Below, one piece after another: positions 1-64,000 of a DNA stretch of 64,000 nucleotides. Numbering within the stretch: the stretch's first letter is position 1; each line of letters opens with the position of its first letter. The position numbers and the translations under genes were made by a program. This DNA is from an uncultured Synergistales bacterium. Lineage in GTDB: Bacteria > Synergistota > Synergistia > Synergistales > Aminobacteriaceae. The notes under the pieces are model-generated. The model saw only the letters and a list, made by a program, of their open reading frames with translations, was not told the origin of the DNA and did no database searches. Where the stretch lies: the NCBI GenBank assembly GCA_905234075.1, contig CAJOGI010000007.1, positions 19,550 to 83,549 on the forward strand, read 5' to 3'.

Positions 1-343
1 CACCGCGCAAAATTTCAATTCCTTTGCCGTTGACTTTCTCATTAGGATCTCGCATGGCAATAACAACTTCAGAAATTTTTTCTTTAACAAGTCTCTCGGC
101 ACACGGCGGAGTCTTTCCATAATGAGAACAAGGCTCAAGCGTTACATAAAAAATCGAGCCTTCAATATTTTTATTGCGTGCCTGCGCGTCGTTAATCGCT
201 TCGATTTCCGCGTGAGGGTGTCCGTACCGATGGTGCCAGCCCTCGCCGATGACTTCATCATTTTTTACGATCACACAGCCGACTAACGGGTTGGGCGATG
301 TTCTTCCGCGACCATTCAGAGCTAACGACAAAGCCTTTTTCAT
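1..343 (-). CDS. ribD: riboflavin biosynthesis protein RibD, N-terminal deaminase domain (partial; rest lies beyond window start)
   Basis: Minus-strand translation from the ATG at 343 gives MKKALSLALNGRGRTSPNPLVGCVIVKNDEVIGEGWHHRYGHPHAEIEAI...LEPCSHYGKTPPC. The HAE and PCxxC zinc-deaminase motifs are present. The ORF stays open to the window edge. Confidence 0.8.
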   Translation of the reverse strand, partial: MKKALSLALNGRGRTSPNPLVGCVIVKNDEVIGEGWHHRYGHPHAEIEAINDAQARNKNIEGSIFYVTLEPCSHYGKTPPCAERLVKEKISEVVIAMRDPNEKVNGKGIEILRG

Positions 344-434
344 ATATAATTCGTGTGAAATTTTATTGCCTCCGAAAAAATTTTTTTCGAGAATATTTTA
401 GCCGTCGGGTGTATCATTTACAAGGCGGAAAAGA

Positions 435-467
435 GTTAGGAGTTAAGAATTAGGAGTTAGGAGTTAA
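435..467. repeat. TAGGAGT-family heptamer tandem repeat (5'UTR of the 506 gene)
   Basis: The sequence is gttaggagttaagaattaggagttaggagtta, read directly. Confidence 0.7.
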
Positions 468-505
468 AAAAACTGCTAAGTCCTCAAAATTAATTAAGGA
501 GTGTT

Positions 506-2713
506 TTGAGTTTGAGAGCAAGAAAAAATCTGCGCGTAATTTTTTTATTATTAATTATTATTATGTTTTCAACTTCAACGGCGTTTTCAGCAGCACGGAG
601 AAAATCGAAAAATTCTTATGACATTATAATCGCCGGAGCAGGCACTGGAGGAATGGCCGCCGCTATACAGGCAGCGCGAATGGGCGTTGAAGTTTTAATC
701 GTCGAGCCGAGCACATGGATCGGAGGCCAAGCTACAGCCGCAGGAGTCTCGACTATGGACGACATGAGCAGACAGTCGAGCGGCATATATAAAGAATTTA
801 TTAACCGAATGAGAGATTTTTATGAGTATCACGGAAAATCTATGGGGACATGCTACTGGACTTCCAACAGCGTTGCATTCGAGCCGCATATCGGACAAGA
901 GTTTCTCGTCGCGCTTGTCAATGAGGCACGCAGAAAAAGCACGATAGATTTTTTGATGACTTCGGAAATTATCAGCGTCAACAAAAATAAAAATAAAATC
1001 ACCGGCGTTACTGTCAGAACTCCTGAAGGCGATAAGCGTTACGCCTGCAAAATTTTAATCGACGCGACGGAATACGGCGATTTAATCCCCCTCTGCGGAA
1101 TACCCTACAGGGCCGGAAATTCAATGTCGCCCTTCTTAAATCCCGACGCTATGGTCCAAGAAATTACCTGGCCCGCCGTAATTCATAGATACATGCCCAC
1201 CGTGCCGGACTACTTAAAACCGCGTGAGCCTCTGCCCGGTTACGAACTTGCGAAAAGAAATTACGAAAGCTATGTCTCTGCTGACGGATTTAATTTCAAA
1301 AATACTTATCCAGTTCAAACGCCCGTTAATTTTATTACGCATAACGCTTACAGGGGACTTCCCGACAGCTCGAACCCCTACAGCTATGACGCGGACAAAG
1401 AGAACAGAGAATATATTACTAAGACCGTTTTGAACTGGGGCAACGATTATCCCGGCACTTACGCTTGGAACGGAAAGCGCGGACTCCCCGTCGCCTATCT
1501 CGAGGACAGAGAAGTAAGAAAAGAATTTGAGCGCGAAGCTCTCTTAAAAACCCTTCACTTTATTTATTACATTCAGAACGAACTCGGCGAAGAATGGAGC
1601 GTCGCTGATGATGAATATAAAAATAGAATTTTGCCTGAAGCCGCCAGAGGACTTCCGCCGGAATGGCAGGAGATTGTTAAGCGTATGCCCGTTATTCCGT
1701 ATGTCAGAGAGTCGCGCAGAATTATCGGACATCATACTTTAACTTCACATGAGCTTCTTCAAAATTCATTGAGCTACAGGGACGGGCAGACGAGCCACGA
1801 ATTTTCAGACGCTATTGCGATAGGGGGCTATATCTTAGACCTTCACGGCGCGAACACCGACGCTGATATGGAATGGGATTTAGACGAACGCTCTAACACT
1901 TCCATAGTCAACAGACCGCGAGGGCCTTTCCAAGTTCCTATGAACATTTTAATTCCTAAAGAGACTGACGGATTTATAGCCGCCGAAAAAAATTTATCGA
2001 TGTCGAGACTCGCTCAGGGTGCTTTGAGATTACAGCCGATTACAATGATGACGGGGCAGGCCGCCGGAGCGTTGGCAGCAGTCGCGGTCATGGAGAAAAA
2101 AACTCCGCGTGAAGTTCACCCGTTGAGCGTCCAGTGGGAGCTGCTTAATGCCGGAGTTAATTTGTCGCTTTGCAAATATTCTGACGTTCCCGAAACTCAT
2201 TCGCTTAATAAGAGCGTTCAGCTTTCAAATTTATACGGCTTTGCTGCTCCTATCGATTACCCTCATTCAGTGCCGTTTAATCTCGGAGTTTATGACGACC
2301 CAGTGTGGGAAATGGCAATAATTAAAGGCGAGGACATGGGCGTGTTCGGCCTCAATGAATTAATTACGACTGGGGACGCGGCGAGAATTATAACGAATGC
2401 TCAAAATGTTTTAGGAATGAAAAGGCGTGCTCCTTCCGGGCTTGAGAAAGATAAATTAATTACACGCGGGGAATTAGCGAAGGCGGTGTATGAAGCTTTC
2501 CCGGCTCTGAAAAATATTCCGCGCAAGAGAGGCTCAAAGCTCCCGTTCAAAATCGAGAGCAACAGAAATCAAGATTACGTTACGGCTCTCGCGCACTTAG
2601 GAATTTTGAACGTCTACATGATTGACGGAACTTTTCATTACGGGCGGCCCGTTACAAAAGGCGAAGCGGTTGACATAATCGTGAGGGCCTGCGTAAATTT
2701 TGTGAAAAATTAA
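506..2713 (+). CDS. secreted FAD-dependent oxidoreductase (PF12831-like) with C-terminal SLH-like repeats
   Basis: N-terminal signal peptide. A GAGTGGMAAA Rossmann dinucleotide motif is present. The C-terminal segments ITRGELAKAVYEAFP and FHYGRPVTKGEAVDIIVRA resemble S-layer homology motifs. Confidence 0.55.
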   Translation: MSLRARKNLRVIFLLLIIIMFSTSTAFSAARRKSKNSYDIIIAGAGTGGMAAAIQAARMGVEVLIVEPSTWIGGQATAAGVSTMDDMSRQSSGIYKEFINRMRDFYEYHGKSMGTCYWTSNSVAFEPHIGQEFLVALVNEARRKSTIDFLMTSEIISVNKNKNKITGVTVRTPEGDKRYACKILIDATEYGDLIPLCGIPYRAGNSMSPFLNPDAMVQEITWPAVIHRYMPTVPDYLKPREPLPGYELAKRNYESYVSADGFNFKNTYPVQTPVNFITHNAYRGLPDSSNPYSYDADKENREYITKTVLNWGNDYPGTYAWNGKRGLPVAYLEDREVRKEFEREALLKTLHFIYYIQNELGEEWSVADDEYKNRILPEAARGLPPEWQEIVKRMPVIPYVRESRRIIGHHTLTSHELLQNSLSYRDGQTSHEFSDAIAIGGYILDLHGANTDADMEWDLDERSNTSIVNRPRGPFQVPMNILIPKETDGFIAAEKNLSMSRLAQGALRLQPITMMTGQAAGALAAVAVMEKKTPREVHPLSVQWELLNAGVNLSLCKYSDVPETHSLNKSVQLSNLYGFAAPIDYPHSVPFNLGVYDDPVWEMAIIKGEDMGVFGLNELITTGDAARIITNAQNVLGMKRRAPSGLEKDKLITRGELAKAVYEAFPALKNIPRKRGSKLPFKIESNRNQDYVTALAHLGILNVYMIDGTFHYGRPVTKGEAVDIIVRACVNFVKN

Positions 2714-2740
2714 AAAAACACTTGTGATATAATAATCAAA

Positions 2741-2774
2741 GCAGTTCCCCTAAATCGAGGGGAACTATTTTTTT
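2741..2774 (+). terminator. rho-independent terminator (agttcccc-loop-ggggaact followed by a T-run)
   Basis: Hairpin spans 2743-2766 and the T-run spans 2767-2774, directly downstream of the 506..2713 gene. Confidence 0.55.
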
Positions 2775-2797
2775 GGGGACTACTCTGGGGACTACAG
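2775..2797 (+). repeat. GGGGACTAC-N3-GGGGACTAC direct repeat, copy 1 of 3
   Basis: The sequence is ggggactactctggggactacag. Nearly identical copies lie at 51369 and 62343 in the opposite orientation. Confidence 0.7.
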
Positions 2798-2909
2798 AAA
2801 TTTTTATTTTTTTAGAGACGATAAATTTTTACGAAGCTGATAAAAAAAATAATGATAAAAAATTTTTCGGAGGCACTCAAAAAATTTCGAGCCGTATTTT
2901 TGAGTGCTT

Positions 2910-3392
2910 TTATAATTTTTGAATGACATCTTCCGGCGGAAGAGCCTCTATCATTTCTTGAAGGGTCTTCTTATTTTCCGGGTGCCGCCACGCGGACGGA
3001 AGTATATCCTTCAACGGCACAAGCACGAATAATCTTTCAGGCAGGCTTATATGAGGAACATTAAGCACCGATGATTTATAAACAATGTCGTCAATCAACA
3101 GAATATCAATGTCAATTTTTCTTGGCCCCCAGCGCACGGACTTTTCACGGCCAAGCTCATTTTCAAAATTTTTTACAGCTCTCAAAATTTCGAGAGGCTC
3201 AATAAAATTTTCTCTCTCGACTTTCGCGCAGGCGTTAAGGAAATCAGGCTGAACTACACCGCCCCATGCCTTAGTTTCATAAATGCCGCTGACGCTCGTT
3301 ATTTTTCCGAGCGATTTTATTTTTTCGAGAGCGTCACGGAGATTTTTTAACCTGTCGCCCAAATTTGAGCCGAGCCCGAAATATATCTGCAT
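2910..3392 (-). CDS. folK: 2-amino-4-hydroxy-6-hydroxymethyldihydropteridine pyrophosphokinase
   Basis: MQIYFGLGSNLGDRLKNL...WGPRKIDIDILL is the HPPK family signature. Confidence 0.85.
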   Translation of the reverse strand: MQIYFGLGSNLGDRLKNLRDALEKIKSLGKITSVSGIYETKAWGGVVQPDFLNACAKVERENFIEPLEILRAVKNFENELGREKSVRWGPRKIDIDILLIDDIVYKSSVLNVPHISLPERLFVLVPLKDILPSAWRHPENKKTLQEMIEALPPEDVIQKL

Positions 3393-3393
3393 T

Positions 3394-4290
3394 TTATTTT
3401 TGAGTGTAGCCTAACCGTCTTAAAGCGTTTACATTTTTCCGCCAGCCCGGAACTACTTTGACCCATAAATCTAAAAAAACGCCCAGCCCCGTAACGTACT
3501 CAATGCTCTTGCGGGACATCGCGCCTATTTTCTTTATCATCTCTCCGCCCCTGCCGATTAAAATTTTTTTCTGCCCCTCCGTCTCCGTTATTAACGAAGC
3601 ACGTATATATAATTTTTTTCTGTCGGGGTACTCTTCAGGGCTTTTATATTCGACAACTTCAACGGCTATGGAATGCGGCACTTCATCATGAAGCAGCATT
3701 AAAATTTTTTCACGGATTATTTCCGCCGCCATAAATTTTTCCGTCGTGTCCATCAAAATTTCCGGGTCATATAACGGCTCGCCTTCGGGTATGAACTGCA
3801 TAAGAGCCGACATTAAATTTTCAATCCCTTTATTTAATTTTGCGGAGACAGCAATTTTTGCACTGAAGCCGTAAAGATTTTCATATAAGCTAAAAACTCG
3901 TGAAGGGTCTGACTTGTCGGACTTATTTGCAATTAAAATCACGGGGATTTTTTTCGGCAGAACTTCAGCGACGGCGTAATCATCGCTTTCTAATTTTTTT
4001 GTGCCCGCATCGACAAGCCACAAAACAGCGTCAGAATTTTCTACAGCGTCAATGATTTCATCGTTCAAAAAAATTCCTAGCTTGTCTCTTGAGTTTTTCA
4101 CTTTATAAAGTCCCGGAGTGTCGGTGAAAATTATCTGTGCGTTATCATCGTTATAAATGCACCTGATTGAATTTCGAGTTGTCTGGGGCTTGGGTGAAAT
4201 TATAACGGCCCGGGTTTTTAAGAGCGCGTTAATTAAAGATGACTTGCCGACGTTCGGACGGCCTATAAGTGATACGGTGCCGCACTTCAT
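3394..4290 (-). CDS. era: GTPase Era
   Basis: G1 motif GRPNVGKSS, DTPG motif and NKSD motif are present. The C-terminal KH domain is present. era lies upstream of folK on the same strand, 2 bp apart. Confidence 0.9.
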   Translation of the reverse strand: MKCGTVSLIGRPNVGKSSLINALLKTRAVIISPKPQTTRNSIRCIYNDDNAQIIFTDTPGLYKVKNSRDKLGIFLNDEIIDAVENSDAVLWLVDAGTKKLESDDYAVAEVLPKKIPVILIANKSDKSDPSRVFSLYENLYGFSAKIAVSAKLNKGIENLMSALMQFIPEGEPLYDPEILMDTTEKFMAAEIIREKILMLLHDEVPHSIAVEVVEYKSPEEYPDRKKLYIRASLITETEGQKKILIGRGGEMIKKIGAMSRKSIEYVTGLGVFLDLWVKVVPGWRKNVNALRRLGYTQK

Positions 4291-4307
4291 TTTTTAATTT
4301 TTATTTC

Positions 4308-4730
4308 TTATTTCGGCAGCAGCGACAAAGACTGCAAAAGCCCCATAATTCCTTGAGCTGCGACATCTTTTATAATTTTTCCTTCAGCATTGAAATAATA
4401 AAAATTCATGCAGATGAACGAAAATTTTTTTCCTGTCGCCGGAAAATTCATAAACATTCCATCGTGAGTGCCTGAACAAATCCAACTAACTGCGGCTTTA
4501 TTTTCGTCAACAACGACATCAGCAATTTCCCAATGAATATCAGAAAAGCTGCGTCTCATAATTTCTACGACTGAAAGATAGCCCGTGCCGCCGTAAAGTT
4601 TTTCATCTGAAATCAAGCTCGCAAATTCGGCTCGTTCGTCAATTAATTCTTCAGCGAGTTTTTTGTCGTTTGTGTTGATACAAATTCTAAAACGATCAAT
4701 ATTTTTTCTGTTGCGTTCGATAATATTCAT
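4308..4730 (-). CDS. SnoaL-like / NTF2-like ester cyclase family protein
   Basis: 140 aa. The motif pattern is weakly similar to SnoaL polyketide cyclase-like proteins. It sits between cdd and era. Confidence 0.35.
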   Translation of the reverse strand: MNIIERNRKNIDRFRICINTNDKKLAEELIDERAEFASLISDEKLYGGTGYLSVVEIMRRSFSDIHWEIADVVVDENKAAVSWICSGTHDGMFMNFPATGKKFSFICMNFYYFNAEGKIIKDVAAQGIMGLLQSLSLLPK

Positions 4731-4768
4731 AATTTATTTTTCATTTATAAATTAAAAAATGTTTTTTA

Positions 4769-4803
4769 CTTCCTCCTACTTCCTAACTCCTAATTCCTAC
4801 TTG
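4769..4803. repeat. TAGGAGT-family heptamer repeat (minus-sense), immediately after the cdd stop
   Basis: The plus strand reads cttcctcctacttcctaactcctaattcctacttg. Confidence 0.7.
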
Positions 4804-4813
4804 CTTTTAGCTT

Positions 4814-5257
4814 TTAATAGTCCGGGTCAAGAGTGAATGAATGAGGCAATAATTTTTTCAGCTCGTAAACTTTTGCTTCGCCCTTTGAAGCCATCACGAC
4901 CAGCATATCTTTATTAAATTCCATTAGAGCCTGACGGCACGCGCCGCACGGAGGACACTCAACTTTGAAATAGTCGTCGCTGTCCTCGTGTGAACCCGCA
5001 ACGGCGACGGCAAGAGGATTTTTTTTGCCCTGCGAAATCATTATGACGACTCCGGCACGCTCGGCGCAGATTGTAATTCCGTATGAAGCATTCTCAACGT
5101 TGCACGACTTTATAACTTCGTCATTTTCAAAAAGCATTGCTGCCCCGACATGAAAGCGCGAATAGGGAACATATGCTCTGTCCGCTGCCTCACGAGCCAT
5201 TTTCAGAAGCTCTTCGGGAGAAATTTTTTCTGAAGGCCAGTTTTCTTTTGCTGACAT
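4814..5257 (-). CDS. cdd: cytidine deaminase
   Basis: CAERAG and PCGACRQ zinc-binding motifs are present. Length is 147 aa. Confidence 0.85.
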   Translation of the reverse strand: MSAKENWPSEKISPEELLKMAREAADRAYVPYSRFHVGAAMLFENDEVIKSCNVENASYGITICAERAGVVIMISQGKKNPLAVAVAGSHEDSDDYFKVECPPCGACRQALMEFNKDMLVVMASKGEAKVYELKKLLPHSFTLDPDY

Positions 5258-5505
5258 GAAATTTAATAACCCACCTTAAAAAATTTTGGATAACGCGAAT
5301 ATTTTATCATTAATAATTGCTAAGTATTCTTTTTGTTGACGAAAAAATAAATTTATATTATTTTGTTTTCATTCCCAAAAAAGTTCACAAAATACTGTTA
5401 TGTTATCGGAGTGCTTCACGCTCTTCCAGAAGTAAAAAAAATCAGGTACATTTCCAACCGTCATGAAACTGAAATAATTTTTGAAAGGAGAAAATAAATT
5501 AAGAA

Positions 5506-6987
5506 ATGTCTTATCATGAACTAACAGCTGAAGAAATTGCAATGCTTGAAGAAATGGTCAAGAAGGCCAAGAAAGCCGCTGAAGTTGTTGCAACGTATGA
5601 CCAGGAAAGAGTCGATAATCTGTGTAGAGCAATCTGTGCGGCTCTCTATCCGCTCAAAGTCTGGGGATCGATTTGCGACGAAGCAGTTGACGAGACAAGG
5701 CTCGGCGACAAAGTTACAAAACGCGACAAGCGCGACAAGCTGAAATTAATTCTCCGCGACTGCCTGAGACAGAAGAGCGTCGGAATTATTGAGACGATCC
5801 CGGAAAAGGGTCTCGTGAAATATGCAAAGCCCGTCGGAGTTATCGCTACACTCGTCCCGGCTACAAACCCCTGCGTTACTCCTGCAGGCCAAGCCATTTA
5901 CGCCGTGAAGGCACGCGACGTTCTCATCTGTTCGCCGCACCCGAGAGCTAAAAAAGTTACAGCGAAGACGGTTAATATTATTCGCGGAGTTCTTGAACGC
6001 GAGGGCGCACCGGCTGATATTATTCAGGTAATCGAAGAGCCAAATATCACATTAACTCAGGAGTTAATGAAAATGGTTGACCTCGTAATCGCTACGGGAG
6101 GCCGTCCGGTGGTCAGGTCTGCTTACTCGTCAGGAGTTCCGGCTTACGGTTCAGGCGCAGGAAATTCTACCGTCATCGTTGACAATACCGCGAACACTAA
6201 AGAACGCGCCTACGAGGCCGCAATGAACACTAGAATTTCAAAATGCTCCGACTTTGGCTCAGGCTGTTCATGCGACGGAAATTTAATCGTTCATGAAAGC
6301 GTTTACGATAATTTTGTCGAGGGACTTATCAAAGAAGGCGCGTATATCCCGACTTGGGAACAGGCCGAAGCAATTAAGAAAGTCATGTGGGACGAGACGG
6401 GGCAAAGACTTCCCGACACCGTTGCAATTTCTCCGCAGGCTCTCGCAAAAGCGGCAGGCTTTGAAATTCCTGCTGACAGAAAATTTATCGCGGTTCCCAA
6501 CAACGGACAGAAAGAGGGCTTCACGATCAACAATGCCGAAGATATTAAGAAGTGCATCGGCAAAGAGCATTTCTTCTCGACAGAAAAATTGACAACGCTT
6601 CTGACTCTGTTCAAGTATGGCGGAGAGTTCCAGACCGCGCTTGACATAATGCAGGAAATTTTTGACAAGGCCGGCGGAAAAGGACACTCCTGCGGTCTTT
6701 ATTCATTCGATGACGATCACATTCACCGTCTTGGAATGTGCGCACCTGTTTCGCGCTGCATGATAAGACAGCCTAACAATCGCGGCAATGCAGGAAGCAC
6801 GACAAACGGAATGCCTCCGACTAACTCAATGGGCTGCGGCACATGGGGAGGCAATATCGTCAGCGAAAATATTACTCTCAAGCACTACATGAATACTACT
6901 TGGGTTGCCCGTCCTATACTTGAGGACATGCCTTCGCTTCAGGCTCTCTTCGGAGAATTTTACAAGGACGGCATGGACGAAGAGTAA
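5506..6987 (+). CDS. CoA-acylating aldehyde dehydrogenase (EutE/PduP/SucD-like ALDH superfamily)
   Basis: ALDH-like fold. A catalytic Cys region is present (GSGCSCDGNLIVHESV). Length is typical of acylating aldehyde dehydrogenases. Confidence 0.55.
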   Translation: MSYHELTAEEIAMLEEMVKKAKKAAEVVATYDQERVDNLCRAICAALYPLKVWGSICDEAVDETRLGDKVTKRDKRDKLKLILRDCLRQKSVGIIETIPEKGLVKYAKPVGVIATLVPATNPCVTPAGQAIYAVKARDVLICSPHPRAKKVTAKTVNIIRGVLEREGAPADIIQVIEEPNITLTQELMKMVDLVIATGGRPVVRSAYSSGVPAYGSGAGNSTVIVDNTANTKERAYEAAMNTRISKCSDFGSGCSCDGNLIVHESVYDNFVEGLIKEGAYIPTWEQAEAIKKVMWDETGQRLPDTVAISPQALAKAAGFEIPADRKFIAVPNNGQKEGFTINNAEDIKKCIGKEHFFSTEKLTTLLTLFKYGGEFQTALDIMQEIFDKAGGKGHSCGLYSFDDDHIHRLGMCAPVSRCMIRQPNNRGNAGSTTNGMPPTNSMGCGTWGGNIVSENITLKHYMNTTWVARPILEDMPSLQALFGEFYKDGMDEE

Positions 6988-6989
6988 TT

Positions 6990-7023
6990 CAGGTAGGAAT
7001 TAGGAATGAGGAGTTAGGAAGTA
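6990..7023. repeat. TAGGAGT-family heptamer repeat after the aldehyde dehydrogenase stop
   Basis: The sequence is caggtaggaattaggaatgaggagttaggaagta. Confidence 0.7.
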
Positions 7024-7142
7024 AAATACAAAACTTTCTAAACTTAAATATAAATTTTTTACAGGCTCCGTGTAAAAAGCGGGGTCTATTTTTTATGATA
7101 AAATAAAATTAATTTCAAAAAAAATTTTAGGAGGTTTTTAAT

Positions 7143-8240
7143 TTGAAAATGAAAAGTTTTACCCTCCCCCCGTTTAAGTTTTTATTTTTATTCGTAATTG
7201 CCGTTTCGTTGTTTACGTCTCTGAAAGCTGAAGCAATGCCCGAAGCGTCTAAATCCTTAGTAAATGATTACTTTAAGTATTGTATTTACTATGACGATTT
7301 AGATTTAGAAGCGTATTACAAAGATGATTTAGATCACGCATACGCTGGCCTTGTTTATGCCGGTGAAGGAATGTATGAAAAAGATTCTAATGCTTATAAA
7401 GACTACACAAACAACATGGCAAAAGAAATTTCAGCAGTCAGAAACAGAAATCCCTACACTCAAGAACAAGCCGTGAATGAGATTGGCCGCATGATTGACA
7501 ACAAAAAATTTGCCGCAAATTATATTTTCGCAAAAGGTCAATATAAATACACCAGCGGCATAAACGCTGTACTTACAAAAACAAATGTAAATCTTCGTTC
7601 GCAGCCTAATACCCAAGCCAATATATTATGTGTTATTTCAGGGCCGATAGAAATAGATGGAGGTCCGACCGGTGATATTTGCAGCTATATGGGCGAATGG
7701 ACAAATCCGCAGGGTGAACGCTGGGTAGCTGTTAAATATCATCATTATGAAAAAGGAGATTTAATAGGCTGGCTTAGCGGAAAGTACACGCAATTCATAA
7801 CAGACGCGCAGGTTTTAGAAGCAGCCAGAATTTATGAAAAAGCGTTAGCCGCTCCGAGAAGAGCCTTAGACGAAGAACCCGAGCCGTCATACGCAAGTTC
7901 ACAGCCGTCGTATTCGTCAAGCGGATATGTGGAAGAAGTATCAGCGAAAAAACTTATAAGCGATTGGGAAGCTAATCAAATTAGAGCTGAAAGAACCTAT
8001 AAAGGCAGGACGCTAAGAATTAGAGGCAAGGTTGACAAAGTAACTTCAGAAAATGGTACACCTGTTGTTCAACTTAATTATTATCCTTGCGTACTTTGTT
8101 TCGTTTCGCGGAATGATCCTTTGCTTGCGGATGTTGATGCAGGAGGATATATAACTGTTCAAGGTTATGTATCTGAAGTTACTAAATGGGAGATTGAGGC
8201 ATACAAAATAACAAACTGCCAAATTATATCTGTGAATTAA
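7143..8240 (+). CDS. secreted hypothetical protein (SH3b-like segment plus C-terminal OB-fold/tRNA_anti-like segment)
   Basis: Signal peptide present. The segment NVNLRSQPNTQANILCVISGP...WVAVKY resembles bacterial SH3. The C-terminal segment KGRTLRIRGKVDKV resembles an OB fold. Confidence 0.35.
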   Translation: MKMKSFTLPPFKFLFLFVIAVSLFTSLKAEAMPEASKSLVNDYFKYCIYYDDLDLEAYYKDDLDHAYAGLVYAGEGMYEKDSNAYKDYTNNMAKEISAVRNRNPYTQEQAVNEIGRMIDNKKFAANYIFAKGQYKYTSGINAVLTKTNVNLRSQPNTQANILCVISGPIEIDGGPTGDICSYMGEWTNPQGERWVAVKYHHYEKGDLIGWLSGKYTQFITDAQVLEAARIYEKALAAPRRALDEEPEPSYASSQPSYSSSGYVEEVSAKKLISDWEANQIRAERTYKGRTLRIRGKVDKVTSENGTPVVQLNYYPCVLCFVSRNDPLLADVDAGGYITVQGYVSEVTKWEIEAYKITNCQIISVN

Positions 8241-8245
8241 AAATA

Positions 8246-8374
8246 ATGAAAGAATTTGAAAATGAAGATATTTCATTATTTGAAGAACTTTATACAGGCT
8301 TGAAGCAGGCGTTAGAATTTGCTCAAGGTACGGGGGAAGCAAAAATAACATTTTGTGATAATGAGAAATCTTAA
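8246..8374 (+). CDS. small hypothetical protein (42 aa) whose stop abuts the zinc-finger gene start
   Basis: Translates as MKEFENEDISLFEELYTGLKQALEFAQGTGEAKITFCDNEKS. The stop TAA is immediately followed by the ATG of the next ORF. No clear SD. Confidence 0.2.
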   Translation: MKEFENEDISLFEELYTGLKQALEFAQGTGEAKITFCDNEKS

Positions 8375-8602
8375 ATGAAATGTATGCGCTGCGGTAATGA
8401 TATTTTTGAAAGTACCACTTCTGAAGCAATCGAAATGGATTTTGGGCTTTTAGTAATCAGGAACATTCCATGCTATAAATGTGAAAAATGTGATGAAATT
8501 TTTTACACAGGCGATGTAGTTTTGAAACTTGAAGAAATTACGGAAAAAGTAAAACAGTTAGAGCAGGAAGTAACCATCATAGATTATCAAAAGGCCGCTT
8601 AA
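8375..8602 (+). CDS. YgiT-type (MqsA N-terminal-like) zinc-finger protein
   Basis: Pattern MKCMRCGN...IPCYKCEKCDE matches CxxC...CxxC of the YgiT/MqsA zinc-ribbon family. No HTH domain is present. Confidence 0.5.
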   Translation: MKCMRCGNDIFESTTSEAIEMDFGLLVIRNIPCYKCEKCDEIFYTGDVVLKLEEITEKVKQLEQEVTIIDYQKAA

Positions 8603-8607
8603 AAATT

Positions 8608-8645
8608 TTGCCCTCTCGGATTTTTCGGGAGGGTTTTAATTTTTT
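8608..8645 (+). terminator. rho-independent terminator
   Basis: The hairpin gccctctcgg/cgggaggg is followed by ttttaatttttt. Confidence 0.4.
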
Positions 8646-8748
8646 CTCTAACACAGCAAACTTTTTCAATGTATAATTATTCATAATAATTTATAAAAAT
8701 GCTTTTCAAATTTCAAAAATTATTTAATAAAAGGAGGAATTTTATTTT

Positions 8749-10593
8749 ATGTATATAAAAATTTTTAGAGCCTTTATATTTTTAGCTCTGCTTTCTCATC
8801 TGTCCGTAGCCTTCGCGGCATCTCCAATCATAATGAACGGCGATGCGCACGTCGGAGAGCAGGCTGTATTGTCTGTTGAAGCATCTCAAATTCCTGCGGG
8901 CAGTTCCGTTGAATGGTCAGTCAGTCCGACGACAGGCAAGACCCCCGACAGAATTTCATTGAGGGCCGGAGGCTTTGAATGTGCTTTCACGCCGCTGGAC
9001 ACCCAGCCTATAAAAGTTGTAGCGTCTTTCATTGACAGAGGCGGCAATGTTATCTCCAGTTCGGAAAAATTAATAAATCCCAAAGAATTTGAAATTAATA
9101 TCGCGGTCGTTGTAGATAAGCCTTTAACTTTATGGGACGCTTCTAAACGTTCAAATTACGCGTTAAATCCTGATGCTTTAATGGCAACAGCTCCGATAAA
9201 AATACGCGCCGTACTCGTGCCGGAATTTAACGGTCCTCACTCTTTTACTTGGGAGGCTGACGGGGCTACTGCTTTGATGAGCGCGGACGCTAATGAAATT
9301 TTCATAAGGCGCGGAAGCGTCGGAGAGAGTGAAATTTATGTAACGGCGTTCAACTCTTCCGGGATTAAATTAGGAAGCGGAGAGAGCGTTGTAAATATTA
9401 ATATGCCCGTGTCAACTTTTGAAGAGAGCGCAAATAACCGCGAGGCTTGGCAGAACTGGCAGAAAGCTCAGGAATTATGGGAGAGCAAAAATTACGCCGA
9501 AGCTGTAGAGTTTGCAAATAAATCAATAGTTCTTTCGCCGAGAGACACAGAAATAGCCGAAGGCATACGCGCAATGGCTACGAATTACGGAAGATACATG
9601 AAGGCTCAAAAATTGCGTGAGGATGCCGAAAAATACGACGCTGAAAAAAAATTTGAAGAAGCATTAAGAAATCTTCGCGCTGCTAATGTCGTCTGGCCTC
9701 TCGACGACGCACCGGAAAAAATAAAAGCCATTGAGGAAAAACTCAACGAGCAAAGACTTTTACAGCAAGAGGCAAACTGGCTGCGCGATACCGCTTCAGC
9801 TTACGACAACGAGAACATGTACGAAGAAGCACTAGAATTTTATGCTAAGAGTATGGCTGTCATGTCGTCTGACGCTGTAGCGGACAGAATAGATAAAATT
9901 CAAAAGAGGCTTGAATTAATTGCCGACGCTGACAGATACGCAAGCGAAGGAAATACTTACGAACGCGAAGGAAAATTAGATGACGCTCTCACTCACTACA
10001 CCGCAAGCGTCATGAGCAACCCTGACGCAACTTTAAGACAGCATATCGAGGAGCTTCAAAGCGTTATATCGCGCCGTGAACGTCAGGCGAACGCTCTCTA
10101 CAGGGAAGGCCAAGACCTTCAGCGCAGAAACAGATTAAAAGAAGCGTTAGCCCGTTATCAGGAAAGCATGAACCTTTGGGAAAATGACAACGCGAAGCAG
10201 AGAATACAGCAGCTTCGCAACGTGAGACTTGACCCTGATGTAAAATTGCGCGGCCCGGAAGATTTCGGCATAGGCACAAAAATTGAAGCTCAAAAAATTA
10301 TCAAGTCTGCTGACGGGCTTTATGCTGAAGGAAAACTCGATGAGGCTTTAGAACTTTACAGAAGGGCATTAAAAATTTCACCGTCCAACGAATTACAAAA
10401 GTGGGCGGCCCATATTTTTGACATAGTCAAGGAACGCGACACATCAGCGGCGGCAAACAAACAGATTAAAGAAGCAAACGCGCTCTACAGGGCAGGAAAG
10501 ATTAAAGAAGCTCTCGATCTTTACCGCCAGAGTCTGACGATTCACAAGAACGCGGAGATCGAGGAATTTCTCAAAAAGCAGGTGCAGAATTAA
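8749..10593 (+). CDS. secreted protein with N-terminal Ig-like region and C-terminal TPR-like repeats
   Basis: Signal peptide MYIKIFRAFIFLALLSHLSVAFA. Multiple approximately 34-aa helical repeats are present (EEALEFYAKSM, DDALTHYTASVMSNPD, EALARYQESMNLWEND, DEALELYRRALKISPSN, EALDLYRQSLTIHKN). Confidence 0.55.
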   Translation: MYIKIFRAFIFLALLSHLSVAFAASPIIMNGDAHVGEQAVLSVEASQIPAGSSVEWSVSPTTGKTPDRISLRAGGFECAFTPLDTQPIKVVASFIDRGGNVISSSEKLINPKEFEINIAVVVDKPLTLWDASKRSNYALNPDALMATAPIKIRAVLVPEFNGPHSFTWEADGATALMSADANEIFIRRGSVGESEIYVTAFNSSGIKLGSGESVVNINMPVSTFEESANNREAWQNWQKAQELWESKNYAEAVEFANKSIVLSPRDTEIAEGIRAMATNYGRYMKAQKLREDAEKYDAEKKFEEALRNLRAANVVWPLDDAPEKIKAIEEKLNEQRLLQQEANWLRDTASAYDNENMYEEALEFYAKSMAVMSSDAVADRIDKIQKRLELIADADRYASEGNTYEREGKLDDALTHYTASVMSNPDATLRQHIEELQSVISRRERQANALYREGQDLQRRNRLKEALARYQESMNLWENDNAKQRIQQLRNVRLDPDVKLRGPEDFGIGTKIEAQKIIKSADGLYAEGKLDEALELYRRALKISPSNELQKWAAHIFDIVKERDTSAAANKQIKEANALYRAGKIKEALDLYRQSLTIHKNAEIEEFLKKQVQN

Positions 10594-11826
10594 TTGATTA
10601 CATTAGGTTTTTGCAATCTTAAAGGCGGTGTCGGCAAGACTACAGCCTGTCAGAACATAGCGGCGGCATTAGCTCGCACGGGGCGAAAAATCGCGGTCAT
10701 TGACATGGACCCTCAAAGCAATTTGAGTGCGGGTTTCGGAGTAATTCCTTCGCCTACAGATCCGCAGGTCTTTGATTTACTTTCGGGCGGCGCGTCATGG
10801 AACGACATTGTCAGGCACAAAGAAGGCGTTGACATCATTCCCAGCTCGTTAAATCTCGTCATGGCTGAATTGAACGAGACGGGACTTTTTGATGACGATA
10901 CAGTTTTGCGCGATGCTCTGAAAAGTATCTCGCCTGATAAATATGATTATGTTTTTCTTGACAGTCCCCCTCAGCTTGGAATTTTTACAAGAAACGTCTT
11001 GGCCGCGTGCGATAAAATCATTGTTCCTATGGACGGCGGATTTTACAGCCTGTTCGGTTTAAGACTGCTCGAAAATTCTCTTTCAGTTCTGAATGACAGA
11101 CTCGACAACAATCTCGAAATTCTTGGAATTTTGATGACGAATTATAATCCGCGAGTTTCAATAACCCGTCAGATTTTCGATGAGGTTAAAAAAAGTTTTG
11201 GCGATGTTCTTTTTGAAAGTTATATAACTCAAAGCGTCGGACTTATCGAGGCCTCGAGCATGGGGCTTTCAATTTTTGAATATTCTCCGAAGTCGAAGGC
11301 CGCGCAATGCTATAAGGAAGTCGCGGAAGAATTGATAAAGCGCGTGGAAGGAGAAAATGCGCCGTTTGATTTAACTAAAAAGAAAACAACGCGCAAAAGA
11401 AAATCCAAGACTGCTGACGCACCGGCAGAAGCCGAGCCCGTTAAAGAGCCGGAGCCTGAACAAAAACCGGACAACGAAATTATCGAAACGATAATCGAAA
11501 TAAAAGAGCCGGAGCCTATAAAAGTTTCAACGGCAGGCCCGTATGAAGAAAGCATAAAACAAGATTTGCTTGACATGCTGCCGGAAAGTCAAAAAAAGAT
11601 GTGGGCACAAATTCTTGCTCCCATCAGCGACATATCACGCGGAGAAATTGATATTAGACAGCTCCGTGAAGATTTTGAAAGCAGCGACAAAGAACGCTAC
11701 ACATTCTACGTTCTCAATGACGAGGAAGAAAAAATGTTCCCCGTCGCTTTTCCCGATCAGATCGTCGAGCCCATGCGCTGTGTCGTCAAACTTGACGAGA
11801 ACGGTTCAGCCGAAGTCTTTTTTTAA
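10594..11826 (+). CDS. ParA/MinD-family ATPase (deviant Walker A KGGVGKTT) with approximately 150-aa K/E/P-rich C-terminal extension
   Basis: NLKGGVGKTT lies at the N-terminus and DSPPQLG is a Walker B-like motif. The start is TTG directly after the TAA of the upstream gene. The C-terminal tail runs KKKTTRKRKSK...PEPEQKPDNEIIETIIEIKEPEPIK. Confidence 0.75.
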   Translation: MITLGFCNLKGGVGKTTACQNIAAALARTGRKIAVIDMDPQSNLSAGFGVIPSPTDPQVFDLLSGGASWNDIVRHKEGVDIIPSSLNLVMAELNETGLFDDDTVLRDALKSISPDKYDYVFLDSPPQLGIFTRNVLAACDKIIVPMDGGFYSLFGLRLLENSLSVLNDRLDNNLEILGILMTNYNPRVSITRQIFDEVKKSFGDVLFESYITQSVGLIEASSMGLSIFEYSPKSKAAQCYKEVAEELIKRVEGENAPFDLTKKKTTRKRKSKTADAPAEAEPVKEPEPEQKPDNEIIETIIEIKEPEPIKVSTAGPYEESIKQDLLDMLPESQKKMWAQILAPISDISRGEIDIRQLREDFESSDKERYTFYVLNDEEEKMFPVAFPDQIVEPMRCVVKLDENGSAEVFF

Positions 11827-11880
11827 TTAGGAGCTAGGAGCTAGGAAGTAGGAGGTAAGAGCCTAACTCCTAATTTTTTT
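11827..11880 (+). terminator. terminator hairpin built from TAGGAGC/TAGGAAG heptamer repeats plus a T-run
   Basis: The sequence is ttaggagctaggagctaggaagtaggaggtaagagcctaactcctaattttttt. Confidence 0.55.
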
Positions 11881-11894
11881 AAGGAGGTCGTGTT

Positions 11895-14648
11895 ATGAAA
11901 AAATTTTTGCTTTTAATTCTTTTCGTGTCTTTAATTCCGTCAATCTGCTTTGCCGATCCCGCCGGGACTCTGAAAAATATGACGCTTGAGCAAAAAGTCG
12001 GGCAGTTATTTATAATTCGTCCTGACGCGCTCGACACGTCATTGAGCCTCGAAGAAATTAACAATGCAAAAGCAGACGGCGTTAAATCAATGAATAAAAT
12101 CATGCTTGAAACGCTCAAAAAATATCCGGCAGGAGGTTTTGCGCTTTTCTTGAAAAATATAAAAAATCCTGCGCAGTTAAAAAATTTTACGCAAGAGCTG
12201 AAAAATTCAAGCAAATTTTCCCCGTTAATGGCTATTGACGAGGAGGGCGGACAAATTTCACGAATAGCGAACGCAAAAAATTTTAACGTCAAAAAATTCG
12301 AGAGCGTTAATAAAATCGCCTTATCTGGAAAATCACGCGAGGCCGGCGCAACAATCGGAGCTTATATAAAAGATTACGGCTTCAATTTCGATTTCGCGCC
12401 CGTCGCCGATGTTAATACTAATCCCGAAAATATTGTCATCGGCGACAGAGCCTTCGGAGATAATCCTGAATTTGTTTCAAGAAATGTCAGCAAATTTTTA
12501 GACGGCCTGCACTCTCAAGGGATAGCCGGCTGCATAAAACATTTTCCCGGACACGGCGACACTAAAGCCGACACTCACAAAGGCAGCGTAGAAGTTTATA
12601 AAACTTGGGACGAATTATTAAAAGCTGAAATTATTCCGTTCAAAGAAAATTTAGCGAAGGCCGACAGCGTAATGACCGCTCACATTACCATGAAAAATAT
12701 TGACAACATGCCCGCGACTCTTTCACATGAACTCGTTACAAATAAATTGCGCAATGAATTGGGCTACGGCGGCGTGATTATTTCTGACGCGATGATGATG
12801 AAGGCCATTACTGATAATTATTCTTCGTCGGAAGCGGCTGTGCTCGCTCTTGAGGCCGGAAATGATATTATCCTGATGCCTTATGATTATATTGAAGCGT
12901 TTGAGGGAGTTTTGAGCGCCGTTAAATCCGGCAGAATTTCAGAAGAAAGATTAAACGAAAGCGTCATGAGAATATTAAATCTTAAAGAAAAATTAAAATT
13001 AAAATGGTGGCAGAAGAAAGCCGTTTATCAAATTTATCCGAAAAGTTTTCTTGACACTGACGGGACAGGCTTAGGCGATATCAAAGGCATTACGCAAAAA
13101 TTAGATTATTTGAAATCTCTTGATGTCGGCGCGCTGTGGCTTACTCCTGTTTATCCGTCCCCTATGGTCGATAACGGCTACGATATTTCAGATTACACGG
13201 ATATTAATCCAATTTTCGGAAGCATGAAAGATTTTGACGAGCTATTAGCCGAAGCAGAGAAGCGCGGTATAAAAATCGTCATGGACTTAGTATTCAATCA
13301 CACGTCAGAGCAGCACGAATGGTTTTTAGAATCTAAGAAGGACAGAAAAAATCCCAAAGCCGATTGGTATATATGGCGCGACGCTAAACCTGACGGCTCG
13401 GAGCCTACGAACTGGCGGAGCATTTTCGGCGGCAGTGCTTGGACTTGGAACGAGGACAGGCAGCAGTATTATTTACACACTTTCGCGAAGGAACAGCCCG
13501 ACCTCAACTGGGAAAATAAAAACGTCAGACGAGCTTTATATGACGCGGCAAATTTTTGGCTCGCTAAAGGCGTCGGAGGCTTCAGAATTGACGCGATACC
13601 TTACATCAAAAAGCCCGAAAAATTTTTAGACGGCACGCCCGACGGCAAGGACGGCACGGTTAATATTCACAACATGACGGCAAACAGGCCGGGCATTTTA
13701 GATTTTTTGCGTGAGTTCAAGCGCGAAGTTTTTGAAGGAAAAGATATTTTTACGGTCGGCGAGGCTAACGGCGTAAAACCTGAAGAGCTTTCAGAATGGG
13801 TCGGAGAGCGCGGAGTTTTCGACATGCTCTTTGAATTTAGTCATGTTAATCTACCTTTTCAAAAGGGCGAAATCTGGTGCTATCCTCACGAATGGAAATT
13901 AACGGAATTAAAACACGTACTCACTGAAAGTCAAAACGCTACAAAAAATAACGGCTGGTACCCGATATATTTTGAAAATCATGATCAGCCACGAAGCGTC
14001 AATCACTTTTTCCCCGAAGGCGCGGACACTGACAAGGCGGCTAAAGTTCTTGCGGCGGTGTTAATGACTTTGCGCGGAACTCCGTTTATTTATCAAGGTC
14101 AGGAGCTGGGCATGACTAACGTATCATGGAATAATATTAATGATTACGATGACATTTCTTCTCACGGCCAATATGAATTTGCATTGAAGGAAGGATTTTC
14201 GCCGGACGAGGCCATGAAATTTGTACGCTTCTTTAGCCGCGACAACGCACGCACGCCTATGCAATGGAACGACAAAGCAAACGCAGGATTTTCTTTTGAA
14301 GACGTTAAAACGTGGCTGCCCGTGAATGACAGCTATAAAAAAATCAACGCCGAAGCTGAAGAAAAAAATCCCGACTCAGTTTTAGCTTTTTATAGAAAAT
14401 TAAGCGCGCTTAGAAATTCTCACTTGGCTTTAATTGCAGGAGATTATCGCGAAATTTTCCCGGACAGCGAAGAAATTTTTGCGTTTGAACGTTCGTTTGA
14501 CGGCGAAAAAATTACAACGCTTGCAAATTTTTCATTGAAGCCCGTGAAAATTCCTAATGAGATTAAAAAAAGAAAATTAATTTTGAGCAGCGAAAAAAAT
14601 TTTGACGAAGCAGAATTAAAACCGCTCGAAGCAAGAATATATTATTAA
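11895..14648 (+). CDS. secreted fusion protein: GH3 beta-N-acetylhexosaminidase (NagZ-like) domain plus GH13 oligo-1,6-glucosidase/alpha-glucosidase domain
   Basis: Signal peptide present. GH3 motifs are KHFPGHGDTKADTHKG and IISDAMMM. From residue approximately 366 the sequence KWWQKKAVYQIYPKSFLDTDGTGLGDIKGI...DLVFNHTSEQHEWF is the canonical N-terminus of GH13 subfamily 31 enzymes. The two domains are in frame with no stop between them. Confidence 0.7.
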   Translation: MKKFLLLILFVSLIPSICFADPAGTLKNMTLEQKVGQLFIIRPDALDTSLSLEEINNAKADGVKSMNKIMLETLKKYPAGGFALFLKNIKNPAQLKNFTQELKNSSKFSPLMAIDEEGGQISRIANAKNFNVKKFESVNKIALSGKSREAGATIGAYIKDYGFNFDFAPVADVNTNPENIVIGDRAFGDNPEFVSRNVSKFLDGLHSQGIAGCIKHFPGHGDTKADTHKGSVEVYKTWDELLKAEIIPFKENLAKADSVMTAHITMKNIDNMPATLSHELVTNKLRNELGYGGVIISDAMMMKAITDNYSSSEAAVLALEAGNDIILMPYDYIEAFEGVLSAVKSGRISEERLNESVMRILNLKEKLKLKWWQKKAVYQIYPKSFLDTDGTGLGDIKGITQKLDYLKSLDVGALWLTPVYPSPMVDNGYDISDYTDINPIFGSMKDFDELLAEAEKRGIKIVMDLVFNHTSEQHEWFLESKKDRKNPKADWYIWRDAKPDGSEPTNWRSIFGGSAWTWNEDRQQYYLHTFAKEQPDLNWENKNVRRALYDAANFWLAKGVGGFRIDAIPYIKKPEKFLDGTPDGKDGTVNIHNMTANRPGILDFLREFKREVFEGKDIFTVGEANGVKPEELSEWVGERGVFDMLFEFSHVNLPFQKGEIWCYPHEWKLTELKHVLTESQNATKNNGWYPIYFENHDQPRSVNHFFPEGADTDKAAKVLAAVLMTLRGTPFIYQGQELGMTNVSWNNINDYDDISSHGQYEFALKEGFSPDEAMKFVRFFSRDNARTPMQWNDKANAGFSFEDVKTWLPVNDSYKKINAEAEEKNPDSVLAFYRKLSALRNSHLALIAGDYREIFPDSEEIFAFERSFDGEKITTLANFSLKPVKIPNEIKKRKLILSSEKNFDEAELKPLEARIYY

Positions 14649-14666
14649 TTACAGGAGGTTTGTTAT

Positions 14667-16499
14667 ATGTGCGGAATTTTAGGTTACAGCGGCGACCGTC
14701 AGGCAAGCGGAATATTATTGAACGGCCTTGCCAAGCTCGAATACAGAGGCTACGACTCCGCCGGGCTTGCCGTGCTTGAGGACGGCGAAATAAAAATTGT
14801 AAAGAACAAAGGAAGATTGCAGGCTCTCGAAGAAAAAATTAAATCCGGCTATGACGTTTCAGGCACCTGCGGCATAGGCCACACGCGCTGGGCGACTCAC
14901 GGCGAGCCTTCAGAAGTCAACGCCCACCCCCTATGGAGCGATGATATGTCAGTCGTCGCCGTTCATAACGGAATTGTCGAGAACTACAGAGAAATCAAAA
15001 ATAAACTCGCTGAACACGGCTACAAATTTTATTCGCAGACTGATACCGAAGCGGCGGTTAAGCTCATTGATTTTTTCTACAAGCAGGAAAAAAATCCCCT
15101 CAAAGCCATTATAAAAGCTATTAAGAATATCGAGGGCTCTTTTTGTTTCGTTCTTCTCTTCAAAGATTTTCCGAATGAAGTCTGGGGAGTGCGGAAAGAT
15201 CTGCCTTTGATAGCTGGTCAAGGAAAAGGCGAGTCGTTCTTGGCCTCCGATGTCTCGGCAATTTTGCAGGACACCCGTCAGGTTTACTACCTCGACAACA
15301 TGGAAATAGTACAGCTTAAAAAAGGCGTTGTAAGATTTTTTGACATGGAAGGCTACGCGAAGCCGAAGGAACTCAGCGAAGTTACGTGGGACATGAACGC
15401 GGCGGAGAAGGGCGGCTTTGAACACTTCATGATGAAAGAAATTCATGAGCAGGCACGCGCAGTCAAAGACACTTTCGGCTCGGTCTATCATTCAGGGAAA
15501 ATAAATCTTGAGGAAATGAATTTGAGCGATGAAAAAATTAAAAATATCTCGCAGATTTATATTATTGCCTGCGGTTCAGCTTACCACGCCGGAGCAGTCG
15601 CTCAATACGTAATCGAGGACTTAGCAAAAATTCCCGTCCGCATTGAATTAGCTTCGGAGTTCCGATACAGAAATATGCCGCTCGATAAAAACGCTCTTGC
15701 AATAATTATTTCACAGTCGGGCGAGACCGCCGACACCCTTGCTGCTATGAGACGCGCAAAAGAAAACGGGATTAAAACCCTTGCGATAGTCAACGTCGTA
15801 GGAAGCACTATTGCACGCGAAGCCGACAGCGTTTTTTACACAATGGCCGGGCCTGAAATCGCAGTCGCTACGACTAAGGCATACAGCGCGCAGTTAATAG
15901 CGTGTTACATTCTTGCGGTGCAGTTTGCAAAGGTCAGAGGGGAGCTTGAAGGCTCCGAGTATGAAAGATTAATCGGCGAAATTCAAAAACTGCCCGAAAA
16001 AATTGATGAAATTCTCGACGAGAAAGAACGCATCGAAGAAATTGCTTACAAATTCACGAACGCCCGCAACGCTTTTTATTTAGGCCGCAATATTGACTAC
16101 GCTGTCGCTATGGAAGGCAGCTTGAAAATGAAGGAAATCAGCTATCTTCATTCAGAAGCAATAGCCGCCGGAGAGATGAAGCACGGGCCTATAAGCCTGA
16201 TTGAGAAAGGAATGTTAGTAGCAGGAATAATGACGCAGAAAAATCTTTATCAGAAAATCGCAAGCAACATGCTCGAGGCTCGGAGTCGCGGAGGATTTTT
16301 ATTTATCGTTGCGACACGGGGCTGTGAGGCTCTGAAGGAGGAGGCCGATTTTATTTACAACATTCCTGAAACTGATGAGCATTTCGCCGCAAGTCTCGCC
16401 GTTATTCCGCTTCAATTAATGGGCTACTATGTTGCTGTCGCAAGAAAACTTGACGTTGACAAGCCGAGAAATCTCGCCAAGAGCGTTACGGTTGAGTAA
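14667..16499 (+). CDS. glmS: glutamine--fructose-6-phosphate aminotransferase
   Basis: N-terminal nucleophile MCGILGY. Two SIS domains are present. Length is 610 aa. Confidence 0.95.
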   Translation: MCGILGYSGDRQASGILLNGLAKLEYRGYDSAGLAVLEDGEIKIVKNKGRLQALEEKIKSGYDVSGTCGIGHTRWATHGEPSEVNAHPLWSDDMSVVAVHNGIVENYREIKNKLAEHGYKFYSQTDTEAAVKLIDFFYKQEKNPLKAIIKAIKNIEGSFCFVLLFKDFPNEVWGVRKDLPLIAGQGKGESFLASDVSAILQDTRQVYYLDNMEIVQLKKGVVRFFDMEGYAKPKELSEVTWDMNAAEKGGFEHFMMKEIHEQARAVKDTFGSVYHSGKINLEEMNLSDEKIKNISQIYIIACGSAYHAGAVAQYVIEDLAKIPVRIELASEFRYRNMPLDKNALAIIISQSGETADTLAAMRRAKENGIKTLAIVNVVGSTIAREADSVFYTMAGPEIAVATTKAYSAQLIACYILAVQFAKVRGELEGSEYERLIGEIQKLPEKIDEILDEKERIEEIAYKFTNARNAFYLGRNIDYAVAMEGSLKMKEISYLHSEAIAAGEMKHGPISLIEKGMLVAGIMTQKNLYQKIASNMLEARSRGGFLFIVATRGCEALKEEADFIYNIPETDEHFAASLAVIPLQLMGYYVAVARKLDVDKPRNLAKSVTVE

Positions 16500-16529
16500 A
16501 AAAATTTTTCCGTCTTAACTCCTCCCTTC

Positions 16530-17615
16530 TCATTGAATAATTTTTTTTCTGTATTCCGATTCTAAATTAATTTCGTTAAAAGTTTTCATGTCGTTCATAA
16601 CTGCCAGAGCGTCCTCAATAATCTGCATGGCAATCGGACAGCCCGTGCCCTCGCCGAGTCTCATATTAAGATTTAGAAAAGGCTTTATGTTTAATTCTTG
16701 CGCTGCCTCCGAGTACGCAGGCTCAAGCGACATGTGAGACGGTATCATAAACTCACGGCTCAAGGGTTCAATCTTCGACGCAAGCAACGCCGCAGCGATT
16801 GAGATAACTCCGTCAACGACAACGGGAACGCGGTGGACGGCTCCGCCGATAAAAATTCCCGTCATTGCGGCAATATCGAGACCGCCGACGCATGAAAGAA
16901 TTTCAATCGAATTATTTTTATCAGGCTTATGACGCTTGAGAGCCGAAATAATCACGCGCTTTTTTTTCTTGAATGCTTCGTCAGTCAGACCGCCGCCGCG
17001 CCCTACGAGCATTTCACTATAATTTTCAAGTGCTGCCATGATACACGCTGCCGCCGGAGTTGTGTTGCCCATGCCGACCTCTCCCGCGCCTATAATATCA
17101 AAATTTTCGCACTTGGCCTCACGGACTAAATTTATTCCGAAGCCGATAACGCTTTCAACTGTCTCAACGCTCATTGCGCGGACGGGATTTTTATTTTCGT
17201 CAAGGCTCGCAAAATTATTCGTCCCGTCAGGCATAAATTTATAACTTGAGTTAATGCCGGGAGACGAGGAAAGATTTTTTACGCCCAAGTCAAAAATTTT
17301 CAGAGCGACATTATTTTTTTTGCATAGAGCATTAATCGCGCCCCCGCCTGCACCTCCGTAAAGCTGCATTAAAACTTTTGTGAAGTATTGCGGAGAAGCT
17401 GAAACGCCTTCATCAAAAACGCCGTGATCCGAGCCGAATAAAAAATGAATTTTCTTGCTCAATGAATTTTTCACGCGCCCTGTTATTCCTGCGACTTGTA
17501 TGGAAATCTTTTCGAGTTCTCCGAGACTTCCGGCAGGCTTCAATAAATCGTTCTGACGCTGCCGGGCGGCGGCCATTGCTTTTTCATCGAGAGGCTTAAT
17601 AATATTTTTTATCAT
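16530..17615 (-). CDS. cobT: nicotinate-nucleotide--dimethylbenzimidazole phosphoribosyltransferase
   Basis: GMGNTTPAAA motif and typical 361-aa length. Confidence 0.9.
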   Translation of the reverse strand: MIKNIIKPLDEKAMAAARQRQNDLLKPAGSLGELEKISIQVAGITGRVKNSLSKKIHFLFGSDHGVFDEGVSASPQYFTKVLMQLYGGAGGGAINALCKKNNVALKIFDLGVKNLSSSPGINSSYKFMPDGTNNFASLDENKNPVRAMSVETVESVIGFGINLVREAKCENFDIIGAGEVGMGNTTPAAACIMAALENYSEMLVGRGGGLTDEAFKKKKRVIISALKRHKPDKNNSIEILSCVGGLDIAAMTGIFIGGAVHRVPVVVDGVISIAAALLASKIEPLSREFMIPSHMSLEPAYSEAAQELNIKPFLNLNMRLGEGTGCPIAMQIIEDALAVMNDMKTFNEINLESEYRKKIIQ

Positions 17616-17689
17616 GTTAATTATTTCTTTCGTAGCTTTGTGATAGAATAAGGGCTAGCGGTGAGGGAGCTAGCTAACCCTAAAAAAGA

Positions 17690-17900
17690 ATCGTGATTCT
17701 TGTATTTAACGAGTGAACCAGTCTATTAACATTAAGACGGTTCCCACGACCCAGAAAATTGCAGCGGTGATTATGTCAATCCGATCAAAGAGACTTCGCC
17801 GCTGTTTATTTTTGGCTTTTCGTTTGGCCTTGTCAGCCTTGACGCTTTCACCTCAATTCTACAGGGCGGTTCCCCGTTGAATGACGAGTCCCTGCTGTTC
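17690..17900 (-). promoter_or_regulatory. candidate cobalamin (B12) riboswitch in the cobT 5' leader
   Basis: The leader is approximately 300 nt and GC-rich/structured. On the minus strand it contains GGGGAAcc, GGTGAAAG, CAGCGGCG and a CCGCTG B12-box-like element in the order expected for RF00174. The match is imperfect. Confidence 0.35.
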
Positions 17901-17981
17901 GTCTGGGGCTCCCTCGTGAAGGTTATTATATAATAATTATTCAGTCCTCTATAAAAATATCAGACAGGAGAAAAAAAATTA

Positions 17982-18755
17982 ATGCTCATTGCAACTTTCA
18001 ACGTAAATTCCGTCCGTTCGCGTCTGCTGATTTTGAAACAGTGGCTGAACGAAATAAAACCTGATTTTCTTTTCATGCAGGAGACAAAGACTCGAGACGA
18101 ATTTTTCCCGAAAGAATTTTTTGATTTACTTGGCTATCAAAGTTTTTTTCACGGCGAAAAAAGTTATAACGGAGTTGCGGCTGTCGCTAAAAAAAATTTT
18201 ACCGGCATAAAAATTAATTTCGGCTTCAATGACGGCGGAGAAAATAATTTTGACACAAGAGTTTTAACGCTTGAGTATAGCGGCATTACCATTCTTAATA
18301 CTTATGTTCCGCAGGGGAAATCAATCGAACACCCGGACTTTGAAGTCAAGAAAAAATTTTTCGGCCGTGTGAAAAATATTATTGAACTTAACTACGAAAA
18401 AAAATTTTTATGGCTCGGAGACCTTAACGTCGCGCCTGAAGATATTGACGTTACCAACCCTAAGAGCAAAAAAAATCATGTCTGCTTTTGCGACGAAATT
18501 CGGGAAGTTTTTAATGACACGAAAAAAAATCTTGTTGACGTTTTGAGGCTCTTAAATAAAAATCCCGGAGTGTTTACTTTTTTTGATTACCGCGTCAAAG
18601 ATGCTCTTGAAAGGAATATCGGCTGGCGCATTGACCACATGCTTGCTTCGGAAAAACTTGCCGGGCTTGTAAAAAATTGTTATCCTGACATAAGGCCGCG
18701 CCAATGGGACAGACCGTCTGACCATGTGCCGCTGGTCTTGGAACTTGAATTTTAA
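17982..18755 (+). CDS. xth: exodeoxyribonuclease III
   Basis: Xth/APE1 family signatures are present: an N-terminal NVNS segment, LFMQE, LGDLNVAPEDIDV, and a C-terminal SDHVP. Confidence 0.85.
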   Translation: MLIATFNVNSVRSRLLILKQWLNEIKPDFLFMQETKTRDEFFPKEFFDLLGYQSFFHGEKSYNGVAAVAKKNFTGIKINFGFNDGGENNFDTRVLTLEYSGITILNTYVPQGKSIEHPDFEVKKKFFGRVKNIIELNYEKKFLWLGDLNVAPEDIDVTNPKSKKNHVCFCDEIREVFNDTKKNLVDVLRLLNKNPGVFTFFDYRVKDALERNIGWRIDHMLASEKLAGLVKNCYPDIRPRQWDRPSDHVPLVLELEF

Positions 18756-18796
18756 CTTTTACATAAAAATTTTTTTCTTGAAGGAGTAATTAACTG

Positions 18797-19342
18797 TTGA
18801 ATATAAAATTGTTGGCTGATTTATTTTTTACGTTTGCAAGAATCGGGGCGGTAACGTTCGGGGGCGGCTATGCGATGCTAATGATACTTCTTTCTGAAAT
18901 CGTAGAGAAAAAGAAATGGATCACTGAAGAAGAACTTACAGATTATTATGTCATAGCACAGTGTACTCCGGGCGTTATCGCGGTGAACGTCGCAACGTTC
19001 GTAGGGCGTAAAAATGCCGGGACAATAGGCGGCGTAATTGCCACGCTGGGTGTTGTGTTCCCTTCACTTGTAATAATAACGTTACTTGCCGGAGTTATTC
19101 AGGCTTATGCTTCTCTTGAATGGGTTGCCAGTGCTTTTGCAGGGGTTAGGGTGTGCGTGTGCGTGCTGATATTCAATGCTGTATCAAAAATTTTCGGAAA
19201 ATCCGTTGTTGACCGTCTCACGATGTGCGTATATCTAGTTATATTGGCAGGAGCAGCACTCACGAATCTTCCGCCCGTTGCATTTGTAGCTGCAGCAGGG
19301 ATTTTAGGAGTAACAGCAAAAGTTATAACGGGGGCAAAATAA
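18797..19342 (+). CDS. chrA: chromate transporter ChrA family protein (N-half, short-chain CHR)
   Basis: TFGGGYAMLMILL matches the CHR family. It is paired with the next ORF and begins with a TTG start. Confidence 0.65.
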   Translation: MNIKLLADLFFTFARIGAVTFGGGYAMLMILLSEIVEKKKWITEEELTDYYVIAQCTPGVIAVNVATFVGRKNAGTIGGVIATLGVVFPSLVIITLLAGVIQAYASLEWVASAFAGVRVCVCVLIFNAVSKIFGKSVVDRLTMCVYLVILAGAALTNLPPVAFVAAAGILGVTAKVITGAK

Positions 19343-19343
19343 A

Positions 19344-19898
19344 ATGATATACATAAAATTATTCTGGGAATTTTTTCAGACGGGGCTATTTGCTATCGGA
19401 GGCGGAATGGCAACTCTTCCTTTCTTGTACGACATTTCAGACAGAACAGGCTGGTTTACACATCATCATTTAGCGGACATGATCGCCGTAAGCGAGTCAA
19501 CTCCCGGCCCAATAGGCGTGAATATGGCAACGTACGCAGGATATATAACCGCAGGGATTCCCGGGGCTGTCGTGTCTACACTGGGGCTTGTAACTCCGAG
19601 CGTCATTGTTATTTTAATTATAAGCGCGTTTCTTTATGCTTTCCGTTCAAATAAATATGTTAATGCGGCTTTTTACGGACTTAGACCGGCAAGCACGGCA
19701 CTAATTACGGCTGCAGGGCTAATTGTGTCGCGTGTTGTGTTTTTTGGCGGGAGTTTCGGAAATCCTATCAACTTAAAGGCTGTAATTCTTGCGGCAGTTC
19801 TGCTGATATTAACTCGTGGCATTACATATACAAAAAAATTACACCCTGCAGTCTGGATAGCATTGTCGGCAGCTGTAGGGGTAATTTTCAAATATTAA
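19344..19898 (+). CDS. chrA: chromate transporter ChrA family protein (C-half)
   Basis: AIGGGMATLPFL is a CHR motif. The ORF is adjacent to the first half. Confidence 0.65.
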   Translation: MIYIKLFWEFFQTGLFAIGGGMATLPFLYDISDRTGWFTHHHLADMIAVSESTPGPIGVNMATYAGYITAGIPGAVVSTLGLVTPSVIVILIISAFLYAFRSNKYVNAAFYGLRPASTALITAAGLIVSRVVFFGGSFGNPINLKAVILAAVLLILTRGITYTKKLHPAVWIALSAAVGVIFKY

Positions 19899-21397
19899 TT
19901 ATTGTAAATTTTTGTATCGAGTAAATTTTCCCGGCTGGCAATGGCTGTTGTTACTGCAATATCGCCTATGACGTTAATAGTCATTCTGAACAATGATACG
20001 AGCGGTTCAACTCCGAGTGCAAACGCGGCGGCCTCTGCAGGCATACCGAACGACTGAACGATTGACGTTAAGCAAATGAAAACGCCCCCGGGCACTCCCG
20101 GCGCACCTATTGAGAAAGCTATTATTGCTATGAACAACGAAAGGAAGAAATCCGGCGTAAGCTCTATCCCGTACATTTTTGCGGCCATGACGGTAAATAT
20201 CGGAAAATAAATGCAGCTTCCGTCCATGTTGGCTGTCGCACCCAATGGGATCGAGAATGAAGCTAGGCCGGGTGATACTCCGATTTTGTCGGAACAGAAT
20301 TTCATTGTGAAGGGCATTGTTGCTGTGCTGCTGCCCATTGAAGCTGGAGTGAGGGCAAATCCTGATAATTTACGCAAGAAAGGAAGCGGCTTGAGTTTTC
20401 CGAAAAATATAACAAGAAGAGTATAAACCCCTATCATAATTACTCCGCCTGTAACCTGCGTGAATACCACTTTTACAAGAAGATACAGAGAATCTACACC
20501 GAGCTTGAGCATCAAGGAAGCCATAGATAAAAATCCCACTAAGGGAATAAATTTTGCTATAGCCGTTATGATCCTAAGATTAAGGGTGTTTATGATGTCC
20601 GCGCCCTTTAATAGAGGTGAAGCCTTTTCTCTCATTACGGTTATAGTCAGTCCGAAAACGAAAGCCATAAATATTATTTGCAGCATTTCGCATTTGACTA
20701 TGGGCGTGATTAAGTCCTTAGGAATTATTCCTACAATCATATCTACAATAGATACGCTCACAGCCTCGCCGGCCTCTGCAACATGACCGACAACAGGAAG
20801 CCCCGTACTGAACACCGCCGAGCTCAATGACATTCCCATAATAGCGGCAATAACGGTTGTTAAAATGTAAATAAGTATTAATTTTCTGCCTATCCTGCTT
20901 ATATCAGATGCGTCCGCCATGCTCGTTATTCCTGCAATTATCGAGAAAAAGACAACAGGTGCTATCATCATGTTCAAGGCGTTAAGGAACATTGAACGTA
21001 TGCTGGTAATTATATTTTTGTCGATAAAAGATATAACGTAATCCGGTGCAAATTCCCTCAAAATAAATCCTGCGATTATTCCGAGTATCATTGCCGTGAG
21101 AGTCCGCTTAAATTGATTTTCTTCTGTGTGGAGGTTGACTGAAACGACATTTTGCGAGTTCTTGCGCGTATAGGCAATCTGTCTTTTGTGCGAGGCGAGT
21201 ATGAGAATTCTATAATAATCTTCTTCACCTTCGGTAAAAGAGTCTGCCGCCTCAAACGGGTTGAAGGGCTCGCCCTCCGCCGTAATTAGGAGTCTGACAT
21301 TTCCGAAAACTTTTCTTGCTTCAATATTGCATGAAAAATTTTCATCGCCCTTCCTGAAAAGCATGAACACTTCCTCAAGAATCAACAGCCCGTTCAT
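19895..21397 (-). CDS. dicarboxylate/amino acid:cation symporter (DAACS family) with approximately 100-aa N-terminal cytoplasmic extension
   Basis: Eight or more TM helices and DAACS motifs are present in the C-terminal 400 aa. The first approximately 100 aa are hydrophilic. Confidence 0.7.
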   Translation of the reverse strand: MNGLLILEEVFMLFRKGDENFSCNIEARKVFGNVRLLITAEGEPFNPFEAADSFTEGEEDYYRILILASHKRQIAYTRKNSQNVVSVNLHTEENQFKRTLTAMILGIIAGFILREFAPDYVISFIDKNIITSIRSMFLNALNMMIAPVVFFSIIAGITSMADASDISRIGRKLILIYILTTVIAAIMGMSLSSAVFSTGLPVVGHVAEAGEAVSVSIVDMIVGIIPKDLITPIVKCEMLQIIFMAFVFGLTITVMREKASPLLKGADIINTLNLRIITAIAKFIPLVGFLSMASLMLKLGVDSLYLLVKVVFTQVTGGVIMIGVYTLLVIFFGKLKPLPFLRKLSGFALTPASMGSSTATMPFTMKFCSDKIGVSPGLASFSIPLGATANMDGSCIYFPIFTVMAAKMYGIELTPDFFLSLFIAIIAFSIGAPGVPGGVFICLTSIVQSFGMPAEAAAFALGVEPLVSLFRMTINVIGDIAVTTAIASRENLLDTKIYNN

Positions 21398-21540
21398 TAT
21401 TTCATTATCTTTGAGCTTAAAACCGCGCAGGTATTCTTGAATTTCAAGTATTTTTTCTCTTAACCGTATGTCAGCGTAAATTTTCTTATGCTCATTTTGC
21501 GCCTCCCTGATAAAAAATCTTACGAAAAAAACAATGAGGA

Positions 21541-21575
21541 TTAACTCCTCATTCTTAAATCCTAACTCCTAACTA
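21541..21575. repeat. TAGGAGT-family repeat plus terminator hairpin (aatgaggagttaatcctcatt followed by a T-run on the minus strand) after the L,D-transpeptidase gene
   Basis: The plus strand reads ttaactcctcattcttaaatcctaactcctaactaaaaat. Confidence 0.6.
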
Positions 21576-21585
21576 AAAATCAGTT

Positions 21586-22266
21586 CTAATATTTTTTTAT
21601 GTTCTTGCTCTCGTCCATTATTACAACGCAGTTACTCATGACAGCACGCAGAACTTCGACCATTTTTGATTCAGGAATGGAGACACAGCCGCCGGTGAAT
21701 TTATTTTTCGTGTAGCAGTGTAAAAAAATCGCACTTCCCTTTTTCGGCGTGCCCTCCTTGTTGTAGCTGATGTTCAGGCAGTATTTATAAGCTAAATCGT
21801 AGTCAATGATGTGCTCGCTGTCTTTTTTGCTGAAACCGTCATATTCATTCGTCGAGACGAATTGATTATAGCGGTCTGAGTTTGAATCGCCGACCCAGTA
21901 ATGACTGTCATCAACTTTTGTATAACCCATAGGGCAGCCGGGATTGTCATTAATCCCGAAGGCCTTAGTAAAAGTAAAAACGCCTCTCGGAGTTTTCAAA
22001 TCGCCCTCACGAGTTTTCCCCCAGCCCTTTTTGCCGATGTAAGCACGGCACGAAATTATTTCGTTCCATTCGCCGTCAGAATTTTTCTCGTAAAAAGAAA
22101 AATCTGCGTTTGAGCCTTTAGTGCCCGACACGATGACTAACTGCTTAGCATCTTGAGCGGCCTTGAGACCGCCCACCCATTTTGGAGCAGGCATTTTTTC
22201 TGCCGCGAATGCTGACGAGACGAAAACAAAAATAAAAGTACATAACAAAAAAATTTTATTTCTCAT
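21586..22266 (-). CDS. secreted L,D-transpeptidase (YkuD/ErfK family)
   Basis: Signal peptide present. The motif LHCY...GGCVS is the catalytic His/Cys signature of YkuD. Confidence 0.7.
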   Translation of the reverse strand: MRNKIFLLCTFIFVFVSSAFAAEKMPAPKWVGGLKAAQDAKQLVIVSGTKGSNADFSFYEKNSDGEWNEIISCRAYIGKKGWGKTREGDLKTPRGVFTFTKAFGINDNPGCPMGYTKVDDSHYWVGDSNSDRYNQFVSTNEYDGFSKKDSEHIIDYDLAYKYCLNISYNKEGTPKKGSAIFLHCYTKNKFTGGCVSIPESKMVEVLRAVMSNCVVIMDESKNIKKY

Positions 22267-22292
22267 AAAAATTTCTCCTTCATCGAAAAAAA

Positions 22293-23020
22293 TTAGCCGC
22301 CTAAATATGCCTTCCTGACAGCCTCAGAAGCTAAAAGCTCTTGGCCTGTTCCTGTCGTTACGATTTTGCCCGTCTCCATGACGTAGCCGCGACTTGCAAT
22401 GCTCAAAGCCATCTGCGCGTTCTGCTCAACTAATAAAATCGTTGCGCCCGTTTTGTGCAAATCGGCGATTATGTCAAAAATCTGCTCGACTAAAATCGGC
22501 GCAAGCCCCATTGACGGCTCATCGAGCATTAATAATTTCGGCCTGCTCATCAAAGCGCGTCCCATTGCAAGCATCTGCTGTTCACCGCCCGATAAAGTTC
22601 CTGCGGTCTGTTTCATGCGTTCTTTCAATCTTGGGAAGAGGGCATAAACTTTTTCTAACTCGTCATTAATTTCTTTTTGATTATTCTGCGTGTATGCTCC
22701 CATCTCTAAATTTTCCTGAACGGTCATTTGAGCGAAAACTCTCCGGCCTTCGGGAACTTGAGCGAGACCCTTCTCTACAATTTTATGAGGCGCAACCTTC
22801 GCTAAAGTCTCGCCTAAAAATGCTATGCTTCCTGTTGACGGGTGTAATAACCCGGAAATCGTGTTAAGCGTCGTAGATTTTCCCGCGCCGTTCGCGCCAA
22901 TTAACGTAACTATTTCGCCCTCATAAACTTCAAAGGAAATGCCCTTGATCGCGTGAATGCTTCCGTAAAAAACATTAATGTTTTCAACGTTTAATACGGG
23001 AGATAATTTTTCATTCATCA
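22293..23020 (-). CDS. livF: branched-chain amino acid ABC transporter ATP-binding protein LivF
   Basis: Walker A is GANGAGKST and the signature is LSGGEQQ. The start was chosen at the MMNEK ATG, preceded by a gggagg SD. The ORF track gives a longer 273-aa extension. Confidence 0.8.
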
Positions 23021-23906
23021 TTGCTTTTCTGCCTCCCCTCTTGTTTGCTTTCAATAAGTTTATCCTCGATGTAAGAATTTCTATTTTCTTTACTTCTTCC
23101 GAGATACGCTTCAATAACGGCAGGATTGTTTTGAATTTCGTCAGGCGTGCCCTTCGCGATAATATGGCCGAAATTTAACACGCAAATTCCCTCGCAGATA
23201 TTCATTACGAGGCTCATATCATGCTCGATTAAAACTATAGCAATCTGGAACATCTCGTGAACTTTGCGGATATTGTCCATGAGGTCGGCAGTCTCTGAAG
23301 GGTTCATTCCGGCAGCAGGCTCGTCAAGCAATAATAACGACGGATTAGTAGCCAATGCCCGGACAATTTCAAGCCTTCTCTGCGCTCCGTAAGGCAGTGA
23401 ACCTGCTCTCACATCGGCCATGTCCTGCATATCAAAGATTGATAATAATTTCAGGGCTCTGCGGTGAGCGGCTATCTCTTCGCGGCGGTAATTAGGAAGT
23501 CTTAAAATCGCGCTGAACATGTTATAGTGCATGTCGTTATTCATTGCGGCCTTGACGTTATCAACGACGCTTAAATTTTTGAATAATCTTATATTCTGGA
23601 ACGTTCTCGCAATTCCGGCCCTGTTCACCTGCATAGTATTCATGCCGTGAGTGTCTTTGCCGTTTAATAAAATTGTCCCCGTCGTCGGCTGATAAACTTT
23701 TGTTAAAAGATTAAAGACCGTAGTTTTTCCTGCGCCGTTCGGGCCGATTAATCCGGCTATTTATGTGCGTCCTATCGTTAAATTAAAATCCTCGACAGCT
23801 TTATTCCTAAGTTCACGCATTCAAGAACAGGCTCACGCGAAACATCACGCTCCGGCAAAATCGTCCTTGACGGTATAGTTACATATTTTGTTTTAGCTTT
23901 TGACAT
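23011..23906 (-). pseudogene. livG: livG (ABC ATP-binding protein) disrupted by a nonsense codon before Walker A, a frameshift, and loss of the RFGG region
   Basis: The intact C-terminal 210 aa match LivG (IARTFQNIRLF...LLLDEP). Upstream, in another frame, lies ...KAVEDFNLTIGRT*IAGLIGPNGAGKTTVFNLL, with a TAA where the conserved Glu is expected. A further frame shift and an approximately 16-nt gap remove the MRFGG segment. Confidence 0.55.
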
Positions 23907-23909
23907 GAT

Positions 23910-24974
23910 TTATTCGGCCCCCTCTTCTGTGCGCTTAAACGGATTTAGACGCGAGAGAAAATATTTAATCTCGGCGTTATTCGTCGCTAACATCATAACG
24001 ATTAAAATAACAGCGTAGAGCAGCATTCTGTAATCAGAGAACTGCCGCAGTTTTTCCGGCAGAATCGTCAAGACCGCCGCCGCTATTATGCCTCCGAGCA
24101 TGTTGCCCTGACCGCCCAAGACTACAAAAACTAAAATTAAAATCGAAGTGTTAAAGTCAAATTTATTTGCAACGATCGTTGAATAATTCATTGCGAACAA
24201 AGCACCTGCCGCTCCTGCCAATGCCGCCGAAGTTACGAAGGCCATCATTTTATATTTAGTGATGTCGAGGCCGATACTCTCTGCCGCTATTCTGTCGTCG
24301 CGTATCGCCATAAACGCACGTCCCGAACGTGAATTAACGAGATTAAACACGACCATCAACGAAATCATTAAGAGAATAAATCCGGCAGGGAAAGTCGCTA
24401 TTTTTTGTATGCCGCTTATCCCCATAGGGCCGCGAATAATTAATTTACCGCCGGGCAGTAATCTTGTAGTATCGCTCAACATACTAAGCTGAATGCCGCC
24501 GCTGTCAACGCCCATATAAAAATTATTGAGAATGCTCTTTATAATTTCGCCGAACGCCAGCGTAACGATAGCAAGATAATCGCCCTTTAATCTTAAAACG
24601 GGAATGCCGATTAAAAATCCTGCAACCGCCGCAAAAATTGCCGCGACTATCATAGCTATAGCGAGCCTCACGGGTGCGAACGGAATAAAACTTTGCAATA
24701 AAATCGCCGTCGCAACTCCTGAAAAAGCTCCGACCGACATAAAACCGGCGTGGCCTAATGATAATTCGCCTGAAATTCCTACAACTAAATTTAATGAAAC
24801 TGCCATGACCATATAAGCGCAAATCGGAACTAACATTCCGCGCATTGATGAGCTTAAAAATCTTGTGCTGCTCATGGTCTGACAGATTATATAAGCTAAG
24901 ATTACTATGCCGTAAGTTAAATATATTCTGCGTGCCTCTACGCGCTTTAAGTTTATTAATCTTCGCATTGTCAT
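23910..24974 (-). CDS. livM: branched-chain amino acid ABC transporter permease LivM
   Basis: Polytopic permease (LivM family). Confidence 0.8.
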   Translation of the reverse strand: MTMRRLINLKRVEARRIYLTYGIVILAYIICQTMSSTRFLSSSMRGMLVPICAYMVMAVSLNLVVGISGELSLGHAGFMSVGAFSGVATAILLQSFIPFAPVRLAIAMIVAAIFAAVAGFLIGIPVLRLKGDYLAIVTLAFGEIIKSILNNFYMGVDSGGIQLSMLSDTTRLLPGGKLIIRGPMGISGIQKIATFPAGFILLMISLMVVFNLVNSRSGRAFMAIRDDRIAAESIGLDITKYKMMAFVTSAALAGAAGALFAMNYSTIVANKFDFNTSILILVFVVLGGQGNMLGGIIAAAVLTILPEKLRQFSDYRMLLYAVILIVMMLATNNAEIKYFLSRLNPFKRTEEGAE

Positions 24975-25036
24975 TTTATGTATTTTTCACTCCTAATTTG
25001 TAATTCAGATAGAACGCAGAAAGTAAAAAATAAAAA

Positions 25037-25067
25037 ACTCCTGCCTCCTAATTCCTAACTCCTACCT
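25037..25067. repeat. TAGGAGT-family repeat between livH and livM
   Basis: The plus strand reads ctcctgcctcctaattcctaactcctacctg. On the minus strand it is followed by a T-run. Confidence 0.65.
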
Positions 25068-25069
25068 GA

Positions 25070-25951
25070 TTACACTTTCTCCTGTAATTGTTTTCCAAGC
25101 AGGCCCGACGGCTTCACGAGCAAAACTACAATTAAAACAGCAAAGACTACAGCGTCAGAGAGCTGACTCGAAATATAAGCCTTCGCAAAAATTTCTATAA
25201 CTCCGAGCATTAAGCCGCCCAAGAACGCGCCCGGTATTGAGCCTATACCGCCGAAAACCGCCGCTGTAAATGCTTTAATTCCAGGCAGTGAGCCCGTAGT
25301 CGGCATTAAAGTCGGATAAGCGGAACATAACAACGCCCCTGCGACAGCCGCAAGCCCTGAGCCTATCGCAAATGTTAATGAAATAGTAGCGTTGACGTTA
25401 ATTCCCATTAACTGTGCCGCTCCTTTATCCTCCGAACATGCTCTCATGGCCTTGCCGAGTTTTGTTTTAGATATAAAGAGCGACAACACTATCATAATTA
25501 TTAAACACGTCGCAATAGTTAAAGCCGTAACGTGAGAGACAGACAACGCGCCGTCAAATAATTTGAAAGCTCCACGCCCGATTATTGACGGAAAGACTTT
25601 GGGATTTGATGACCATAATAATAACGCCGTATTCTGAAGAAAATAGCTCATGCCGATAGCAGTTATTAAGACTGCTAAGGACGGAGCCTGACGGAGAGGC
25701 TTATAAGCTAGACGCTCTACTATAATTCCGAGTAAAGTACACGCCGCCATAGCAATGACAACGCCTAAAAAAGGGTTTAATCCGTAACGCGAGACAGCGT
25801 AGAAACATACATAAGCTCCGACCATGATGACATCGCCGTGAGCAAAGTTAAGCATTTTAGCAATGCCGTAGACCATTGTGTAGCCAAGCGCGATGATTGC
25901 GTAGATACTTCCGAGACTTATACCGCTGATAAAGAAATTCAAAAATATCAT
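25070..25951 (-). CDS. livH: branched-chain amino acid ABC transporter permease LivH
   Basis: LivH family permease. Confidence 0.85.
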   Translation of the reverse strand: MIFLNFFISGISLGSIYAIIALGYTMVYGIAKMLNFAHGDVIMVGAYVCFYAVSRYGLNPFLGVVIAMAACTLLGIIVERLAYKPLRQAPSLAVLITAIGMSYFLQNTALLLWSSNPKVFPSIIGRGAFKLFDGALSVSHVTALTIATCLIIMIVLSLFISKTKLGKAMRACSEDKGAAQLMGINVNATISLTFAIGSGLAAVAGALLCSAYPTLMPTTGSLPGIKAFTAAVFGGIGSIPGAFLGGLMLGVIEIFAKAYISSQLSDAVVFAVLIVVLLVKPSGLLGKQLQEKV

Positions 25952-25976
25952 TAAAAATTTATAGCTCCTTTTATTC

Positions 25977-26124
25977 AGGTAGGAGTTAGGAATTAGGAGG
26001 TAGGAGGTAAAAAGCAGTCTGAGATTCTATTAAGGCCGTATTTCCCAGACTGCTTTTTTATTTAGGCAGAAAGTAAGATTTTCTTATCCATACTTCCTAC
26101 CTTCTACCTCCTACCTCCTACCTG
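25977..26124. repeat. composite element: inverted TAGGAGT-family repeats (25977-26009 and 26091-26124) flanking a bidirectional terminator hairpin (gcagtctg...cagactgc, 26014-26053) between livK and livH
   Basis: The left arm caggtaggagttaggaattaggaggtaggaggta and the right arm tacttcctaccttctacctcctacctcctacctg are imperfect reverse complements of each other. The central hairpin has flanking A- and T-runs. Confidence 0.65.
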
Positions 26125-26126
26125 TA

Positions 26127-27248
26127 TTAGTCAAGTCCGACGTACGCGCCGTCTTTAATGACCATGCCTTTGGGGTCTTTTGTAACTTCGCCGTTCTTTG
26201 CCCACTTAACATTCTCGCCGGTTACGCCGTTGAATGTCATTGTCGTGAACTGCTCAATCATTTTTGCGCAAAGAGTTTCCGCGTCCATGTCAGGCGTGGC
26301 CTTCGCAAGCTCTAACGCTTCTTTGTAAGCATATACGCAGTCATAGCCGTCAGCCGCGAACTGATTAGGAACTTCGCCGTGCTTTGCTTTGTAAGTCTCG
26401 ACGAATTTCTGAGTCTTTGCGTCCTTTGCGTCAGCGTTGAACGGTGTTAAAAGAATAACGCCCTCTGCTAATGACTTGTCGAAGCCTTCCATCGTTAAAA
26501 TTCCGTCCATGCCGTCAACTCCGAACCATTTAGGAGCGTAGCCCATAGCCTGAGCCTGTGCAAGAATCAATGAGGCCGGCTGATAATACATCGGAAGGAA
26601 TACGAGTTCCGCGCCCTTGTTCTGAGCGTCCGTGAGCTGTACGGAGAAATCGTTGTCATTACCGTCAGCAAACGTTGTCTCGCTCACGACCTCAAGGCCA
26701 AGCGCAGGGGCTTTCTCTACGAAAGTATCTCTGATGCCTTTTGAGTAAACGTCGTCATTTTTCCAGATAATCGCGATTTTTTTGCCGAGTTTTTTCTCAG
26801 CGATGTACTGTGCGCTCGCACTTCCCTGATTAGGGTCAACGAAGCACATCTGGAATACGTTATCTTTTCCTTCTGTTACTGCCGCTGATGAAGCTGACGG
26901 AGTGAGAGCAAAAATTCTGTCTGCAAAATTTTCGGCTGCTGTTGCCTCGCAGGGTTTTGAAGTTACAGAGCCTAAAGAGACCTGCATTCCCCAGTCTTTG
27001 AGGGCGTTATAAGCGTTGACTGCTTTCTCTGCATCGTGTGTGTCGTCCTCGTAACGTAACTCAAACTGAACATCTCCGCCCATCGCATTAATCTCTTCAA
27101 CTGCGATTTCAGCACCGAATTTTGCCGCGTTTCCGTAAATTGCCGCGCCGCCGGTGAGAGGGCCCGTGCCTCCGATTTTGAAAGCTGCGCCGAATGCGCA
27201 TGAAGTCATAGCAAGGATAAGAACTGCGCTGATTAAAATCTTCTTCAT
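26127..27248 (-). CDS. livK: branched-chain amino acid ABC transporter substrate-binding protein (LivK/LivJ)
   Basis: Signal peptide present. Type I periplasmic binding protein fold (Leu/Ile/Val-binding family). Confidence 0.85.
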   Translation of the reverse strand: MKKILISAVLILAMTSCAFGAAFKIGGTGPLTGGAAIYGNAAKFGAEIAVEEINAMGGDVQFELRYEDDTHDAEKAVNAYNALKDWGMQVSLGSVTSKPCEATAAENFADRIFALTPSASSAAVTEGKDNVFQMCFVDPNQGSASAQYIAEKKLGKKIAIIWKNDDVYSKGIRDTFVEKAPALGLEVVSETTFADGNDNDFSVQLTDAQNKGAELVFLPMYYQPASLILAQAQAMGYAPKWFGVDGMDGILTMEGFDKSLAEGVILLTPFNADAKDAKTQKFVETYKAKHGEVPNQFAADGYDCVYAYKEALELAKATPDMDAETLCAKMIEQFTTMTFNGVTGENVKWAKNGEVTKDPKGMVIKDGAYVGLD

Positions 27249-27346
27249 AAAAAATATCTCCCTTGTAAAAAATTTATGCTCAGCCTGAAAATAATCTCTA
27301 CGGCCTGAAGAATTTTATTTTCAGGGTTAAAGCCCTGTAACAATAA

Positions 27347-27376
27347 CAAAAAAGCGGTCTTTGGAGTAGACCGCCT
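27347..27376 (-). terminator. rho-independent terminator/attenuator downstream of the leader peptide
   Basis: On the minus strand, aaggcggtct-actcca-agaccgcc is followed by tttttt. Confidence 0.55.
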
Positions 27377-27410
27377 TCGCTGCTAAAATTCAAGCGTCCT
27401 GCTCCTGCCG

Positions 27411-27518
27411 TCAGCAAGCAATAATAATAATGACAGCAACAATAAGCAGGCATACAAAAAGAGCACTGACACACGAAGCTGAATTTCTTTTCATGCTGTT
27501 TACAAAATCTTTCTTCAT
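27411..27518 (-). CDS. candidate leader peptide (35 aa) rich in Ile/Leu/Val upstream of livK
   Basis: Translates as MKKDFVNSMKRNSASCVSALFVCLLIVAVIIIIAC. The SD is aggagg. The stop lies approximately 35 nt upstream of the terminator hairpin. Not in the ORF track because it is under 60 aa. Confidence 0.45.
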   Translation of the reverse strand: MKKDFVNSMKRNSASCVSALFVCLLIVAVIIIIAC

Positions 27519-27561
27519 AGCGTCTTATGCCCTCCTAACATTCACATTTAATTTTTATTTT

Positions 27562-27638
27562 CTGGCGCGGTAGGCAGGATTCGAACCCACGACCTAAGGC
27601 TCCGTAGGCCTTCGCTCTATCCAGCTGAGCTACTACCG
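27562..27638 (-). tRNA. tRNA-Arg (anticodon ACG)
   Basis: Manual cloverleaf: acceptor GCGGTAG/CTACCGC, D-arm GCTC-AGCTGGATA-GAGC, anticodon stem AAGGC/GCCTT with loop CTACGGA, T-loop TTCGAAT, and a CCA end. Confidence 0.8.
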
Positions 27639-27658
27639 CAGGATTTTGATTTTATTTT

Positions 27659-27752
27659 ATGGCGGTGGGTGTGAGATTCGAACTCACGATAGAGTTATTA
27701 GACCCTATACTCACTTAGCAGGCGAGCGCCTTCAGCCTCTCGGCCAACCCAC
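27659..27752 (-). tRNA. tRNA-Ser (anticodon GCT), long variable arm, CCA encoded
   Basis: GGTGGGTTGGCCGAGAGG...CCTGCTAAGTGAG...GTGAGTTCGAATCTCAC-ACCCACC-G-CCA. Length 94 nt. Confidence 0.8.
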
Positions 27753-28148
27753 CGTAAAACAAAACGGTGCATATATTATAACGGTATTAAAATATTGTCA
27801 AACGAATTTTTTTAGAGTGTCAGGAAAAATTATTTTCTTCTTCAAAAAAAATTTTATGCTAAAATATTTTTATTCCATTCAAAATTTTAAGAAAGAATTT
27901 TTTGCAACTACATTTACACCTACAAAAAGTTCAAAAATTTTTTGCGCCGATAAAATTTTACGGAGCTGATTAAAAAAATAGAATCAAAGATTTTTTTTAA
28001 GGCTTGGAAAAAATTTTTGCGATGAGTTTGTAATAATATCCGTTAATTTCAAAGGGCCTTGCGGGCATACTCATTACTAGGTACGCTTCGTGCATCGAGA
28101 CAGAAAATTTTTTTGCGATTGTTGTTTGAGCTTCATAGTCCGGGTCGG

Positions 28149-28514
28149 TTACGCGGATTTTTTATAGCGGACGCCGTTATAAATGAAATCTGCCCGTCCG
28201 CGTATATTGCCGCTATAATTTTCGACGAAATAAATTTTTAATTCTTCAACACGGATTAACATCAGGGAGTAATTTAATCTTAGTCTGCTCATTTCGTACT
28301 CGTTCACATAATTACGCGGAGTTCCAAAAATATATTTATGCTCTTCTGTCGGGTGAATTTTTAGGACTTCTTCTAACTTCATTCGCCCCATTTTTAGCCA
28401 GGGCGTGTATTTGATCATGCAGTCTTCAGTGTGGTTGTGGTGTGGGATTTTTCGCGCTATTCCGATTCTGCCGACGTCGAGAGGCGCGCAGCTCCCGGAG
28501 TCGTTCACGAACAT
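28149..28514 (-). CDS. hypothetical protein, possibly a frameshifted continuation of the DUF488 gene
   Basis: The ORF opens 5 nt after the DUF488 ORF stop, in a different frame. The N-terminus SCAPLDVGRIGIARKI weakly resembles the DUF488 C-terminal CxE...CHR..IA segment. Confidence 0.25.
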   Translation of the reverse strand: MFVNDSGSCAPLDVGRIGIARKIPHHNHTEDCMIKYTPWLKMGRMKLEEVLKIHPTEEHKYIFGTPRNYVNEYEMSRLRLNYSLMLIRVEELKIYFVENYSGNIRGRADFIYNGVRYKKSA

Positions 28515-28518
28515 TAAA

Positions 28519-28827
28519 TTAAAATCCGCAAGCGGCTCGTCTGTCCATCAGAAAATTATATTGAACTTCGTAATTATCCCAAGTGATTTTTTCTTTTTTG
28601 TAGTCGTCTAAAATTTTTTTCGTGGGCGCGTATTCCTTGCGGTGTTCGTATTTACAGCCGCATATGACTTTGAGAAAATATTTTAAGTCTTTTTTCTTCG
28701 CGAATCCTGCGAGCTGTGTACTGTTGTGAAGCCGAACGTCAATTAGAAGTTTTATATTTTTCTGCCTTATCGTCTCAAAAAATTGTTCGGCTGATTTTTG
28801 AGTGAAGCCGATTGTGTAAATAATCAT
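28519..28827 (-). CDS. DUF488-family protein (N-terminal portion, possibly truncated by a frameshift)
   Basis: MIIYTIGFTQKSAEQFFETIRQKNIKLLIDVRLHNST matches the DUF488 N-terminal signature (IYTIGHS...DVR). The ORF ends early. Confidence 0.45.
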   Translation of the reverse strand: MIIYTIGFTQKSAEQFFETIRQKNIKLLIDVRLHNSTQLAGFAKKKDLKYFLKVICGCKYEHRKEYAPTKKILDDYKKEKITWDNYEVQYNFLMDRRAACGF

Positions 28828-29028
28828 TTTCCTGACGAAGGATTATAAATAAAAAAAACTTTAGGAACGGTTACACTCTTGAGCTTAAACATAATAACTC
28901 TCCCCTCTAAAAATTAAACACGGTAAAAATATTATACACGTAATCACTAATCCTTCTAATTTTTAATTAATTTTAAGAATGGTAGAATTACAGTCGGATA
29001 AAAATTTTTCTCAGGGAGGAATTTATAA

Positions 29029-30348
29029 ATGTTCAGGAAAACAGCTTTAATAATATTGCTTGTTATGGCCCTTGCTCCGATGGCGTGGGCGGACGAACAG
29101 GAAGCAGTACAGGCACCGTCAGAGGCAGAGGTCGAAGTTCAGAATGTCTCAGAAGAAGTTGCAGTGCAGACCGAAACCGAAGCTCCGGAGGAGCCCGACG
29201 AACTGACGCTCAAAGAAAACGTGCTCAATGAGAAAGCAGCAGAGCTTGAGAAACTCGCGGCCTCTTTGACTGAGCGTGCGGCGGCATTGTCAAAGAATGA
29301 AAAAGATTTTGCCGCGAAGGCCGCCGTGCTTTCGGGAAAAAGCAAAGAAATTTCCGGCACTGCCACAATGCTGTTAGGGCGCGAAACGCAGGTAAATTCC
29401 CGCGAAAAAGATATTATGTCGCGTGAAGCCGGGCTTGCAAGACGTGAGATGGCGTTTGCCCAAGAAAGCCAGAAGTTTACCGAAGCGTCAGCGGCTTTGA
29501 CAGCGCGTGAAGCTGACATAGCAAAAAGAGAAGCCGACCTCGCTGCACGTGAGAGCGAACTGAACGCGAAAATTTCAGCAAAAGAAGAAGCCGATAAAAT
29601 TTCAGCGCGTGAAGCAGATTTAGTGAAGCGTGAAGCAGCTTTGACAGAGCGCGAAAATACACAGAACAGGCTCGCCGCACTTGAGAGTGAATTAAACGCT
29701 AAGGCCGAAGAATTAAAATCACGCGAGGAAGAAGTCGCAAAGCGTGAAAATTCTGCAACGGAGCAGGAAAAAAATATTTCGGCAGCTATCAAAGAGATCA
29801 ACGAACACGAAGCCGCGACCGCGAAAAAAGATTCAGAACTTAACGCACTCGAAAAAGATTTTGCCGCGAAGAGCAAGAAACTTGCCGACGATACAAGCGC
29901 ACTGACGGCACGTGAAGCCGCGTTGGCAAACCGCGAAAAAGCCGCAATCGTTAAGGCTGCCGAAGTTGCTGAACTTGAGACTTTAATTAAAGAGCTCCCG
30001 GCATTCGACCCTAATAACTCGACTGAAGCCGCAATGATTTTGACGTATAAACTTCCGGCGCAGACAAGACGCGATTTAATCGCAATGCAGAGGACGGCGT
30101 ATCAAAAATACAGCTCCAACAGAGTTACTCAGGCTCTCGAAGATTATGCGAAGGCTTACGAGACTGCCCCCGACGCAAATTATTTAGCGGCATACTGGGC
30201 AGGACTTTCAGCAGAGAGACTTCGCAACAGGCGCGATGACGCTCTCGAATGGGCGAACAGGGCATTAACGATTAATCCGGAATACAAACCCGCGCAGGAA
30301 CTTAAAGCCAGGCTTGAACGCGGCCAGAGAAGACGCGGCAGCAGGTAG
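29029..30348 (+). CDS. secreted coiled-coil repeat protein with C-terminal TPR-like region
   Basis: Signal peptide present. Tandem AREADxAKREAxLxARE repeats are present. The stop codon TAG is the first TAG of the downstream heptamer repeat. Confidence 0.5.
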   Translation: MFRKTALIILLVMALAPMAWADEQEAVQAPSEAEVEVQNVSEEVAVQTETEAPEEPDELTLKENVLNEKAAELEKLAASLTERAAALSKNEKDFAAKAAVLSGKSKEISGTATMLLGRETQVNSREKDIMSREAGLARREMAFAQESQKFTEASAALTAREADIAKREADLAARESELNAKISAKEEADKISAREADLVKREAALTERENTQNRLAALESELNAKAEELKSREEEVAKRENSATEQEKNISAAIKEINEHEAATAKKDSELNALEKDFAAKSKKLADDTSALTAREAALANREKAAIVKAAEVAELETLIKELPAFDPNNSTEAAMILTYKLPAQTRRDLIAMQRTAYQKYSSNRVTQALEDYAKAYETAPDANYLAAYWAGLSAERLRNRRDDALEWANRALTINPEYKPAQELKARLERGQRRRGSR

Positions 30349-30410
30349 GAATTAGGAGTTAGGAGTTAGGAGATTTTTTATTTCCTAATTCCTAAATTCT
30401 CATTCCTCAT
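30343..30410 (+). terminator. terminator hairpin formed by direct and inverted TAGGAGT-family repeats with a T-run
   Basis: The sequence is caggtaggaattaggagttaggagttaggag-atttttta-tttcctaattcctaaattctcattcctca. Confidence 0.6.
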
Positions 30411-30440
30411 AAAAAAATAAAGAGGAGAGTTTTTTACAGT

Positions 30441-31583
30441 TTGGAAGATTTATACGAAATTCTCGAAGTCTCTAGGGACGCTACACAGGCCGATATAAAA
30501 AAAGCTTATCGAAAACTCGTCAAAGAATATCACCCGGACGCTCACCCGGGCGACAAAGACATAGAAGAAAAATTCAAGAAGATTAACGCGGCTTATTCAG
30601 TTCTCAACGACCCAGAGAAGCGGGCGCGTTATGATCAGTTTGGAACGACGGACCCAAATTCTAACCCGTTCGGCGGAATGGGCGGCATGGACTTGGGCGA
30701 CCTGTTCGGCGATTTATTTTCGCAGGCCTTTGGCGGAGGCTTCGGAGGCTTCTCAAGCAGTTCACGCCGTCAGAGCAACCCTAACGCGCCAAGACGCGGC
30801 AATGACATTGAGACGCTTGTTAATGTAACTTTGCTCGAAGCCATGACGGGAGTTACAAGAGATATTAACGTCATGAAGTGGGAAACCTGCCAGCACTGCA
30901 ACGGAACAGGAGCGAAGCCGGGCACGAAGCCGGAGACTTGTTCACGCTGTAAAGGCACGGGGCAGGTCAGACAGACACAGCAAAGTTTATTCGGTCAGTT
31001 CGTGAGCATTACGACATGCCCGGATTGTCATGGAACTGGAAAAGTCATAAAAGAAAAATGCGATGAATGCGAAGGACGAGGCCAAGTCCGCAAGAAACAT
31101 AAACTTGAAGTTAAAATTCCTGCCGGTGTTGAGCGCAACATGCGTCTAAGGATACCCGGAGCAGGCGAAGCAGGAACGAACGGAGGCCCGGCCGGAGATT
31201 TATATTTAATAATTGACGTTGGACTTGACGCAAATTTTGAACGCAGCGGCGCGGATTTGCACACAACATTAATTTTGACATATCCTCAGGCAGTTTTAGG
31301 GACTGAAGCAGAGATAAAAACTCTTGACGGAACCCTCGAAAAAATTTCCGTGCCTGCCGGGACTTCACACGGGCAAATATTAAAAGTCAAAGGCAAGGGA
31401 ATGCCAAAGGTTAATTCAAAATCAAGAGGCGATTTATACGCGCATGTCTTTATTGAAATTCCAACGAAATTAACTGAAAAACAGCGCGAATTAATAAAAT
31501 CTCTTGCCGATGAAATGAAAGCCCCCGTCAGTGAGAATAAATCAGGCTTTACGGATTGGCTGAAGGAAAAATTATTTAGTTAA
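30441..31583 (+). CDS. dnaJ: molecular chaperone DnaJ
   Basis: J-domain with HPD, a G/F-rich linker, and four CxxCxGxG zinc-finger repeats. TTG start. Confidence 0.9.
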   Translation: MEDLYEILEVSRDATQADIKKAYRKLVKEYHPDAHPGDKDIEEKFKKINAAYSVLNDPEKRARYDQFGTTDPNSNPFGGMGGMDLGDLFGDLFSQAFGGGFGGFSSSSRRQSNPNAPRRGNDIETLVNVTLLEAMTGVTRDINVMKWETCQHCNGTGAKPGTKPETCSRCKGTGQVRQTQQSLFGQFVSITTCPDCHGTGKVIKEKCDECEGRGQVRKKHKLEVKIPAGVERNMRLRIPGAGEAGTNGGPAGDLYLIIDVGLDANFERSGADLHTTLILTYPQAVLGTEAEIKTLDGTLEKISVPAGTSHGQILKVKGKGMPKVNSKSRGDLYAHVFIEIPTKLTEKQRELIKSLADEMKAPVSENKSGFTDWLKEKLFS

Positions 31584-31598
31584 TGGAGAAAAAAATTT

Positions 31599-32402
31599 AT
31601 GATAATTGATATTAGTGATTTAGGCTCGATAATTTCCGGGCTTGGAACGATTGCAGTAGCTGTTTTTTTTCTTTTAATCGTGCTGTCAACGGCGATTAAA
31701 GTTGTGCCTGAATACAGGCGCATTGTTTTATTCAGACTGGGCCGTCTTGTTGGGAGCAGAGGGCCTGGAATTGTTTTCATAATGCCTTTTATTGACCGTG
31801 CCATAACGGTTGATTTAAGAATTTTGACGCTCGATGTTCCTGTTCAGGAAGTCATCACAAAAGACAACGTAGCTATAAAAGTCAACGCCGTTGTATATTT
31901 CAGAGTGCTTGAACCGTCAAAATCAGTTGTCGAAGTTGAAAATTACATCGTAGCAACAAGCCAATTAGCTCAGACAACTTTGCGCTCTGTCGTAGGATCT
32001 GTTGAGCTTGACGAAGTTTTATCATCGCGTGAAAAAATCAATCAGGAGCTGCAAAAAATTATTGATGACCGCACCGACCCATGGGGCATAAAAGTCAGTG
32101 CAGTTGAAGTTAAAGAGCTTGAATTACCTGAAGGAATGAAACGCGCAATGGCTCGCCAGGCCGAAGCAGAAAGAGAGCGCAGGGCAAAAATCATCGCCGC
32201 TGAAGGAGAATTGCAGGCCGCTGAAAAATTATCGGAAGCCGCACGCAAAATGGAAGCATCGCCGATTACTTTACAGTTGCGCTATTTACAGACCATACGC
32301 GAGATTTCCGGCGAACGCAATACAACAACATTCTTCCCTGTTCCGGTTGATTTAATCAAGCCGTTTGTAGATAAGCTGACTGGCGGTGAAAAGAGCGCAT
32401 GA
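31599..32402 (+). CDS. SPFH/Band-7 (stomatin-like) family protein
   Basis: N-terminal TM helix followed by an SPFH domain and an [16 protein letters not shown] coiled-coil tail. Confidence 0.8.
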
Positions 32403-35041
32403 AATACAGAACTGCAAAAGAATTACGGGAGATGTTCATAAAATTTTGGGAGGAGAAAGGCGCAAAGCACCTCCCAAGTTTTTCATTAGTTCCTGAAGAT
32501 CCGTCGCTGTTGTTCACTATTGCAGGAATGGTGCCGCTTAAGCCCTATTATTTAGGAATTAAAGAGCCTGAATACCCAAGAGTTGTAACGTCTCAAAAAT
32601 GTGTTCGCACTAACGATATTGAAAACGTCGGAAGAACTGCGCGTCATCATACATTTTTTGAGATGTTGGGGAATTTTTCATGGGGAAGTTATTTCAAGCG
32701 TGAAGCGATAACTTGGGCATGGGAATTTTTAACGGAGCGTGTAGGGCTTGACCCCGAAAGACTTTACGCGACAATCTATAAAGACGATGAAGAAGCCTAT
32801 AATGTTTGGCACAAAGACGTAGGACTTCCGGAAAATAAAATTTTCAGATTTGGACAGGACGACAATTATTGGTTTATGGGCGATACGGGGCCCTGCGGGC
32901 CATGCTCTGAGATTTATTACGACAGGGGCGAAAAATATTCATGCGGTAAACCGACCTGCGGAGTCGGCTGCGACTGCGACAGATATATGGAGATATGGAA
33001 CTTAGTTTTCACGCAGTTCGACAGACAAAAAGACGGCTCTTTGCCGTTACTGCCGCACAAAAATATAGATACGGGAATGGGACTTGAGCGTCTTGCTTCA
33101 GTCGTTCAGGAGGTCGATACTGATTACGAGACGGATTTATTTACGCCGCTGATAAAGCATACTTGCGAAAAAGCCGGAATAAAATACGGCGATAATCCTA
33201 AAAATGACATGGCCGTTAGAGTTATAGCCGACCATGTGAGAAGCGTTGCTTTTATGCTTGCTGACGGTGTTCTGCCTTCAAACGACGGGCCCGGCTATGT
33301 TCTTAGAAGATTGTTAAGACGCGCTGTGCGTTTTGGTAAATTGTTGAATTTTGACGGGCTTTTCCTTTGTGAATACATGCCGATTTTAATTGACATAATG
33401 GGCGAGCCTTACCGCGAATTAATTACACAGCGTCCAGTAATCGAACAGATTATTAATCTCGAAGAAGAGAAATTTAACAAGACATTAAAGCAGGGCACAG
33501 AGCTTTTTGACAGTGAGATAGCCTCGTTAAAAGCAAAAAATATAACTCAAATTCCAGGCGATGTAATTTTTACATTGTATGATACTTTCGGATTTCCGCC
33601 GGAATTAACCCGCGAAATGGCTAGCGAGCAGAATTTTACTCTTGATGAAGAGGGCTTCAAGGCCGCAATGAACGAACAGAAAGAACGCGCAAGGGCATCA
33701 AGCAAACAAAAGAAAAGCGCGTTGACAGGCGATATTTACACGGAGCTTGAAAACGAGTTCGGAGCAACAAAATTTACGGGTTACGAAAAAGCTAACGATA
33801 CGGGAAAAATTTTGGCTCTCATCACATCAGACGGACGGGTTGACAGCGTAACATCAGGCGAATTTGAAATTATCCTCGATACAACGCCGTTTTACGCTGA
33901 ACGCGGCGGAGAAGTAGGCGATATCGGCACAATGACAATAAACGGCCATGCAATAGAAATATTAAATACAATTCCTCATGGAAAAATCATTGTACATAGT
34001 GCAAGGCTTAAAGATAAGAACGAAATCAAAGTCGGCGACGAGGTTTTGTGTTCAGTTGATGATGAAAGAAGAAGCGCAATCAGACGCAATCACACAGCAA
34101 CGCATTTGTTACACGAGGCATTAGGGCGCATCTTGGGCCGTCATGTAAGGCAGGCAGGCTCGCTTGTTAATGATATGTTTCTGAGATTTGATTTTACTCA
34201 TCATTCACCAATGAGCGACACTGAAATTGCAGAAGCTGAAAAAATTATCAATCAGGAAATATTAAATAATGTGCCTCTCGATATTTCCGAACATTCAAAA
34301 GAAGAGGCTCAAGCACTCGGCGCAAAAGCCCTCTTTGATGAAAAATACGGCGATGTTGTCAGAGTTGTAAATGTCCCTGAATTTTCTATGGAACTTTGCG
34401 GAGGTTTGCACGTTTCAAGAACAGGCGATATAGGCGCATTCAAGATTTTACGAGAGGAGAGCATTGGCTCAGGCACTCGCAGAATTTTGGCAACAACGGG
34501 CATGAATGTTTTAATGCTGATGCAAAAGTTATTTGCGTTAAGAAATTCATTGACCGCGCTTTTAATGACTGATGAGGACGGATTGAAAGATAAAGCAGCT
34601 GCTCTTGTCGATGACTTAAAGACAATGAAAAATCAAATTCAAGCCGCAAAATTAAAGGAGCTTTTGGAAAATTCCGAGAGATTTTTGGAGCGTGAGGAGC
34701 TTGACGGAATTTTAATTCAGACGGGGAGATTTTCTGACATTCAAGCAAACATGCTGCGCGACATCGGAGACAAAGCACGCGCAAGACCTGAGCCGAATAT
34801 CGTTATTTTAGCGTCATTGAGTACTGAAGATAATTCGTGCCAATTATGCGTCATGGCTGATGACAAAGCCGTCAACATGGGAATTAACGCCGGTGTTTTG
34901 GTAAAAGAAGCCTGCGTTATTCTCGGCGGTAAAGGCGGCGGCAGGAAAAATCTTGCTCAAGGCGGAGGACGCAACGGCGAAAAACTCGAAGAAGCATTAA
35001 CAAAAATCCGCGAGCTTGTGGAAACTCAAATTAAAAAATAA
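32399..35041 (+). CDS. alaS: alanine--tRNA ligase
   Basis: 880 aa. Class II AlaRS motifs are present, plus a zinc HxxxH editing domain and a C-terminal DHHA1 domain. Confidence 0.95.
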
Positions 35042-35170
35042 CAAAGGAGAATGTTTTTTGAAATTTAATTTATTGGATACTGCTTCAGGCTGGGAGGTCT
35101 GGAGCAGGTAAGAACTCTCAGAACCTCCGATATAACAAAAAATTTAATTTTATTTTGGAGGTTTGCGAAA

Positions 35171-35587
35171 TTGAACAGAGAAAATAAAAGGAAGCTGTTT
35201 GAGAAAGGCTATTACAAAAATCACGCCTGTAATGACGGCTTTACGTGCAAAGAATGCGGCTGGAAAGTTAGCCCGCCTCTTTACGGTGAAAGGCACAGAA
35301 ATCACTGCAATAATTGCCTATCGAGCCTTCATCTTGATAACGAGCCGGGCGACAGAGAAGCCGACTGCGGAGGAATTATGGAACCCATAGGCGTTTGGGT
35401 TAAGAAAAATGGCGAGTGGGCAATTATTCATCGCTGTAAAAGGTGCGGTCATTTAAGTTCCAATCATGTTGCGCCCGATGACAATCCAGTCAAGCTGATG
35501 TCTATTGCAATGCACCCGATAGCTTGTCCGCCGTTTCCTATTGAACGTATTGAGGAAATGGTGAAAGCTATGAGCAACGAAATATAA
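35171..35587 (+). CDS. RNHCP-domain (PF12647-like) Cys/His-rich zinc-ribbon protein
   Basis: 138 aa containing the RNHCNNC motif and multiple CxxC pairs (CKEC, CNNC, CKRC). TTG start with a ggagg SD. Confidence 0.55.
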   Translation: MNRENKRKLFEKGYYKNHACNDGFTCKECGWKVSPPLYGERHRNHCNNCLSSLHLDNEPGDREADCGGIMEPIGVWVKKNGEWAIIHRCKRCGHLSSNHVAPDDNPVKLMSIAMHPIACPPFPIERIEEMVKAMSNEI

Positions 35588-35652
35588 TTTTGTTCTCCCG
35601 TTGTTTATGTGTTATTATAACGGGAGAATTTTTCAAATTTAACGAAAGGAGC

Positions 35653-37407
35653 ATGAAAAAATTGCCAAAATTAGAGACAAAAGACAAGACAGTTAAGCAA
35701 CTTTTTGAAGACAATAGAACGCATTTCCTTATTCCCGATTATCAACGGCCTTATGAATGGGACGATAAAGAGTGCGGTACTTTATGGACAGATTTATATA
35801 CGTTTGCGTTCCCTGATAATGAGCCTGAAAAATTTGATTGGGATAATAACGAATATTTTTTAGGGCCGATTGTTACTTTTACCAATGAGAACAGCGCAAA
35901 AGAAGTAATCGATGGACAACAGCGTCTTACAACGTTAATGCTTTTGCTTCGGGCATTTTATACGGAATTTGAAAAGAAACAAGATAAAAATTCCATTAAA
36001 GCTCGCGACCAAATAGGGGCGTGTATTTGGAAAACAGATGAAATTGATGATACTCCGGATATGGCTTCTTGCAAACTTGAGACCGAAGTAGCAACAGATG
36101 AGGCAAAAGAAGACTTCAAGGAAATTTTGAAAACAGGCGCAATCTCAAAAGACAAAAAAAGCCGTTATGCCAACAATTACAGATTTTTTCAAAATAAAAT
36201 CACTGAGTTTCTTCAAAAATATGACGGTTATTTAGCACACTTCTCCGCAAGAATTTTGAAAAATTGTATAATCCTTGATATCTTGGCCAGTTCCTCCGAA
36301 GCAGCGATGAGAATTTTCACAACCCTCAACGATCGCGGCAAGCCGTTATCTGACGCAGATATTTTCAAGTCTCAGCTCTATAAATATTACAAAGAACTTG
36401 AAAACAAAGATAAATTTATCAAACGTTGGAAAGAATTAGAAGAAGTTTCTTCTGAAATTTATCATCCTATTGTAGGTACTCCAATGGACGAGGCTTTCAC
36501 TCGTTACATGTATTACGAGAGAGCAAGGCAGGGGAACAAATCATCAACGATAGAGGCTCTGCGAAAATTTTATGAGAAAGACTCATATGCCCTTTTGAAA
36601 AATGGTGCGACGTTCGACAACATCGTTGACCTTGCAAATTTTTGGAAGTCCGTTTCCTTGCAGGACAAAGAAAGATTTTCTGATAAAATTCTCAAGCGTC
36701 TTTTCGTTTTGAATTACGCCCCCAACGGAATGTGGACTTACATAACGTCAGTTTATTATATTCGGAATAGGAGCGAGAACGGTTTGCTTGATGAGGAAAA
36801 GTTTTATGATTTTCTGAACAAAATCACCGCTTTCATATGGGGATATTCTTTCATAAATCCCGGCGTGAACGCGCTCAGAACTCCCATATATGCTGAGATG
36901 GTTAATATTGTCGATGATAAAAGAGTTGAATTTAAGGAATATAAAATTGATTTGAATCAGCTCGAAAACGCTATTAAAAATTACGTGTTCACTAATACGC
37001 GCACCATTACTAAATCAATGCTTGCATGGTGGGCTTTTAACGATGAAAATCAAGAGCTGCTGGAATTGAATAAATCGTTTCAAATTGAACACATTTACGC
37101 AAAAAAACGACTTGAATTTGACCGTAGCTTTTCAAATCCACACAATATCGAGTTATTAGGGAATAAGGCGTTACTGGAAGGCAACATAAATATTCGCGCC
37201 TCCGATTATCATTTTGCGGATAAAGTTAAATATTATAAGGGGTTCAAAAATTCACGCGGTCAATCAATAGGCGGAACCTCCATTAAAGAGCTTCAGGACT
37301 TGGCTAAAAATGCTAAGGACTTCACCGAAAACGATATAGTCCAGCGCAACGCTTTAATCGTTCAAAAGTTCATTGAGTATCTGAGAAAGAATGACCTCCT
37401 CAAATAA
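35653..37407 (+). CDS. GmrSD-type (type IV restriction-like) nuclease: N-terminal DUF262 (ParB/NTPase-like, DGQQR) plus C-terminal DUF1524 (His-Me finger)
   Basis: IPDYQRPYEWDDKEC...IDGQQRLTTL is the DUF262 signature. The C-terminal segment FQIEHIYAKK...NPHNIELLGNKAL is DUF1524-like. The start was chosen at MKKLPK, where an ATG follows a gaaaggag SD. The ORF track start at 35590 is probably too long. Confidence 0.7.
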   Translation: MKKLPKLETKDKTVKQLFEDNRTHFLIPDYQRPYEWDDKECGTLWTDLYTFAFPDNEPEKFDWDNNEYFLGPIVTFTNENSAKEVIDGQQRLTTLMLLLRAFYTEFEKKQDKNSIKARDQIGACIWKTDEIDDTPDMASCKLETEVATDEAKEDFKEILKTGAISKDKKSRYANNYRFFQNKITEFLQKYDGYLAHFSARILKNCIILDILASSSEAAMRIFTTLNDRGKPLSDADIFKSQLYKYYKELENKDKFIKRWKELEEVSSEIYHPIVGTPMDEAFTRYMYYERARQGNKSSTIEALRKFYEKDSYALLKNGATFDNIVDLANFWKSVSLQDKERFSDKILKRLFVLNYAPNGMWTYITSVYYIRNRSENGLLDEEKFYDFLNKITAFIWGYSFINPGVNALRTPIYAEMVNIVDDKRVEFKEYKIDLNQLENAIKNYVFTNTRTITKSMLAWWAFNDENQELLELNKSFQIEHIYAKKRLEFDRSFSNPHNIELLGNKALLEGNINIRASDYHFADKVKYYKGFKNSRGQSIGGTSIKELQDLAKNAKDFTENDIVQRNALIVQKFIEYLRKNDLLK

Positions 37408-37831
37408 TAATCCCGGCCGCGTCTTGGCCCTCGACATCGGCACAGTCAGAATAGGCGCGGCAATTTCTGACCCTAATCAGATAATCGCTCAGGGCTTGGG
37501 CGTGTGGAACGCTGAAAATGACGAATGGCTCAAAAATTTTGACGAGTGTTTGAAAAAATATGCCCCGTCTTTAATTGTTCTTGGCCTGCCCGTTCGGACT
37601 GACGGCAAAAAAAGCGAACGCGCTGAAAAAATTTTAGAGCTTCTCGAAAAATTAAAACTTCAATATCCCGACAGAAATTTTATAACTCATGACGAAAGAT
37701 TTACAACGGTTATAGCTCAAAGAGCGTTGCTCGAAGCCGACACTTCCCGAAAAAAAAGGAAAAAAACCGTTGACAAAATCGCTGCTGTCATTATTCTTGA
37801 AAATTGGCTGGAATTTTCCCACCGTAAATAA
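37391..37831 (+). CDS. ruvX: Holliday junction resolvase-like protein RuvX (YqgF)
   Basis: VLALDIGTVRIGAAISDP matches the YqgF N-terminal motif. The start overlaps the end of the upstream gene by 17 nt. Confidence 0.85.
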   Translation: MTSSNNNPGRVLALDIGTVRIGAAISDPNQIIAQGLGVWNAENDEWLKNFDECLKKYAPSLIVLGLPVRTDGKKSERAEKILELLEKLKLQYPDRNFITHDERFTTVIAQRALLEADTSRKKRKKTVDKIAAVIILENWLEFSHRK

Positions 37832-37861
37832 ATTTTAATAACAAAACTGGAGGAATTTTAT

Positions 37862-40402
37862 TTGAATAATATGAATAATATTCAGGGCCTCTCTTCAGAA
37901 GAGGTAAAAACTAGCCGCATTAAATACGGCTCAAATGTTTTGACTGAACTTCCCAAAGAAACTCTCGCACGAAAATTTCTTAACAATTTGTCCGACCCCA
38001 TGATTATAATTTTGCTCTGCGCGCTCGTAATTCAGCTCGTTTTATTTTTCATGGGCAGGGCAGAATGGTTCGAGCCCTTCGGAATTTTCGTGGCTGTCTT
38101 AATCGCAGGCGGAGTGTCCTCAATCACAGAATATCAGCAGGAGCAGAAAGCCTCGTTTTTGAAATCTCAGCAGGAAGCCGGAGAAACTACGAAAGTAATA
38201 CGCGACGGAAGCATTCATGAAATTCATGTCAGCGAAGTCGTTACGGGCGATGTGATTTTTTTACAGGCCGGCGACAAAATTCCTGCGGACGGCGTTTTAA
38301 TTGACGGGGCTGTAAAAGTCGATCAGTCCGCTTTGAACGGCGAGACCGAAGAGGCTGAAAAAATCCCTAACGTTTCCGATGAAAAATTTGATATTAAAGA
38401 CCTGCTCAATAAATATTACGTCTATCGCGGAACTGTCGTCTGTTCTGGCGAAGGCTACGAAAAAATTTCCGTCGTCGGCGATAAAACTTTGTTCGGCGAA
38501 TTAGCTCTCGAAGTTCAGGAAGCTCAGAGAAAAACGCCGCTGCAGGTTAAGCTTGGAAAACTTGCAAAACAAATTTCAGTTTTCGGCTACACCGGAGCAA
38601 TCGCTATCGTTCTTGGAATTTTATTAAGAACTTTAATAACAGGAAATCTTCCGTCAGATTTTTACGCATGGGCGCAGCTTTTAATTGACGCGGTTACGGT
38701 CGCAGTAACTATTGTTGTCTGTGCCGTCCCGGAGGGTCTGCCTATGCTTACGTCAATGTTAATGTCTTTTCAGTCAATGCAGATGGCAGGGGATAACGTT
38801 CTCGTCAGAAAAATTAACGGGCTTGAGACTGCCGGAAGCCTTAATTTACTTTTCACCGATAAGACCGGAACAATAACCGAAGGAAGATTAACGATAGCTG
38901 AAATCGCTATGCCGGACGCAAAAGTTTTCACGGAATTGAAAGGACTTGATAACGAGACGTTGAACGATTTAATCATCGGCGCAGGCGTTAATAATTCCGC
39001 GACAGTCGGCGACGGTAACGTCATCGGGGGCAACAGCACGGACAGGGCTTTGATGTCATTCTTCAAAGACAACCCCAGCATATTAAAAATTATCTCGAAG
39101 GCCAAGAATGATGTTAAAAAATTCACGGCGTTTAATTCAGATAATAAAATGTCAACAGTTGAATTTAATGACGGCTCCGTTTATGTCAAGGGTGCACCCG
39201 AAAAAATCTTAGTTCAGTGCAAAAATATTCCCGACAGAAAAAAACTTGACGACTATATCAATGCTCAAGCCGACAGAGCCATGCGCTTACTGGCTATTGC
39301 AAAGGAAGCCGAAAATAAAATGGAGCTTATCTGCGTTTTAAGTATCCGTGATAACGTACGCAAAGAAGCCGTTGACGCAATAAAGCAGGTTCGTTCCGCA
39401 GGTATTCAAGTTGTCATGGTAACAGGCGACAGAAAAGAAACAGCCGTAGCAATCGCAAAAGAGGCCGGATTAATTTCAAGCCCGAACGAAATCGCTATGA
39501 CTTCTCAGGAAATGGCCGCAAAATCCGACGAAGAACTTAAAAAAATTCTTCCTGACCTCCGTGTAATTTCGCGTGCATTGCCTTCGGACAAGAGCAGGCT
39601 TGTAAAAATTGCTCAAGAATTAAATCTCGTTGTCGGCATGACGGGCGACGGAGTGAATGACTCGCCGGCTCTCAAAAAAGCTGATGTCGGCTTCGCTATG
39701 GGGTCGGGCACTGAAGTTGCTAAGGAGGCCGGAGACATTACAATCCTTGACGATAATTTTAAGTCAATCGCAAAGGCAATTTTATACGGCCGTTCGATGT
39801 TCAAGAGCATCAGAAAATTTTTAGTGTTCCAGCTTACTGTGAATGTTGCGGCTGTTGTTACGTGCTTCTTAGGGCCTTTGTTCGGTCAAAATATCATGCT
39901 CACGGTAATTCAATTATTATTAATTAATCTTGCAATGGACACGTTGGCGGCGATCGCCTTCGGGTCGGAGCCTCCGCGCGAGCAGTACATGAATGAAAAG
40001 CCGATACCGAGAGACGAGAACATTATCACGCCTTCAATGTTCAATGACATTTTGATCGGAGCGGCTTATGTAACTTTAATCTGCATGGCCGTGATGTTCT
40101 TCGGGCCTGTCAAAAAATTATTCATGACCGACGATATAATTTACTTGCGCACAGCTCTTTTTGCCGTGTTTATGATGTCGATAACCTTCAACGGGCTTTC
40201 AATGGCTTCATCTAAGAACTGCGTGCTCGTGATGTTATTTATATTTGTTCTTCAGTGGGTGTTCGTCGAGTTTGGCGGCGAAGTTTTGAGCGTTAAAGCG
40301 TTGAGCTTAGACTCGTGGCTTAACTGCTTCGTTCTTGCAGTGCTTATCGTCCCGGTGAAGATGGGCATAGAATTTTTGATTAAAAAATATTACAGAAAAT
40401 AA
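37862..40402 (+). CDS. P-type cation-transporting ATPase (type II, Ca2+-ATPase-like)
   Basis: Phosphorylation motif DKTGTITEG, hinge motif TGDGVNDSPALKKADVGFAMG, and a 10-TM architecture. Confidence 0.85.
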   Translation: MNNMNNIQGLSSEEVKTSRIKYGSNVLTELPKETLARKFLNNLSDPMIIILLCALVIQLVLFFMGRAEWFEPFGIFVAVLIAGGVSSITEYQQEQKASFLKSQQEAGETTKVIRDGSIHEIHVSEVVTGDVIFLQAGDKIPADGVLIDGAVKVDQSALNGETEEAEKIPNVSDEKFDIKDLLNKYYVYRGTVVCSGEGYEKISVVGDKTLFGELALEVQEAQRKTPLQVKLGKLAKQISVFGYTGAIAIVLGILLRTLITGNLPSDFYAWAQLLIDAVTVAVTIVVCAVPEGLPMLTSMLMSFQSMQMAGDNVLVRKINGLETAGSLNLLFTDKTGTITEGRLTIAEIAMPDAKVFTELKGLDNETLNDLIIGAGVNNSATVGDGNVIGGNSTDRALMSFFKDNPSILKIISKAKNDVKKFTAFNSDNKMSTVEFNDGSVYVKGAPEKILVQCKNIPDRKKLDDYINAQADRAMRLLAIAKEAENKMELICVLSIRDNVRKEAVDAIKQVRSAGIQVVMVTGDRKETAVAIAKEAGLISSPNEIAMTSQEMAAKSDEELKKILPDLRVISRALPSDKSRLVKIAQELNLVVGMTGDGVNDSPALKKADVGFAMGSGTEVAKEAGDITILDDNFKSIAKAILYGRSMFKSIRKFLVFQLTVNVAAVVTCFLGPLFGQNIMLTVIQLLLINLAMDTLAAIAFGSEPPREQYMNEKPIPRDENIITPSMFNDILIGAAYVTLICMAVMFFGPVKKLFMTDDIIYLRTALFAVFMMSITFNGLSMASSKNCVLVMLFIFVLQWVFVEFGGEVLSVKALSLDSWLNCFVLAVLIVPVKMGIEFLIKKYYRK

Positions 40403-40557
40403 TTTTTATCGGGGGCTGACTGAAACGGCCCCATATTTTTATAAAAAAAGTGATCATAAATCTTTTATGAGCATTGATTTTGAAAAAAAATCGCGCTAAA
40501 TTTCCCGTCGAAAAATTTTTATTATTTATTTATTTTTAAGGAGATTTCAAAAATATT

Positions 40558-42132
40558 ATGTTCATGAAAATTATTCTGGTCGTAATTTTTTTCGGGGTCA
40601 TGCTCGGAATCGGGCTATACTGCCGTAAACATTCAACTGATGTGAGCGGCTTTGTGCTTGGCGGACGCGCTGTAGGACCGTGGCTTACGGCGTTTGCATA
40701 CGGAACGAGTTATTTTTCTGCCGTTGTCTTTGTCGGCTATGCTGGGCAGTTCGGCTGGCGTTATGGAATTGCCGCAACGTGGGCAGGGCTTGGGAACGCA
40801 GTAATAGGTTCGCTGATGGCGTGGGCCGTTCTTGGCCGCCGTACGCGAATAATGAGTCAGTATCTTTCAAGCGCAACAATGCCGGACTTCTTCGGAAAAA
40901 GATTTTTAAGCAACGCTCTGAAAATTGCCGCGTCAATAATCTGTTTTGTATTCTTAATTCCATACACTGCAAGTTTATATAACGGGCTTAGCCGTCTTTT
41001 CGGTATGGCCTTCAGCATAGATTATTCAGTGTGCGTAATTTTTATGGCGGTATTGACAGGAATATATGTCGTCGCTGGCGGCTACATGGCAACAGCTATA
41101 AATGATTTCATTCAGGGAATAATAATGCTTTGCGGAATTATCGCGGTAATTGCTGCGGTAATTTCATCACGCGGAGGACTCTTTGATGCTCTTGCAGGCT
41201 TGGCAGAAATTTCTGATGCTCACGCCGCTACACGCTTGGCAAAGTCGCCGGGAATTTTCGCTTCGTTCTTTGGGCCTGACCCTATAAACTTAATGTTCGT
41301 TGTAATTTTAACGAGCTTGGGAACGTGGGGGCTTCCTCAAATGGTGCAGAAATTTTACGCGATAAAAAATGAAAGCGACATCACAAAAGGCACAGTGATT
41401 TCAACTTTATTCGCGCTTGTCGTTGCAGGAGGCTGCTATTTTTTAGGCGGCTTCGGGCGTTTATTCTCGGCTCAATTAGACCCAGCCGGGCTCGGAGTTC
41501 CTGCTGATGGCTACGACTCCATCATTCCCGTAATGTTATCGGGGCTTCCTGATATTTTGCTTGGGGTCGTCGTAATTCTCGTGCTGTCGGCTTCAATGTC
41601 AACGCTCTCGTCGTTAGTTCTTGCGTCAAGTTCGACATTAACTCTTGATTTATTAAAAGACCATGTAATAAAAAATATGGACGAGAAAAAACAATTATTA
41701 GTCATGAGAATTTTAATCGTGATTTTCATAATAATTTCCGTCGTGCTTGCGTTAATTCAATATAAATCAAACGTAACTTTTATCGCGCAGTTAATGGGCG
41801 TGTCGTGGGGCGCACTGGCCGGAGCGTTTCTTGCGCCGTTCATGTATAGTTTGTACTGGAAGGGCGTAACTAAAATTTCGTGCTGGGTGAATTTTATTTT
41901 CTCTAGCGTCGTTATGACAGCCAATATTTTCATGAGGCCGGATTTTCCCGTCATGCTTCAGTCGCCGATTAACGCCGGAGCTTTTTGTATGCTTGCAGGA
42001 TTTATTATTGTTCCTGTTGTGAGTTTCATAACTCCGAAGCCGAATAAAGATTTTCTTGATATGGCATTCGCCTGCTACACAAAGACAGTAACGGTCAGGC
42101 AGTCAAAAGCCCTCGCTGATAATTATGATTAG
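40558..42132 (+). CDS. sodium:solute symporter family (SSF) transporter
   Basis: 12 or more TM helices and an SSF signature region. Confidence 0.75.
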   Translation: MFMKIILVVIFFGVMLGIGLYCRKHSTDVSGFVLGGRAVGPWLTAFAYGTSYFSAVVFVGYAGQFGWRYGIAATWAGLGNAVIGSLMAWAVLGRRTRIMSQYLSSATMPDFFGKRFLSNALKIAASIICFVFLIPYTASLYNGLSRLFGMAFSIDYSVCVIFMAVLTGIYVVAGGYMATAINDFIQGIIMLCGIIAVIAAVISSRGGLFDALAGLAEISDAHAATRLAKSPGIFASFFGPDPINLMFVVILTSLGTWGLPQMVQKFYAIKNESDITKGTVISTLFALVVAGGCYFLGGFGRLFSAQLDPAGLGVPADGYDSIIPVMLSGLPDILLGVVVILVLSASMSTLSSLVLASSSTLTLDLLKDHVIKNMDEKKQLLVMRILIVIFIIISVVLALIQYKSNVTFIAQLMGVSWGALAGAFLAPFMYSLYWKGVTKISCWVNFIFSSVVMTANIFMRPDFPVMLQSPINAGAFCMLAGFIIVPVVSFITPKPNKDFLDMAFACYTKTVTVRQSKALADNYD

Positions 42133-42140
42133 CTAGAAAA

Positions 42141-42188
42141 TAGAAATTAGAAGTTAGGAGTTAATTTCATTCTTCGCTCCTAACTATA
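42141..42188. repeat. TAGGAGT-related hairpin between the convergent SSF and cysE genes
   Basis: The sequence is tagaaattagaagttaggagttaatttcattcttcgctcctaacta. Confidence 0.5.
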
Positions 42189-42979
42189 ATTTTTCCAGGC
42201 TGTACGGAATGAGTCAGCCACACGTTGCCTCCGATCACGCAGTTGTCGCCGATTACGGTTTCGCCGCCCAAAATTGTCGCGCCTGCATAAATTATTACGT
42301 TGTTCCCTATGTCAGGATGACGCTTAATTCCTTTTACTAAAGTTCCGTCAGGTTCGACTGCAAAACTTTTTGCGCCTATCGTAACATTTTGATAAATTTT
42401 CACGTGATTTCCGATCGTTGAAGTTTCGCCGATAACAACTCCCGTTCCGTGATCAATGAAAAAATATTCGCCTATTGAAGCTCCCGGATGTATATCTATT
42501 CCCGTGAGTCTATGGGCATATTCAGTTATTATTCTTGGAATTAACGGGACTTTCATACCATAAAGCTCATGAGCAACTCTGTACGCGCTTATTGCGATAA
42601 AAGCAGGATAAGCAAGAATTATCTCATCAGGAGTTTTCGCGGCAGGGTCTCCCTGATATGCCGCCGTTATATCTGTCAATAAAATTTTGCGTATATCAGG
42701 GAGTTTTTTTATTAAATTCGCTGCAACTTCTTCGGCTTTGCGTTCATTATTATTAAAAATTTTTTTGAGCGCGTGAATTAAATTTTCACAAGCCGATTCT
42801 AAATTTTCTGCAATGCTCTTGGCCTCGCTATTAACATGCGAAGGAAACATCGCCGCTTGAATTTTTATAAACGATTTTTCAGCACGGTCTTTAATTCCGT
42901 TGTAATTAAATTCGTCTTCTGCCGTTAAAATTTCTAATTCGTTTTCAGTAAAACTTAAAGCCTCTTCTAAAAAATTCAT
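42167..42979 (-). CDS. cysE: serine O-acetyltransferase
   Basis: SATase N-terminal domain followed by left-handed hexapeptide repeats (DHGTGVVIGETSTIGNHVKIYQNVTIG). Confidence 0.85.
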   Translation of the reverse strand: MNFLEEALSFTENELEILTAEDEFNYNGIKDRAEKSFIKIQAAMFPSHVNSEAKSIAENLESACENLIHALKKIFNNNERKAEEVAANLIKKLPDIRKILLTDITAAYQGDPAAKTPDEIILAYPAFIAISAYRVAHELYGMKVPLIPRIITEYAHRLTGIDIHPGASIGEYFFIDHGTGVVIGETSTIGNHVKIYQNVTIGAKSFAVEPDGTLVKGIKRHPDIGNNVIIYAGATILGGETVIGDNCVIGGNVWLTHSVQPGKIIVRSEE

Positions 42980-42982
42980 GAC

Positions 42983-43915
42983 TTATTCGCTGAAAAGTGC
43001 TGTGGATAAATAACGTTCGCCAGTGTCAGGCAAAATCACCGCGATATTTTTTTCTGCGTTCTCCGCTCTCTTTGCAACTTCAATCGCAGCATGTAAGGCC
43101 GCGCCCGAAGAAATTCCCACTAAAAAGCCCTCAGTCTTTCCGATTAATTTTCCCATCGTGAAAGCGTCATCATCATTCACAAGAAAAATCTCATTATATA
43201 AGCGGGTATTCAGAACTTCAGGGACAAAGCCTGCGCCTATGCCTTGAATTTTATGCGCACCGCTTCTTCCTGCCGAGAGGACGGGAGAGCCTGCCGGTTC
43301 AACAGCAATAATTTTTATGTCCGGGTTTTGCTGTTTGAGATATTTGCCAGTCCCTGTGAGAGTTCCGCCCGTTCCAACTCCGGCTATAAAAATGTCAACT
43401 TTGCCGTCAGTATCCTGCCAAATTTCCGGGCCTGTCGTATCTTCGTGAATTTTAGGATTTGCAGGATTAACGAACTGTCCGGCAATCCAACTGTCAGGAA
43501 TTTCACCTGCAAGCTCTGAGGCTTTTTCAATGGCACCCTTCATTCCCTTTGAGCCTTCAGTCAAAACAAGTTCCGCGCCGTAAGCCTTCATTAATTTTCT
43601 TCGCTCGATTGACATCGTTTCGGGCATTACGATTATTATTCTGTAACCGCGAGCCGCCGCAACTGATGAAAGCCCTATGCCGGTGTTGCCGCTTGTTGGT
43701 TCGATAATGACACTGCCGGGTTTAAGATTTCCCGATGCTTCAGCATCATCAATCATTGCTTTTGCTACTCTGTCCTTAACGCTTCCGGCCGGATTAAAAT
43801 ATTCCAGCTTTGCAAAAATTTTTGCATTAAGCCCGAAATGTTTTTCAATCCGAGTGAGTTCAAGCAGCGGTGTGCGGCCGATTAACTGGTCAATAGACGT
43901 ATAAATCTTTGGCAT
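42983..43915 (-). CDS. cysK: cysteine synthase A
   Basis: PLP-binding Lys region (SVKDR) and TSGNTG motif. Length 310 aa. Confidence 0.9.
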   Translation of the reverse strand: MPKIYTSIDQLIGRTPLLELTRIEKHFGLNAKIFAKLEYFNPAGSVKDRVAKAMIDDAEASGNLKPGSVIIEPTSGNTGIGLSSVAAARGYRIIIVMPETMSIERRKLMKAYGAELVLTEGSKGMKGAIEKASELAGEIPDSWIAGQFVNPANPKIHEDTTGPEIWQDTDGKVDIFIAGVGTGGTLTGTGKYLKQQNPDIKIIAVEPAGSPVLSAGRSGAHKIQGIGAGFVPEVLNTRLYNEIFLVNDDDAFTMGKLIGKTEGFLVGISSGAALHAAIEVAKRAENAEKNIAVILPDTGERYLSTALFSE

Positions 43916-44248
43916 AAAAAATCTCTCCTTTTTGATTTTATGAATATGTACAAAAAATCTGTCCGAAAAATTTTCAGACTTTTATTTAAGAATTTGTCTG
44001 CAAAAAAATTAAGTTAAATGGAAATTTTTTAGAATAGGAAGCGGCAACAACAAACAAAGCCCTCGTGAATGGCCTTTAATGTTTCATAATTACGATTAAG
44101 CATTGCTTGTTTCACCTCGTTAAAATTTTTGATGAGCAAATTATTACATGAATAACCTACTAAGTCAATATGCAAAAAATTTTTAGAGCAAAAAAACTAC
44201 AGCTCCTTTAATAATTTTTAGAAGCTGCAGTTTTAATTTAATTATTTT

Positions 44249-45346
44249 TCACTCTTTTCTGAACGAACTCGTTATTGAATAATAATAGCTGTCGTTGTCC
44301 AAAGTCGTAGCTGTTCCCTGCCATACTGTGCTGATTTCCGTAGCTGACGTTATAGTTATCACGATGTTTTCGTTAGCGTTGTTTATATCTTCAATTCGCC
44401 ACACGCCGTCGGAAACTTTAGCCAGCTTCATTGTGTCGTCTTTGCTGAAAGAAAAATCTCCGGCATTTCCCTGCTGAACTTCATTTTCATCAAATGCTGT
44501 CCATTTTTGAGCGTAAGTAACTTTTGCTGTGCCTGTCTGAGAAGTCGTGCTGCTGTCTGCTTCAAGATTTATTGATGCGATTTTCATGTAAATGTCAGTC
44601 GCAAGCCTGAGCGTTAAAACTCTGTCGGTCCCCTGCGTTGTGCTTGTCGCTGTGGCTTCGTCCTCTGTGATTAATTTCCAGTTGCCCTCAAGAATTTCGG
44701 AGACAGTTGTATCTGTCGTGTCTGTTTCTTCGTCTGTAGATTCATCGTCGGTCGTCGGCGTTGAGCTTGTCTTAATCATTGAACATTCAACGGTGTAATC
44801 GCAATATGAGCCGACTGAAGAAAGATACCCCGTACCGCTTATCTGTATGTTAATCTTATTTGATGAGCCTGAAATAAAATTAACAATGATCATTACAGAG
44901 CCGTAGCTGAACGTCCATTGGTCGTCGGTTATGCGCGTCAGTATCATATTTTGAGTCTTTGTCGTTGCGCTCGAAGATGTATAGCTCCTGATCGTTAAAT
45001 TCCCTAAAGAATTTAAGTTCGCGTCTCTCGCTGAAACAGTGTGCGAATAAAAAACGCTTGCTGTCCCGGCGGACTCGTCCGCGCTCGTTGCGAATGATAT
45101 ATCGGAAAAGGCCGCCTTCAAATCCGTAACATGAGCCAAATATATTGACGTAGTTGTCCCGGTTATTACGCCTTTGCCTGAATAGCCGGAGCTCTCGTCA
45201 AAAACCCAAGTGCCGGTTAAAATTCCCGAAACTTTATCATGCAATGTTGAAGAAGATGATGAGCTTGAATTGTCTTTACTCCCTCCGCAGCCTGAAAATA
45301 AAAATACACATAGAGCCATAGCTAAGAAAAATTTTATTTTACGCAT
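44249..45346 (-). CDS. Ser/Thr-rich lipoprotein with internal duplication
   Basis: Lipobox LFSGC. Two related halves, ILTGTWVFDE... and ILEGNWKLITE.... Confidence 0.45.
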   Translation of the reverse strand: MRKIKFFLAMALCVFLFSGCGGSKDNSSSSSSSTLHDKVSGILTGTWVFDESSGYSGKGVITGTTTSIYLAHVTDLKAAFSDISFATSADESAGTASVFYSHTVSARDANLNSLGNLTIRSYTSSSATTKTQNMILTRITDDQWTFSYGSVMIIVNFISGSSNKINIQISGTGYLSSVGSYCDYTVECSMIKTSSTPTTDDESTDEETDTTDTTVSEILEGNWKLITEDEATATSTTQGTDRVLTLRLATDIYMKIASINLEADSSTTSQTGTAKVTYAQKWTAFDENEVQQGNAGDFSFSKDDTMKLAKVSDGVWRIEDINNANENIVITITSATEISTVWQGTATTLDNDSYYYSITSSFRKE

Positions 45347-45406
45347 TTATGATTACTCTCCGTTCATTCTTTTTACGTATTAAATTATAGCAGAGTTTTC
45401 CTCTTT

Positions 45407-45434
45407 CCTACCTCCTAACTCCTAACTCCTACCT
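45407..45434. repeat. TAGGAGT-family repeat (minus-sense) in the divergent lipoprotein/PBP1A intergenic region
   Basis: The plus strand reads cctacctcctaactcctaactcctacc. Confidence 0.65.
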
Positions 45435-45488
45435 TTTTATGATATTATTTGCGCGGAGAAATTATAATGAAAGGGTTAAAATTTTTTC

Positions 45489-47897
45489 ATGAATGAGAGA
45501 AATAATTTCCGAGAAAATCCAGACGGAGATAAAAGAAATTTTAGAATGAGTCCCGATGAAATTCTTTTGTTAAAACAGCAGAGGCAGCGGCAAACTCAAG
45601 GCCAGCGACGGGATCGGCCGGCTCCTCAAAAATCCAGACCGAGAAAGAAAAAAAGAGTTTCAATCTTAAAAATAATATTCGCCACCATCTTAATTGTAAT
45701 TTTGCTTGCGACAGGAGCATTAAGCGCGGGCGTAGCGTGGTATGTCGTAAAACTTTCCGAAGATCTTCCGAGCATGGTCGAACTTGCCAACCCTAAGAGC
45801 AGTCTGCCGTCAATTTTATATGACAGGAACGGCGAAGTAATTGCGAGGTTGTTTATAGAAAATAGAACGCCTTTAGAACTTCATCAAATTTCTCCTGAAC
45901 TTGTGAGGGCTGTTTTAGCGGCTGAGGACTCCGCGTTTTATCAGCACGGCGGAATTAGAATAGGCTCTATCATGCGTGCTTTGTGGACAGACGTTGTCGA
46001 AGGCGGAAAAGTTCAGGGGGCCAGCACGATAACGCAGCAGCTTGCAAGAAATTTATTTTTGTCGCACGAGAAGAGCATAACAAGAAAAGCTAAAGAGATT
46101 ATTATCGCGATGAGGCTCGAAAAACTTTTCCCTAAGGATAAAATTCTTGAGCTTTATCTGAATACAATTAACTTCGGGCGCGGAGCTTGGGGAGCAGAGA
46201 CGGCGGCGCGGACATATTTTGACAAGTCAGCGAAAGATTTAGACTTAGCTCAATCGTCGATTCTTGCAGGATTAATCGCGAACCCGGGACGCTATAACCC
46301 GTTGAGCAGTTTGAACAACGCTAAGGCAAGACAAAATTACGTTCTTGGCAGAATGGAGACTTTAGGCTGGATCACGCCGGAACAGAGACAGGCTGCTTAT
46401 GACGAAGAATTAGAATTTAGAAGCCGCCCGAACAAAGTCGAAGAATATAACCAAGCTCCTTATTTTGTGTCGCATTTATTATTTAATGACTTGCTCCCTA
46501 AATACGGCAAGGACGAAGTATATAGCGGCGGTATGCAGATTTATACTACGCTTGATATAAATTTGCAGGACAAGGCCCGCGAGGCTATACAGGGTCTCAA
46601 TAAAAATATCATGGGCGCATTAGTGTGCCTTGAGTCCGACACGGGAGAAGTTTTAGCTTTGGTCGGCGGAAAAGATTTCAAAGAAAGCAAATTTAACAGG
46701 GCTACTCAGGCAATCAGGCAGCCCGGCTCAAGTTTCAAACCTATAGTTTACGCGGCGGCAATGGAAGAGGACGTTATGCCCAGCGATCATTTTCTTGACG
46801 CTCCGATAACTTTCAAGCAGCCCGGTGGACGCGGCAAGGGCTGGTCGCCTCATAACTCAAGCAACGGATATTCAGGCGAGGTTACTTTGCAGAGAGCTTT
46901 GACAAGTTCATTAAACACTGTTGCCGTTAGAGTGGCGGCTTTTATCGGAACTGACGCTATAGTCAGAATGGCACGCAATATGGGAATAGAGACGAAATAT
47001 CTGCCGAATGATTTATCAGTCGCATTAGGTTCGGCAAGTTTAACTCCGTTAGAAATGGCAGTGGCTTTTAACTGCTTCAACAACGGAGGAAAAAGAATTG
47101 TCCCGTTAATGATACGCGAGATCCGCGACAGGGACGGAAATATTTTAGAGCAGCGCGAGACAGCATCGAGTCAGGCAATGAACCCGGAGACAGCTTATGC
47201 GATACGCTCAATGCTTCAGGACGCGGTGAGGGCAGGAACGGGAAAACCTGCGGCTTTGCCAAAAATAAACGTCTTTGGAAAAACAGGAACATCGAATGAT
47301 TTTATTGATGCTTGGTTTGTCGGAGGCGTTCCGGGATTAACTACGGCTGTGTATGCCGGACGAGATGACCATAAAACGATGGGAAGGCGTGCTTTCGGAG
47401 GTACGATCGCGGCACCGGTCTGGAAAAAATTTATGAGCTTTGCAGTACAAGAAATGTCAACGCCGGAAAATTTTGAAGCTCCCCCTGCGTGGGTGAACGT
47501 CAGCAAAGTTTCAATATGCAGAAGTTCAGGATATTTAGCTCGCTCCGGCTGCGCTGCTGTGCCGTTATTTTTTCCAAAAGGAAAATCGCCGACGGCATCA
47601 TGTCCTCTTCACGGCGGAAGTTATAGAGCGGCTGAGGACGATCCGAGAGGGCCGAGACTTTTCTTAGTAGATCAGGACGACTCGTATCTTGCAAAAATTG
47701 AGAGCAGAGAGCGTGAAGATAGTTCGTCATCGTCATCACAGACTGAATACGCTCCGCCTCCTCAGCAGGTTACTGCCCCTGCTACACAAGCGGCCGTGCC
47801 GCGACCGAGTGCGCCTGCACCTTCGAGACAGGAGCCAAAACTCAACGAAGTCGAACAGCGTTACAGACAATTACTTAGAGAATACGGAATTGAATAA
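45489..47897 (+). CDS. mrcA: class A penicillin-binding protein (PBP1A; GT51 transglycosylase plus transpeptidase)
   Basis: GT51 motifs are EDSAFYQHGG and QGASTITQQLARN. The transpeptidase SxxK motif is SSFKP. A Pro/Ser-rich C-terminal tail is present. Confidence 0.85.
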   Translation: MNERNNFRENPDGDKRNFRMSPDEILLLKQQRQRQTQGQRRDRPAPQKSRPRKKKRVSILKIIFATILIVILLATGALSAGVAWYVVKLSEDLPSMVELANPKSSLPSILYDRNGEVIARLFIENRTPLELHQISPELVRAVLAAEDSAFYQHGGIRIGSIMRALWTDVVEGGKVQGASTITQQLARNLFLSHEKSITRKAKEIIIAMRLEKLFPKDKILELYLNTINFGRGAWGAETAARTYFDKSAKDLDLAQSSILAGLIANPGRYNPLSSLNNAKARQNYVLGRMETLGWITPEQRQAAYDEELEFRSRPNKVEEYNQAPYFVSHLLFNDLLPKYGKDEVYSGGMQIYTTLDINLQDKAREAIQGLNKNIMGALVCLESDTGEVLALVGGKDFKESKFNRATQAIRQPGSSFKPIVYAAAMEEDVMPSDHFLDAPITFKQPGGRGKGWSPHNSSNGYSGEVTLQRALTSSLNTVAVRVAAFIGTDAIVRMARNMGIETKYLPNDLSVALGSASLTPLEMAVAFNCFNNGGKRIVPLMIREIRDRDGNILEQRETASSQAMNPETAYAIRSMLQDAVRAGTGKPAALPKINVFGKTGTSNDFIDAWFVGGVPGLTTAVYAGRDDHKTMGRRAFGGTIAAPVWKKFMSFAVQEMSTPENFEAPPAWVNVSKVSICRSSGYLARSGCAAVPLFFPKGKSPTASCPLHGGSYRAAEDDPRGPRLFLVDQDDSYLAKIESREREDSSSSSSQTEYAPPPQQVTAPATQAAVPRPSAPAPSRQEPKLNEVEQRYRQLLREYGIE

Positions 47898-47934
47898 TTA
47901 AGAATTAGGAGCGGAACATCTGCCCCTAATTTTT

Positions 47935-49317
47935 TTAGGCTTTATGCAAAGAAATTTTGAAAGTGCTTCCCTTGCCCTTTACGCTCTGAGCCGTTATTGT
48001 TCCGCCGTGAGCTTCAACGGCTGCTTTGACAATCGCAAGCCCGACTCCGCTTCCGCCCGTAACTCTCGTGCGAGACTCGTCCGCCCTGTAAAATCTTTCA
48101 AAAATGTTCGGCAGATCTTTTTCAGAAATTCCTATACCGGTGTCGCTGACCTCAATAAAAATTTTATCGTCCGCCGAAAATAATTTTGTCTTAACTTTTC
48201 CGCCCTTGTTAGTGTAGCGCAGAGCGTTCGAGAGAAGATTATCAATTACGTGTCTGAATTTATCTCCGTCAATTTCACAGAATAAATTATTTTCAAGCTC
48301 GGCTGAAAAATTTATTCCTGCTTTCTCAAAAACAGGCTCAAAACTTTCAAGCACAGGCTCTAGAAATTTTTTCATGTCCGTTTTTTCCGTATGGATTTCG
48401 AGCGATTCACCTTCTAGGCGCGTCAGGGCTTCGACATTTTCAATTAAACCTCCAAGCCTGTTTATTTCGTTCGTGCATAATTCCAAGCGTTCGGGCGTAG
48501 GCTCTAAAATTCCGTCGGCTATCGCTTCAATCTGCGTTCTTACTACAGTTAAAGGCGTTCGCAGTTCGTGAGCTACATCGACCATTAAACGGCGGCGCAG
48601 TTTCTCCTGACCGGCGAGCGAGTGCGAGAGATTTTCAACTCCTTTTATTAAGTCGTCAAGCTCTTTAATTCCGACGGGCAAAAGATTTTCAGAAGTTTTG
48701 TAATCGCCCTTCGCAATTTTTTTCGTCCGTTCAATAACTTTTATGACGGGACGGCTCAATTTTTCCGCGACTAGACAGCCGACACCGCAGGCAAATAAAA
48801 TCATTATCAACGCTCCGGCCATCGTGTAGCGCAATAAATAATCTATAAAAGAATTTTCGTAGCGTCCGCTTGGAAGTTTTCGCTCAATTTCAAGACGGCC
48901 GATATTTTTTTCGCCTCCGAGTCTCAAAGTTATATGCTCGGAATTTGCCGTATTATCATTTTCATTGCTATTAACGTTCATGTGTCCCTTATGAGACATT
49001 TGAAGCGGCCTTAACGTAAAAATTTCACGGCCGTTTCTGTCAATTAAAGTTATCGTCATTCCAAACCATTGAGGCGCAGGGCGTAAGATGTCCATCACGC
49101 GGCGGCGTTTCCATATTCCGCCCTCTTCCTCGTAAAGTTCCGTTAAAGACTCTCCGAGATTTTCGAGGTCTGCCTGACGACGCTGAACCTGATAATTTCT
49201 GAAGGCATTGACGCTCAAGTGGAGGCCGAGCACGGGCACGACAATCCCGCTCAAGACCGCAAGCAAAACATAAAGCGCGAGAAAATGTCTGCGCAGCGAT
49301 TTATTTTTCATCGTCAA
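47935..49317 (-). CDS. sensor histidine kinase (periplasmic sensor, HAMP, HisKA with H-box VAHELRTPL, HATPase_c)
   Basis: Two TM helices flank an approximately 140-aa periplasmic domain containing a His-containing stretch, SHKGHMNVNS. Confidence 0.85.
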   Translation of the reverse strand: MTMKNKSLRRHFLALYVLLAVLSGIVVPVLGLHLSVNAFRNYQVQRRQADLENLGESLTELYEEEGGIWKRRRVMDILRPAPQWFGMTITLIDRNGREIFTLRPLQMSHKGHMNVNSNENDNTANSEHITLRLGGEKNIGRLEIERKLPSGRYENSFIDYLLRYTMAGALIMILFACGVGCLVAEKLSRPVIKVIERTKKIAKGDYKTSENLLPVGIKELDDLIKGVENLSHSLAGQEKLRRRLMVDVAHELRTPLTVVRTQIEAIADGILEPTPERLELCTNEINRLGGLIENVEALTRLEGESLEIHTEKTDMKKFLEPVLESFEPVFEKAGINFSAELENNLFCEIDGDKFRHVIDNLLSNALRYTNKGGKVKTKLFSADDKIFIEVSDTGIGISEKDLPNIFERFYRADESRTRVTGGSGVGLAIVKAAVEAHGGTITAQSVKGKGSTFKISLHKA

Positions 49318-49987
49318 ATCTGTAGCCGAAGCCGTATACGGTTTTAATCCAGCCGTTTTCGTGGCCAGGCTCGGCTAATTTTTTGCGCAGATTTTTTATA
49401 TATGTGTCTATTGTTCTGTCAAAGCCGTCGTAATCTTCGCCGAGTGCAGTCCGTATAATTTCCTCTCTTGACCATGTGCGGACGGGTCTTGAGACAAGCG
49501 TCGAGAAGATTAAAAATTCGCTCCTCGTTACAGGAATTGTTACGCCGTCCTTGCGGATTTCCACGCGCTCCGGATCGATTTCTATTCTTCCGTCAGCATA
49601 CAAGCCCGATGCAATATTATCACGTGTTTCTTTCGGCCTCATCTGCGCCCTTATGCGTGCCATTAATACACGCGGGCTGAAAGGTTTTGAGACGTAATCG
49701 TTTGCTCCCGTGTCAAGTCCGTAAACAACATCAGCCTCGCTTGATTTTGCCGTGAGCATGATTATGGGCACTGAAGAAGATTTTTCGCGTATCCTCCGGC
49801 AGACCTCCTCGCCGTTCAATTTCGGGAGCATTAAATCAAGAATCACTAAATCAATTTCATCGCGTTCAAAAATTTCAAGAGCCTCTAAGCCGTCCGAAGC
49901 GATCACAGTCTCGTAGCTCTCGCGTTTTGCGTAAGCACTGACTACTTCAGCTATTGAGGCTTCGTCTTCAACGATTAAGATTTTCAT
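49301..49987 (-). CDS. OmpR-family response regulator
   Basis: Receiver domain with DLMLP...K, plus a winged-helix C-terminus. The start was set at MKILIVEDE. Confidence 0.85.
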   Translation of the reverse strand: MKILIVEDEASIAEVVSAYAKRESYETVIASDGLEALEIFERDEIDLVILDLMLPKLNGEEVCRRIREKSSSVPIIMLTAKSSEADVVYGLDTGANDYVSKPFSPRVLMARIRAQMRPKETRDNIASGLYADGRIEIDPERVEIRKDGVTIPVTRSEFLIFSTLVSRPVRTWSREEIIRTALGEDYDGFDRTIDTYIKNLRKKLAEPGHENGWIKTVYGFGYRFDDEK

Positions 49988-50087
49988 AAAAAATTTTTCT
50001 CCTTTCACAAAATTTCCATTTTTATTTCATTTTGCGTTCATAATTTATTGTTATTCTATCAGCGTTGAAACAAGGAGGTCGAAAAAA

Positions 50088-50411
50088 ATGAAAGGAACAA
50101 AAAAATTAGCAGCATTTTTAACGGTAATCGCAGCAGGAAGTGTTTTTTACACGGCAGATCCGGCAGCAGCAAAAGGACTTGAGCTTGAGGGAATACAAAT
50201 AGTTTTCGGCCGTCATCATGACGCACCGCCGCCCCCTCCTCCTGGTCCGGGACCGCATCATCATCGCCATCACCCCCATTACGCGCCGCCTCCTCCGCCT
50301 CCGCCCCCACATCATCAGCACGCATTTCATCACGGAGGGCCAAGACCGGGTCCGGGACCGCATCATCATGGAGGACATATGCCCCCGCCTCGTCATTACC
50401 ATCATCGTTAA
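50088..50411 (+). CDS. small secreted His/Pro-rich protein (putative periplasmic metal-binding peptide)
   Basis: Signal peptide followed by PPPPPPGPGPHHHRHHPHYAPPPPPPPPHHQHAFHHGGPRPGPGPHHHGGHMPPPRHYHHR. An internal DNA direct repeat, ggtccgggaccgcatcatcat, occurs twice. Confidence 0.55.
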   Translation: MKGTKKLAAFLTVIAAGSVFYTADPAAAKGLELEGIQIVFGRHHDAPPPPPPGPGPHHHRHHPHYAPPPPPPPPHHQHAFHHGGPRPGPGPHHHGGHMPPPRHYHHR

Positions 50412-50479
50412 AGATTTTGAGGGGCTTTTTAGAAAAGATTTTTTGATATAAATAAAAATTTTTAGGAGGTAACTTAATT

Positions 50480-50965
50480 ATGAAAAAAATATTAGCAGTA
50501 ATCGTAGCAGTGTGTGTAGTTTTTGGAGCAGCAGCGGCGTTCGCCCAGCAGGGAAGAGATAACAACGGCACTCAGGAATTTCGCGGTCAGCCGCAGTTTA
50601 ATCGCCAGAATTTCAACGGACAGCGCGGAAATTTTCAGAACTACCCGGCAAATTTTGAAGGCTGTTCTCCCGATTTCGGCCCGCGTCGCGGCAACGGCAG
50701 AATGGGCGGAATGAATTTCACCCCCGACATGCCCAAAGAGATCCGCGAAAAAGCCGCAGACCTAGCAAAACTTCGCATAGACCTTGAAGAAGCTCTTTCA
50801 AGCAGGCCGGTTAATAAGGCAAAGGCTCTTGATGTTCATGCGAAAATGCAGAAACTCCAAAACGAGATCGATACTTGGAGATTTCAAAAGAGGCTTGAAC
50901 GCATTGAGGAATTTCAGGAAAAAAGAGAACTGAACAAAAAAGCGCAGGACGCTCCAGAAAAATAA
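50480..50965 (+). CDS. periplasmic CpxP/Spy/ZraP-like (LTxxQ-family) protein
   Basis: Signal peptide present. FTPDMPKEIREKAADLAKLRIDLEEA and downstream helices resemble the LTxxQ-motif chaperone family. Confidence 0.45.
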   Translation: MKKILAVIVAVCVVFGAAAAFAQQGRDNNGTQEFRGQPQFNRQNFNGQRGNFQNYPANFEGCSPDFGPRRGNGRMGGMNFTPDMPKEIREKAADLAKLRIDLEEALSSRPVNKAKALDVHAKMQKLQNEIDTWRFQKRLERIEEFQEKRELNKKAQDAPEK

Positions 50966-51032
50966 AAATGTATTAATTAAAAATTGAGGAGTTCGGAAAA
51001 AAATCCGGCTCCTCATTTTTTTCATATGTGTC

Positions 51033-51224
51033 TCATATATATTGCTCTACTTGGTCATGAACGACCACCATATTATTAAAATCTTCAATCTGCGGACGCT
51101 GCACCATTATCGGCTCGCGTACATGGACAAATTGATTCTCAACTCGGCGCGTTACAAATCCCTTTTCGAGTCTGCTCACAGACCCTGCGGTGTCGTTAAT
51201 TATATTCGTCTGAACTACTCGCAT
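51033..51224 (-). CDS. small hypothetical protein (63 aa)
   Basis: A strong SD, ggagga, lies 8 nt upstream of the ATG. No recognisable family. Confidence 0.35.
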   Translation of the reverse strand: MRVVQTNIINDTAGSVSRLEKGFVTRRVENQFVHVREPIMVQRPQIEDFNNMVVVHDQVEQYI

Positions 51225-51368
51225 ATTAAATTCCTCCGTGAATTTTTTTCTAAACGCTGCAAAATAATTTTACACTATCGGCAAAAAAATTTTCATGAAA
51301 AAAATTCGCACTCTTATTTTTTTCTTGGACTTGTGAAATTTTGTGAACGCTGAAAGATTTTAATATTT

Positions 51369-51391
51369 CTGTAGTCCCCATTGTAGTCCCC
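51369..51391 (-). repeat. GGGGACTAC-N3-GGGGACTAC direct repeat, copy 2
   Basis: The plus strand reads ctgtagtccccattgtagtcccc. Confidence 0.7.
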
Positions 51392-51516
51392 AAAAATATT
51401 TTTCTCTCAAAAATTTTCGTGAATGGATTAGAATTTATTTTATCATAAAATTTTCCGCGCCGGCTCAAAAAAAAATGAGAAGTGTTTTTTCACTCCTCAT
51501 TCTTGAAATATTAACG

Positions 51517-52800
51517 TTAGCGCAAAACGCCCTTAAATCTTTCTCTGTTGACGTGTTCGGGCTTTGCCGGCTCAATCTCTCCGGCCTTCATTAATGCCAT
51601 TCGCGTAAGCATAGGCCCGACAAGTTCATAAACTAATACGCTGAATAAAATTATATTTCGGATTAAGCTGCCCATTTCAGCTCCGAGACTTTGTGCGCTG
51701 ACAACCATTCCAAGCGCGACACCGGCCTGCGGAAATAAAGTTATGCCTAAGTATTTTTTAACGTTCTCTGAACAGTTCATTATCGTACTGCTGATTGATG
51801 CGCCGAAATATTTTCCCAAGCACCTAGTCAAAATATAAACAAGTCCCGTAATTATCACGAACGGATATTGAAAGACAGAGAGCTCAAGCCTCGCGCCCGA
51901 TAACACAAAAAATACCGCGTATAAAGGAGCTGACCATTTCTCCGAGCGTTTCATGATGTCCGCAGAATATTCGCACATGTTGCAAAAAACCGTGCCGAGC
52001 GTCATACACACGAGCAGAGACGAGAAAGCCACGCGGACTTGGCCGAAATGAAATTCCTGCGTTGCAAGAGAAATTGTCATCATTACAAACGCGATCGTCA
52101 TTGAAAGCCTGTTCGAGTTTGAGAAAAATAATTTTTCTATCTGTGTTAATATCCAGCCCATGAACGCGCCTAAAATTACGGAGCTTATAATTTCAATTAA
52201 GGGATTTATTATGATCGAGACAAAATTTATCGCGCCGCCGATCATTGCCTGAGCAACTCCGATTGAAACGGCGAATATGATAAGCCCTGCCGCGTCGTCA
52301 AGAGCAACGATGGGCAGCAGTAAATCAGTTACCGGGCCTTTAGCTTTGAACTGCCGGACGACCATTAACGTAGCCGCCGGAGCCGTAGCCGCAGCAATCG
52401 CGCCCAAAGTTATAGCTGCCGGGATTGGAAGGACATCACCGCCAAGTTTCACGCTCAAGGCGATTAAAGCGACGTCAACAAAAATTGTCGCGGCCAACGC
52501 CTGAAAAATTCCGATAAAAGTTGCGGCCTTGCCCATTTCTTTTAACTGGGCTACTCTAAATTCGCTGCCGATGTCAAAAGCTATGAAGCCAAGCGCGAGA
52601 TTTGAAAGAATATTCACGCTTGCAAGTTCAGCAGAAGAATCAAAACCGATGTAAAAACGTCCAAGCACATACGGCCCGACGAGAACGCCGGCAATTAAAA
52701 ACGATGTTACGTCAGGAAACTTGAAGCCGGAATATTTGAATGCTCTTGTCATCATTAAACCGGCGAACAAAGCAAAAGCAGTCTTGAGTAATAAAGACAT
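51517..52800 (-). CDS. cation:proton antiporter (Na+/H+ exchanger family, CPA)
   Basis: 12-TM Na_H_exchanger-like sequence with no regulatory domain. Confidence 0.7.
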   Translation of the reverse strand: MSLLLKTAFALFAGLMMTRAFKYSGFKFPDVTSFLIAGVLVGPYVLGRFYIGFDSSAELASVNILSNLALGFIAFDIGSEFRVAQLKEMGKAATFIGIFQALAATIFVDVALIALSVKLGGDVLPIPAAITLGAIAAATAPAATLMVVRQFKAKGPVTDLLLPIVALDDAAGLIIFAVSIGVAQAMIGGAINFVSIIINPLIEIISSVILGAFMGWILTQIEKLFFSNSNRLSMTIAFVMMTISLATQEFHFGQVRVAFSSLLVCMTLGTVFCNMCEYSADIMKRSEKWSAPLYAVFFVLSGARLELSVFQYPFVIITGLVYILTRCLGKYFGASISSTIMNCSENVKKYLGITLFPQAGVALGMVVSAQSLGAEMGSLIRNIILFSVLVYELVGPMLTRMALMKAGEIEPAKPEHVNRERFKGVLR

Positions 52801-52865
52801 GTGAAAAAAAATCTGCCCTCTTTCATAAAATTAATTATCAAGCGTGAGATTATATCACTTTGTTC

Positions 52866-52925
52866 AGGTAGGAGTCGGGAATTTTTTTAACCTCCTAACT
52901 CCCACCTCCTAACTCCTACTTCAAA
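52866..52925. repeat. TAGGAGT-family inverted repeat/hairpin that overlaps and encodes the last approximately 11 codons of mnmA
   Basis: The sequence is caggtaggagtcgggaatttttttaacctcctaactcccacctcctaactcctacttc. The mnmA stop lies at 52887-52889 and the C-terminal EVGVRRWELGG is encoded by repeat sequence. Confidence 0.65.
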
Positions 52926-54029
52926 AATCGTTCCTCCGCCAATAACTAAATCGCCGTCATAAATCACAGCCGCTTGGCCTCGTGCAGGAGTTTTAATTTT
53001 TTCTTTGAACTCGATAATTAATTCATCGTCGTTAATTTGATTAATAATTGCAGGAATTTCTTTTTGACGGTAGCGCGTTTTGACTTTAGCGCAAAAATTT
53101 TCGGGCAGGTTATCGAACGCAATTAAATTTGCGCCGGAAATTTTTATTTTGTCGCAGTATAAACCGGCTTCGTCCTCCGGGACCAGAGTTATATTATTTG
53201 TAACGCTGTCGATTTTTGAGACGTAGAGGCGCGATTTTGCGGCGACTCCGAGCCCCCTGCGCTGTCCTGTCGTATAGTGAATTATTCCCTTATGAACGCC
53301 CAGAATTTTTCCCGAAGCGTCAATAAAATTTCCCGACGGATATTTTTTACCCGTGAAAATTTCTATAAATGCTCCGTAATTGCCGTCGGGTATGAAACAA
53401 ATATCCTGCGAGTCGTTTTTCTTTGCGTTAATAAAATTTAACTCCTGCGCAAGCTCACGGACTTCAGTTTTTTTCATGTCGCCCAAGGGAAATTCTGTTC
53501 GCGCCAACTGCTCCTGTGTCATCATATATAAAACATAACTTTGGTCACGCGATAAGTCTTCGGCCTTGAATAATAAAAATCTCCCCGAAGAATCTCGTTT
53601 GATTTTTGCGTAATGGCCAGTTGCGATTTTTTCAAGCCCTGATTCATTCGCGTGTTTCAGCAAAGCGCCGAACTTCAAAAATTTATTGCAGTCTATGCAG
53701 GGGTTGGGAGTTCCGCCGTCCTCGTAAACGCTGACGAATTTTTTTATAACGCTGTCCTCAAATTCCTGCATTAAATTCAAGACTTCGTGTTCAATGCCCA
53801 AAGTCTCACAGATTTTTTTCGCGTCAATTATGTTTTCGCGCGAACAGCACGGATATTTTGACGGGACTCCAAGAGACTCGTTCAGAAATAAAAGCATTGT
53901 CGCGCCGACGCACGTTTTATATTTTTGAGCCATTAAATAAGCGGAGACACTGCTGTCAACGCCCCCGCTCATAGCTATCAGGGAGGAGTTAGGAATTAGG
54001 AGGCAGGAGGTATTTTTTTCATTCATCAC
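52887..54029 (-). CDS. mnmA: tRNA 2-thiouridine(34) synthase MnmA
   Basis: PP-loop motif SGGVDSSV and catalytic Cys region NPCIDCN. The N-terminal MMNEKNTSCLLIPNSS and C-terminal VGVRRWELGG segments are encoded by heptamer-repeat DNA. Confidence 0.85.
   Translation of the reverse strand: MMNEKNTSCLLIPNSSLIAMSGGVDSSVSAYLMAQKYKTCVGATMLLFLNESLGVPSKYPCCSRENIIDAKKICETLGIEHEVLNLMQEFEDSVIKKFVSVYEDGGTPNPCIDCNKFLKFGALLKHANESGLEKIATGHYAKIKRDSSGRFLLFKAEDLSRDQSYVLYMMTQEQLARTEFPLGDMKKTEVRELAQELNFINAKKNDSQDICFIPDGNYGAFIEIFTGKKYPSGNFIDASGKILGVHKGIIHYTTGQRRGLGVAAKSRLYVSKIDSVTNNITLVPEDEAGLYCDKIKISGANLIAFDNLPENFCAKVKTRYRQKEIPAIINQINDDELIIEFKEKIKTPARGQAAVIYDGDLVIGGGTIFEVGVRRWELGG
53979..54011. repeat. TAGGAGT-family repeat inside the 5' end of mnmA
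   Basis: The sequence is cagggaggagttaggaattaggaggcaggaggt. Confidence 0.65.
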
Positions 54030-54156
54030 AATAAATTCGCTTTCTATTTTTTTTTATTTCTGCCCAGCCTAATTATTTTAATAAGGCGGTTGCGTAGAAA
54101 GCAGGAAATAGGAGCTTCCCATAAATTTTATTTTCACTTAAAAATTTTTTCATCTT

Positions 54157-54190
54157 TAACTCCTAACTCCTACCTCCTAACTCCTACCTA
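54157..54190. repeat. TAGGAGT-family repeat (minus-sense) immediately after the aminotransferase stop
   Basis: The plus strand reads ttaactcctaactcctacctcctaactcctacct. Confidence 0.7.
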
Positions 54191-55378
54191 TTTCACGAGC
54201 TGTGCCATTTTCTTTAATCTTCTGATTGCTTCTTCGAGAACTTCATCGGAGCGTGCAAAATGGAAACGGATTAAGTTATTAATCGGCTCTCTGAAGAAAC
54301 TTGAGCCGGGCACGGCGGCAACGCCGATATTTTTTATCACCCATTCGCAGAACTCCAAGTCGCTCCAGCCTTTGAACTGTTCAAGCTCAAGGAAATTTGA
54401 AATGTCAACCATGACGAAATAAGAGCCCTGCGGGACGTTATGCTTCAGTCCTGCCTCGTCAAGTCCTTCGAGAAATCTGTTGCGCTTGTGAGTATATTTT
54501 TCTTTCAGCTCGTCATAATATTCATCAGGGAGTAAAAACGCCTGCGTGGCGGCTTCCTGTAACGGCGCAGCAGCTCCGACCGTCAAGAAGTCGTGAACTT
54601 TTCTTGCTCCATCGACGACATCTTCAGGCCCGATTAAATATCCCAAACGCCAGCCGGTGATTGAATAAGTCTTTGAGAGAGAGTTGCACGTTATAACGTG
54701 GTCGAACATTCCCGGAAGTCCCGAAGCGTAGACGTGCTTATAAGGGTCAAAGACTATGTGTTCATAAACTTCATCAGTTACAACGTAAGCATCATATTTT
54801 ACGGCCAAGTTACAGATTTCGAGCAGCTCTTCTTTCTTGAAAACTTTTCCGCACGGGTTAGACGGGTTGCAGATTACAATAGCCTTTGCTCCGTCCTTGA
54901 AGCCCTGTTCGATTAATTTAATATCATAGTCATAAGTCGGAGGCACTAGCGGAATATAAATAGGGGACGCACCTGAAAGAATTGCATCGGCTCCGTAATT
55001 TTCGTAAAAAGGCGAGAAGACCATGACTTTGTCGCCGGGGTTGCAGATTGTCATCATTGCGCACATCATTGACTCGGTGCTTCCGCAGGTGATTACGATT
55101 TCTTTTTCCGGATCAATCTCGCGCCCGATAGCTTTGCCCTGTTTAGCGCAGACAGCGTCGCGGAAATTTTTAGCTCCGAATGTTATTGCGTACTGATGAG
55201 GTCCTGTGTAAGCCGTTTTTGCGAGCGAGTCTAACATTTCTTTGGGCGGCTCCCAGTCGGGAAACCCCTGAGAAAGATTAATCGCCCCGTACTTGTTGCA
55301 AATTCTTGTCATGCGGCGGATAACGGAGTCTGTGAAAGTGCCTACTCTATCGCTGAGTTTTGGCATAATTAATTTCAA
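54188..55378 (-). CDS. PLP-dependent class I/II aminotransferase (aspartate/methionine aminotransferase-like)
   Basis: PLP-Lys region SLSKTYSITGWRLGY and a fold-type I pattern. Confidence 0.75.
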   Translation of the reverse strand: MKLIMPKLSDRVGTFTDSVIRRMTRICNKYGAINLSQGFPDWEPPKEMLDSLAKTAYTGPHQYAITFGAKNFRDAVCAKQGKAIGREIDPEKEIVITCGSTESMMCAMMTICNPGDKVMVFSPFYENYGADAILSGASPIYIPLVPPTYDYDIKLIEQGFKDGAKAIVICNPSNPCGKVFKKEELLEICNLAVKYDAYVVTDEVYEHIVFDPYKHVYASGLPGMFDHVITCNSLSKTYSITGWRLGYLIGPEDVVDGARKVHDFLTVGAAAPLQEAATQAFLLPDEYYDELKEKYTHKRNRFLEGLDEAGLKHNVPQGSYFVMVDISNFLELEQFKGWSDLEFCEWVIKNIGVAAVPGSSFFREPINNLIRFHFARSDEVLEEAIRRLKKMAQLVK

Positions 55379-55563
55379 ATCCTTTCATAATTCTAAAGTA
55401 CTTTTTACTGAAAATTTTAATTTTTTTTTCTTAATTTGCAATATATGCAATATATTTATCTAGCCTGCTTTCTTTACTTTTTTTAATTTTTCTCTTAAAA
55501 TTCAAACAATTCTTCAAGTCTTATCTTAAAATAAATATAAATTTCGTAAAAGAGTGAAAAATA

Positions 55564-56391
55564 ATGAAGAAATATCTGTTCGCTTTAATTGTGTTGCTGT
55601 CCGTGCTTCTTTACACGCTGGGTCATCGTGTTAATAGGATTGAAGTGCTTCGTATAGGCTGTGAATGCGACTATCCTCCTAATAATTGGGAAGAAGACAG
55701 GGAGACTGATTCAAACGCTCCGATCGTAAATAGAGAAGGCTTTTATGCTGAAGGTTATGACATTCAAATTGCTAAGGCAGTGGCTGAAAAAATCGGAGCT
55801 AGGCTTGAAGTGAAAAAAATTTTGTGGCAGGATCTTATACCGGCTTTGCAAAGAAGAGAAATTGACGCTATATTTTCAGGTATGCTCGATACTGACGAGC
55901 GCAAAGCACGCGCCGACTTTTCTGATACGTACGACTATTTTGAGACCGAGTACGCGATTATCGTCCACAAAGACAGCAAATACGCCAAAGCTCAAAAGCT
56001 AAATGATTTTTACGGAGCCGTAATAACAGGGCAGGCGGGAACGGCTCTGGACGTTCTTGTAGAGCAGGTGCCGGGGGCTATTCACGTTGAGCCTGCCGAT
56101 ACGTTCACAGAACTGCTCGATAAACTTTTGAACAATGACGTTGACGGCATTGTCATTAACGTAGATACCGGCGAAATATATGAAAAATCGCATCAGGATC
56201 TGCTAATGGTGAGATTTCCAAAAGGCAAAGGATTTAAGTTAAATTTTACGGGGACCTGCGTTGGAGTCCGTAAGAAAAATGACACTCTTTTGAGAGCAAT
56301 AAACAGCGCATTAAGTGAACTTTCAAAGAGGGACCGTCAAAGATTAATGGACATGACGATTTTAAGGCAGTGGGAAAATATTAATATCTGA
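55564..56391 (+). CDS. solute-binding protein family 3 (SBP_bac_3) paralog A
   Basis: N-terminal anchor/signal and an SBP_bac_3 fold. No adjacent permease or ATPase genes. Confidence 0.6.
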   Translation: MKKYLFALIVLLSVLLYTLGHRVNRIEVLRIGCECDYPPNNWEEDRETDSNAPIVNREGFYAEGYDIQIAKAVAEKIGARLEVKKILWQDLIPALQRREIDAIFSGMLDTDERKARADFSDTYDYFETEYAIIVHKDSKYAKAQKLNDFYGAVITGQAGTALDVLVEQVPGAIHVEPADTFTELLDKLLNNDVDGIVINVDTGEIYEKSHQDLLMVRFPKGKGFKLNFTGTCVGVRKKNDTLLRAINSALSELSKRDRQRLMDMTILRQWENINI

Positions 56392-56526
56392 CGCCCGCGT
56401 CTTATTACAGGGGTTATTTACTTTTTTTAATTTTTCTCTTAAAATGCCTCTAATTTTCCGACTTTTTATAAACTTCGCACATTCCAGAAAATTAAAGAGG
56501 GTAGGAGATAAAGGAGTGAAATAAAA

Positions 56527-57351
56527 ATGAAGAAGTATATATTCCTCGTAATCATCTTGGCCTGTGTTCTTTACTTTGAGCTGGATGATGACCATGCCAA
56601 AATAGAAGTTATACGTATCGGAGTTGAGTGCGATTACCCGCCCAACAACTGGGAGGAGGACGCGCCGACCGACTCGAATGTTCCTTTAGAAAATAAAAAA
56701 GGCTTTTATGCTGAAGGCTATGACATTCAGATAGCTAAAGCAGTAGCTGAAAAAATCGGGGCAAAACTTGAAGTAAAAAAAATCGCGTGGCAGGATCTCC
56801 TACATGCTCTGAACCGGCGAGAGATTGATGCTGTCTTTTCCGGTATGCTCGACACCGAAGAGCGCAAACAAGACGCTGCTTTCTCCGACAGATACGACTT
56901 TCAGGAAGAAGAGTACGTAATTCTGGTCCATAAAAAAAGCAGATACGCCAGGGCTAAAAAATTGAGTGATTTCTACGGAGCTGTTCTCACGGGACAGAAA
57001 GGCACAGTACTGAATGACGCTGTCGGACAGATAGAAGGAGCCATTCATATCGAGCCCCTTGAAATATTCAGCGAACTGCTCGATAAACTTTTACAGCATG
57101 AGCTTGACGGCTTAATCATAAATCTTGATAGTGCTAAAATATATGAAAAAGAACACCCTGATGATTTAGTTGTGATAGCTTTCCCCAAAGGCCAGGGGTT
57201 TACTTTAGGACACAGTGGAATCTGCGCCGCCGTCCGCAAGACAGATAATCGACTCTTAAAAGAAATAAACGGCGTGTTAAAAAAACTTTCAAAGAGAGAC
57301 CGCCAAAGAATAATGGACAGGATAATTTCAAGGCAGTGGGATAATTTATAG
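56527..57351 (+). CDS. solute-binding protein family 3 paralog B (tandem duplicate of A)
   Basis: Approximately 65-70% identical to paralog A (IRIG.ECDYPPNNWEED...FYAEGYDIQIAKAVAEKIGA.LEVKKI.WQDL). The upstream sequence tttactttttttaatttttctcttaaaat is also duplicated. Confidence 0.6.
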   Translation: MKKYIFLVIILACVLYFELDDDHAKIEVIRIGVECDYPPNNWEEDAPTDSNVPLENKKGFYAEGYDIQIAKAVAEKIGAKLEVKKIAWQDLLHALNRREIDAVFSGMLDTEERKQDAAFSDRYDFQEEEYVILVHKKSRYARAKKLSDFYGAVLTGQKGTVLNDAVGQIEGAIHIEPLEIFSELLDKLLQHELDGLIINLDSAKIYEKEHPDDLVVIAFPKGQGFTLGHSGICAAVRKTDNRLLKEINGVLKKLSKRDRQRIMDRIISRQWDNL

Positions 57352-57429
57352 CTTAGTCATAAAAATCTGATATACTCTCAAAAAATATTTTTTTATAAAG
57401 GAGTGTGTATCTTCAAGTTGAATCAAAAC

Positions 57430-58497
57430 ATGCCTAAATTAAAAATAGGGAAGTATCAGCCCAAGTATCCTCTAATTCAGGGGGGAATGGGCGTTGATAT
57501 TTCAGGCCCGAATTTGGCCGGACATGTCGCTAAGTGCGGAGCAATAGGAACTATAGCAAGCGTCGGTCTTGCTCACAATTCGCCGTATTTTGCGATCGAA
57601 AAACATAATTATTTTGATGCTAATGAAATAGTTGTTAAAGAAGCCGTAGCGAAGGCCAAGAGCATTGCCGGGCCCGACGGGATTGTCGCGGTAAACTGCA
57701 TGGTAGCTCTTACGGATTACGACAGACAGGTCAGAGCTTCGGCCGAAGGTGGAGCGAATATAATAATCTCCGGCGCGGGACTGCCCCTGCGGCTTCCGGA
57801 TTATACGAAAGATTTTCACGATGTTGCGCTCGTGCCCATAGTAAGTTCAGCAAAGGCAGCGAGTTTAATTACGCGACACTGGGAGAAAAAATATAATCGT
57901 CAGCCTGACGCGTTCGTTGTCGAAGAGCCTGCGACGGCCGGAGGGCATTTAGGAGCAACGACTATTGAGCAGGTTTATGACCCGGCATTAAGGCTTGAAA
58001 AGGCCGTGCCTGATGTTGTCCGTTTTGTCGCTGAAGAAATGAAGAGCGATATTCCCGTAATCGCCGCCGGAGGTATCTGGGACAGAAAAGATTTAGAAAG
58101 AGCCTTCTCGCTTGGAGCTAAGGGTGTTCAAATGGGGACGAGATTTGCCTGTACTTATGAGGGTGATGCGTCCGACAGATTTAAGCAGGCATATATTGAC
58201 GCTAAAGAAGAGGACGTAGTTTTAATTCACAGCCCCGCAGGACTTCCGGGAAGAGCCATAAAAAATCCCTTCGTCGCGAAATATCTTGAGGGCGAAGTTG
58301 AAAGCAAGCCGTGCTTCGCAAATTGCCTGACACACTGCCGCTATAGAAAGACCCACGAGACTTTCTGCATCGCCGCCGCTCTTGTTGACGCTCAAGTCGG
58401 GAACTGGGAGACCGGATTATTTTTCTGCGGAAGCAATGTCGTTAAAGTTAATAAAGTTGAACACGTCAGCGATATTATTTCAGAATTGTTTGAATGA
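57430..58497 (+). CDS. NAD(P)H-dependent flavin oxidoreductase, nitronate monooxygenase/FabK-like family
   Basis: IQGGMG motif and a TIM-barrel NMO family pattern. The start was set at MPKLKIG. Confidence 0.65.
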   Translation: MPKLKIGKYQPKYPLIQGGMGVDISGPNLAGHVAKCGAIGTIASVGLAHNSPYFAIEKHNYFDANEIVVKEAVAKAKSIAGPDGIVAVNCMVALTDYDRQVRASAEGGANIIISGAGLPLRLPDYTKDFHDVALVPIVSSAKAASLITRHWEKKYNRQPDAFVVEEPATAGGHLGATTIEQVYDPALRLEKAVPDVVRFVAEEMKSDIPVIAAGGIWDRKDLERAFSLGAKGVQMGTRFACTYEGDASDRFKQAYIDAKEEDVVLIHSPAGLPGRAIKNPFVAKYLEGEVESKPCFANCLTHCRYRKTHETFCIAAALVDAQVGNWETGLFFCGSNVVKVNKVEHVSDIISELFE

Positions 58498-58535
58498 ACT
58501 GCCGCCGCTTCCATAAGCGGCGGCTCACATATTAA

Positions 58536-61500
58536 CTACAGCCCTATGTTAAATAAATTGTCAATCAGCTGCTGCTTAAACTGATCGCCTGTTGACTCTT
58601 CCTCGACGCTCTCGTCGCCCGGCCCGACCGGGAATTTCAGATTTAATTTGAATTGCCGGTCGTCGCGTTGTTTTTCTTCGTCCTTGTTTAATATATCGAT
58701 CGGCAAAAAATCTTCTATGGGCTTTGAAACTTCTAAGTCCAAAAGGCGTAACTCCTGCCAAGAATTTGCGAGCCTGAACGAGACGCTCTGATAGTCTCTG
58801 CGCTTCACGCCGAAGATTCGTCCTGCCGCGTCCTTCAAAAAGTTTTGAGCAAGTCCGCCGGTCATGTATTGAAAAATTCCCTTCATTGCGCCTAATAACT
58901 GGTCAAGAATTTTTAAGTCAAATCTTCCCTCGAATAAAAGATTTAAGCCCTTGCCCGGTATTCCCATTGCGCCGTTGATGTGAACGTATCTGTAGAGCGG
59001 TTCATCTTTGCCTGCGCTTGCGCCTGAGCCGGGATTAAGAAATAAATCTTTGCCGTCCCAGAAAAAAGAGCCGCTGATTTTTTCAAAGCTGATTTTTTTC
59101 GTGGGAGTAACTTTATCAATTATGCTCATCTTGTGAATATAGCCCGGTGTCGTTGAAAATTTTCCGTTCGCATAACTCATCGACATGACTCCGAAATCGC
59201 CCTTCATTGTAACTTCAGCATCTGCTTTGCCGACAAGCTCGCCTTCAGGAAGAAACGGAGCCGCCAGTTTTCCGAAGTCAAGCTCGGAAATTTTTACTTT
59301 GCCGTTAAAAATTTTCTTTGTTACGTCAACGTCAAGCGCGGAATTTATCTCGCCGCCGCTCAAAAATGCAACGCCTTTTTTCATTTCGATTTTGTTCTTG
59401 GCCTGCGAAAAAATTACGGGCAGAGAAATATTTTTTATGCTTATCTTGTCCATAATTTTTATTTCTTTTGAAGAGGCATTTATATTGATCGGCGAATTTG
59501 CCTTCGAGCTTCCCGTTACGCTGACCTTCGCAAAGCCTTTCGCTATTCCTGCCATGTTAGGCATCTGAGCTTCAATCGCGCTGTTAATGTCAAGAGGCTT
59601 CGTGTCAACGCGGTACAGCCACACGCCGTTTTTATTCTGTAAATCTATATCAGCTTCGGGCTTAAATTTTTCAACTCTTGCTCCGGCGTTGATTTTATAG
59701 TGATCAGCTTCGGGCGAATTTAATTTTGCGAACACGTCCCGAATTTCCGCCGTGCCGTAAAAAATCGGCCTTGTGATTTTTATTTCGCCTTCGGGCTTCG
59801 CGATTGTTCCTTTAGCTTTGATTTCAGCATCAATAACTCCGTCAACCGGCGAGCTTCCCATAGCGGCGGTTAAAATTTTCTTTAAGTCAAAATGTTTTAC
59901 GTTCGCATAAAAACTTATTGCACTGTCATTAAAATTTTTTTGATTGAGAGTGAATAGCCCGTTGCCTTTTATGGCGGATTTATTAATTTTCGCGTCAATT
60001 TTGCTGACTGTGATTTTTTTCATGTCGCCCCTAGCTTCGATTAAACCGTTCGGCATATCGACGAGTGAACCGGCTTTTATTTTCTCTGCTCTGACGTTTG
60101 CATGAAAGTTAGGATTTTTCGCCGTGCCTTTGACAGTAACCGCGCCCATGACTTTTCCTGAGACGGGCATGTTTTCATCTTGAAGTTTGAAGGCTCTCAA
60201 GGTCTGCTCTAAATTTATTCCATTCGTTGTAGCGTGAATGTCAATGCCGGGATTTGAAGTATTTTTCAAATTCACCGAGCCTTTTAGATTTAACGATCCG
60301 CCCGGCAAAATTGCTCTAGCGTCAGAAATATTTAATATATTGCCGACGTAGCTGACGGGTAAATCAAAATCTCCGATCCTCATTCTTTCATAGCCGAAAT
60401 TTCTAGCTTTCAAAACTGCATTCGCTTTTATTGAGTCAATGTTGTTGTAATTTCCTGACGCTTCGGCTTTTAGTCCGTACAGCCCGATAATATCTTTTAA
60501 TTCCGGCATAATAACTCTCGGCTGTAAATTTTCGGCTTGCGCTGAAAAATTAAAATCTCCCGTGTTAATGTCAGCTCCGCCCGACGCACTGATTAATCCT
60601 TTTGCGAACTCGGCAGAAAATCTTTCAAGTTCCGCTTTATTTTCGTTCACGCTGTATTTTGCAAGCGCGTTTATATTATTCACTGTAAAGCCGTTCGCTG
60701 AAATTTTATCCGAAGTTAAAGTTGTGTTGATGTCTAAATTATCTGAAATTATGGTGCGCACTGTAACTTTTCCTGAAGGCTTTTTGATTGAATTAGCGAT
60801 TTCCGGGAAAGTATTAATTAAAGTCGGAACGTCAAGATTTACGACGGAGATAACGGCCTGCGGTTTTATATTGCCTTTAGCGTCTTGGGCAGCTTCTCCG
60901 CGTGCGAATAATTTTCCTCCGAAAACCCTGCCGCTTAAATCAATTTTCGGGGCATTTTTTTTATTTAATTTTATTTTTGCCGAGAGGTCATTAACAATTT
61001 TCATTCCCATTGCAGAAATCGAAGGCATGTCGGCGTTGAGTTCGGCTACAGTGTTCGAGAGAATGTCGCCGCTTGCTATCGTGTTAATGTCAAAATCAAC
61101 ATTGCCGCCCTCGCCTTTTAATTTTAAGTCAGGAGCGAACATTGCGCCGATTTCCGTGAGAGAAATATTTTTTGCTTTGCCCTTCGCTAAAACTTTCATG
61201 TTTGAAAAATCAGCGGCCGCGCTCAAATTTAATTTTGCTGCACGTGTACTCACTGCCGCGTCAGTCAGAGAAATTAAATTTTTTCCGTCCCAGTTAAACG
61301 GCAGTTTGAAATTTAACGGAATGTCCATGATATTAGCCTTAGGCATCGAGACAACCCCTGCGGCCTTTATAAAATCTCCGTCGGCTTCGGCTGAAACTTC
61401 ACCGTCAATTATTCCCGACATTTTAATGTCTATCGGAGGCGCGAATTTTAATAACTCGTCGAGCGAAATTTTTGAAAAATTCAAATTTGCCTTCAGCGGT

Positions 61501-62171
61501 TCTAGCGTCGCGCTGAGTGAGCCCTTGCCGCTGCTGCCGATTGACAAGTCTGACGAAATAATTTCAAGCGCGTTAATATTCACAAGCGCGTTAGTTTTTA
61601 AGGGAAAAATATTTTCGCCTGAAATAATTTTTGCGTCTAAAAATAAATTTCCGGCCTCACTCAATTTTAATTCTTTTAACTCTAAATTTGAGTAAGGTGT
61701 CGCAAAATTTACGTCCTCAATAGAAATATTAAACGGGTTGAGCTTGAGGTTAAAGGGCGTTGTGTCTTCGCTTTCTTTCTTTTCTGTTGAGGCAAAATGC
61801 TCTGCGGCGGTCATAACTTTTTCTAAGTCGGAGCTCAGGCCGCGAACTGTTAGAGATTTTATGAAGGGCAGGCCGTCCATTCCTTTTAAGGCCAAGTCCC
61901 AGTCAGGACTCGCGGAAAAATAATCGAGGGTCAATAAATTTTCGTCGCCTGAAATTAATTTCACGCCGTCAACAGTAAAGCCGTTACGGACAGAGCCGTT
62001 AATGCTGTTAATTTCGAGCTGCATCGGAGCGAGGAAAAAGTTTCCTGCTCTTTGGGCCAGCGGCTGAACGAGCCACGACCCTGTATCGAACCAGAACAGG
62101 GCGGCTCCTGCGGCAATTAAGATTAAACACAGATATATAAAATATTTTATAAGCGCGGCAAAAAATCGCAC
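58536..62171 (-). CDS. large envelope protein, TamB/AsmA-like (N-terminal TM anchor, long beta-rich region, DUF490-like C-terminus)
   Basis: 1211 aa. A single N-terminal TM helix is followed by a repetitive beta-strand-rich sequence. The size and architecture match translocation-and-assembly-module TamB. Confidence 0.45.
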   Translation of the reverse strand: MRFFAALIKYFIYLCLILIAAGAALFWFDTGSWLVQPLAQRAGNFFLAPMQLEINSINGSVRNGFTVDGVKLISGDENLLTLDYFSASPDWDLALKGMDGLPFIKSLTVRGLSSDLEKVMTAAEHFASTEKKESEDTTPFNLKLNPFNISIEDVNFATPYSNLELKELKLSEAGNLFLDAKIISGENIFPLKTNALVNINALEIISSDLSIGSSGKGSLSATLEPLKANLNFSKISLDELLKFAPPIDIKMSGIIDGEVSAEADGDFIKAAGVVSMPKANIMDIPLNFKLPFNWDGKNLISLTDAAVSTRAAKLNLSAAADFSNMKVLAKGKAKNISLTEIGAMFAPDLKLKGEGGNVDFDINTIASGDILSNTVAELNADMPSISAMGMKIVNDLSAKIKLNKKNAPKIDLSGRVFGGKLFARGEAAQDAKGNIKPQAVISVVNLDVPTLINTFPEIANSIKKPSGKVTVRTIISDNLDINTTLTSDKISANGFTVNNINALAKYSVNENKAELERFSAEFAKGLISASGGADINTGDFNFSAQAENLQPRVIMPELKDIIGLYGLKAEASGNYNNIDSIKANAVLKARNFGYERMRIGDFDLPVSYVGNILNISDARAILPGGSLNLKGSVNLKNTSNPGIDIHATTNGINLEQTLRAFKLQDENMPVSGKVMGAVTVKGTAKNPNFHANVRAEKIKAGSLVDMPNGLIEARGDMKKITVSKIDAKINKSAIKGNGLFTLNQKNFNDSAISFYANVKHFDLKKILTAAMGSSPVDGVIDAEIKAKGTIAKPEGEIKITRPIFYGTAEIRDVFAKLNSPEADHYKINAGARVEKFKPEADIDLQNKNGVWLYRVDTKPLDINSAIEAQMPNMAGIAKGFAKVSVTGSSKANSPININASSKEIKIMDKISIKNISLPVIFSQAKNKIEMKKGVAFLSGGEINSALDVDVTKKIFNGKVKISELDFGKLAAPFLPEGELVGKADAEVTMKGDFGVMSMSYANGKFSTTPGYIHKMSIIDKVTPTKKISFEKISGSFFWDGKDLFLNPGSGASAGKDEPLYRYVHINGAMGIPGKGLNLLFEGRFDLKILDQLLGAMKGIFQYMTGGLAQNFLKDAAGRIFGVKRRDYQSVSFRLANSWQELRLLDLEVSKPIEDFLPIDILNKDEEKQRDDRQFKLNLKFPVGPGDESVEEESTGDQFKQQLIDNLFNIGL

Positions 62172-62342
62172 GTTAAATTCACTCTTTCAAAAAAAATTTT
62201 TCTTTAATTATATTCTAACTCAAAAAATTTAGTAAAAATACGCAGAGGAAAAATTTTTGAAAGTCTCTCGAAAAAATTTACGCTTTTAATTTTTGAATCG
62301 TCTCCGTGAAAAATTGTGAGCATTAAAAAATTTTAAGATTTT

Positions 62343-62398
62343 TGTAGTCCCCATTGTAGTCCCCAAAAAAACAGTTCCCCGATTTTTTCGAGGAACTG
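62343..62398 (-). repeat. GGGGACTAC-N3-GGGGACTAC repeat, copy 3, plus a terminator hairpin (cagttcc...ggaactg) for hydA
   Basis: The plus strand reads tgtagtccccattgtagtcccc-aaaaaaa-cagttccccgattttttcgaggaactg. It is the reverse complement of the 2741-2797 element. Confidence 0.7.
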
Positions 62399-62437
62399 CC
62401 AAAAACTATTTCATTATATCAAAAAAAATTTTTTTAA

Positions 62438-64000
62438 TTATTTTCTATGGCTGTGAAGAAGTTCATGCTCTCTGCCTTTTATTAAAGTGTCATAAATAGC
62501 GAGAGCCGTCGGGTTTTCGTTCGACTTCTTAATCTGCGTGTTCACGTCCGAAACATAAAGCCCCTGCTTGCGTGCTTCTTTAGTCCTCACTCCTGCGTGA
62601 ACGGGCTGGCCGCCTCCCATGATACAGCCGCGTCGGCACGCCATGACTTCGACAAAATGATAAAAACTTTCGCCGTTCTTAATTCTCGTCAATAGCGCGT
62701 TGGCTTCTGCGAGTCCGCTGACAACTGCCGCTTTAATTTCGTGGCCTTTGTAATGGAAGACAAACTCACGCAGCGGGCCGGGACCTCTCACGCCGCTGTG
62801 GCGAAGTTCCTCGATCGCTGAACGTTCCGGGCCTTCGCAAAGCGTACGCAGTGCTGCCTCCATAACTCCGCCGGAATTTCCGAAGATAACGCCTCCGCCC
62901 GACCCCATTCCGAAAGGCATATCTGCGGCTTCGCTTTCAAGCCTGTCGAACTGAATACCGGCACGCTTAATCATCGTTATCATTTCTTCAGTCGTGATTA
63001 CGTAATCGACATTCTGAATGCCGTCGCGCTTCAAATCTTCACGCAAAATTTCAGCTTTCTTGGCCGTGCATGGCATGACAGCAACGGAGAGAATTTTCTT
63101 GCCCTCGTTCTTCGCCGGGTCTTTGAAGTATTCACGGGCAACGGAGCCAAGCATTTGAAGGGGCGAGTAGCTTGTCGAGATGTTCGGCACAAATTCCGGC
63201 CAGCGTTTTTCGCAGAACGCAACCCACGCCGGGCAGCATGAAGTGAATAACGGGAAGGGCCCGCCTTTTTCAAAAATCTCTAAAAATTCTTTGCTCTCTT
63301 CTAAAATTGTCATGTCCGCGCCGAATGTCGTATCGTAAACTTCATCAAAGCCTAAACGGTGAAGAGCCGCGACAATTTTTCCCATGACGTTCTCGCCGCG
63401 TTCGCCTCCGAAAGCCTGACCGGCCGCAACTCTTACGGCAGGAGCGACTTGGGCAATAACTTTAACGTTAGGATCTGAAAGAGCTTCCCAGACCGGGCGA
63501 ATGTTCGTGTTAATGCTGATTGCTCCGGTCGGACAGACGACACGGCACTGGCCGCAGTTCACGCAGTCAGTTTTAGCGATGTCCTTATTAAATGCCGGGC
63601 TGACCATTGCTTCTGTTCCGCGATGTGAAAAATCGATAGCGTTTACGCCCTGAATACCCTCGCAGACTCTCACGCAGTCGCCGCATAAAATACATTTGTT
63701 CGGATTTCTCACGATTGAAGGCGAGCTGAAATCTATCGGGTGATGTCCTTTATGAGCCGGATATGAAACTCTTTCAACGCCAAGCCTGTGGGCTAATCTC
63801 TGTAAATCGCAGTCGCCGCTCTTGACGCATGAGGTACAGTCGCGGTCGTGGGACGCAAGCAATAACTCAATAATCATTCGACGATATTTAACAAGTCTGG
63901 GCGTGTTCGTCTTTATGCTCATTCCGTCTCTGGGTCTTTCTGAGCATGACGCAAAAATTCTGCCTCTGTCGTCCTCAACGTTGCACAGCCTGCACGCGCC
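62438..64000 (-). CDS. hydA: [FeFe]-hydrogenase catalytic subunit HydA (partial; N-terminus beyond the window end)
   Basis: H-cluster motifs L1 TSCCPAW, L2 MPCTAKK and L3 EVMACRRGCIMGGGQ. Ferredoxin-like CxxCxxC motifs. The frame stays open upstream of the annotated Met to position 64000 (GACRLCNVEDDRGRIFASC...). Confidence 0.85.
   Translation of the reverse strand, partial: GACRLCNVEDDRGRIFASCSERPRDGMSIKTNTPRLVKYRRMIIELLLASHDRDCTSCVKSGDCDLQRLAHRLGVERVSYPAHKGHHPIDFSSPSIVRNPNKCILCGDCVRVCEGIQGVNAIDFSHRGTEAMVSPAFNKDIAKTDCVNCGQCRVVCPTGAISINTNIRPVWEALSDPNVKVIAQVAPAVRVAAGQAFGGERGENVMGKIVAALHRLGFDEVYDTTFGADMTILEESKEFLEIFEKGGPFPLFTSCCPAWVAFCEKRWPEFVPNISTSYSPLQMLGSVAREYFKDPAKNEGKKILSVAVMPCTAKKAEILREDLKRDGIQNVDYVITTEEMITMIKRAGIQFDRLESEAADMPFGMGSGGGVIFGNSGGVMEAALRTLCEGPERSAIEELRHSGVRGPGPLREFVFHYKGHEIKAAVVSGLAEANALLTRIKNGESFYHFVEVMACRRGCIMGGGQPVHAGVRTKEARKQGLYVSDVNTQIKKSNENPTALAIYDTLIKGREHELLHSHRK

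Follow-up and report, generated by a model that had tools for sequence, protein, structure and literature searches.

Tandem G-rich heptamers, GGGAATC in Xanthomonas and GGGGA(C/T)T in Nostoc PCC 7120, are 7-nt units with one G-rich, C-poor strand that are rare between divergent genes, occur in part as inverted pairs, vary in length and sequence among close relatives and neighbor genes of no particular functional class (Rehm et al., 2015, PLoS One; PMC4692102). For the GGGNATC repeats a G-quadruplex has been proposed, and its three-tetrad form was used to explain the preference for four units (PMC4692102). Another heptamer, the TAACTGA direct repeat of marine Beggiatoaceae, cyanobacteria, and Bacteroidetes, forms short sets of 2–6 copies that place stops in the three forward frames, are largely intergenic with an orientation fixed relative to genes, in some cases overlap the preceding gene's stop codon, differ between strains in 7-nt steps and are sporadic across phyla (MacGregor, 2015; PMC4679880). 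These sets lie chiefly just upstream of starts and have neither Shine-Dalgarno character nor predicted RNA structure, and one inverted ('indirect') set was reported (PMC4679880). More broadly, 'long simple sequence repeats' (Mrazek et al., 2007) and STRR heptamers are, as they are summarized in PMC4679880 and PMC4692102, tandem heptanucleotides that certain lineages carry in excess between their genes, with polymerase slippage suspected. The STRR family was defined for heterocyst-forming cyanobacteria, and its arrays are often far longer than those described below. Classical STRR units are CCCCAGT, TTGGTCA, and CAACAGT. The REP/BIME sequences of enterobacteria are dispersed intergenic palindromes past stops or between cistrons, able to form 3′-stabilizing RNA hairpins; REPs are fixed palindromes of ~35 nt mobilized by RAYT and not tandem heptamers.

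Here, we describe arrays of the heptamer TAGGAG(T/G), hereafter TAGGAGK, in a 64-kb stretch of DNA (the window) from an uncultured gut-type Synergistaceae MAG. The arrays share with the Rehm repeats and with the TAACTGA sets the traits listed above for each, save those contrasted below, and, like the long simple sequence repeats, they are over-represented in intergenic DNA of particular lineages. They differ from the Rehm repeats in that the unit holds a TAG stop and a Shine-Dalgarno-like core, in a tighter distance to the stop (median about 5–8 nt) and in their hosts, which are Synergistaceae and also Oscillospirales, Bacteroidota, and Nostocales. In contrast to TAACTGA sets, they lie against stops and often form hairpins, and unlike REPs their copies vary in arm length and loop. 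Membership in the cyanobacterial STRR family does not apply, the host being a Synergistaceae MAG and the unit a different one, yet TAGGAGT arrays occur in many Nostocales.

Results

An initial annotation had listed tandem TAGGAG(T/G) copies at 14 loci, and period-7 arrays of such units were found at all of them (Table 1), with TRF returning 16 period-7 arrays in the window. The family proved real, non-random, and gene-oriented at gene boundaries: TAGGAGK dimers, counted as matches to TAGGAGKTAGGAGK with at most one mismatch, numbered 28 against 0.02 expected from dinucleotide shuffles. The range of 3–6 copies given at first did not hold, as the length is nearly fixed at four units (28 nt) in 12–13 of the 14 arrays; the locus at 47899, already regarded as weaker, has only two. 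C is wholly absent from 11/14 arrays, and each array holds 1–4 GGAG motifs. The common 5′ end suggested for several copies is visible as (TT)CAGG or AGG ahead of the arrays, with TA(n) or T(n) behind them, and three arrays have the unit order TAGGAGT-TAGGAAT-TAGGAGG-YAGGAGG in common. The tandem 7-nt unit with a G-rich, C-poor strand and the modal length of four units are both features of the Rehm class.

The sharp four-unit mode suggests a fixed footprint, and (UAGGAGK)n fits exactly, by sequence, the motif UAG-N4-UAG-N4-UAG published for HutP (PMC2425495), as would be expected if a ring-shaped protein bound the RNA by one triplet every 7 nt. A related thought is that the arrays are G-quadruplex elements, paired TAGGAGG units being predicted to permit a two-tetrad form. 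We hold this pair of readings to be very improbable. There is no HutP-like gene among the genes of the window, and the spread over cyanobacteria, Bacteroidota, Firmicutes, and Synergistota disfavors one specific regulator. No quadruplex is predicted for (UAGGAGU)4 by ViennaRNA with quadruplex terms, and no unit has a three-G run; with GG runs only, the four tracts of at least three G that characterize the Rehm class are absent and a three-tetrad quadruplex is impossible.

Table 1. Arrays of TAGGAG(T/G)-like units and the hairpins they build in the 64-kb window
Position	Strand	Structure	Context
433..466	+	4-unit array TAGGAGT TAAGAAT TAGGAGT TAGGAGT; no inverted partner	divergent spacer ribD(−)/FAD oxidoreductase gene(+)
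4772..4799	−	4-unit array; no partner	14 nt past stop of cytidine-deaminase gene (4814-5257, −)
6988..7021	+	TTCAGG + 4-unit array	directly after TAA of aldehyde dehydrogenase gene (5506-6987)
11828..11880	+	5-unit array, then inverted CTAACTCCTAA + T7; terminator-like	1 nt past ParA-like gene stop
21533..21574	−	degenerate 4-unit array; last unit in hairpin AATGAGGAGTTAATCCTCATT + T7; terminator-like	past YkuD gene stop
25037..25069	−	TCAGG + 4-unit array; T-runs follow; no convincing partner	5 nt past LivH-like gene stop
25974..26126	−	composite array structure; folds at −67.9 kcal/mol, z −9.2	behind binding-protein gene stop
30343..30409	+	4-unit array, 7-nt loop, inverted 4-unit copy (30382-30407)	first TAG is the stop of a 439-aa gene
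42134..42195	+	degenerate array TAGAAAA TAGAAAT TAGAAGT TAGGAGT; last unit pairs with GCTCCTAAC, then T-run	1 nt past SSF transporter gene stop; convergent genes either side
45404..45431	−	4-unit array	divergent spacer (44249-45346 on −, 45489-47897 on +)
47899..47936	+	weak 2-unit remnant in hairpin, then T7; ordinary-looking terminator	past PBP1A gene stop
52862..52923	−	62-nt hairpin module: G-rich arm 52891-52918, A-run loop, C-rich arm 52866-52882 (+) ending CAGG	
53983..54010	+	inverted 4-unit arm, C-rich in mRNA	overlaps mnmA 5′ end
54159..54186	−	4-unit array; pairs with 53983-54010	1 nt past aminotransferase gene stop

The claim that the arrays sit close to stop codons, with the sense strand reading TAGGAG, was borne out. 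The stop of a co-oriented gene lies at most 15 nt 5′ of the array start for 10/14 arrays (among them one whose ORF reads through the array) compared with 0.63 under random intergenic placement (P<5e-5), and when the orientation is flipped only 1/14 remain. The G-rich arms begin 0–14 nt past stops, and the 5′ end of the G-rich strand is always set against an ORF boundary, as in the Rehm class and in the same way across phyla. Exceptions to stop adjacency are the arrays at 435 and 45407, in divergent spacers, and the inverted partners at 25977, 52866, and 53979, beside the start of the gene that follows; the C-rich partner arms at 25980 and 53983 adjoin the starts of the LivH gene and of mnmA on the non-coding strand. 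An all-frame stop on both strands had been proposed, and the sense strand does close three frames in 11/14 arrays, but the expected TAA in three reverse frames is found in 2/14, and one antisense array is even translated, as the MnmA N-terminus.

A stretch 0–14 nt past a stop is within or close to the reach of a terminating ribosome. This placement, the GGAG motifs and the C-rich arms beside the next start would suit a ribosome-directed module, in which Shine-Dalgarno-like units bind the 16S rRNA tail after termination and lead to reinitiation, or in which translation is coupled as the G-rich arm is melted and the C-rich arm unmasks the start. A start at Shine-Dalgarno distance does follow the array in a 26-aa ORF (54073-54153), in mnmA of two related loci (L137 and L263) and in an extra gene of the strain L139. 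Still, such a module seems unlikely to us, and reinitiation, which the initial annotation had put forward, is doubtful as a general role. A nearby start is absent after most arrays, those of the window precede terminators or convergent genes, and in other genomes 5/52 co-oriented downstream ORFs begin within 15 nt. The TAGGAGT unit also occurs in Bacteroidota, in which Shine-Dalgarno pairing plays only a small part. Moreover, GGGAATC and GGGGAYT are not Shine-Dalgarno-like, yet have the same four-unit polar architecture (PMC4692102). The Shine-Dalgarno-like reading of the arrays is a weak one.

Pairing with an inverted copy, as first suggested, was seen for several arrays. Where present, the inverted copy is always 3′ of the G-rich arm, so that the transcript order is stop, G-rich arm, loop and C-rich arm, followed in some cases by a U-run or by the start of the following gene. 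A partner of at least 9 nt within 150 nt was found downstream of 3/10, 28/114, and 32/102 arrays and upstream of 0, 1, and 0, respectively. Two-arm hairpins have predicted energies between −17 and −74 kcal/mol and z values as low as −9.2, and only about four array hairpins carry a U-tract: a stable hairpin with a sense-strand U-tract is present at 11828, 21533, 42134, and 47899, no such tract follows the hairpins at 30343, 52862, and 54159/53983, and there is no hairpin at 435, 4769, and 45407. Five loci had been named as rho-independent terminators; at 11827, 21541, and 42141 a hairpin is indeed followed by a T-run, while the hairpins at 30343 and 52866/52891 lack a sense U-tract. Array-built terminators, as judged from predicted folds, are a minority of the arrays. 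A convincing inverted partner is missing for 5/14 arrays (435, 4769, 6990, 25037, and 45407), and hairpin formation is therefore not a complete explanation. Beyond the array at 6988..7021, a distinct GC-rich terminator follows at 7063-7094.

Two spacers can be compared with those of relatives. Between the 439-aa gene and dnaJ, the array hairpin at 30343..30409 (−32 kcal/mol, z −5) stands where two relatives (L135 and L129) have a GC-rich terminator hairpin, and a U-tract in the sense direction is absent. Between the binding-protein gene and LivH, an ancestral hairpin is kept in all relatives and is flanked in the window by an additional array on either side, so that the order in the mRNA is a G-rich array (26093-26120, −), the ancestral hairpin with its U-run (about 26012-26066), and an inverted array (25980-26007, +) that ends about 29 nt ahead of the LivH start.

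At mnmA the arrays have entered the coding sequence. The pair formed by 54159..54186 and 53983-54010 spans 148 nt (−73.7 kcal/mol, z −5.6); its C-rich arm encodes TSCLLIPNSS within an N-terminal extension of MnmA, and the ancestral start (MSILIAMSGG) is gone in the window. The mnmA frame also runs through the G-rich arm 52891-52918 (..GGGTIFE followed by VGVRRWELGG and the stop), where the TAA of the array closes a 10-residue array-encoded tail, whereas relatives stop at ..GGGTIF; the old stop was probably lost through a 1-nt loss in the preceding T-run. The mnmA array pair is kept across species at 74–88% protein identity, which hints at selection on at least the mnmA locus.

Among strains and relatives, the arrays change in whole units, as slippage-type simple-sequence repeats do. 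A close strain (L139, 98% identity) differs from the window at two arrays, at 45412 (−7 nt) and at 54160 (−14 nt), that is, one unit fewer at 45404..45431 and two fewer at 54159..54186, and these changes in array length are 2/10 indels in 20.7 kb. The strain L126 has a 4-nt indel at the distal end of the 4769 array, and in L128 (95% identity) the arrays are kept with altered units, that at 25037..25069 being conserved. Period-7 arrays reach a density of 2.4–2.8 per 10 kb in L128, L139, and the window itself, and of 1.65 in L137; L262 and L263 have small ones, and none occurs in the other Synergistaceae loci (L129, L131-L136), which together cover about 130 kb. The comparison of orthologous intergenic regions that had been recommended thus gave a patchy presence among related Synergistaceae and one empty site: the 62-nt module at 52862..52923 is absent in L263, where 5 nt stand between flanks conserved on both sides.

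This clean contrast of a filled and an empty site would be expected of a mobile palindromic element, MITE- or REP-like, with a hairpin of ~60 nt and inverted, CAGG-ended heptamer arrays as termini, whose insertion at gene ends would need a transposase from another part of the genome. The 5′ end (TT)CAGGTAGGAG common to many copies, the unit order common to three, the expansion of the family in one lineage only and an insertion that overwrote the mnmA start codon and three more codons are consistent with such an element. Nevertheless, we judge this origin, raised in the initial annotation as a MITE-like alternative, to be improbable: target-site duplications are lacking, the loops and spacers (7 to 148 nt) differ from copy to copy without relation and with no constant internal sequence, and at 25974-26126 the two arms enclose an ancestral hairpin, features that set the arrays apart from MITEs. 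In addition, many arrays are single arms, copy number shifts in 7-nt steps as in a simple-sequence repeat, unrelated phyla have the same architecture with different flanks, no transposase is found among those of the window's genes that were Pfam-scanned or had been called before, and the 64-kb window holds no RAYT (IS200-like) transposase gene.

TAGGAGK arrays with the same four-unit mode and polarity are present in Nostocales, Bacteroidota, Oscillospirales, and others, and most reference-genome matches to the pattern belong to Nostocales. In other genomes too, four units are the modal length (50/140, 56/97, and 27/67 arrays). The array 5′ end coincides with the end of a co-oriented ORF (100 codons or more) for 46% of arrays in reference genomes, 54% in metagenome contigs, and 58% in viral contigs, against 4%, 5%, and 9% in the antisense orientation. 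There, a median of 8 nt lies between stop and array, and about 110 nt separate the array 3′ end from the next gene.

Discussion

It seems to us somewhat probable that the TAGGAGK arrays are lineage-amplified, purine-rich heptanucleotide simple-sequence repeats that are tolerated in one orientation and supply hairpin arms. Such arrays would arise and be resized through replication slippage, and template switching, or a copy taken from a different locus, may supply the inverted arm. Arrays would be retained only at the sites and in the orientation that the transcript tolerates, as a C-free tract closing all frames behind a stop. Pure slippage predicts a broad spread of lengths, yet the mode at four units is sharp, and it leaves the tight stop distance and the strict polarity unexplained. 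The 62-nt single insertion and the unit order common to three arrays look more like the copying of an element than like growth in place.

When paired, amplified arrays of this kind would be hairpin stems between cistrons or at 3′ ends, a role that we infer from their position and predicted folds. A few may be intrinsic terminators, and the remaining ones would stabilize the transcript, attenuate it, or couple the translation of adjacent genes. Array hairpins would take over the role of the GC-rich hairpins that relatives have at equivalent positions. That the unit resembles a Shine-Dalgarno sequence is probably incidental, though it may now and then be co-opted as a ribosome-binding site.

By analogy, 'long simple sequence repeats' and the cyanobacterial STRR heptamers appear to be the broader kin of the TAGGAGK arrays. 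The array architecture had already been described for other heptamers before TAGGAGK (PMC4692102), and the likeness places the arrays of this Synergistaceae lineage in the same class as GGGAATC of Xanthomonas and GGGGAYT of Nostoc, of which they would be a further example.

RESULTS

The period-7 arrays are real and the finding is statistically robust. An array was present at each locus named in the initial annotation, and TAGGAGKTAGGAGK, allowing a single mismatch at most, gave 28 matches in the 64-kb window against 0.02 in dinucleotide-preserving shuffles, a count far above that expected from composition. The host, with a GC content of about 43%, is an uncultured Synergistaceae/Synergistales bacterium, as judged from AlaRS, DnaJ and a 1211-aa protein whose sequences are identical to MAG proteins bearing these names. 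TRF reported 16 arrays of period 7. When lined up on the G-rich strand, the arrays were nearly constant in length, with four units (28 nt) in 12 or 13 of the 14; they were usually flanked by (TT)CAGG or AGG on the 5' side and by TA(n) or T(n) on the 3' side, and cytosine was absent from 11 of them. With genes called from ORFs, Pfam and the genes called on matching contigs, the 5' start of the array lay no more than 15 nt past the stop codon of a co-oriented gene in 10 of the 14 cases, compared with 0.63 under random intergenic placement (P<5e-5), and a single array passed the same test once orientation was flipped. The proposed association with gene ends is thus confirmed as non-random. Two of these ten arrays supply the stop with their own TAG or overlap it, and one is read through by the ORF. 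The inverted partners of the minus-strand arrays have G-strand 5' ends that point to where the following minus-strand gene starts, and divergent spacers hold the arrays at 435 and 45407.

It had also been proposed that many arrays, paired with an inverted copy, build rho-independent terminators. RNA folding upholds this for a minority only, since hairpins followed by a U-run were few and the other arrays lacked either a sense-strand U-tract or a convincing partner. A simple terminator scan of the window found no enrichment over shuffles and, among array-associated sites, flagged only 21533, 30359 and 47911; Rfam at the gathering threshold returned two tRNAs and nothing else over the window. 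The idea that the 7-nt period places stops in every frame of both strands held for the sense strand, where three frames are closed in 11 of 14 arrays, and failed for the antisense strand (2 of 14).

Positions of heptamer arrays and other features of the window (strand of an array is that of its G-rich sequence; energies and z scores from RNA folding)
Feature	Position (strand)	Observation
Array with hairpin, then U-run	11828, 21533, 42134, 47899	47899 weak
Array with strong hairpin, no sense-strand U-tract	30343	-32 kcal/mol, z -5
Array with strong hairpin, no sense-strand U-tract	52862-52923	
Long-range array pair, no sense-strand U-tract	26093-26120 with 25980-26007	-67.9 kcal/mol, z -9.2
Long-range array pair, no sense-strand U-tract	54159-54186 with 53983-54010	-73.7 kcal/mol, z -5.6
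Array without convincing partner	435, 4769, 6990, 25037, 45407	
Inverted partner of minus-strand array	25980 (+), 53983 (+), 52866 (+)	52866 is a short two-unit arm
Arrays sharing one unit order	25064 (-), 25980 (+), 53983 (+)	TAGGAGT-TAGGAAT-TAGGAGG-YAGGAGG
mnmA	52887-54029 (-)	
26-aa ORF MKKFLSENKIYGKLLFPAFYATALLK	54073-54153 (-)	starts 6 nt after last GGAG of the 54159-54186 array
Hairpin, binding-protein gene/LivH-like permease gene	~26012-26066 (-)	
Insertion in L128 (4067-5309)	25993-26008	1.24 kb
Second dispersed repeat	2741-2887 (-), 51299-51396 (+), 62250-62399 (+)	~100-150 bp
Indel, DUF488/DuOB gene pair	28543-28545	strain-variable
Site of extra sequence in L139 (7155-7583, reverse complement)	50453-50483	L139 428 bp longer
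21-nt period repeat in 439-aa gene	29599-29655	2.8 copies

Arrays differ between the window and its relatives. In the related locus L126 (99.8% identity) the 4769 array differs at its end by an indel of 4 nt. L139 (98% identity) departs from the window by precisely one unit at 45412 and by two at 54160, which account for two of the ten indels between them over 20.7 kb. L128 (95% identity) has kept the arrays at 25037 and 30343, has changed units at 26091, and carries an inserted cassette of an HNH endonuclease gene and a PHD_like gene adjoining a two-unit, shortened array at the 25980(+) site. No period-7 array was found in about 130 kb of other Synergistaceae loci, a sample comprising relatives with 84-91% identity in the binding protein and one more distant relative; only two useful relatives came from a search for homologues of the 439-aa neighbouring gene. 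In array-free relatives, the spacer between the binding-protein and LivH-like genes holds a conserved central hairpin alone, to which the window adds an array on each side, and the counterpart of the 30343 array hairpin in L135 and L129 is a GC-rich terminator hairpin of the ordinary kind. Moreover, L263 (~85% nucleotide identity) has 5 nt in place of the 62-nt module at 52862-52923 with both flanks conserved, an empty site, and in L137, L262 and L263 there are small arrays that match those of the window in position and orientation. The unit indels, array-free loci and empty site show a family that occurs in a sub-clade, varies in presence between loci and changes quickly.

The hairpin between the binding-protein and LivH-like permease genes is itself conserved across Synergistaceae (loci L131, L133, L134 and L135, around 11140-11300), with a conserved CGGCC in the loop, a U-run, and a stem that varies in sequence with its pairing kept (judged by eye); it had no Rfam match and probably acts between the two cistrons as an attenuator or a stabiliser. 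A second dispersed repeat, with 74% mean column identity over three copies, contains two tandem TGTAGTCCCCA 12-mers and an A-run, forms a hairpin AGTTCCCC...GGGGAACT in two of the three copies, and also occurs in L126, L139 and L263. Both genes of the DUF488/DuOB pair are shorter in the window than in four other strains, the sequence being ~105 bp longer in L001, L002 and L005 and ~276 bp longer in L128. The extra sequence of L139, in a region of strain-variable small hypothetical genes, encodes a small secreted product with abundant Pro and Arg repeats, whose stop abuts TAG-T-TAGGAGT-TAGGAGT and then the next start codon. For the product of the 439-aa gene, Pfam offered no match of confidence, and its coiled-coil-like matches were faint.

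At mnmA, both gene ends have been changed by heptamer arrays. MnmA of the relatives begins with MSILIAMSGG and ends in ..GGGTIF. The window gene lacks the ancestral start, and its ORF passes through an antisense array (MNEKN-TSCLLIPNSS-LIAMSGG); it also lacks the old stop, presumably through loss of 1 nt in the preceding T-run, judging from the relatives' C-termini, and its frame enters the sense array and ends at an array TAA (..TIFE-VGVRRWELGG). The array-encoded tail is 10 residues in the window and 6 in L139, where a TGG-to-TAG change in the 52891 array shortens it. Array-encoded N-terminal extensions (e.g. NSSLLIPNSS) occur in at least eight MnmA homologue clusters of 74-88% identity, and in L137 and L263 the mnmA leader consists of a G-rich arm, the start codon, a short loop and a C-rich arm. 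The array pair thus predates the species, and it may function as a hairpin through which translation of the two genes is coupled. Because the arrays alter the ends of mnmA, homologues are called with very different N-termini. The loop of the long leader hairpin also holds a 26-aa ORF conserved in L139.

Among the matches listed in a one-genome-per-species scan for (TAGGAGK)2TAGGAG, most were from Nostocales, and others from Bacteroidota, Acutalibacteraceae and further groups. A metagenome scan for CAGGTAGGAGKTAGGA returned many human-gut contigs of 55-60% GC, several of them Subdoligranulum/Gemmiger (Eubacteriales) by exact protein matches; neither scan recovered the window's own species. Viral contigs with the pattern were rare (38 of 2.9 million), on which ground a phage-borne element is rejected. 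An ORF of 100 or more codons on the same strand ended within -30 to +10 nt of the array 5' end in 46% of arrays from reference genomes (among the matches listed; antisense control 4%), 54% from metagenome contigs (5%) and 58% from viral contigs (9%), and about 5% of random positions in the reference-genome loci passed. Four units was the mode throughout (50/140, 56/97 and 27/67, respectively). The same rules, four-unit mode and ORF polarity, hold in all three sets. In other genomes the median stop-to-array distance was 8 nt, with ~110 nt from the array 3' end to the next gene. Inverted partners of 9 nt or longer within 150 nt lay downstream of 25-31% of arrays, against 0-1% with one upstream.

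DISCUSSION

Among long simple repeats, heptamers show the strongest over-representation in many bacteria. Our literature searches for tandem TAGGAGT, dimers and single heptamers gave only primers and unrelated matches, the tandem occurring in no paper of the library searched, and a search for follow-up to the 2015 heptamer-repeat papers found none. Rehm et al. (2015; PMC4692102) described repeats of the units GGGAATC (Xanthomonas) and GGGGAYT (Nostoc), and identified no function for them. Those repeats seldom lie between genes that diverge, can be paired with inverted copies and differ among close relatives. The TAGGAGK arrays share with them a length of four units, a 5' end that abuts an ORF and a leading G-rich arm, and they are a fresh member of this known class of purine-rich heptamer repeats, with a new unit and new host phyla. 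The TAACTGA heptamers of MacGregor (2015; PMC4679880) also place stops in all frames and show 7-nt indels between strains; however, they are mostly upstream of start codons and without structure. The unit also matches the HutP motif UAG-N4-UAG-N4-UAG (PMC2425495), a sequence match that we take as a mere lead.

The four-unit preference was tied to G-quadruplex formation by Rehm et al. (2015; PMC4692102). Unlike the Xanthomonas and Nostoc repeats, however, TAGGAGK has no run of three Gs, making a canonical quadruplex impossible, and a quadruplex-aware folding model gave none for (UAGGAGU)4 and a two-tetrad form only for paired TAGGAGG units. Since four-unit length, G-first polarity and contact with stops recur with a non-quadruplex unit, the sole structural rationale offered to date is weakened, and the common factor pointed to is a strand-asymmetric, C-free RNA or DNA beside gene ends. 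A CRISPR-like array is rejected for want of spacers, a phase-variation switch because the neighbours are housekeeping genes of all classes, and a TRAP-type site because the triplet spacing is unfit.

The best-supported reading is that the arrays are slippage-prone heptamer repeats that would be retained beside gene ends in one orientation only and that, with their inverted copies, would act as hairpin arms between or after genes in place of ordinary hairpins. A broader proposal, which we consider unlikely, is that the polar four-unit array behind stops is a convergent RNA or DNA module, independent of quadruplexes and read by universal machinery. For example, a terminating ribosome might melt the C-free tract and hairpin arm and so couple the next cistron; alternatively, the array might provide G-rich RNA for transcription leaving a gene and C-rich, Rho-loading RNA for transcription entering it. 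If true, this proposal would explain the recurrence of the architecture with different units in Proteobacteria, Cyanobacteria, Bacteroidota, Firmicutes and Synergistota. In practical terms, the arrays, which are also present in abundant human-gut Oscillospirales, distort gene calls, as in the array-encoded N-terminal extension and frameshift tail of mnmA, and they flag gene 3' ends.

Follow-up and report, generated by a model that had tools for sequence, protein, structure and literature searches.

Introduction

Leader-peptide attenuation is the textbook mode of regulation for amino-acid biosynthesis operons of Proteobacteria and also occurs in a few Gram-positive bacteria. In the ilvL (ilvGMEDA), ivbL (ilvBN) and leuL leaders of Escherichia coli, ribosome stalling selects between an antiterminator and a terminator (PMC6123439). 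The locus described here, which lies upstream of a LIV-type ABC transporter operon, shares their ground plan of a short open reading frame (ORF) with clustered branched-chain codons and then an intrinsic terminator. Unlike these leaders, to which it has no sequence or family relationship (Rfam, NCBIfam), it conserves codons for isoleucine only, stands before an operon for uptake rather than biosynthesis, follows two tRNA genes without a promoter of its own, employs the terminator loop in its putative antiterminator and has a Shine–Dalgarno sequence (SD) that is predicted to be sequestered after transcription. In RNA logic the locus matches the E. coli trp attenuator (trpL): helices 1:2, 2:3 and 3:4 exclude one another, region 1 holds the regulatory codons and the stop codon is just 5' of region 2. 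In the trp attenuator the antiterminator is no more stable than the terminator, and the choice between them must therefore be kinetic; the ranking of the energies is similar here, although the amino acid, the phylum and the target are different and helix 1:2, at −16 to −32 kcal/mol, is much stronger.

Leader-peptide attenuators of ilv-leu operons have been described in Staphylococcus aureus, Listeria monocytogenes and Corynebacterium (PMC5794164, PMC5864092, PMC10272879, PMC11857589). Like the present leader these contain branched-chain amino-acid (BCAA) codons and control read-through outside the Proteobacteria, but they govern biosynthesis and are combined with CodY or other regulators. Our literature search returned no described leader-peptide attenuator for a LIV-type transporter or in Synergistota. 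T-box leaders of Firmicutes amino-acid transporter genes (PMC2494555) also switch on uptake genes by terminator read-through when a tRNA is uncharged or scarce, but they sense the tRNA by direct RNA–RNA contact and have no ORF; a covariance-model search detected no T-box at this locus or 5' of 20 orthologous livK loci. In Sinorhizobium, the trp attenuator yields both an sRNA (rnTrpL) and a functional leader peptide (peTrpL), with a demonstrated function in trans (PMC7968998, PMC7298713). The terminated RNA of our locus would likewise be a discrete small RNA encoding a leader peptide, although here a trans function is purely hypothetical. The tRNA operons tyrT-tpr and thrU-tyrU-glyT-thrT-tufB of E. 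coli are cotranscribed with a coding sequence and resemble the present arrangement, in which tRNA genes and the ORF that follows them appear to form one transcription unit; neither is known to serve as an attenuator of a downstream operon.

Organization of the locus

The window (the whole 64 000-nucleotide stretch of DNA that was analysed) carries the module on its minus strand, as it does every feature listed below. It comes from a Fretibacterium-like Synergistaceae genome of the rumen. A promoter-like site, TTGACA-17-TAATAT (27801..27773; ten of 12 consensus matches), is the sole consensus-like promoter 5' of the tRNAs and the leader, and an equivalent TTGACA..TAATAT is present 5' of tRNA-Ser in a related locus, L090. 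The genes for tRNA-Ser (anticodon GCU; 27753..27660) and tRNA-Arg (anticodon ACG; 27639..27563) were both identified by ARAGORN and score 54.1 and 63.8 bits, respectively, with the Rfam tRNA model. Only 44 nt separate the 3' end of tRNA-Arg from the ATG of the leader, which leaves no room for a promoter belonging to the leader itself. No terminator-like site was found between the tRNAs and the ORF, in agreement with an earlier note on this DNA, and we infer that the leader is cotranscribed with the tRNAs.

The leader ORF has 35 codons (MKKDFVNSMKRNSASCVSALFVCLLIVAVIIIIAC; 27518..27411) and ends in a TGA stop codon at 27413..27411. It is preceded by the SD AGGAGGGCAU (27536..27527), the AGGAGG core of which (27536..27531) lies 12 nt from the ATG, a rather long spacing. 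All of the elements that the earlier note had named, the 35-codon ORF with its aggagg SD, the terminator and livK, were thereby located in this order. The intrinsic terminator occupies 27378..27348, with a stem-loop at 27378..27350 and a U-run extending to 27348; it has 11 pairs by the count of the scan tool and a U6 run, and its stem begins 32 nt past the leader stop codon, close to the 35 nt estimated previously. The terminator is followed by a conserved hairpin element (27334..27272), which precedes the livK SD; the livK ATG is at 27248, 163 nt past the leader stop codon. The operon, livK-H-M-G-F (27248..22293), comprises a livK-like binding protein (27248..26127), livH-like (25951..25070) and livM-like (24974..23910) genes and, 3' of the latter and extending to 22293, livG-like and livF-like ATPase genes. 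In NCBIfam these genes match best to families of high-affinity BCAA ABC transporters, but no match reaches the equivalog cut-off.

Conservation of the leader ORF

Twelve diverged variants of the leader ORF were found, all at the same locus position and with a constant gene order of tRNA-Arg, ORF, terminator and livK. The reading frame is open in all 12 despite pN values of 0.11–0.46. The peptide evolves with a dN/dS of 0.2–1.1 (median about 0.5), compared with 0.02–0.09 (about 0.05) for livK, and its synonymous divergence is below that of livK, the synonymous sites of which are near saturation (pS 0.36–0.80). This lower synonymous divergence points to constraint at the RNA level.

What is conserved in the peptide is isoleucine. 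Clusters of Ile codons occur in all 12 variants (4–7 Ile per 31–48 residues), as a single or double Ile, a spacer of 2–4 codons and then II, III or IIII; in the clade of L087, L091 and L092 the cluster is weaker, with II and scattered Ile only. Isoleucine makes up 8–19% of the variants compared with 7.8% of the long ORFs in the window, and ATT accounts for 53 of the 60 Ile codons (88%) compared with 50% in the long ORFs. The non-Ile motifs of the peptide that are conserved can be traced to RNA pairing: ALF encodes the anti-SD, and the I-P motif (AUU CCN) contributes a UUCC that pairs with GGAG. The earlier note had read the C-terminus as 11 consecutive branched-chain codons and expected this run to be conserved; nine of the 11 are BCAA codons but the other two encode Ala, and among relatives the Ile clusters are kept but isoleucine is the only one of the branched-chain residues to be conserved. 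Its expectation that the peptide region would be conserved with codon enrichment is borne out by the ORF and Ile codons of the 12 variants and of a more distant locus, L032.

Judged within this window alone, the leader ORF is not beyond chance. Of the 305 ATG-initiated ORFs of 20–70 residues in the window, seven contain III or at least eight BCAA in 11 residues, and the leader is the sole one to reach nine in 11. What lifts it above a chance occurrence is its retention in 12 diverged variants at one locus, together with its SD, its Ile clusters and the flanking RNA helices, beside a livK that is almost saturated at synonymous sites.

The module seems to belong to this locus alone. In all nine contigs examined that encode an identical peptide, and in all of the homologues, the ORF lies upstream of a Peripla_BP_6 gene, and it was never found away from livK among these contigs and homologues; a tblastn search of the window and 80 loci gave no paralogue. 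These observations speak against the standalone small membrane protein that had been named as a possible refutation of the leader. The protein search for homologues used a profile built from eight variants. The peptide has no match in NCBIfam, leader peptides such as IlvL and IvbL included, and only two chance-level matches in Pfam (one member each, with E values of 0.14 and 0.94); beyond the tRNAs there is no Rfam match, whether to a leader family or to any other, even at E values of up to 10. The module would be the same type of device as the Leu, His, Thr, Trp and Phe leaders, but lies outside those families. When metagenomes were scanned with the 15-mer GGCGGCTGAACTCCA, the 120 matches were all attributable to chance, and none of them was in a terminator context; a longer gapped pattern for the module is TGCTCTTTTTG-N(15–35)-ATTATTAT together with the terminator. 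Nothing consistent was found when similar BCAA-rich leaders were sought 5' of livK orthologues in Firmicutes.

Alternative pairing in the leader RNA

Three mutually exclusive helices are predicted on thermodynamic grounds in all 12 variants and in L032. In helix 1:2 (H2), region 1 (CCUGCUU AUUG UUGCUGUCA; codons L-L-I-V-A-V; 27450..27431), which lies in the Ile cluster and contains a single Ile codon (27443..27441), pairs with the segment right after the stop codon; a run of four ATT (Ile) codons (27431..27420) forms part of the loop. In helix 2:3, the putative antiterminator, region 2 (UGA CGGCAGGAGCAGGACGCUUG; 27413..27391), which begins at the stop codon, pairs through GGAG..GCUU with AAGGC..CUCC of the terminator 5' arm and loop; the GGAG core is at 27405..27402, region 3 is the 5' arm (GAAGGCGGUCU; 27378..27368) and CUCC (27366..27363) lies within the loop ACUCCAA (27367..27361), after which the 3' arm and U-run reach 27348. 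Helix 3:4 is the terminator. The predicted energies of helices 1:2, 2:3 and 3:4 are −21.0, −14.1 and −14.7 kcal/mol, respectively, in the window, and −16.5 to −32.2, −10.8 to −18.6 and −12.5 to −21.6 kcal/mol across the 12 variants. An alternative antiterminator structure can thus form, as had been anticipated, in every variant and with an energy near that of the terminator.

The antiterminator was assessed by folding transcripts that end before the terminator 3' arm. The 2:3 hairpin is the minimum free-energy structure of the segment from the stop codon to the terminator loop in all 12 variants, with a mean z-score of −1.7 and a best of −3.7; the scores are modest (−0.5 to −1.5) in seven of the 12. 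With the Ile codons masked by a ribosome and the 3' arm absent, 2:3 forms in ten of 12 variants (the exceptions are L009 and L017), and RNAduplex gives region 2 as the best partner of the terminator 5' arm in ten of 11. The stop codon lies 2–8 nt 5' of GGAG in ten of 12 variants. Equilibrium folding of the full transcript gives a terminator probability of about 1 under every ribosome mask, so that an attenuator model must rely on kinetics; it was dropped as a test of the antiterminator because classical attenuators are also kinetically controlled. An antiterminator of inverse logic, formed by regions 1 and 3, was also considered and was rejected, as its energy is at background.

Helix 1:2 shows compensatory changes between variants in its CCNGNC:GNCNGG core. 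The GGAG:CUCC core of 2:3 is invariant and is extended by different complementary flanking bases in three lineages (CUGGAG:UUCCAG, GUGGAG:CUCCAC and UGGAGU:ACUCCA), and an alignment-based count found no double compensatory changes in 2:3 (13 sequences, too few for statistics). Support for 2:3 comes mainly from sequence conservation, with little covariation. A further helix, H1, joins the SD (its 5' arm) to the anti-SD GUGCUCUUUUU (codons S-A-L-F; 27466..27456), its 3' arm, and is predicted to sequester the SD and the start region in the finished RNA. Its pairs are kept in all eight aligned variants, with one cell broken and one change compensatory. The long spacing from SD to ATG (9–13 nt across the variants) together with a sequestered SD implies lower translation of the leader.

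The terminator and relatives without the ORF

An equivalent terminator is present in every ORF-bearing variant and persists in 17 relatives that have no ORF; it is first of all the terminator of the tRNA operon. Its CUCC loop is confined to loci with the ORF (12 of 12, compared with none of 12 ORF-less loci of the main clade). The ORF has been deleted in at least six lineages of the same clade, with tRNA-Arg, the terminator, the hairpin and livK kept, which indicates that liv can function without the leader. The ORF-less alleles L001, L004 and L007 look like simple fusions of the SD to the terminator (GGAGGCGGTCT). The more distant L032 shares the ORF, region 2 and the CUCC-loop terminator but has no tRNAs, so that the linkage of the module is to liv and not to the tRNAs; in L032, as in L030, TTGACT-17-TATAAT lies directly 5' of the ORF.

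A model for isoleucine-dependent read-through

We consider it probable that the module is a transcription attenuator of the ribosome-mediated, leader-peptide type which responds to isoleucyl-tRNA, forms part of the 3' trailer of the tRNA-Ser/tRNA-Arg operon and controls whether RNA polymerase passes the intrinsic terminator of that operon into livKHMGF. The conservation and the helices support the earlier proposal of an attenuation leader, but the signal narrows from BCAA to isoleucine. Observed directly were the elements in the sequence, how they are conserved, which pairings they allow and at what energies; that ribosomes stall, that the helices compete kinetically and that liv depends on read-through are the inferred parts of the model.

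According to this model, transcription from the promoter 5' of tRNA-Ser would cross both tRNAs and enter the leader, and a ribosome would bind the SD as it emerges, before transcription has reached the anti-SD some 60 nt further on. With ample Ile-tRNA the ribosome would get to the stop codon, which abuts region 2, and would either mask region 2 or, on release, allow it to re-pair with region 1; with region 2 unavailable, the terminator 3:4 would form and transcription would stop. With scarce Ile-tRNA the ribosome would stall at Ile codons flanking or overlapping region 1, a candidate site being the run at 27431..27420, and the free region 2 would pair with the terminator 5' arm and loop before the 3' arm is made, so that RNA polymerase continues into livK. 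If the leader is not translated, 1:2 would form and termination would be the default. In the finished, terminated RNA, H1 would lock the SD, so that this abundant by-product is not translated. In E. coli, amino-acid starvation typically turns down tRNA promoters; the same response here would oppose induction.

If confirmed, the locus would provide an example of leader-peptide attenuation in Synergistota, a phylum of amino-acid fermenters in which gene regulation is almost unstudied, and one that acts on uptake through a LIV-type ABC transporter rather than on biosynthesis. Its build would also be unusual, with no promoter of its own, a tRNA-operon terminator reused, a terminator loop recruited into the antiterminator and an SD locked afterwards. 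The family moreover illustrates the loss of a switch, through repeated short deletions that join the SD directly to the terminator arm. The work gives annotators a concrete small ORF that would otherwise be overlooked, and it makes isoleucine sensing in rumen Synergistaceae accessible to experimental test.

It is conceivable, if improbable, that the terminated leader RNA (about 210 nt) is in addition a trans-acting sRNA, in which the CUCC terminator loop, conserved and exposed, pairs with the SDs of other mRNAs. Such an RNA would be made at the rates of the tRNA operon and freed by tRNA 3' processing, and ribosome traffic on the Ile codons would set its availability or the synthesis of the peptide. 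It would then be an isoleucine-reporting dual-function RNA from a tRNA trailer, analogous to rnTrpL/peTrpL.

Alternative interpretations

The ORF could instead be an independent small gene or dual-function sRNA within the 3' trailer that follows the tRNA genes, freed by tRNA processing, ending at the operon terminator and acting as a peptide or through the CUCC loop, with livK transcribed from its own weak promoter and adjacency reflecting no more than inherited synteny. We regard this as unlikely, but several observations are in its favour: the terminator and the tRNA–livK synteny outlast the ORF in the 17 relatives, the ORF is often lost, an internal anti-SD that sequesters the SD is typical of tightly controlled small ORFs, and the weak promoter candidate described below recurs in six of 22 loci. 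Conserved loops in terminator hairpins are common sRNA seeds, such as hairpin 14 of RNAIII, and the conserved loop here fits such seeds. What an independent gene leaves unexplained is the architecture on which the attenuator reading depends: the stop codon that abuts region 2, the Ile clusters that flank region 1 and the dual complementarity of region 2 to region 1 and to the terminator 5' arm. The peptide is also close to neutral outside its RNA-constrained motifs, the module has never been seen elsewhere, and L032 keeps it beside livK without any tRNA.

Two further readings carry much less weight. In one, which we think highly improbable, the ORF would encode a small membrane peptide, whether of the type I toxin kind or another, with a charged N-terminal segment and a C-terminal transmembrane helix. 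The peptide in the window does end in 18 uninterrupted uncharged, mostly hydrophobic residues (SALFVCLLIVAVIIIIAC), a sequestered SD and a structured mRNA resemble those of toxin mRNAs, and its presence among relatives is patchy; in most relatives, however, R, E, K, N, P or G breaks the hydrophobic stretch (for example, GAIIRPVIIITEA and AVESLIIPAIIIRTRK), some variants keep only about 11 uninterrupted hydrophobic residues between charged ones, and the dN/dS of about 0.5 is likewise against it. The module occurs once, always at this locus, and has neither a paralogue nor a toxin family match in Pfam or NCBIfam. For a type I toxin in particular, a consensus scan, a weak test, found no plus-strand promoter-like site for an antisense RNA in 27340..27560, and the terminator is not bidirectional, as the plus strand has no U-run after the hairpin. 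A decaying relic, that is an ancestral leader which now regulates nothing and retains leftover complementarity, seems to us very unlikely, if somewhat less so. The repeated independent deletions do show that the module is dispensable, and L001, L004 and L007 would fit such decay as SD-to-terminator fusions. Against this, the synonymous sites of livK are so near saturation that 200 unconstrained nucleotides would not align. Twelve lineages nonetheless keep an intact SD and start codon, an open frame, the Ile clusters, helix 1:2, region 2 and the CUCC loop, and the copy in the window has no defect in any of these elements.

The region between the terminator and livK

In most loci, a consensus scan found no promoter between the terminator and livK; the candidates that it did give are weak, and each is limited to a minority of loci. 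One such candidate (eight of 12 consensus matches), with its −35 element in the loop of the hairpin and its −10 element in the invariant GCATAAAT, was found in six of 22 loci, and an additional weak liv promoter may thus be present downstream of the terminator. The hairpin itself (27334..27272) shows compensatory changes in seven of its eight stem pairs, a covariation score that was reached by none of 500 shuffles. In loci with one copy of the element it starts no more than 16 nt past the U-run, and a covarying hairpin so near to the U-run implies that transcription across it begins upstream. In the event of read-through past the terminator, the hairpin would belong to the liv leader.

Organization of the locus

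The module lies on the minus strand of the window. A promoter-like sequence (TTGACA-17-TAATAT, 27801..27773) precedes the genes for tRNA-Ser(GCU) (27753..27660) and tRNA-Arg(ACG) (27639..27563), the sole Rfam matches, and these are followed by a 35-codon ORF, MKKDFVNSMKRNSASCVSALFVCLLIVAVIIIIAC (27518..27411), with its ATG 44 nt past tRNA-Arg and a Shine–Dalgarno sequence (SD; AGGAGG, 27536..27531) upstream of it. The stop codon is followed after 32 nt by a strong intrinsic terminator (27378..27350, its U-run reaching 27348); livK (27248..26127) lies 100 nt beyond the terminator and is followed on the same strand by livH-, livM-, livG- and livF-like genes. The anatomy described in the earlier note stands overall, although its '11 branched-chain codons' are nine branched-chain and two alanine codons. 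As it had stated, no terminator separates the tRNAs from the leader; the interval in the window also has no room for a promoter.

In the window, seven of 305 small ORFs have three consecutive isoleucines or at least eight branched-chain residues in 11; on the evidence of the window by itself, chance could account for such an ORF. A 29-residue ORF with four consecutive isoleucines (MALPSFVLDIKSDNTIIIIKHVAIVKAVT; 25446..25535, plus strand) is antisense to livH and most likely arises by chance where hydrophobic-segment codons are read on the opposite strand; isoleucine runs alone are thus weak evidence.

Distribution among relatives

The livK protein has 80–93% identity to those of rumen Synergistaceae/Fretibacterium-like genomes, which by sequence similarity places the window among them. 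The order tRNA-Ser, tRNA-Arg, terminator, livK is general across this clade, and a subset of the related livK loci carries the ORF (L005, L008, L009, L011, L012, L017 and L021, with L087–L092 added by profile search and contig look-ups). The exact peptide of the window was present on nine contigs read. There are 12 distinct variants, all between tRNA-Arg and the terminator and 5' of a Peripla_BP_6 gene; 17 relatives lack the ORF and retain the terminator 25–40 nt past tRNA-Arg. ORF-bearing loci are scattered across the livK tree, implying at least six losses. In the ORF-less loci L001, L004 and L007 the leader SD reads as fused to the terminator arm, GGAGGCGGTCT; it looks as if a deletion between the two purine-rich arms joined AGGAGG to AAGGCGG of the terminator 5' arm, a plausible route of repeated leader loss. 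The sequence GGAAGAAGGAGGCGGTCT/GGCGGCCT is found just 5' of the terminator loop in these loci (L001, 2856..2905; L004, 2826..2880; L007, 522..590).

In L032, from a more distant Fretibacterium, the upstream tRNAs are absent and a consensus promoter (TTGACT-17-TATAAT) is present. Its ORF is longer and has the DALF...VII motifs in common; the same post-stop GGAG segment follows, and a CUCC-loop terminator lies ahead of livK. A promoter, a branched-chain-rich ORF and a terminator of differing detail are also present in L026 and L030. The linkage is thus to liv and not to the tRNAs. These three loci also have a terminator-like hairpin with a U-run inside the small ORF (L030, 2693..2735; L032, 2694..2730; equivalent in L026), for example GACGCC-(Leu-Val-Ile-Ile-Ala codons)-GGCGUC-UUUUUU or AUGGACGCC..GGCGUCCAU-UUUUUUU, which may represent another attenuation design, one blocked by translation.

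In L005 (2488..2717) and L011 (2038..2374) the 3' half of tRNA-Arg (T-arm plus acceptor end, carrying an insertion) recurs as three to four degenerate repeats that separate the genuine tRNA-Arg from the leader ORF, reminiscent of the repeats distal to Escherichia coli tyrT. Two close relatives, L020 (~2835..2915) and L022 (~2480..2560), share a conserved 26-codon ORF, M-x-VKL-x-FSC-x-NLAVIVYLELLLCIIV, between the tRNA terminator and livK, overlapping the terminator 3' arm. PHD_like and HNH endonuclease genes are inserted between livK and livH in L083 (4535..5711) and L086 (1632..2808), strains with the leader peptide of the window, and a Bulleidia livK orthologue is preceded by skipping-rope RNAs (Rfam RF02924) in three tandem copies (L036, 1506..1810, minus strand).

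Conservation of the peptide and the RNA

The leader ORF changes fast (pN 0.11–0.46), with a dN/dS of 0.2–1.1 against 0.02–0.09 for livK in matched genome pairs. The ORF has diverged less than livK at synonymous sites, which suggests constraint at the RNA level. The hydrophobic stretch is broken by charged residues, proline or glycine in most variants, arguing against a conserved membrane helix. Conserved features include the start codon and its SD; a helix, H1, kept in 8/8 aligned variants, in which GUG..GCUCUUUUU (encoding the motif C-V-x-A-L-F) pairs with the SD and start region; and two isoleucine-codon clusters, so that the branched-chain run expected in relatives is there, although as isoleucine rather than as an Ile/Val/Leu mixture. 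ATT accounts for 53 of the 60 cluster isoleucine codons versus 50% in long ORFs of the window. Also conserved are pyrimidine-rich region 1, between or overlapping the clusters (UUCCNGNC; CCUGCUU..UUGCUGUCA in the window), region 2, beginning at or right past the stop codon (GNCNGGAG..GCUU), and the terminator with its loop ACUCCAA. The loop CUCC occurs in 12/12 ORF-bearing loci and L032 versus 0/12 ORF-less main-clade terminators.

Alternative structures and proposed mechanism

Region 2 is the best upstream partner of the terminator 5' arm and loop in 10 of 11 variants; in this antiterminator (2:3), GGAG(U) pairs with the loop (A)CUCC, and GCUU with AGGC at the arm base. When the RNA is folded from the stop codon through the terminator loop, the 2:3 hairpin is the minimum free-energy structure in 12/12 variants (−10.8 to −18.6 kcal/mol; z of −0.5 to −3.7, mean −1.7, versus dinucleotide shuffles), so folding for alternative pairings, as the earlier note proposed, yields a predicted antiterminator. 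For transcripts ending before the 3' arm, masking the isoleucine codons gave 2:3 in ten of 12 variants (L009 and L017 excepted); unmasked, region 1 held region 2 in most. Energies were −16.5 to −32.2 for 1:2 and −12.5 to −21.6 for the terminator (3:4); 1:2 ranks above 3:4, 3:4 equals or exceeds 2:3 in stability, and 1:3 pairing is at background level. The 1:2 core shows compensatory changes (CCUGUC:GGCAGG, CCGGCG:UGCUGG, CCUGCG:UGCAGG and CUGUCAU:AUGACAG). The 2:3 core is invariant and an alignment-based count gave no double change in 2:3; its complementary flank extensions differ in three lineages (CUGGAG:UUCCAG, GUGGAG:CUCCAC and UGGAGU:ACUCCA). GGAG lies 2–8 nt past the stop codon in ten of the 12 variants, despite a tail of 2–14 codons after the isoleucine run.

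Equilibrium folding of the full leader always gave the terminator, with or without a ribosome mask. In the trp attenuator the terminator is also the stabler structure and the choice is kinetic; equilibrium folding is therefore an unfair test of such a switch, and we do not count this result against attenuation.

The predicted geometry is that of a classical attenuator: three helices exclude one another, the regulatory codons sit at region 1 and region 2 has the stop codon next to it. Together with the conserved elements, these helices support the attenuator reading of the earlier note, and the module is probably, though by no means certainly, a leader-peptide attenuator of the liv operon. From the observed elements, their conservation and their pairing potentials we infer that the tRNAs and leader would be cotranscribed, ribosomes would stall, the helices would compete kinetically and liv expression would depend on read-through. 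H1 would confine leader translation to the nascent transcript and keep the abundant terminated RNA translationally silent.

An independent small gene or a dual-function RNA in the tRNA trailer would account for the persistence of the terminator and for SD sequestration, but it leaves unexplained why the stop codon and the isoleucine codons sit where they do, at region 2 and region 1 respectively, and why region 2 has two complementary partners; we consider it unlikely. The standalone small gene that the earlier note had raised against its own reading did not appear (0 standalone among the variants found), and the window holds no paralogue. That the module is a relic is improbable, as its elements are intact in 12 lineages although neutral divergence is near-saturated. 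Least credible of all is a type I toxin or membrane peptide: non-hydrophobic variants exist, the module occupies one fixed locus, and neither an antisense promoter nor a family match was found.

The predicted leader attenuator shares its working principle with ilvL, ivbL, leuL and trpL and belongs to no described leader family in Rfam or NCBIfam. In the literature searched, biosynthetic operons are the described targets of branched-chain amino-acid attenuators, and transporters are described as controlled by CodY, Lrp or T-boxes (PMC6123439, PMC5794164, PMC2494555). That literature held no attenuator of a LIV transporter or in Synergistota, and no T-box was found upstream of 20 orthologous livK loci.

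A hairpin element upstream of livK

The interval from the terminator to the livK SD contains a conserved hairpin element of ~60 nt (27272..27334, minus strand), which is found directly upstream of livK in nearly all relatives (L001–L024 and L087–L092), with or without the leader ORF; it has no Rfam match and no second copy in the window. The element is two-tier, with an outer helix GCUU/RAGC, a covarying stem CCUGARA../..UYUCAGG (compensatory changes in 7/8 pairs; a covariation score reached by 0/500 shuffles) and a conserved loop GGCCGUARAG followed by invariant GCAUAAAU. In single-copy loci it begins 6–16 nt past the U-run, so that RNA containing both arms must originate upstream of the terminator, an argument that read-through is biologically relevant. 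Two points weigh the other way: in six of 22 loci the loop and the GCATAAAT motif, 16–18 bp apart, score 8/12 as a sigma-70-type promoter, and ORF-less relatives must express liv by some means. The element could act in the liv 5' UTR as a cis-regulatory RNA or mRNA stabilizer, or it could be an inverted repeat that surrounds a weak promoter. It occurs in tandem in L008 (~5–6 copies, 2545..3000), L011 (~5 variant copies, 2580..2985) and L088 (two copies, 370..705), stretching the terminator–livK spacer to 450–490 nt in L008 and L011 and to ~340 nt in L088.

Follow-up and report, generated by a model that had tools for sequence, protein, structure and literature searches.

Between alaS and ruvX in the DNA studied here lie two further genes, one for an RNHCP-domain protein and one for a GmrSD-type nuclease, and the question is whether they form a two-gene defence system that was inserted as a unit. 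A preliminary description had proposed such an insertion at positions 35042-37407. The window (the whole stretch of DNA that was analysed, 64,000 nucleotides) belongs to a Synergistaceae MAG from goat rumen. That description had the gene order right: alaS, a 138-aa ORF, a long ORF and ruvX follow one another on one strand (+). Features of the locus are as follows.

32399..35041, + strand: alaS (alanyl-tRNA synthetase), upstream housekeeping flank; PF01411 (E 1e-203), tRNA_SAD and DHHA1; syntenic in related Synergistaceae
35080..35164, + strand: structured alaS-RNHCP intergenic leader with two hairpins; from its fold and sequence conservation in L012-L014
35171..35587, + strand: RNHCP-domain protein, 138 aa; PF12647 (E 4.9e-38)
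35592..35634, + strand: terminator-like hairpin in the RNHCP-GmrSD spacer, 13-bp stem and U5; -19.5 kcal/mol, z -3.7
35644..35655, + strand: GmrSD ribosome-binding site GAAAGGAG and ATG start (35653); from the sequence, public gene calls and homologue alignments
35653..37407, + strand: GmrSD-family nuclease with DUF262, helical linker and DUF1524, 584 aa; accessory gene; PF03235 and PF07510
35911..35925, + strand: DGQQR motif (D87-R91), the DUF262 NTP-binding/hydrolysis signature; invariant in 21 homologues
37087..37191, + strand: His-Me finger nuclease motif E479-H480...N504...N513 (E/D-H-N-N); all four residues invariant in 21 homologues
37391..37407, + strand: 17-nt overlap of the GmrSD 3' end with the ruvX start codon; read from the sequence
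37391..37831, + strand: ruvX/yqgF, downstream housekeeping flank; PF03652 (E 6e-38)

The long ORF had been read as a gene of DUF262/DUF1524 architecture, and by its domains, motifs and fold class the product belongs to the GmrSD family. The match to GmrSD_N/DUF262 (PF03235) is strong (E 3.9e-39; 135 bits, cutoff 33), and that to GmrSD_C/DUF1524 (PF07510) is marginal (E 3e-5; 24.4 bits, cutoff 23). The family is defined by the motifs (I/V)(I/V)DGQQRLTT in DUF262 and E/D-H-N-N in DUF1524 (Machnicka et al. 2015, PMC4619093). The strings IPDYQRPYEW, DGQQRLTTL and FQIEHIYAKK are all present, the second as part of VIDGQQRLTTL at residues 85-95. Both domains lie in one polypeptide with an alpha-helical linker, for which 200-400 residues are expected; the AF2 model (pLDDT 78, with values below 50 in the nuclease core at residues 484-519) is helical between about residues 170 and 460. 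When this model was compared with the PDB by Foldseek, the only significant matches were to DndI (9jfl) and SspE (6jiv and 7drr), which extend over the full length with a probability of 1.00, E values of 4e-10 to 4e-8 and 571-648 aligned columns; the global TM of about 0.32 to these structures reflects domain orientation. Among PADLOC models, HEC-06 PDLC04157 ranks highest with 122 bits, and the scores are 111-122 bits for HEC-06, 92-118 for Orf5 (=DndI), up to 70 for SspE and 38 for HEC-05. The sole full-length HEC-06 match is to PDLC04154, in which residues 22-561 of a 605-aa ORF align with positions 1-539 of the 569-position model. Judged by these comparisons, the window GmrSD looks like a related but separate subfamily from HEC-06.

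The 605-aa ORF corresponds to an alternative start at TTG 35590, which is less likely than the ATG at 35653 behind the ribosome-binding site. The latter is the likely start and gives 584 aa; the lengths in public gene calls are 581/584 aa, and alignments of homologues begin at residue 1-4.

The two genes had been described as tightly spaced. They are in fact separated by a spacer of 65 nucleotides that contains the terminator-like hairpin, and the close coupling in this locus is the 17-nucleotide overlap of GmrSD with ruvX. This overlap is also 17 nucleotides in L101, L104 and L105, and eight nucleotides in L103, and ruvX may be translationally coupled to the 3' end of GmrSD. A promoter-like site is located at 35561-35588. 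Transcription of GmrSD would probably proceed either by read-through of the RNHCP hairpin or from this site. The leader between alaS and RNHCP is also structured (MFE -37.1 kcal/mol, z -3.45), and its second hairpin pairs ACCUCC with the RNHCP Shine-Dalgarno sequence GGAGG (35158-35162); any function of this structure is putative. There was no Rfam match with an E value up to 1 in the region 34500-38200.

The first gene is an RNHCP gene, as described (PF12647, E 4.9e-38). Its product carries three CxxC pairs (C26/C29, C46/C49 and C89/C92) rather than the four or more previously counted, and twelve of its Cys/His residues are invariant. Across Synergistota and Clostridia the protein keeps an identity of at least 69%, and we found nothing on its function in the literature. 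It is nearly missing from viral contigs, with one truncated match in 2.9 million.

We screened 80 species-level RNHCP loci for DUF262 with a [DE]GQQR regular expression, a family HMM and a second query, a screen that supersedes an earlier single-sequence phmmer search in which the divergent BrxU-like gene of L023 was overlooked. DUF262 adjoins RNHCP in only two of the 80 loci, L021 (this genome) and L023, both of which are the alaS/ruvX locus of Synergistaceae; the extra match among the 80 is a stray 142-aa fragment in L059. At 76 of the 77 RNHCP loci outside the alaS/ruvX slot there is no DUF262 within 10 kb, and the exception is one fragment. Conversely, at 80 loci of GmrSD relatives (33-62% identity) RNHCP was never encountered within 6 kb, and neither ruvX nor alaS was nearby at any of them.

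These counts bear directly on the proposal that RNHCP and GmrSD were acquired jointly as a defence system in which RNHCP serves as sensor, regulator or neutraliser, a reading that we regard as largely refuted and to which we give next to no probability. It draws on the same-strand adjacency seen in five Synergistaceae species-level loci, with a HEC-06-like gene in the window, L101 and L105 and a BrxU-like gene in L023 and L187, and RNHCP could also act in trans in lineages that lack it at the locus. However, the two GmrSD subfamilies found beside RNHCP are only about 26% identical, so that a shared location fits better than a specific partnership. RNHCP occupies the identical place without GmrSD in four other species of related Synergistaceae (L012, L013-L016, L018-L020 and L022); this conserved alaS-RNHCP-ruvX arrangement is what the preliminary description had itself named as evidence against its proposal. 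GmrSD-type genes, for their part, persist where RNHCP has decayed or is absent: in L103/L104 GmrSD-ruvX is retained behind a decayed RNHCP remnant, and in L188/L189, whose locus lacks RNHCP, a BrxU-like gene comes after alaS. RNHCP shows no conserved neighbour at all among its 80 species-level loci and has no PADLOC or NCBIfam match, its gene is separated from GmrSD by the terminator-like hairpin, and the indel boundaries described below take in GmrSD alone. Since RNHCP is part of an alaS-RNHCP-ruvX arrangement that is conserved in relatives lacking GmrSD, neither a two-gene insertion nor a two-gene system is supported; RNHCP is a native neighbour of alaS and ruvX that lies outside the accessory DNA, a bystander of GmrSD rather than its partner.

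Base composition agrees with this division. Both genes had been thought to be low in GC, which is correct for GmrSD, whose value of 0.371 is the lowest among 37 long ORFs (mean 0.442, sd 0.031), but not for RNHCP, which at 0.448 is host-like (0.431 for the window). The loci most similar in their flanking genes, L018-L020 (92-96% nucleotide identity), are without GmrSD. The DNA missing from them corresponds to approximately 35602-37402 by blastn, and the multi-locus alignment resolves it to essentially the GmrSD ORF and its leader rather than the two-gene interval originally proposed.

The low GC and the empty locus of so close a relative could also speak for a recent horizontal islet at a hotspot of high turnover, with the gene gained lately and L018-L020 representing the pre-insertion state. 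L018-L020 were considered as a pre-insertion site with the left junction in the hairpin loop, and this was dropped after the multi-locus alignment. A hairpin homologous to that between RNHCP and GmrSD is found in L101, L105 and the GmrSD-free locus L018, and L018 also retains a stretch similar to the 3' end of GmrSD together with the ruvX ATG (AAAAATGGAAATTAA, compared with AAAAATGGCCTCATTAAATAA in L101). Neither the hairpin nor the ruvX-ATG stretch is present at the abutting junctions of L012, L014 and L022. Because L018 shares the hairpin and the ruvX ATG region with occupied loci and L012, L014 and L022 lack them, secondary loss is the more likely history of L018, and recent gain becomes very unlikely. 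The same conclusion is favoured by orthologues at the same position in more distant members of the clade, and by GC3, which falls short of the window mean by only about 1.3 sd and varies with the host across species (0.31 to 0.57). The locus showed no integrase, transposase or flanking direct repeats (Pfam: best 25 of 67 window families). The N-terminal extension of ruvX was also considered as an insertion scar. This is only partly right, as L022 has a homologous NKIIGRV leader and only the ATG-containing stretch of the extension resembles the GmrSD 3' end. A phage-borne origin of GmrSD was set aside, the sole good matches in phage databases being unannotated faecal 'Bacteriophage sp.' contigs, which are uninformative.

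Sequence comparisons indicate instead that GmrSD has long resided in one Synergistaceae clade and has been passed on vertically. Its nearest homologues (74%, 69% and 69% identity) are syntenic and keep the stop/start overlap, and the occupied loci fall into one clade by host-gene identities. GmrSD has a dS of 1.55, near the 1.37 of the flanking ATPase, and a dN/dS of about 0.11; variation within the species amounts to 16 synonymous and three non-synonymous differences.

The position itself invites another explanation, namely that GmrSD-family genes are linked to ruvX or the operon rather than to RNHCP, and are specifically recruited to or retained at the site directly upstream of ruvX. In a sister clade a different, BrxU-like GmrSD gene lies in the same region upstream of ruvX, and a third clade is empty there. 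The BrxU-like gene of L023 matches the PADLOC HEC-05 model with 660 bits and is about 26% identical to the window GmrSD over 200 aa. Two unrelated subfamilies, HEC-06-like and BrxU-like, thus share one position in two sister clades. Each subfamily has been kept there in three or more species, even where rearrangement has eliminated alaS or RNHCP, and the stop/start overlap with ruvX is conserved. Possible reasons would be co-regulation or translational coupling to an essential gene (addiction-like anchoring), or an interplay between the His-Me nuclease and RuvX as an RNase-H-fold nuclease. The RNHCP-ruvX junction is, however, empty in clade B and in two lineages of clade A, so neither ruvX nor the operon needs GmrSD. 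In addition, no relative outside Synergistaceae (0 of 80) lies near ruvX, and the BrxU-like gene of L188 is about 1 kb away from ruvX, with a gene remnant in the intervening DNA. Single-gene defences of this family are very common, and chance could account for a permissive site having captured them twice. We therefore think such a link unlikely, and hold equally doubtful its wider form, in which the site upstream of the essential ruvX in rumen Synergistaceae is a dedicated, long-lived slot for GmrSD-family genes, with two independent captures that were each long kept and coupled to ruvX translation. If true, it would imply a functional or regulatory tie of GmrSD-type nucleases to ruvX or the operon, for example a defence gene anchored to an essential gene or a nucleic-acid substrate in common, as opposed to chance use of a permissive site.

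Our preferred reading, to which we assign a probability of roughly 80%, is that 35653-37407 encodes a solitary GmrSD-family restriction nuclease, a distant relative of HEC-06 and DndI, which has been vertically kept since it entered the RNHCP-ruvX junction and has no partner in RNHCP. Because only GmrSD is accessory and RNHCP is native to the alaS/ruvX locus, it would be an ordinary single-gene defence enzyme in an unusual operon position. The gene would have entered the junction in an ancestor common to one clade of rumen Synergistaceae; purifying selection would then have maintained it through vertical descent, apart from occasional losses. The earlier suggestion that it is a candidate defence gene is credible from Pfam, PADLOC, Foldseek and the restriction genes near its relatives. 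Neighbours of relatives with 43-62% identity outside Synergistaceae are enriched in parts of Type I/III restriction systems (ResIII 13, HSDR_N 6, SWI2_SNF2 6, N6_Mtase 4 and HsdM_N 3 among 102 neighbours; 25 of 91 families listed), and plasmids of Enterococcus and Lactococcus carry homologues with about 30% identity. Defence genes do not typically sit in a housekeeping operon, which counts against this reading. Overall, what was first observed at the locus is partly confirmed, and its interpretation is partly supported.

In the protein, a helical linker joins an N-terminal DUF262 domain, a ParB-like NTPase or sensor, to a DUF1524 nuclease domain of the His-Me-finger type at the C-terminus. By analogy with EcoCT GmrSD, BrxU, HEC-06, SspE and DndI, the DGQQR domain would bind and hydrolyse NTP and so gate the nuclease. 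The nuclease may nick or cut phage DNA, which its relatives suggest would be told from host DNA by modification state. Type IV restriction of hypermodified phage DNA is the simplest guess by the same analogy. PADLOC scores of 111-122 bits signify distant kinship to HEC-06 and DndI, so that neither target nor self/non-self logic is transferable from them.

These results remove a false lead, as RNHCP and GmrSD are not a new two-gene defence system, and they document a solitary GmrSD-like nuclease subfamily whose members, at 60-74% identity, are found widely among bacteria of the gut and rumen. They also show a defence-type gene stably residing inside a housekeeping operon, where it overlaps ruvX, with clade-specific replacement by a BrxU-like gene. 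RNHCP, a very conserved and completely uncharacterised zinc protein, may be the more interesting open question.

Among known systems, HEC-06 is an experimentally validated single-gene, GmrSD-like defence that is abolished by Q/R (DGQQR) and by E/H (nuclease) mutations (Payne et al., bioRxiv 10.1101/2024.01.29.577857). Like HEC-06, the window GmrSD is a single DUF262-linker-DUF1524 polypeptide of about 560-580 aa that keeps the DGQQR and E-H nuclease residues, and its relatives often adjoin Type I RM genes. In contrast, its similarity to HEC-06 is distant (about 110-120 bits, where L023 reaches 660 bits on HEC-05), and it resides in a housekeeping operon rather than inside an Hma or RM system. 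DndI is 'Orf5' of the Salmonella dnd cluster (PDB 9JFL; PMC4198939, PMC11662687). Both DndI and SspE (PDB 6JIV/7DRR) depend on host phosphorothioation by adjacent dndBCDE or sspABCD genes. They are the top structural matches to the AF2 model and have the layout of DGQQR NTPase and HNH nickase in common with it, although sequence identity in the structural alignments is just 13-15%. The linkage to dndBCDE or sspABCD that marks them was not found within the listed window and neighbour families: in the 64-kb window no dnd or ssp gene occurs among the best 25 of its 26 PADLOC models or the listed 25 of its 67 Pfam families, and for the 102 neighbours of relatives the listed 25 of their 91 Pfam families include no such modification gene. 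BrxU/HEC-05 and EcoCT GmrSD carry out type IV restriction of glucosyl-hmC/hmC DNA (PMC8565348, PMC4619093). The window protein belongs to the same superfamily, with equal defining motifs and domain order, but is far from the BrxU-like gene of L023 in sequence and scores only 38 bits on HEC-05. Variable restriction loci flanked by core genes are known, for example the 'immigration control region' of E. coli. The present locus resembles that region in being a fixed site between conserved genes that holds different restriction genes, or none, across related lineages. It differs in that a single gene lies inside an alaS-RNHCP-ruvX operon with a stop/start overlap with an essential gene, and in that occupancy among Synergistaceae follows clades, as expected of an old, vertically inherited gene, rather than strain-level turnover.

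Four genes, all on one strand, occupy positions 32399-37831 of the window:

within 32399-37831, same strand as the other three: alaS, the first of the four genes
35171-35587, same strand: RNHCP gene, 138 aa (Pfam PF12647, E 4.9e-38)
35653-37407, same strand: GmrSD gene, 584 aa (Pfam PF03235 and PF07510)
37391-37831, same strand: ruvX

The realistic start of the GmrSD gene is ATG 35653, which is preceded by GAAAGGAG and gives the 584-aa product, consistent with public gene calls and homologue alignments. The stop of this gene and the ATG of ruvX overlap by 17 nt. The preliminary description had named an RNHCP gene, as the Pfam match bears out, and had regarded both genes as tightly spaced and of lower GC. 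The lower GC holds for the GmrSD gene (0.371, the lowest among 37 long ORFs, mean 0.442) but not for the RNHCP gene (0.448). A 65-nt gap, in which a 13-bp hairpin runs into a U5 tract (-19.5 kcal/mol, z -3.7), separates the two. The protein encoded by the RNHCP gene carries three CxxC pairs rather than the four or more described.

The leader between alaS and RNHCP (35080-35164) contains a 12-bp hairpin and, after it, a helix in which ACCUCC is base-paired to the Shine-Dalgarno sequence of RNHCP (fold z -3.45). Its sequence is kept in the related loci L012-L014, and it had no match in an Rfam search. The leader is predicted from this fold to sequester the RNHCP ribosome-binding site, and an upstream GGGAGGU may compete for ACCUCC, making a translational switch possible.

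RNHCP belongs to a conserved alaS-linked arrangement, since relatives carry alaS-RNHCP-ruvX loci that are free of GmrSD. The preliminary description had itself listed such an arrangement as grounds for refuting its two-gene reading. L012 (RNHCP 80% identity) and L013-L016 (74%) have the order Band_7-alaS-RNHCP-ruvX, in which the RNHCP stop and the start of ruvX overlap. In L018-L020 (RNHCP 93% protein identity, flanks 92-96% nucleotide identity) about 50 nt separate alaS-RNHCP from ruvX, and in L022 (RNHCP 92%) ruvX abuts RNHCP. In this last locus, from Synergistaceae RGIG3217, the RNHCP stop TGA (within 10400-10460) is in frame with ruvX (..KQME*NKIIGRVLALD), which has no canonical start codon before its catalytic-Asp region; the sequence points to initiation at a non-AUG codon, to readthrough or to an error in the assembly. 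The window locus itself is identical in a goat-rumen Synergistaceae MAG (GCA_017443985.1, RGIG3568), and the identical RNHCP protein is present on 19 contigs, with the same gene order in all six listed.

The preliminary description had proposed that RNHCP and GmrSD form one two-gene insertion and defence system. A sensitive DUF262 search of 80 species-level RNHCP loci, with flanks of up to 10 kb, gave a positive result at three loci alone: this genome, L023 (another Synergistaceae) and L059, the last being a 142-aa fragment 3 kb from RNHCP, and clustering the neighbours at these 80 loci yielded no conserved RNHCP partner of any kind. Conversely, at none of 80 metagenome loci does RNHCP, ruvX or alaS occur within 6 kb of the GmrSD relatives (33-62% identity). 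At the 69 closest of these (43-62% identity) the immediate neighbours are instead enriched in restriction components (ResIII 13, HSDR_N 6, SWI2_SNF2 6, N6_Mtase 4, HsdM_N 3 and AbiEii 1 among 102 neighbours). The original observation is confirmed in part: the evidence supports its GmrSD call but not its two-gene interpretation.

The GmrSD gene is a long-standing resident, tied to its position. The homologues nearest to it sit in syntenic loci: P0122 (74% identity) lies in alaS-RNHCP-GmrSD-ruvX-ATPase, P0127 (69%) in DnaJ-Band_7-alaS-RNHCP-GmrSD-ruvX, and P0126 (69%) in fumarase-GmrSD-ruvX-ATPase; the overlap with ruvX is conserved among such homologues. At the P0126 locus (L103 660-720, also L104), where fumarase rather than alaS stands upstream, a remnant of about 60 nt of RNHCP (GFECKICGWKVNPP joined to FP...) precedes intact GmrSD-ruvX, and RNHCP was apparently deleted between two CCGCCG repeats. 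Relative to the window, flanking genes are 85-91% identical in L101 and 79-85% in L103, compared with 74% and 69% for GmrSD. The dS of GmrSD, 1.55, resembles the 1.37 of the flanking ATPase, its dN/dS is about 0.11, and strains within the species differ at 16 synonymous and 3 non-synonymous sites. The GC3 of the gene tracks each host (0.31, 0.32, 0.39 and 0.57).

L018-L020 were considered as a pre-insertion site. This was rejected, as they retain two features missing in L012, L014 and L022: the hairpin after RNHCP, and a stretch similar to the 3' end of GmrSD from which the ruvX ATG comes. For the same reason we read L018-L020 as a probable secondary deletion of the GmrSD gene.

A second GmrSD type occupies the same region. 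In L023 a BrxU-like gene (PADLOC HEC-05, 660 bits), only about 26% identical to the window protein over 200 aa, lies between RNHCP and ruvX. Its closest homologues lie in this region as well: L187 has the order SDH_alpha-RNHCP-BrxU-like-ruvX, and L188 and L189 have alaS-BrxU-like-(SDH_beta remnant)-ruvX, with RNHCP absent. Identity matrices of host genes separate three clades: clade A (window, L018, L101, L105, L103 and L022) carries the HEC-06-like gene, which L018 has lost and L022 does not have; clade B (L012-L014) has nothing between RNHCP and ruvX; and clade C (L023, L187 and L188) has the BrxU-like gene. On this pattern, each type seems to have been acquired once per clade. RNHCP disappeared from the locus in L103 and, independently, in L188, with the nuclease gene kept, and may be present elsewhere in those genomes. 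That members of two GmrSD subfamilies have come to lie just upstream of the Synergistaceae ruvX repeatedly, and for long periods, is the one unusual point of the locus; a functional tie between them and this site is improbable.

In L023 a terminator-like hairpin and T-run (TCCCTG..CAGGGA CTTTTT, 10409-10495) directly follows the RNHCP stop before the BrxU-like gene, paralleling the window's hairpin despite independent insertion. Serine dehydratase pieces lie upstream of RNHCP (SDH_alpha, L187 249-1130) and between the BrxU-like gene and ruvX (SDH_beta remnant, L188 7952-8152), and the clade C sequences indicate repeated rearrangement around ruvX. Elsewhere in the window, tRNA-Arg(ACG) and tRNA-Ser(GCT) adjoin a DUF488 (102 aa) and DuOB (121 aa) gene pair (27563-28827, minus strand). 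Other strains carry longer versions of both (L002: 147 and 167 aa), and some strains also have HNH and PHD_like genes there, making this a strain-variable patch beside tRNA genes.

RNHCP is an uncharacterised Cys/His-rich protein. It is strongly constrained, with at least 69% identity across Synergistota and many Clostridia, 587 confirmed matches in species-representative genomes and 12 invariant Cys/His residues. It had no match in the defence database PADLOC and no fold match in the PDB, and a literature search found no papers on it. Variants P0001 (204 aa, two RNHCP Pfam matches), P0005 (185 aa) and P0049 (160 aa) have the zinc-binding segment tandemly duplicated internally. Viral contigs almost entirely lack RNHCP. 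In GenBank, RNHCP (MT836461.1 and MT836270.1, 71.5-73% identity) or a GmrSD homologue (MT839491.1, 61%) is encoded on unannotated contigs from viromes of human faeces that are labelled 'Bacteriophage sp.'; the probable explanation is bacterial DNA among the virome sequences, as IMG/VR holds only one truncated RNHCP match.

The DUF262/DUF1524 assignment of the long ORF is borne out by Pfam (PF03235, E 3.9e-39; PF07510, 24.4 bits where the cutoff is 23) and by PADLOC, where the protein falls with the GmrSD-like effectors (best scores of 122 bits for HEC-06, 118 for Orf5 and 70 for SspE); an NCBIfam search matched neither it nor RNHCP. VIDGQQRLTTL and E479-H480...N504...N513 are invariant across 21 homologues, and motifs of these types define the GmrSD family (Machnicka et al., PMC4619093). 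An AF2 model (pLDDT 78, with the nuclease core 484-519 poorly predicted) has full-length PDB matches only to DndI (9JFL), which is the Orf5 of PADLOC (PMC4198939), and SspE (6JIV, 7DRR and 7DRS); by sequence there are weak matches to one DUF262 protein and SspE. No dnd, ssp or RM genes are among the best 25 of 26 PADLOC matches or the 25 of 67 Pfam families listed for the 64-kb window. HEC-06 has been validated as a defence consisting of a single gene, and mutants in its DGQQR and E-H residues are inactive; HEC-05 is BrxU. From these results we read the window protein as a solitary NTP-gated His-Me nuclease that would act on phage DNA, the simplest assumption being a type IV (modification-dependent) enzyme. 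In DndI and SspE, DUF262 NTP hydrolysis is coupled to control of an HNH nickase, and self is discriminated through host phosphorothioation.
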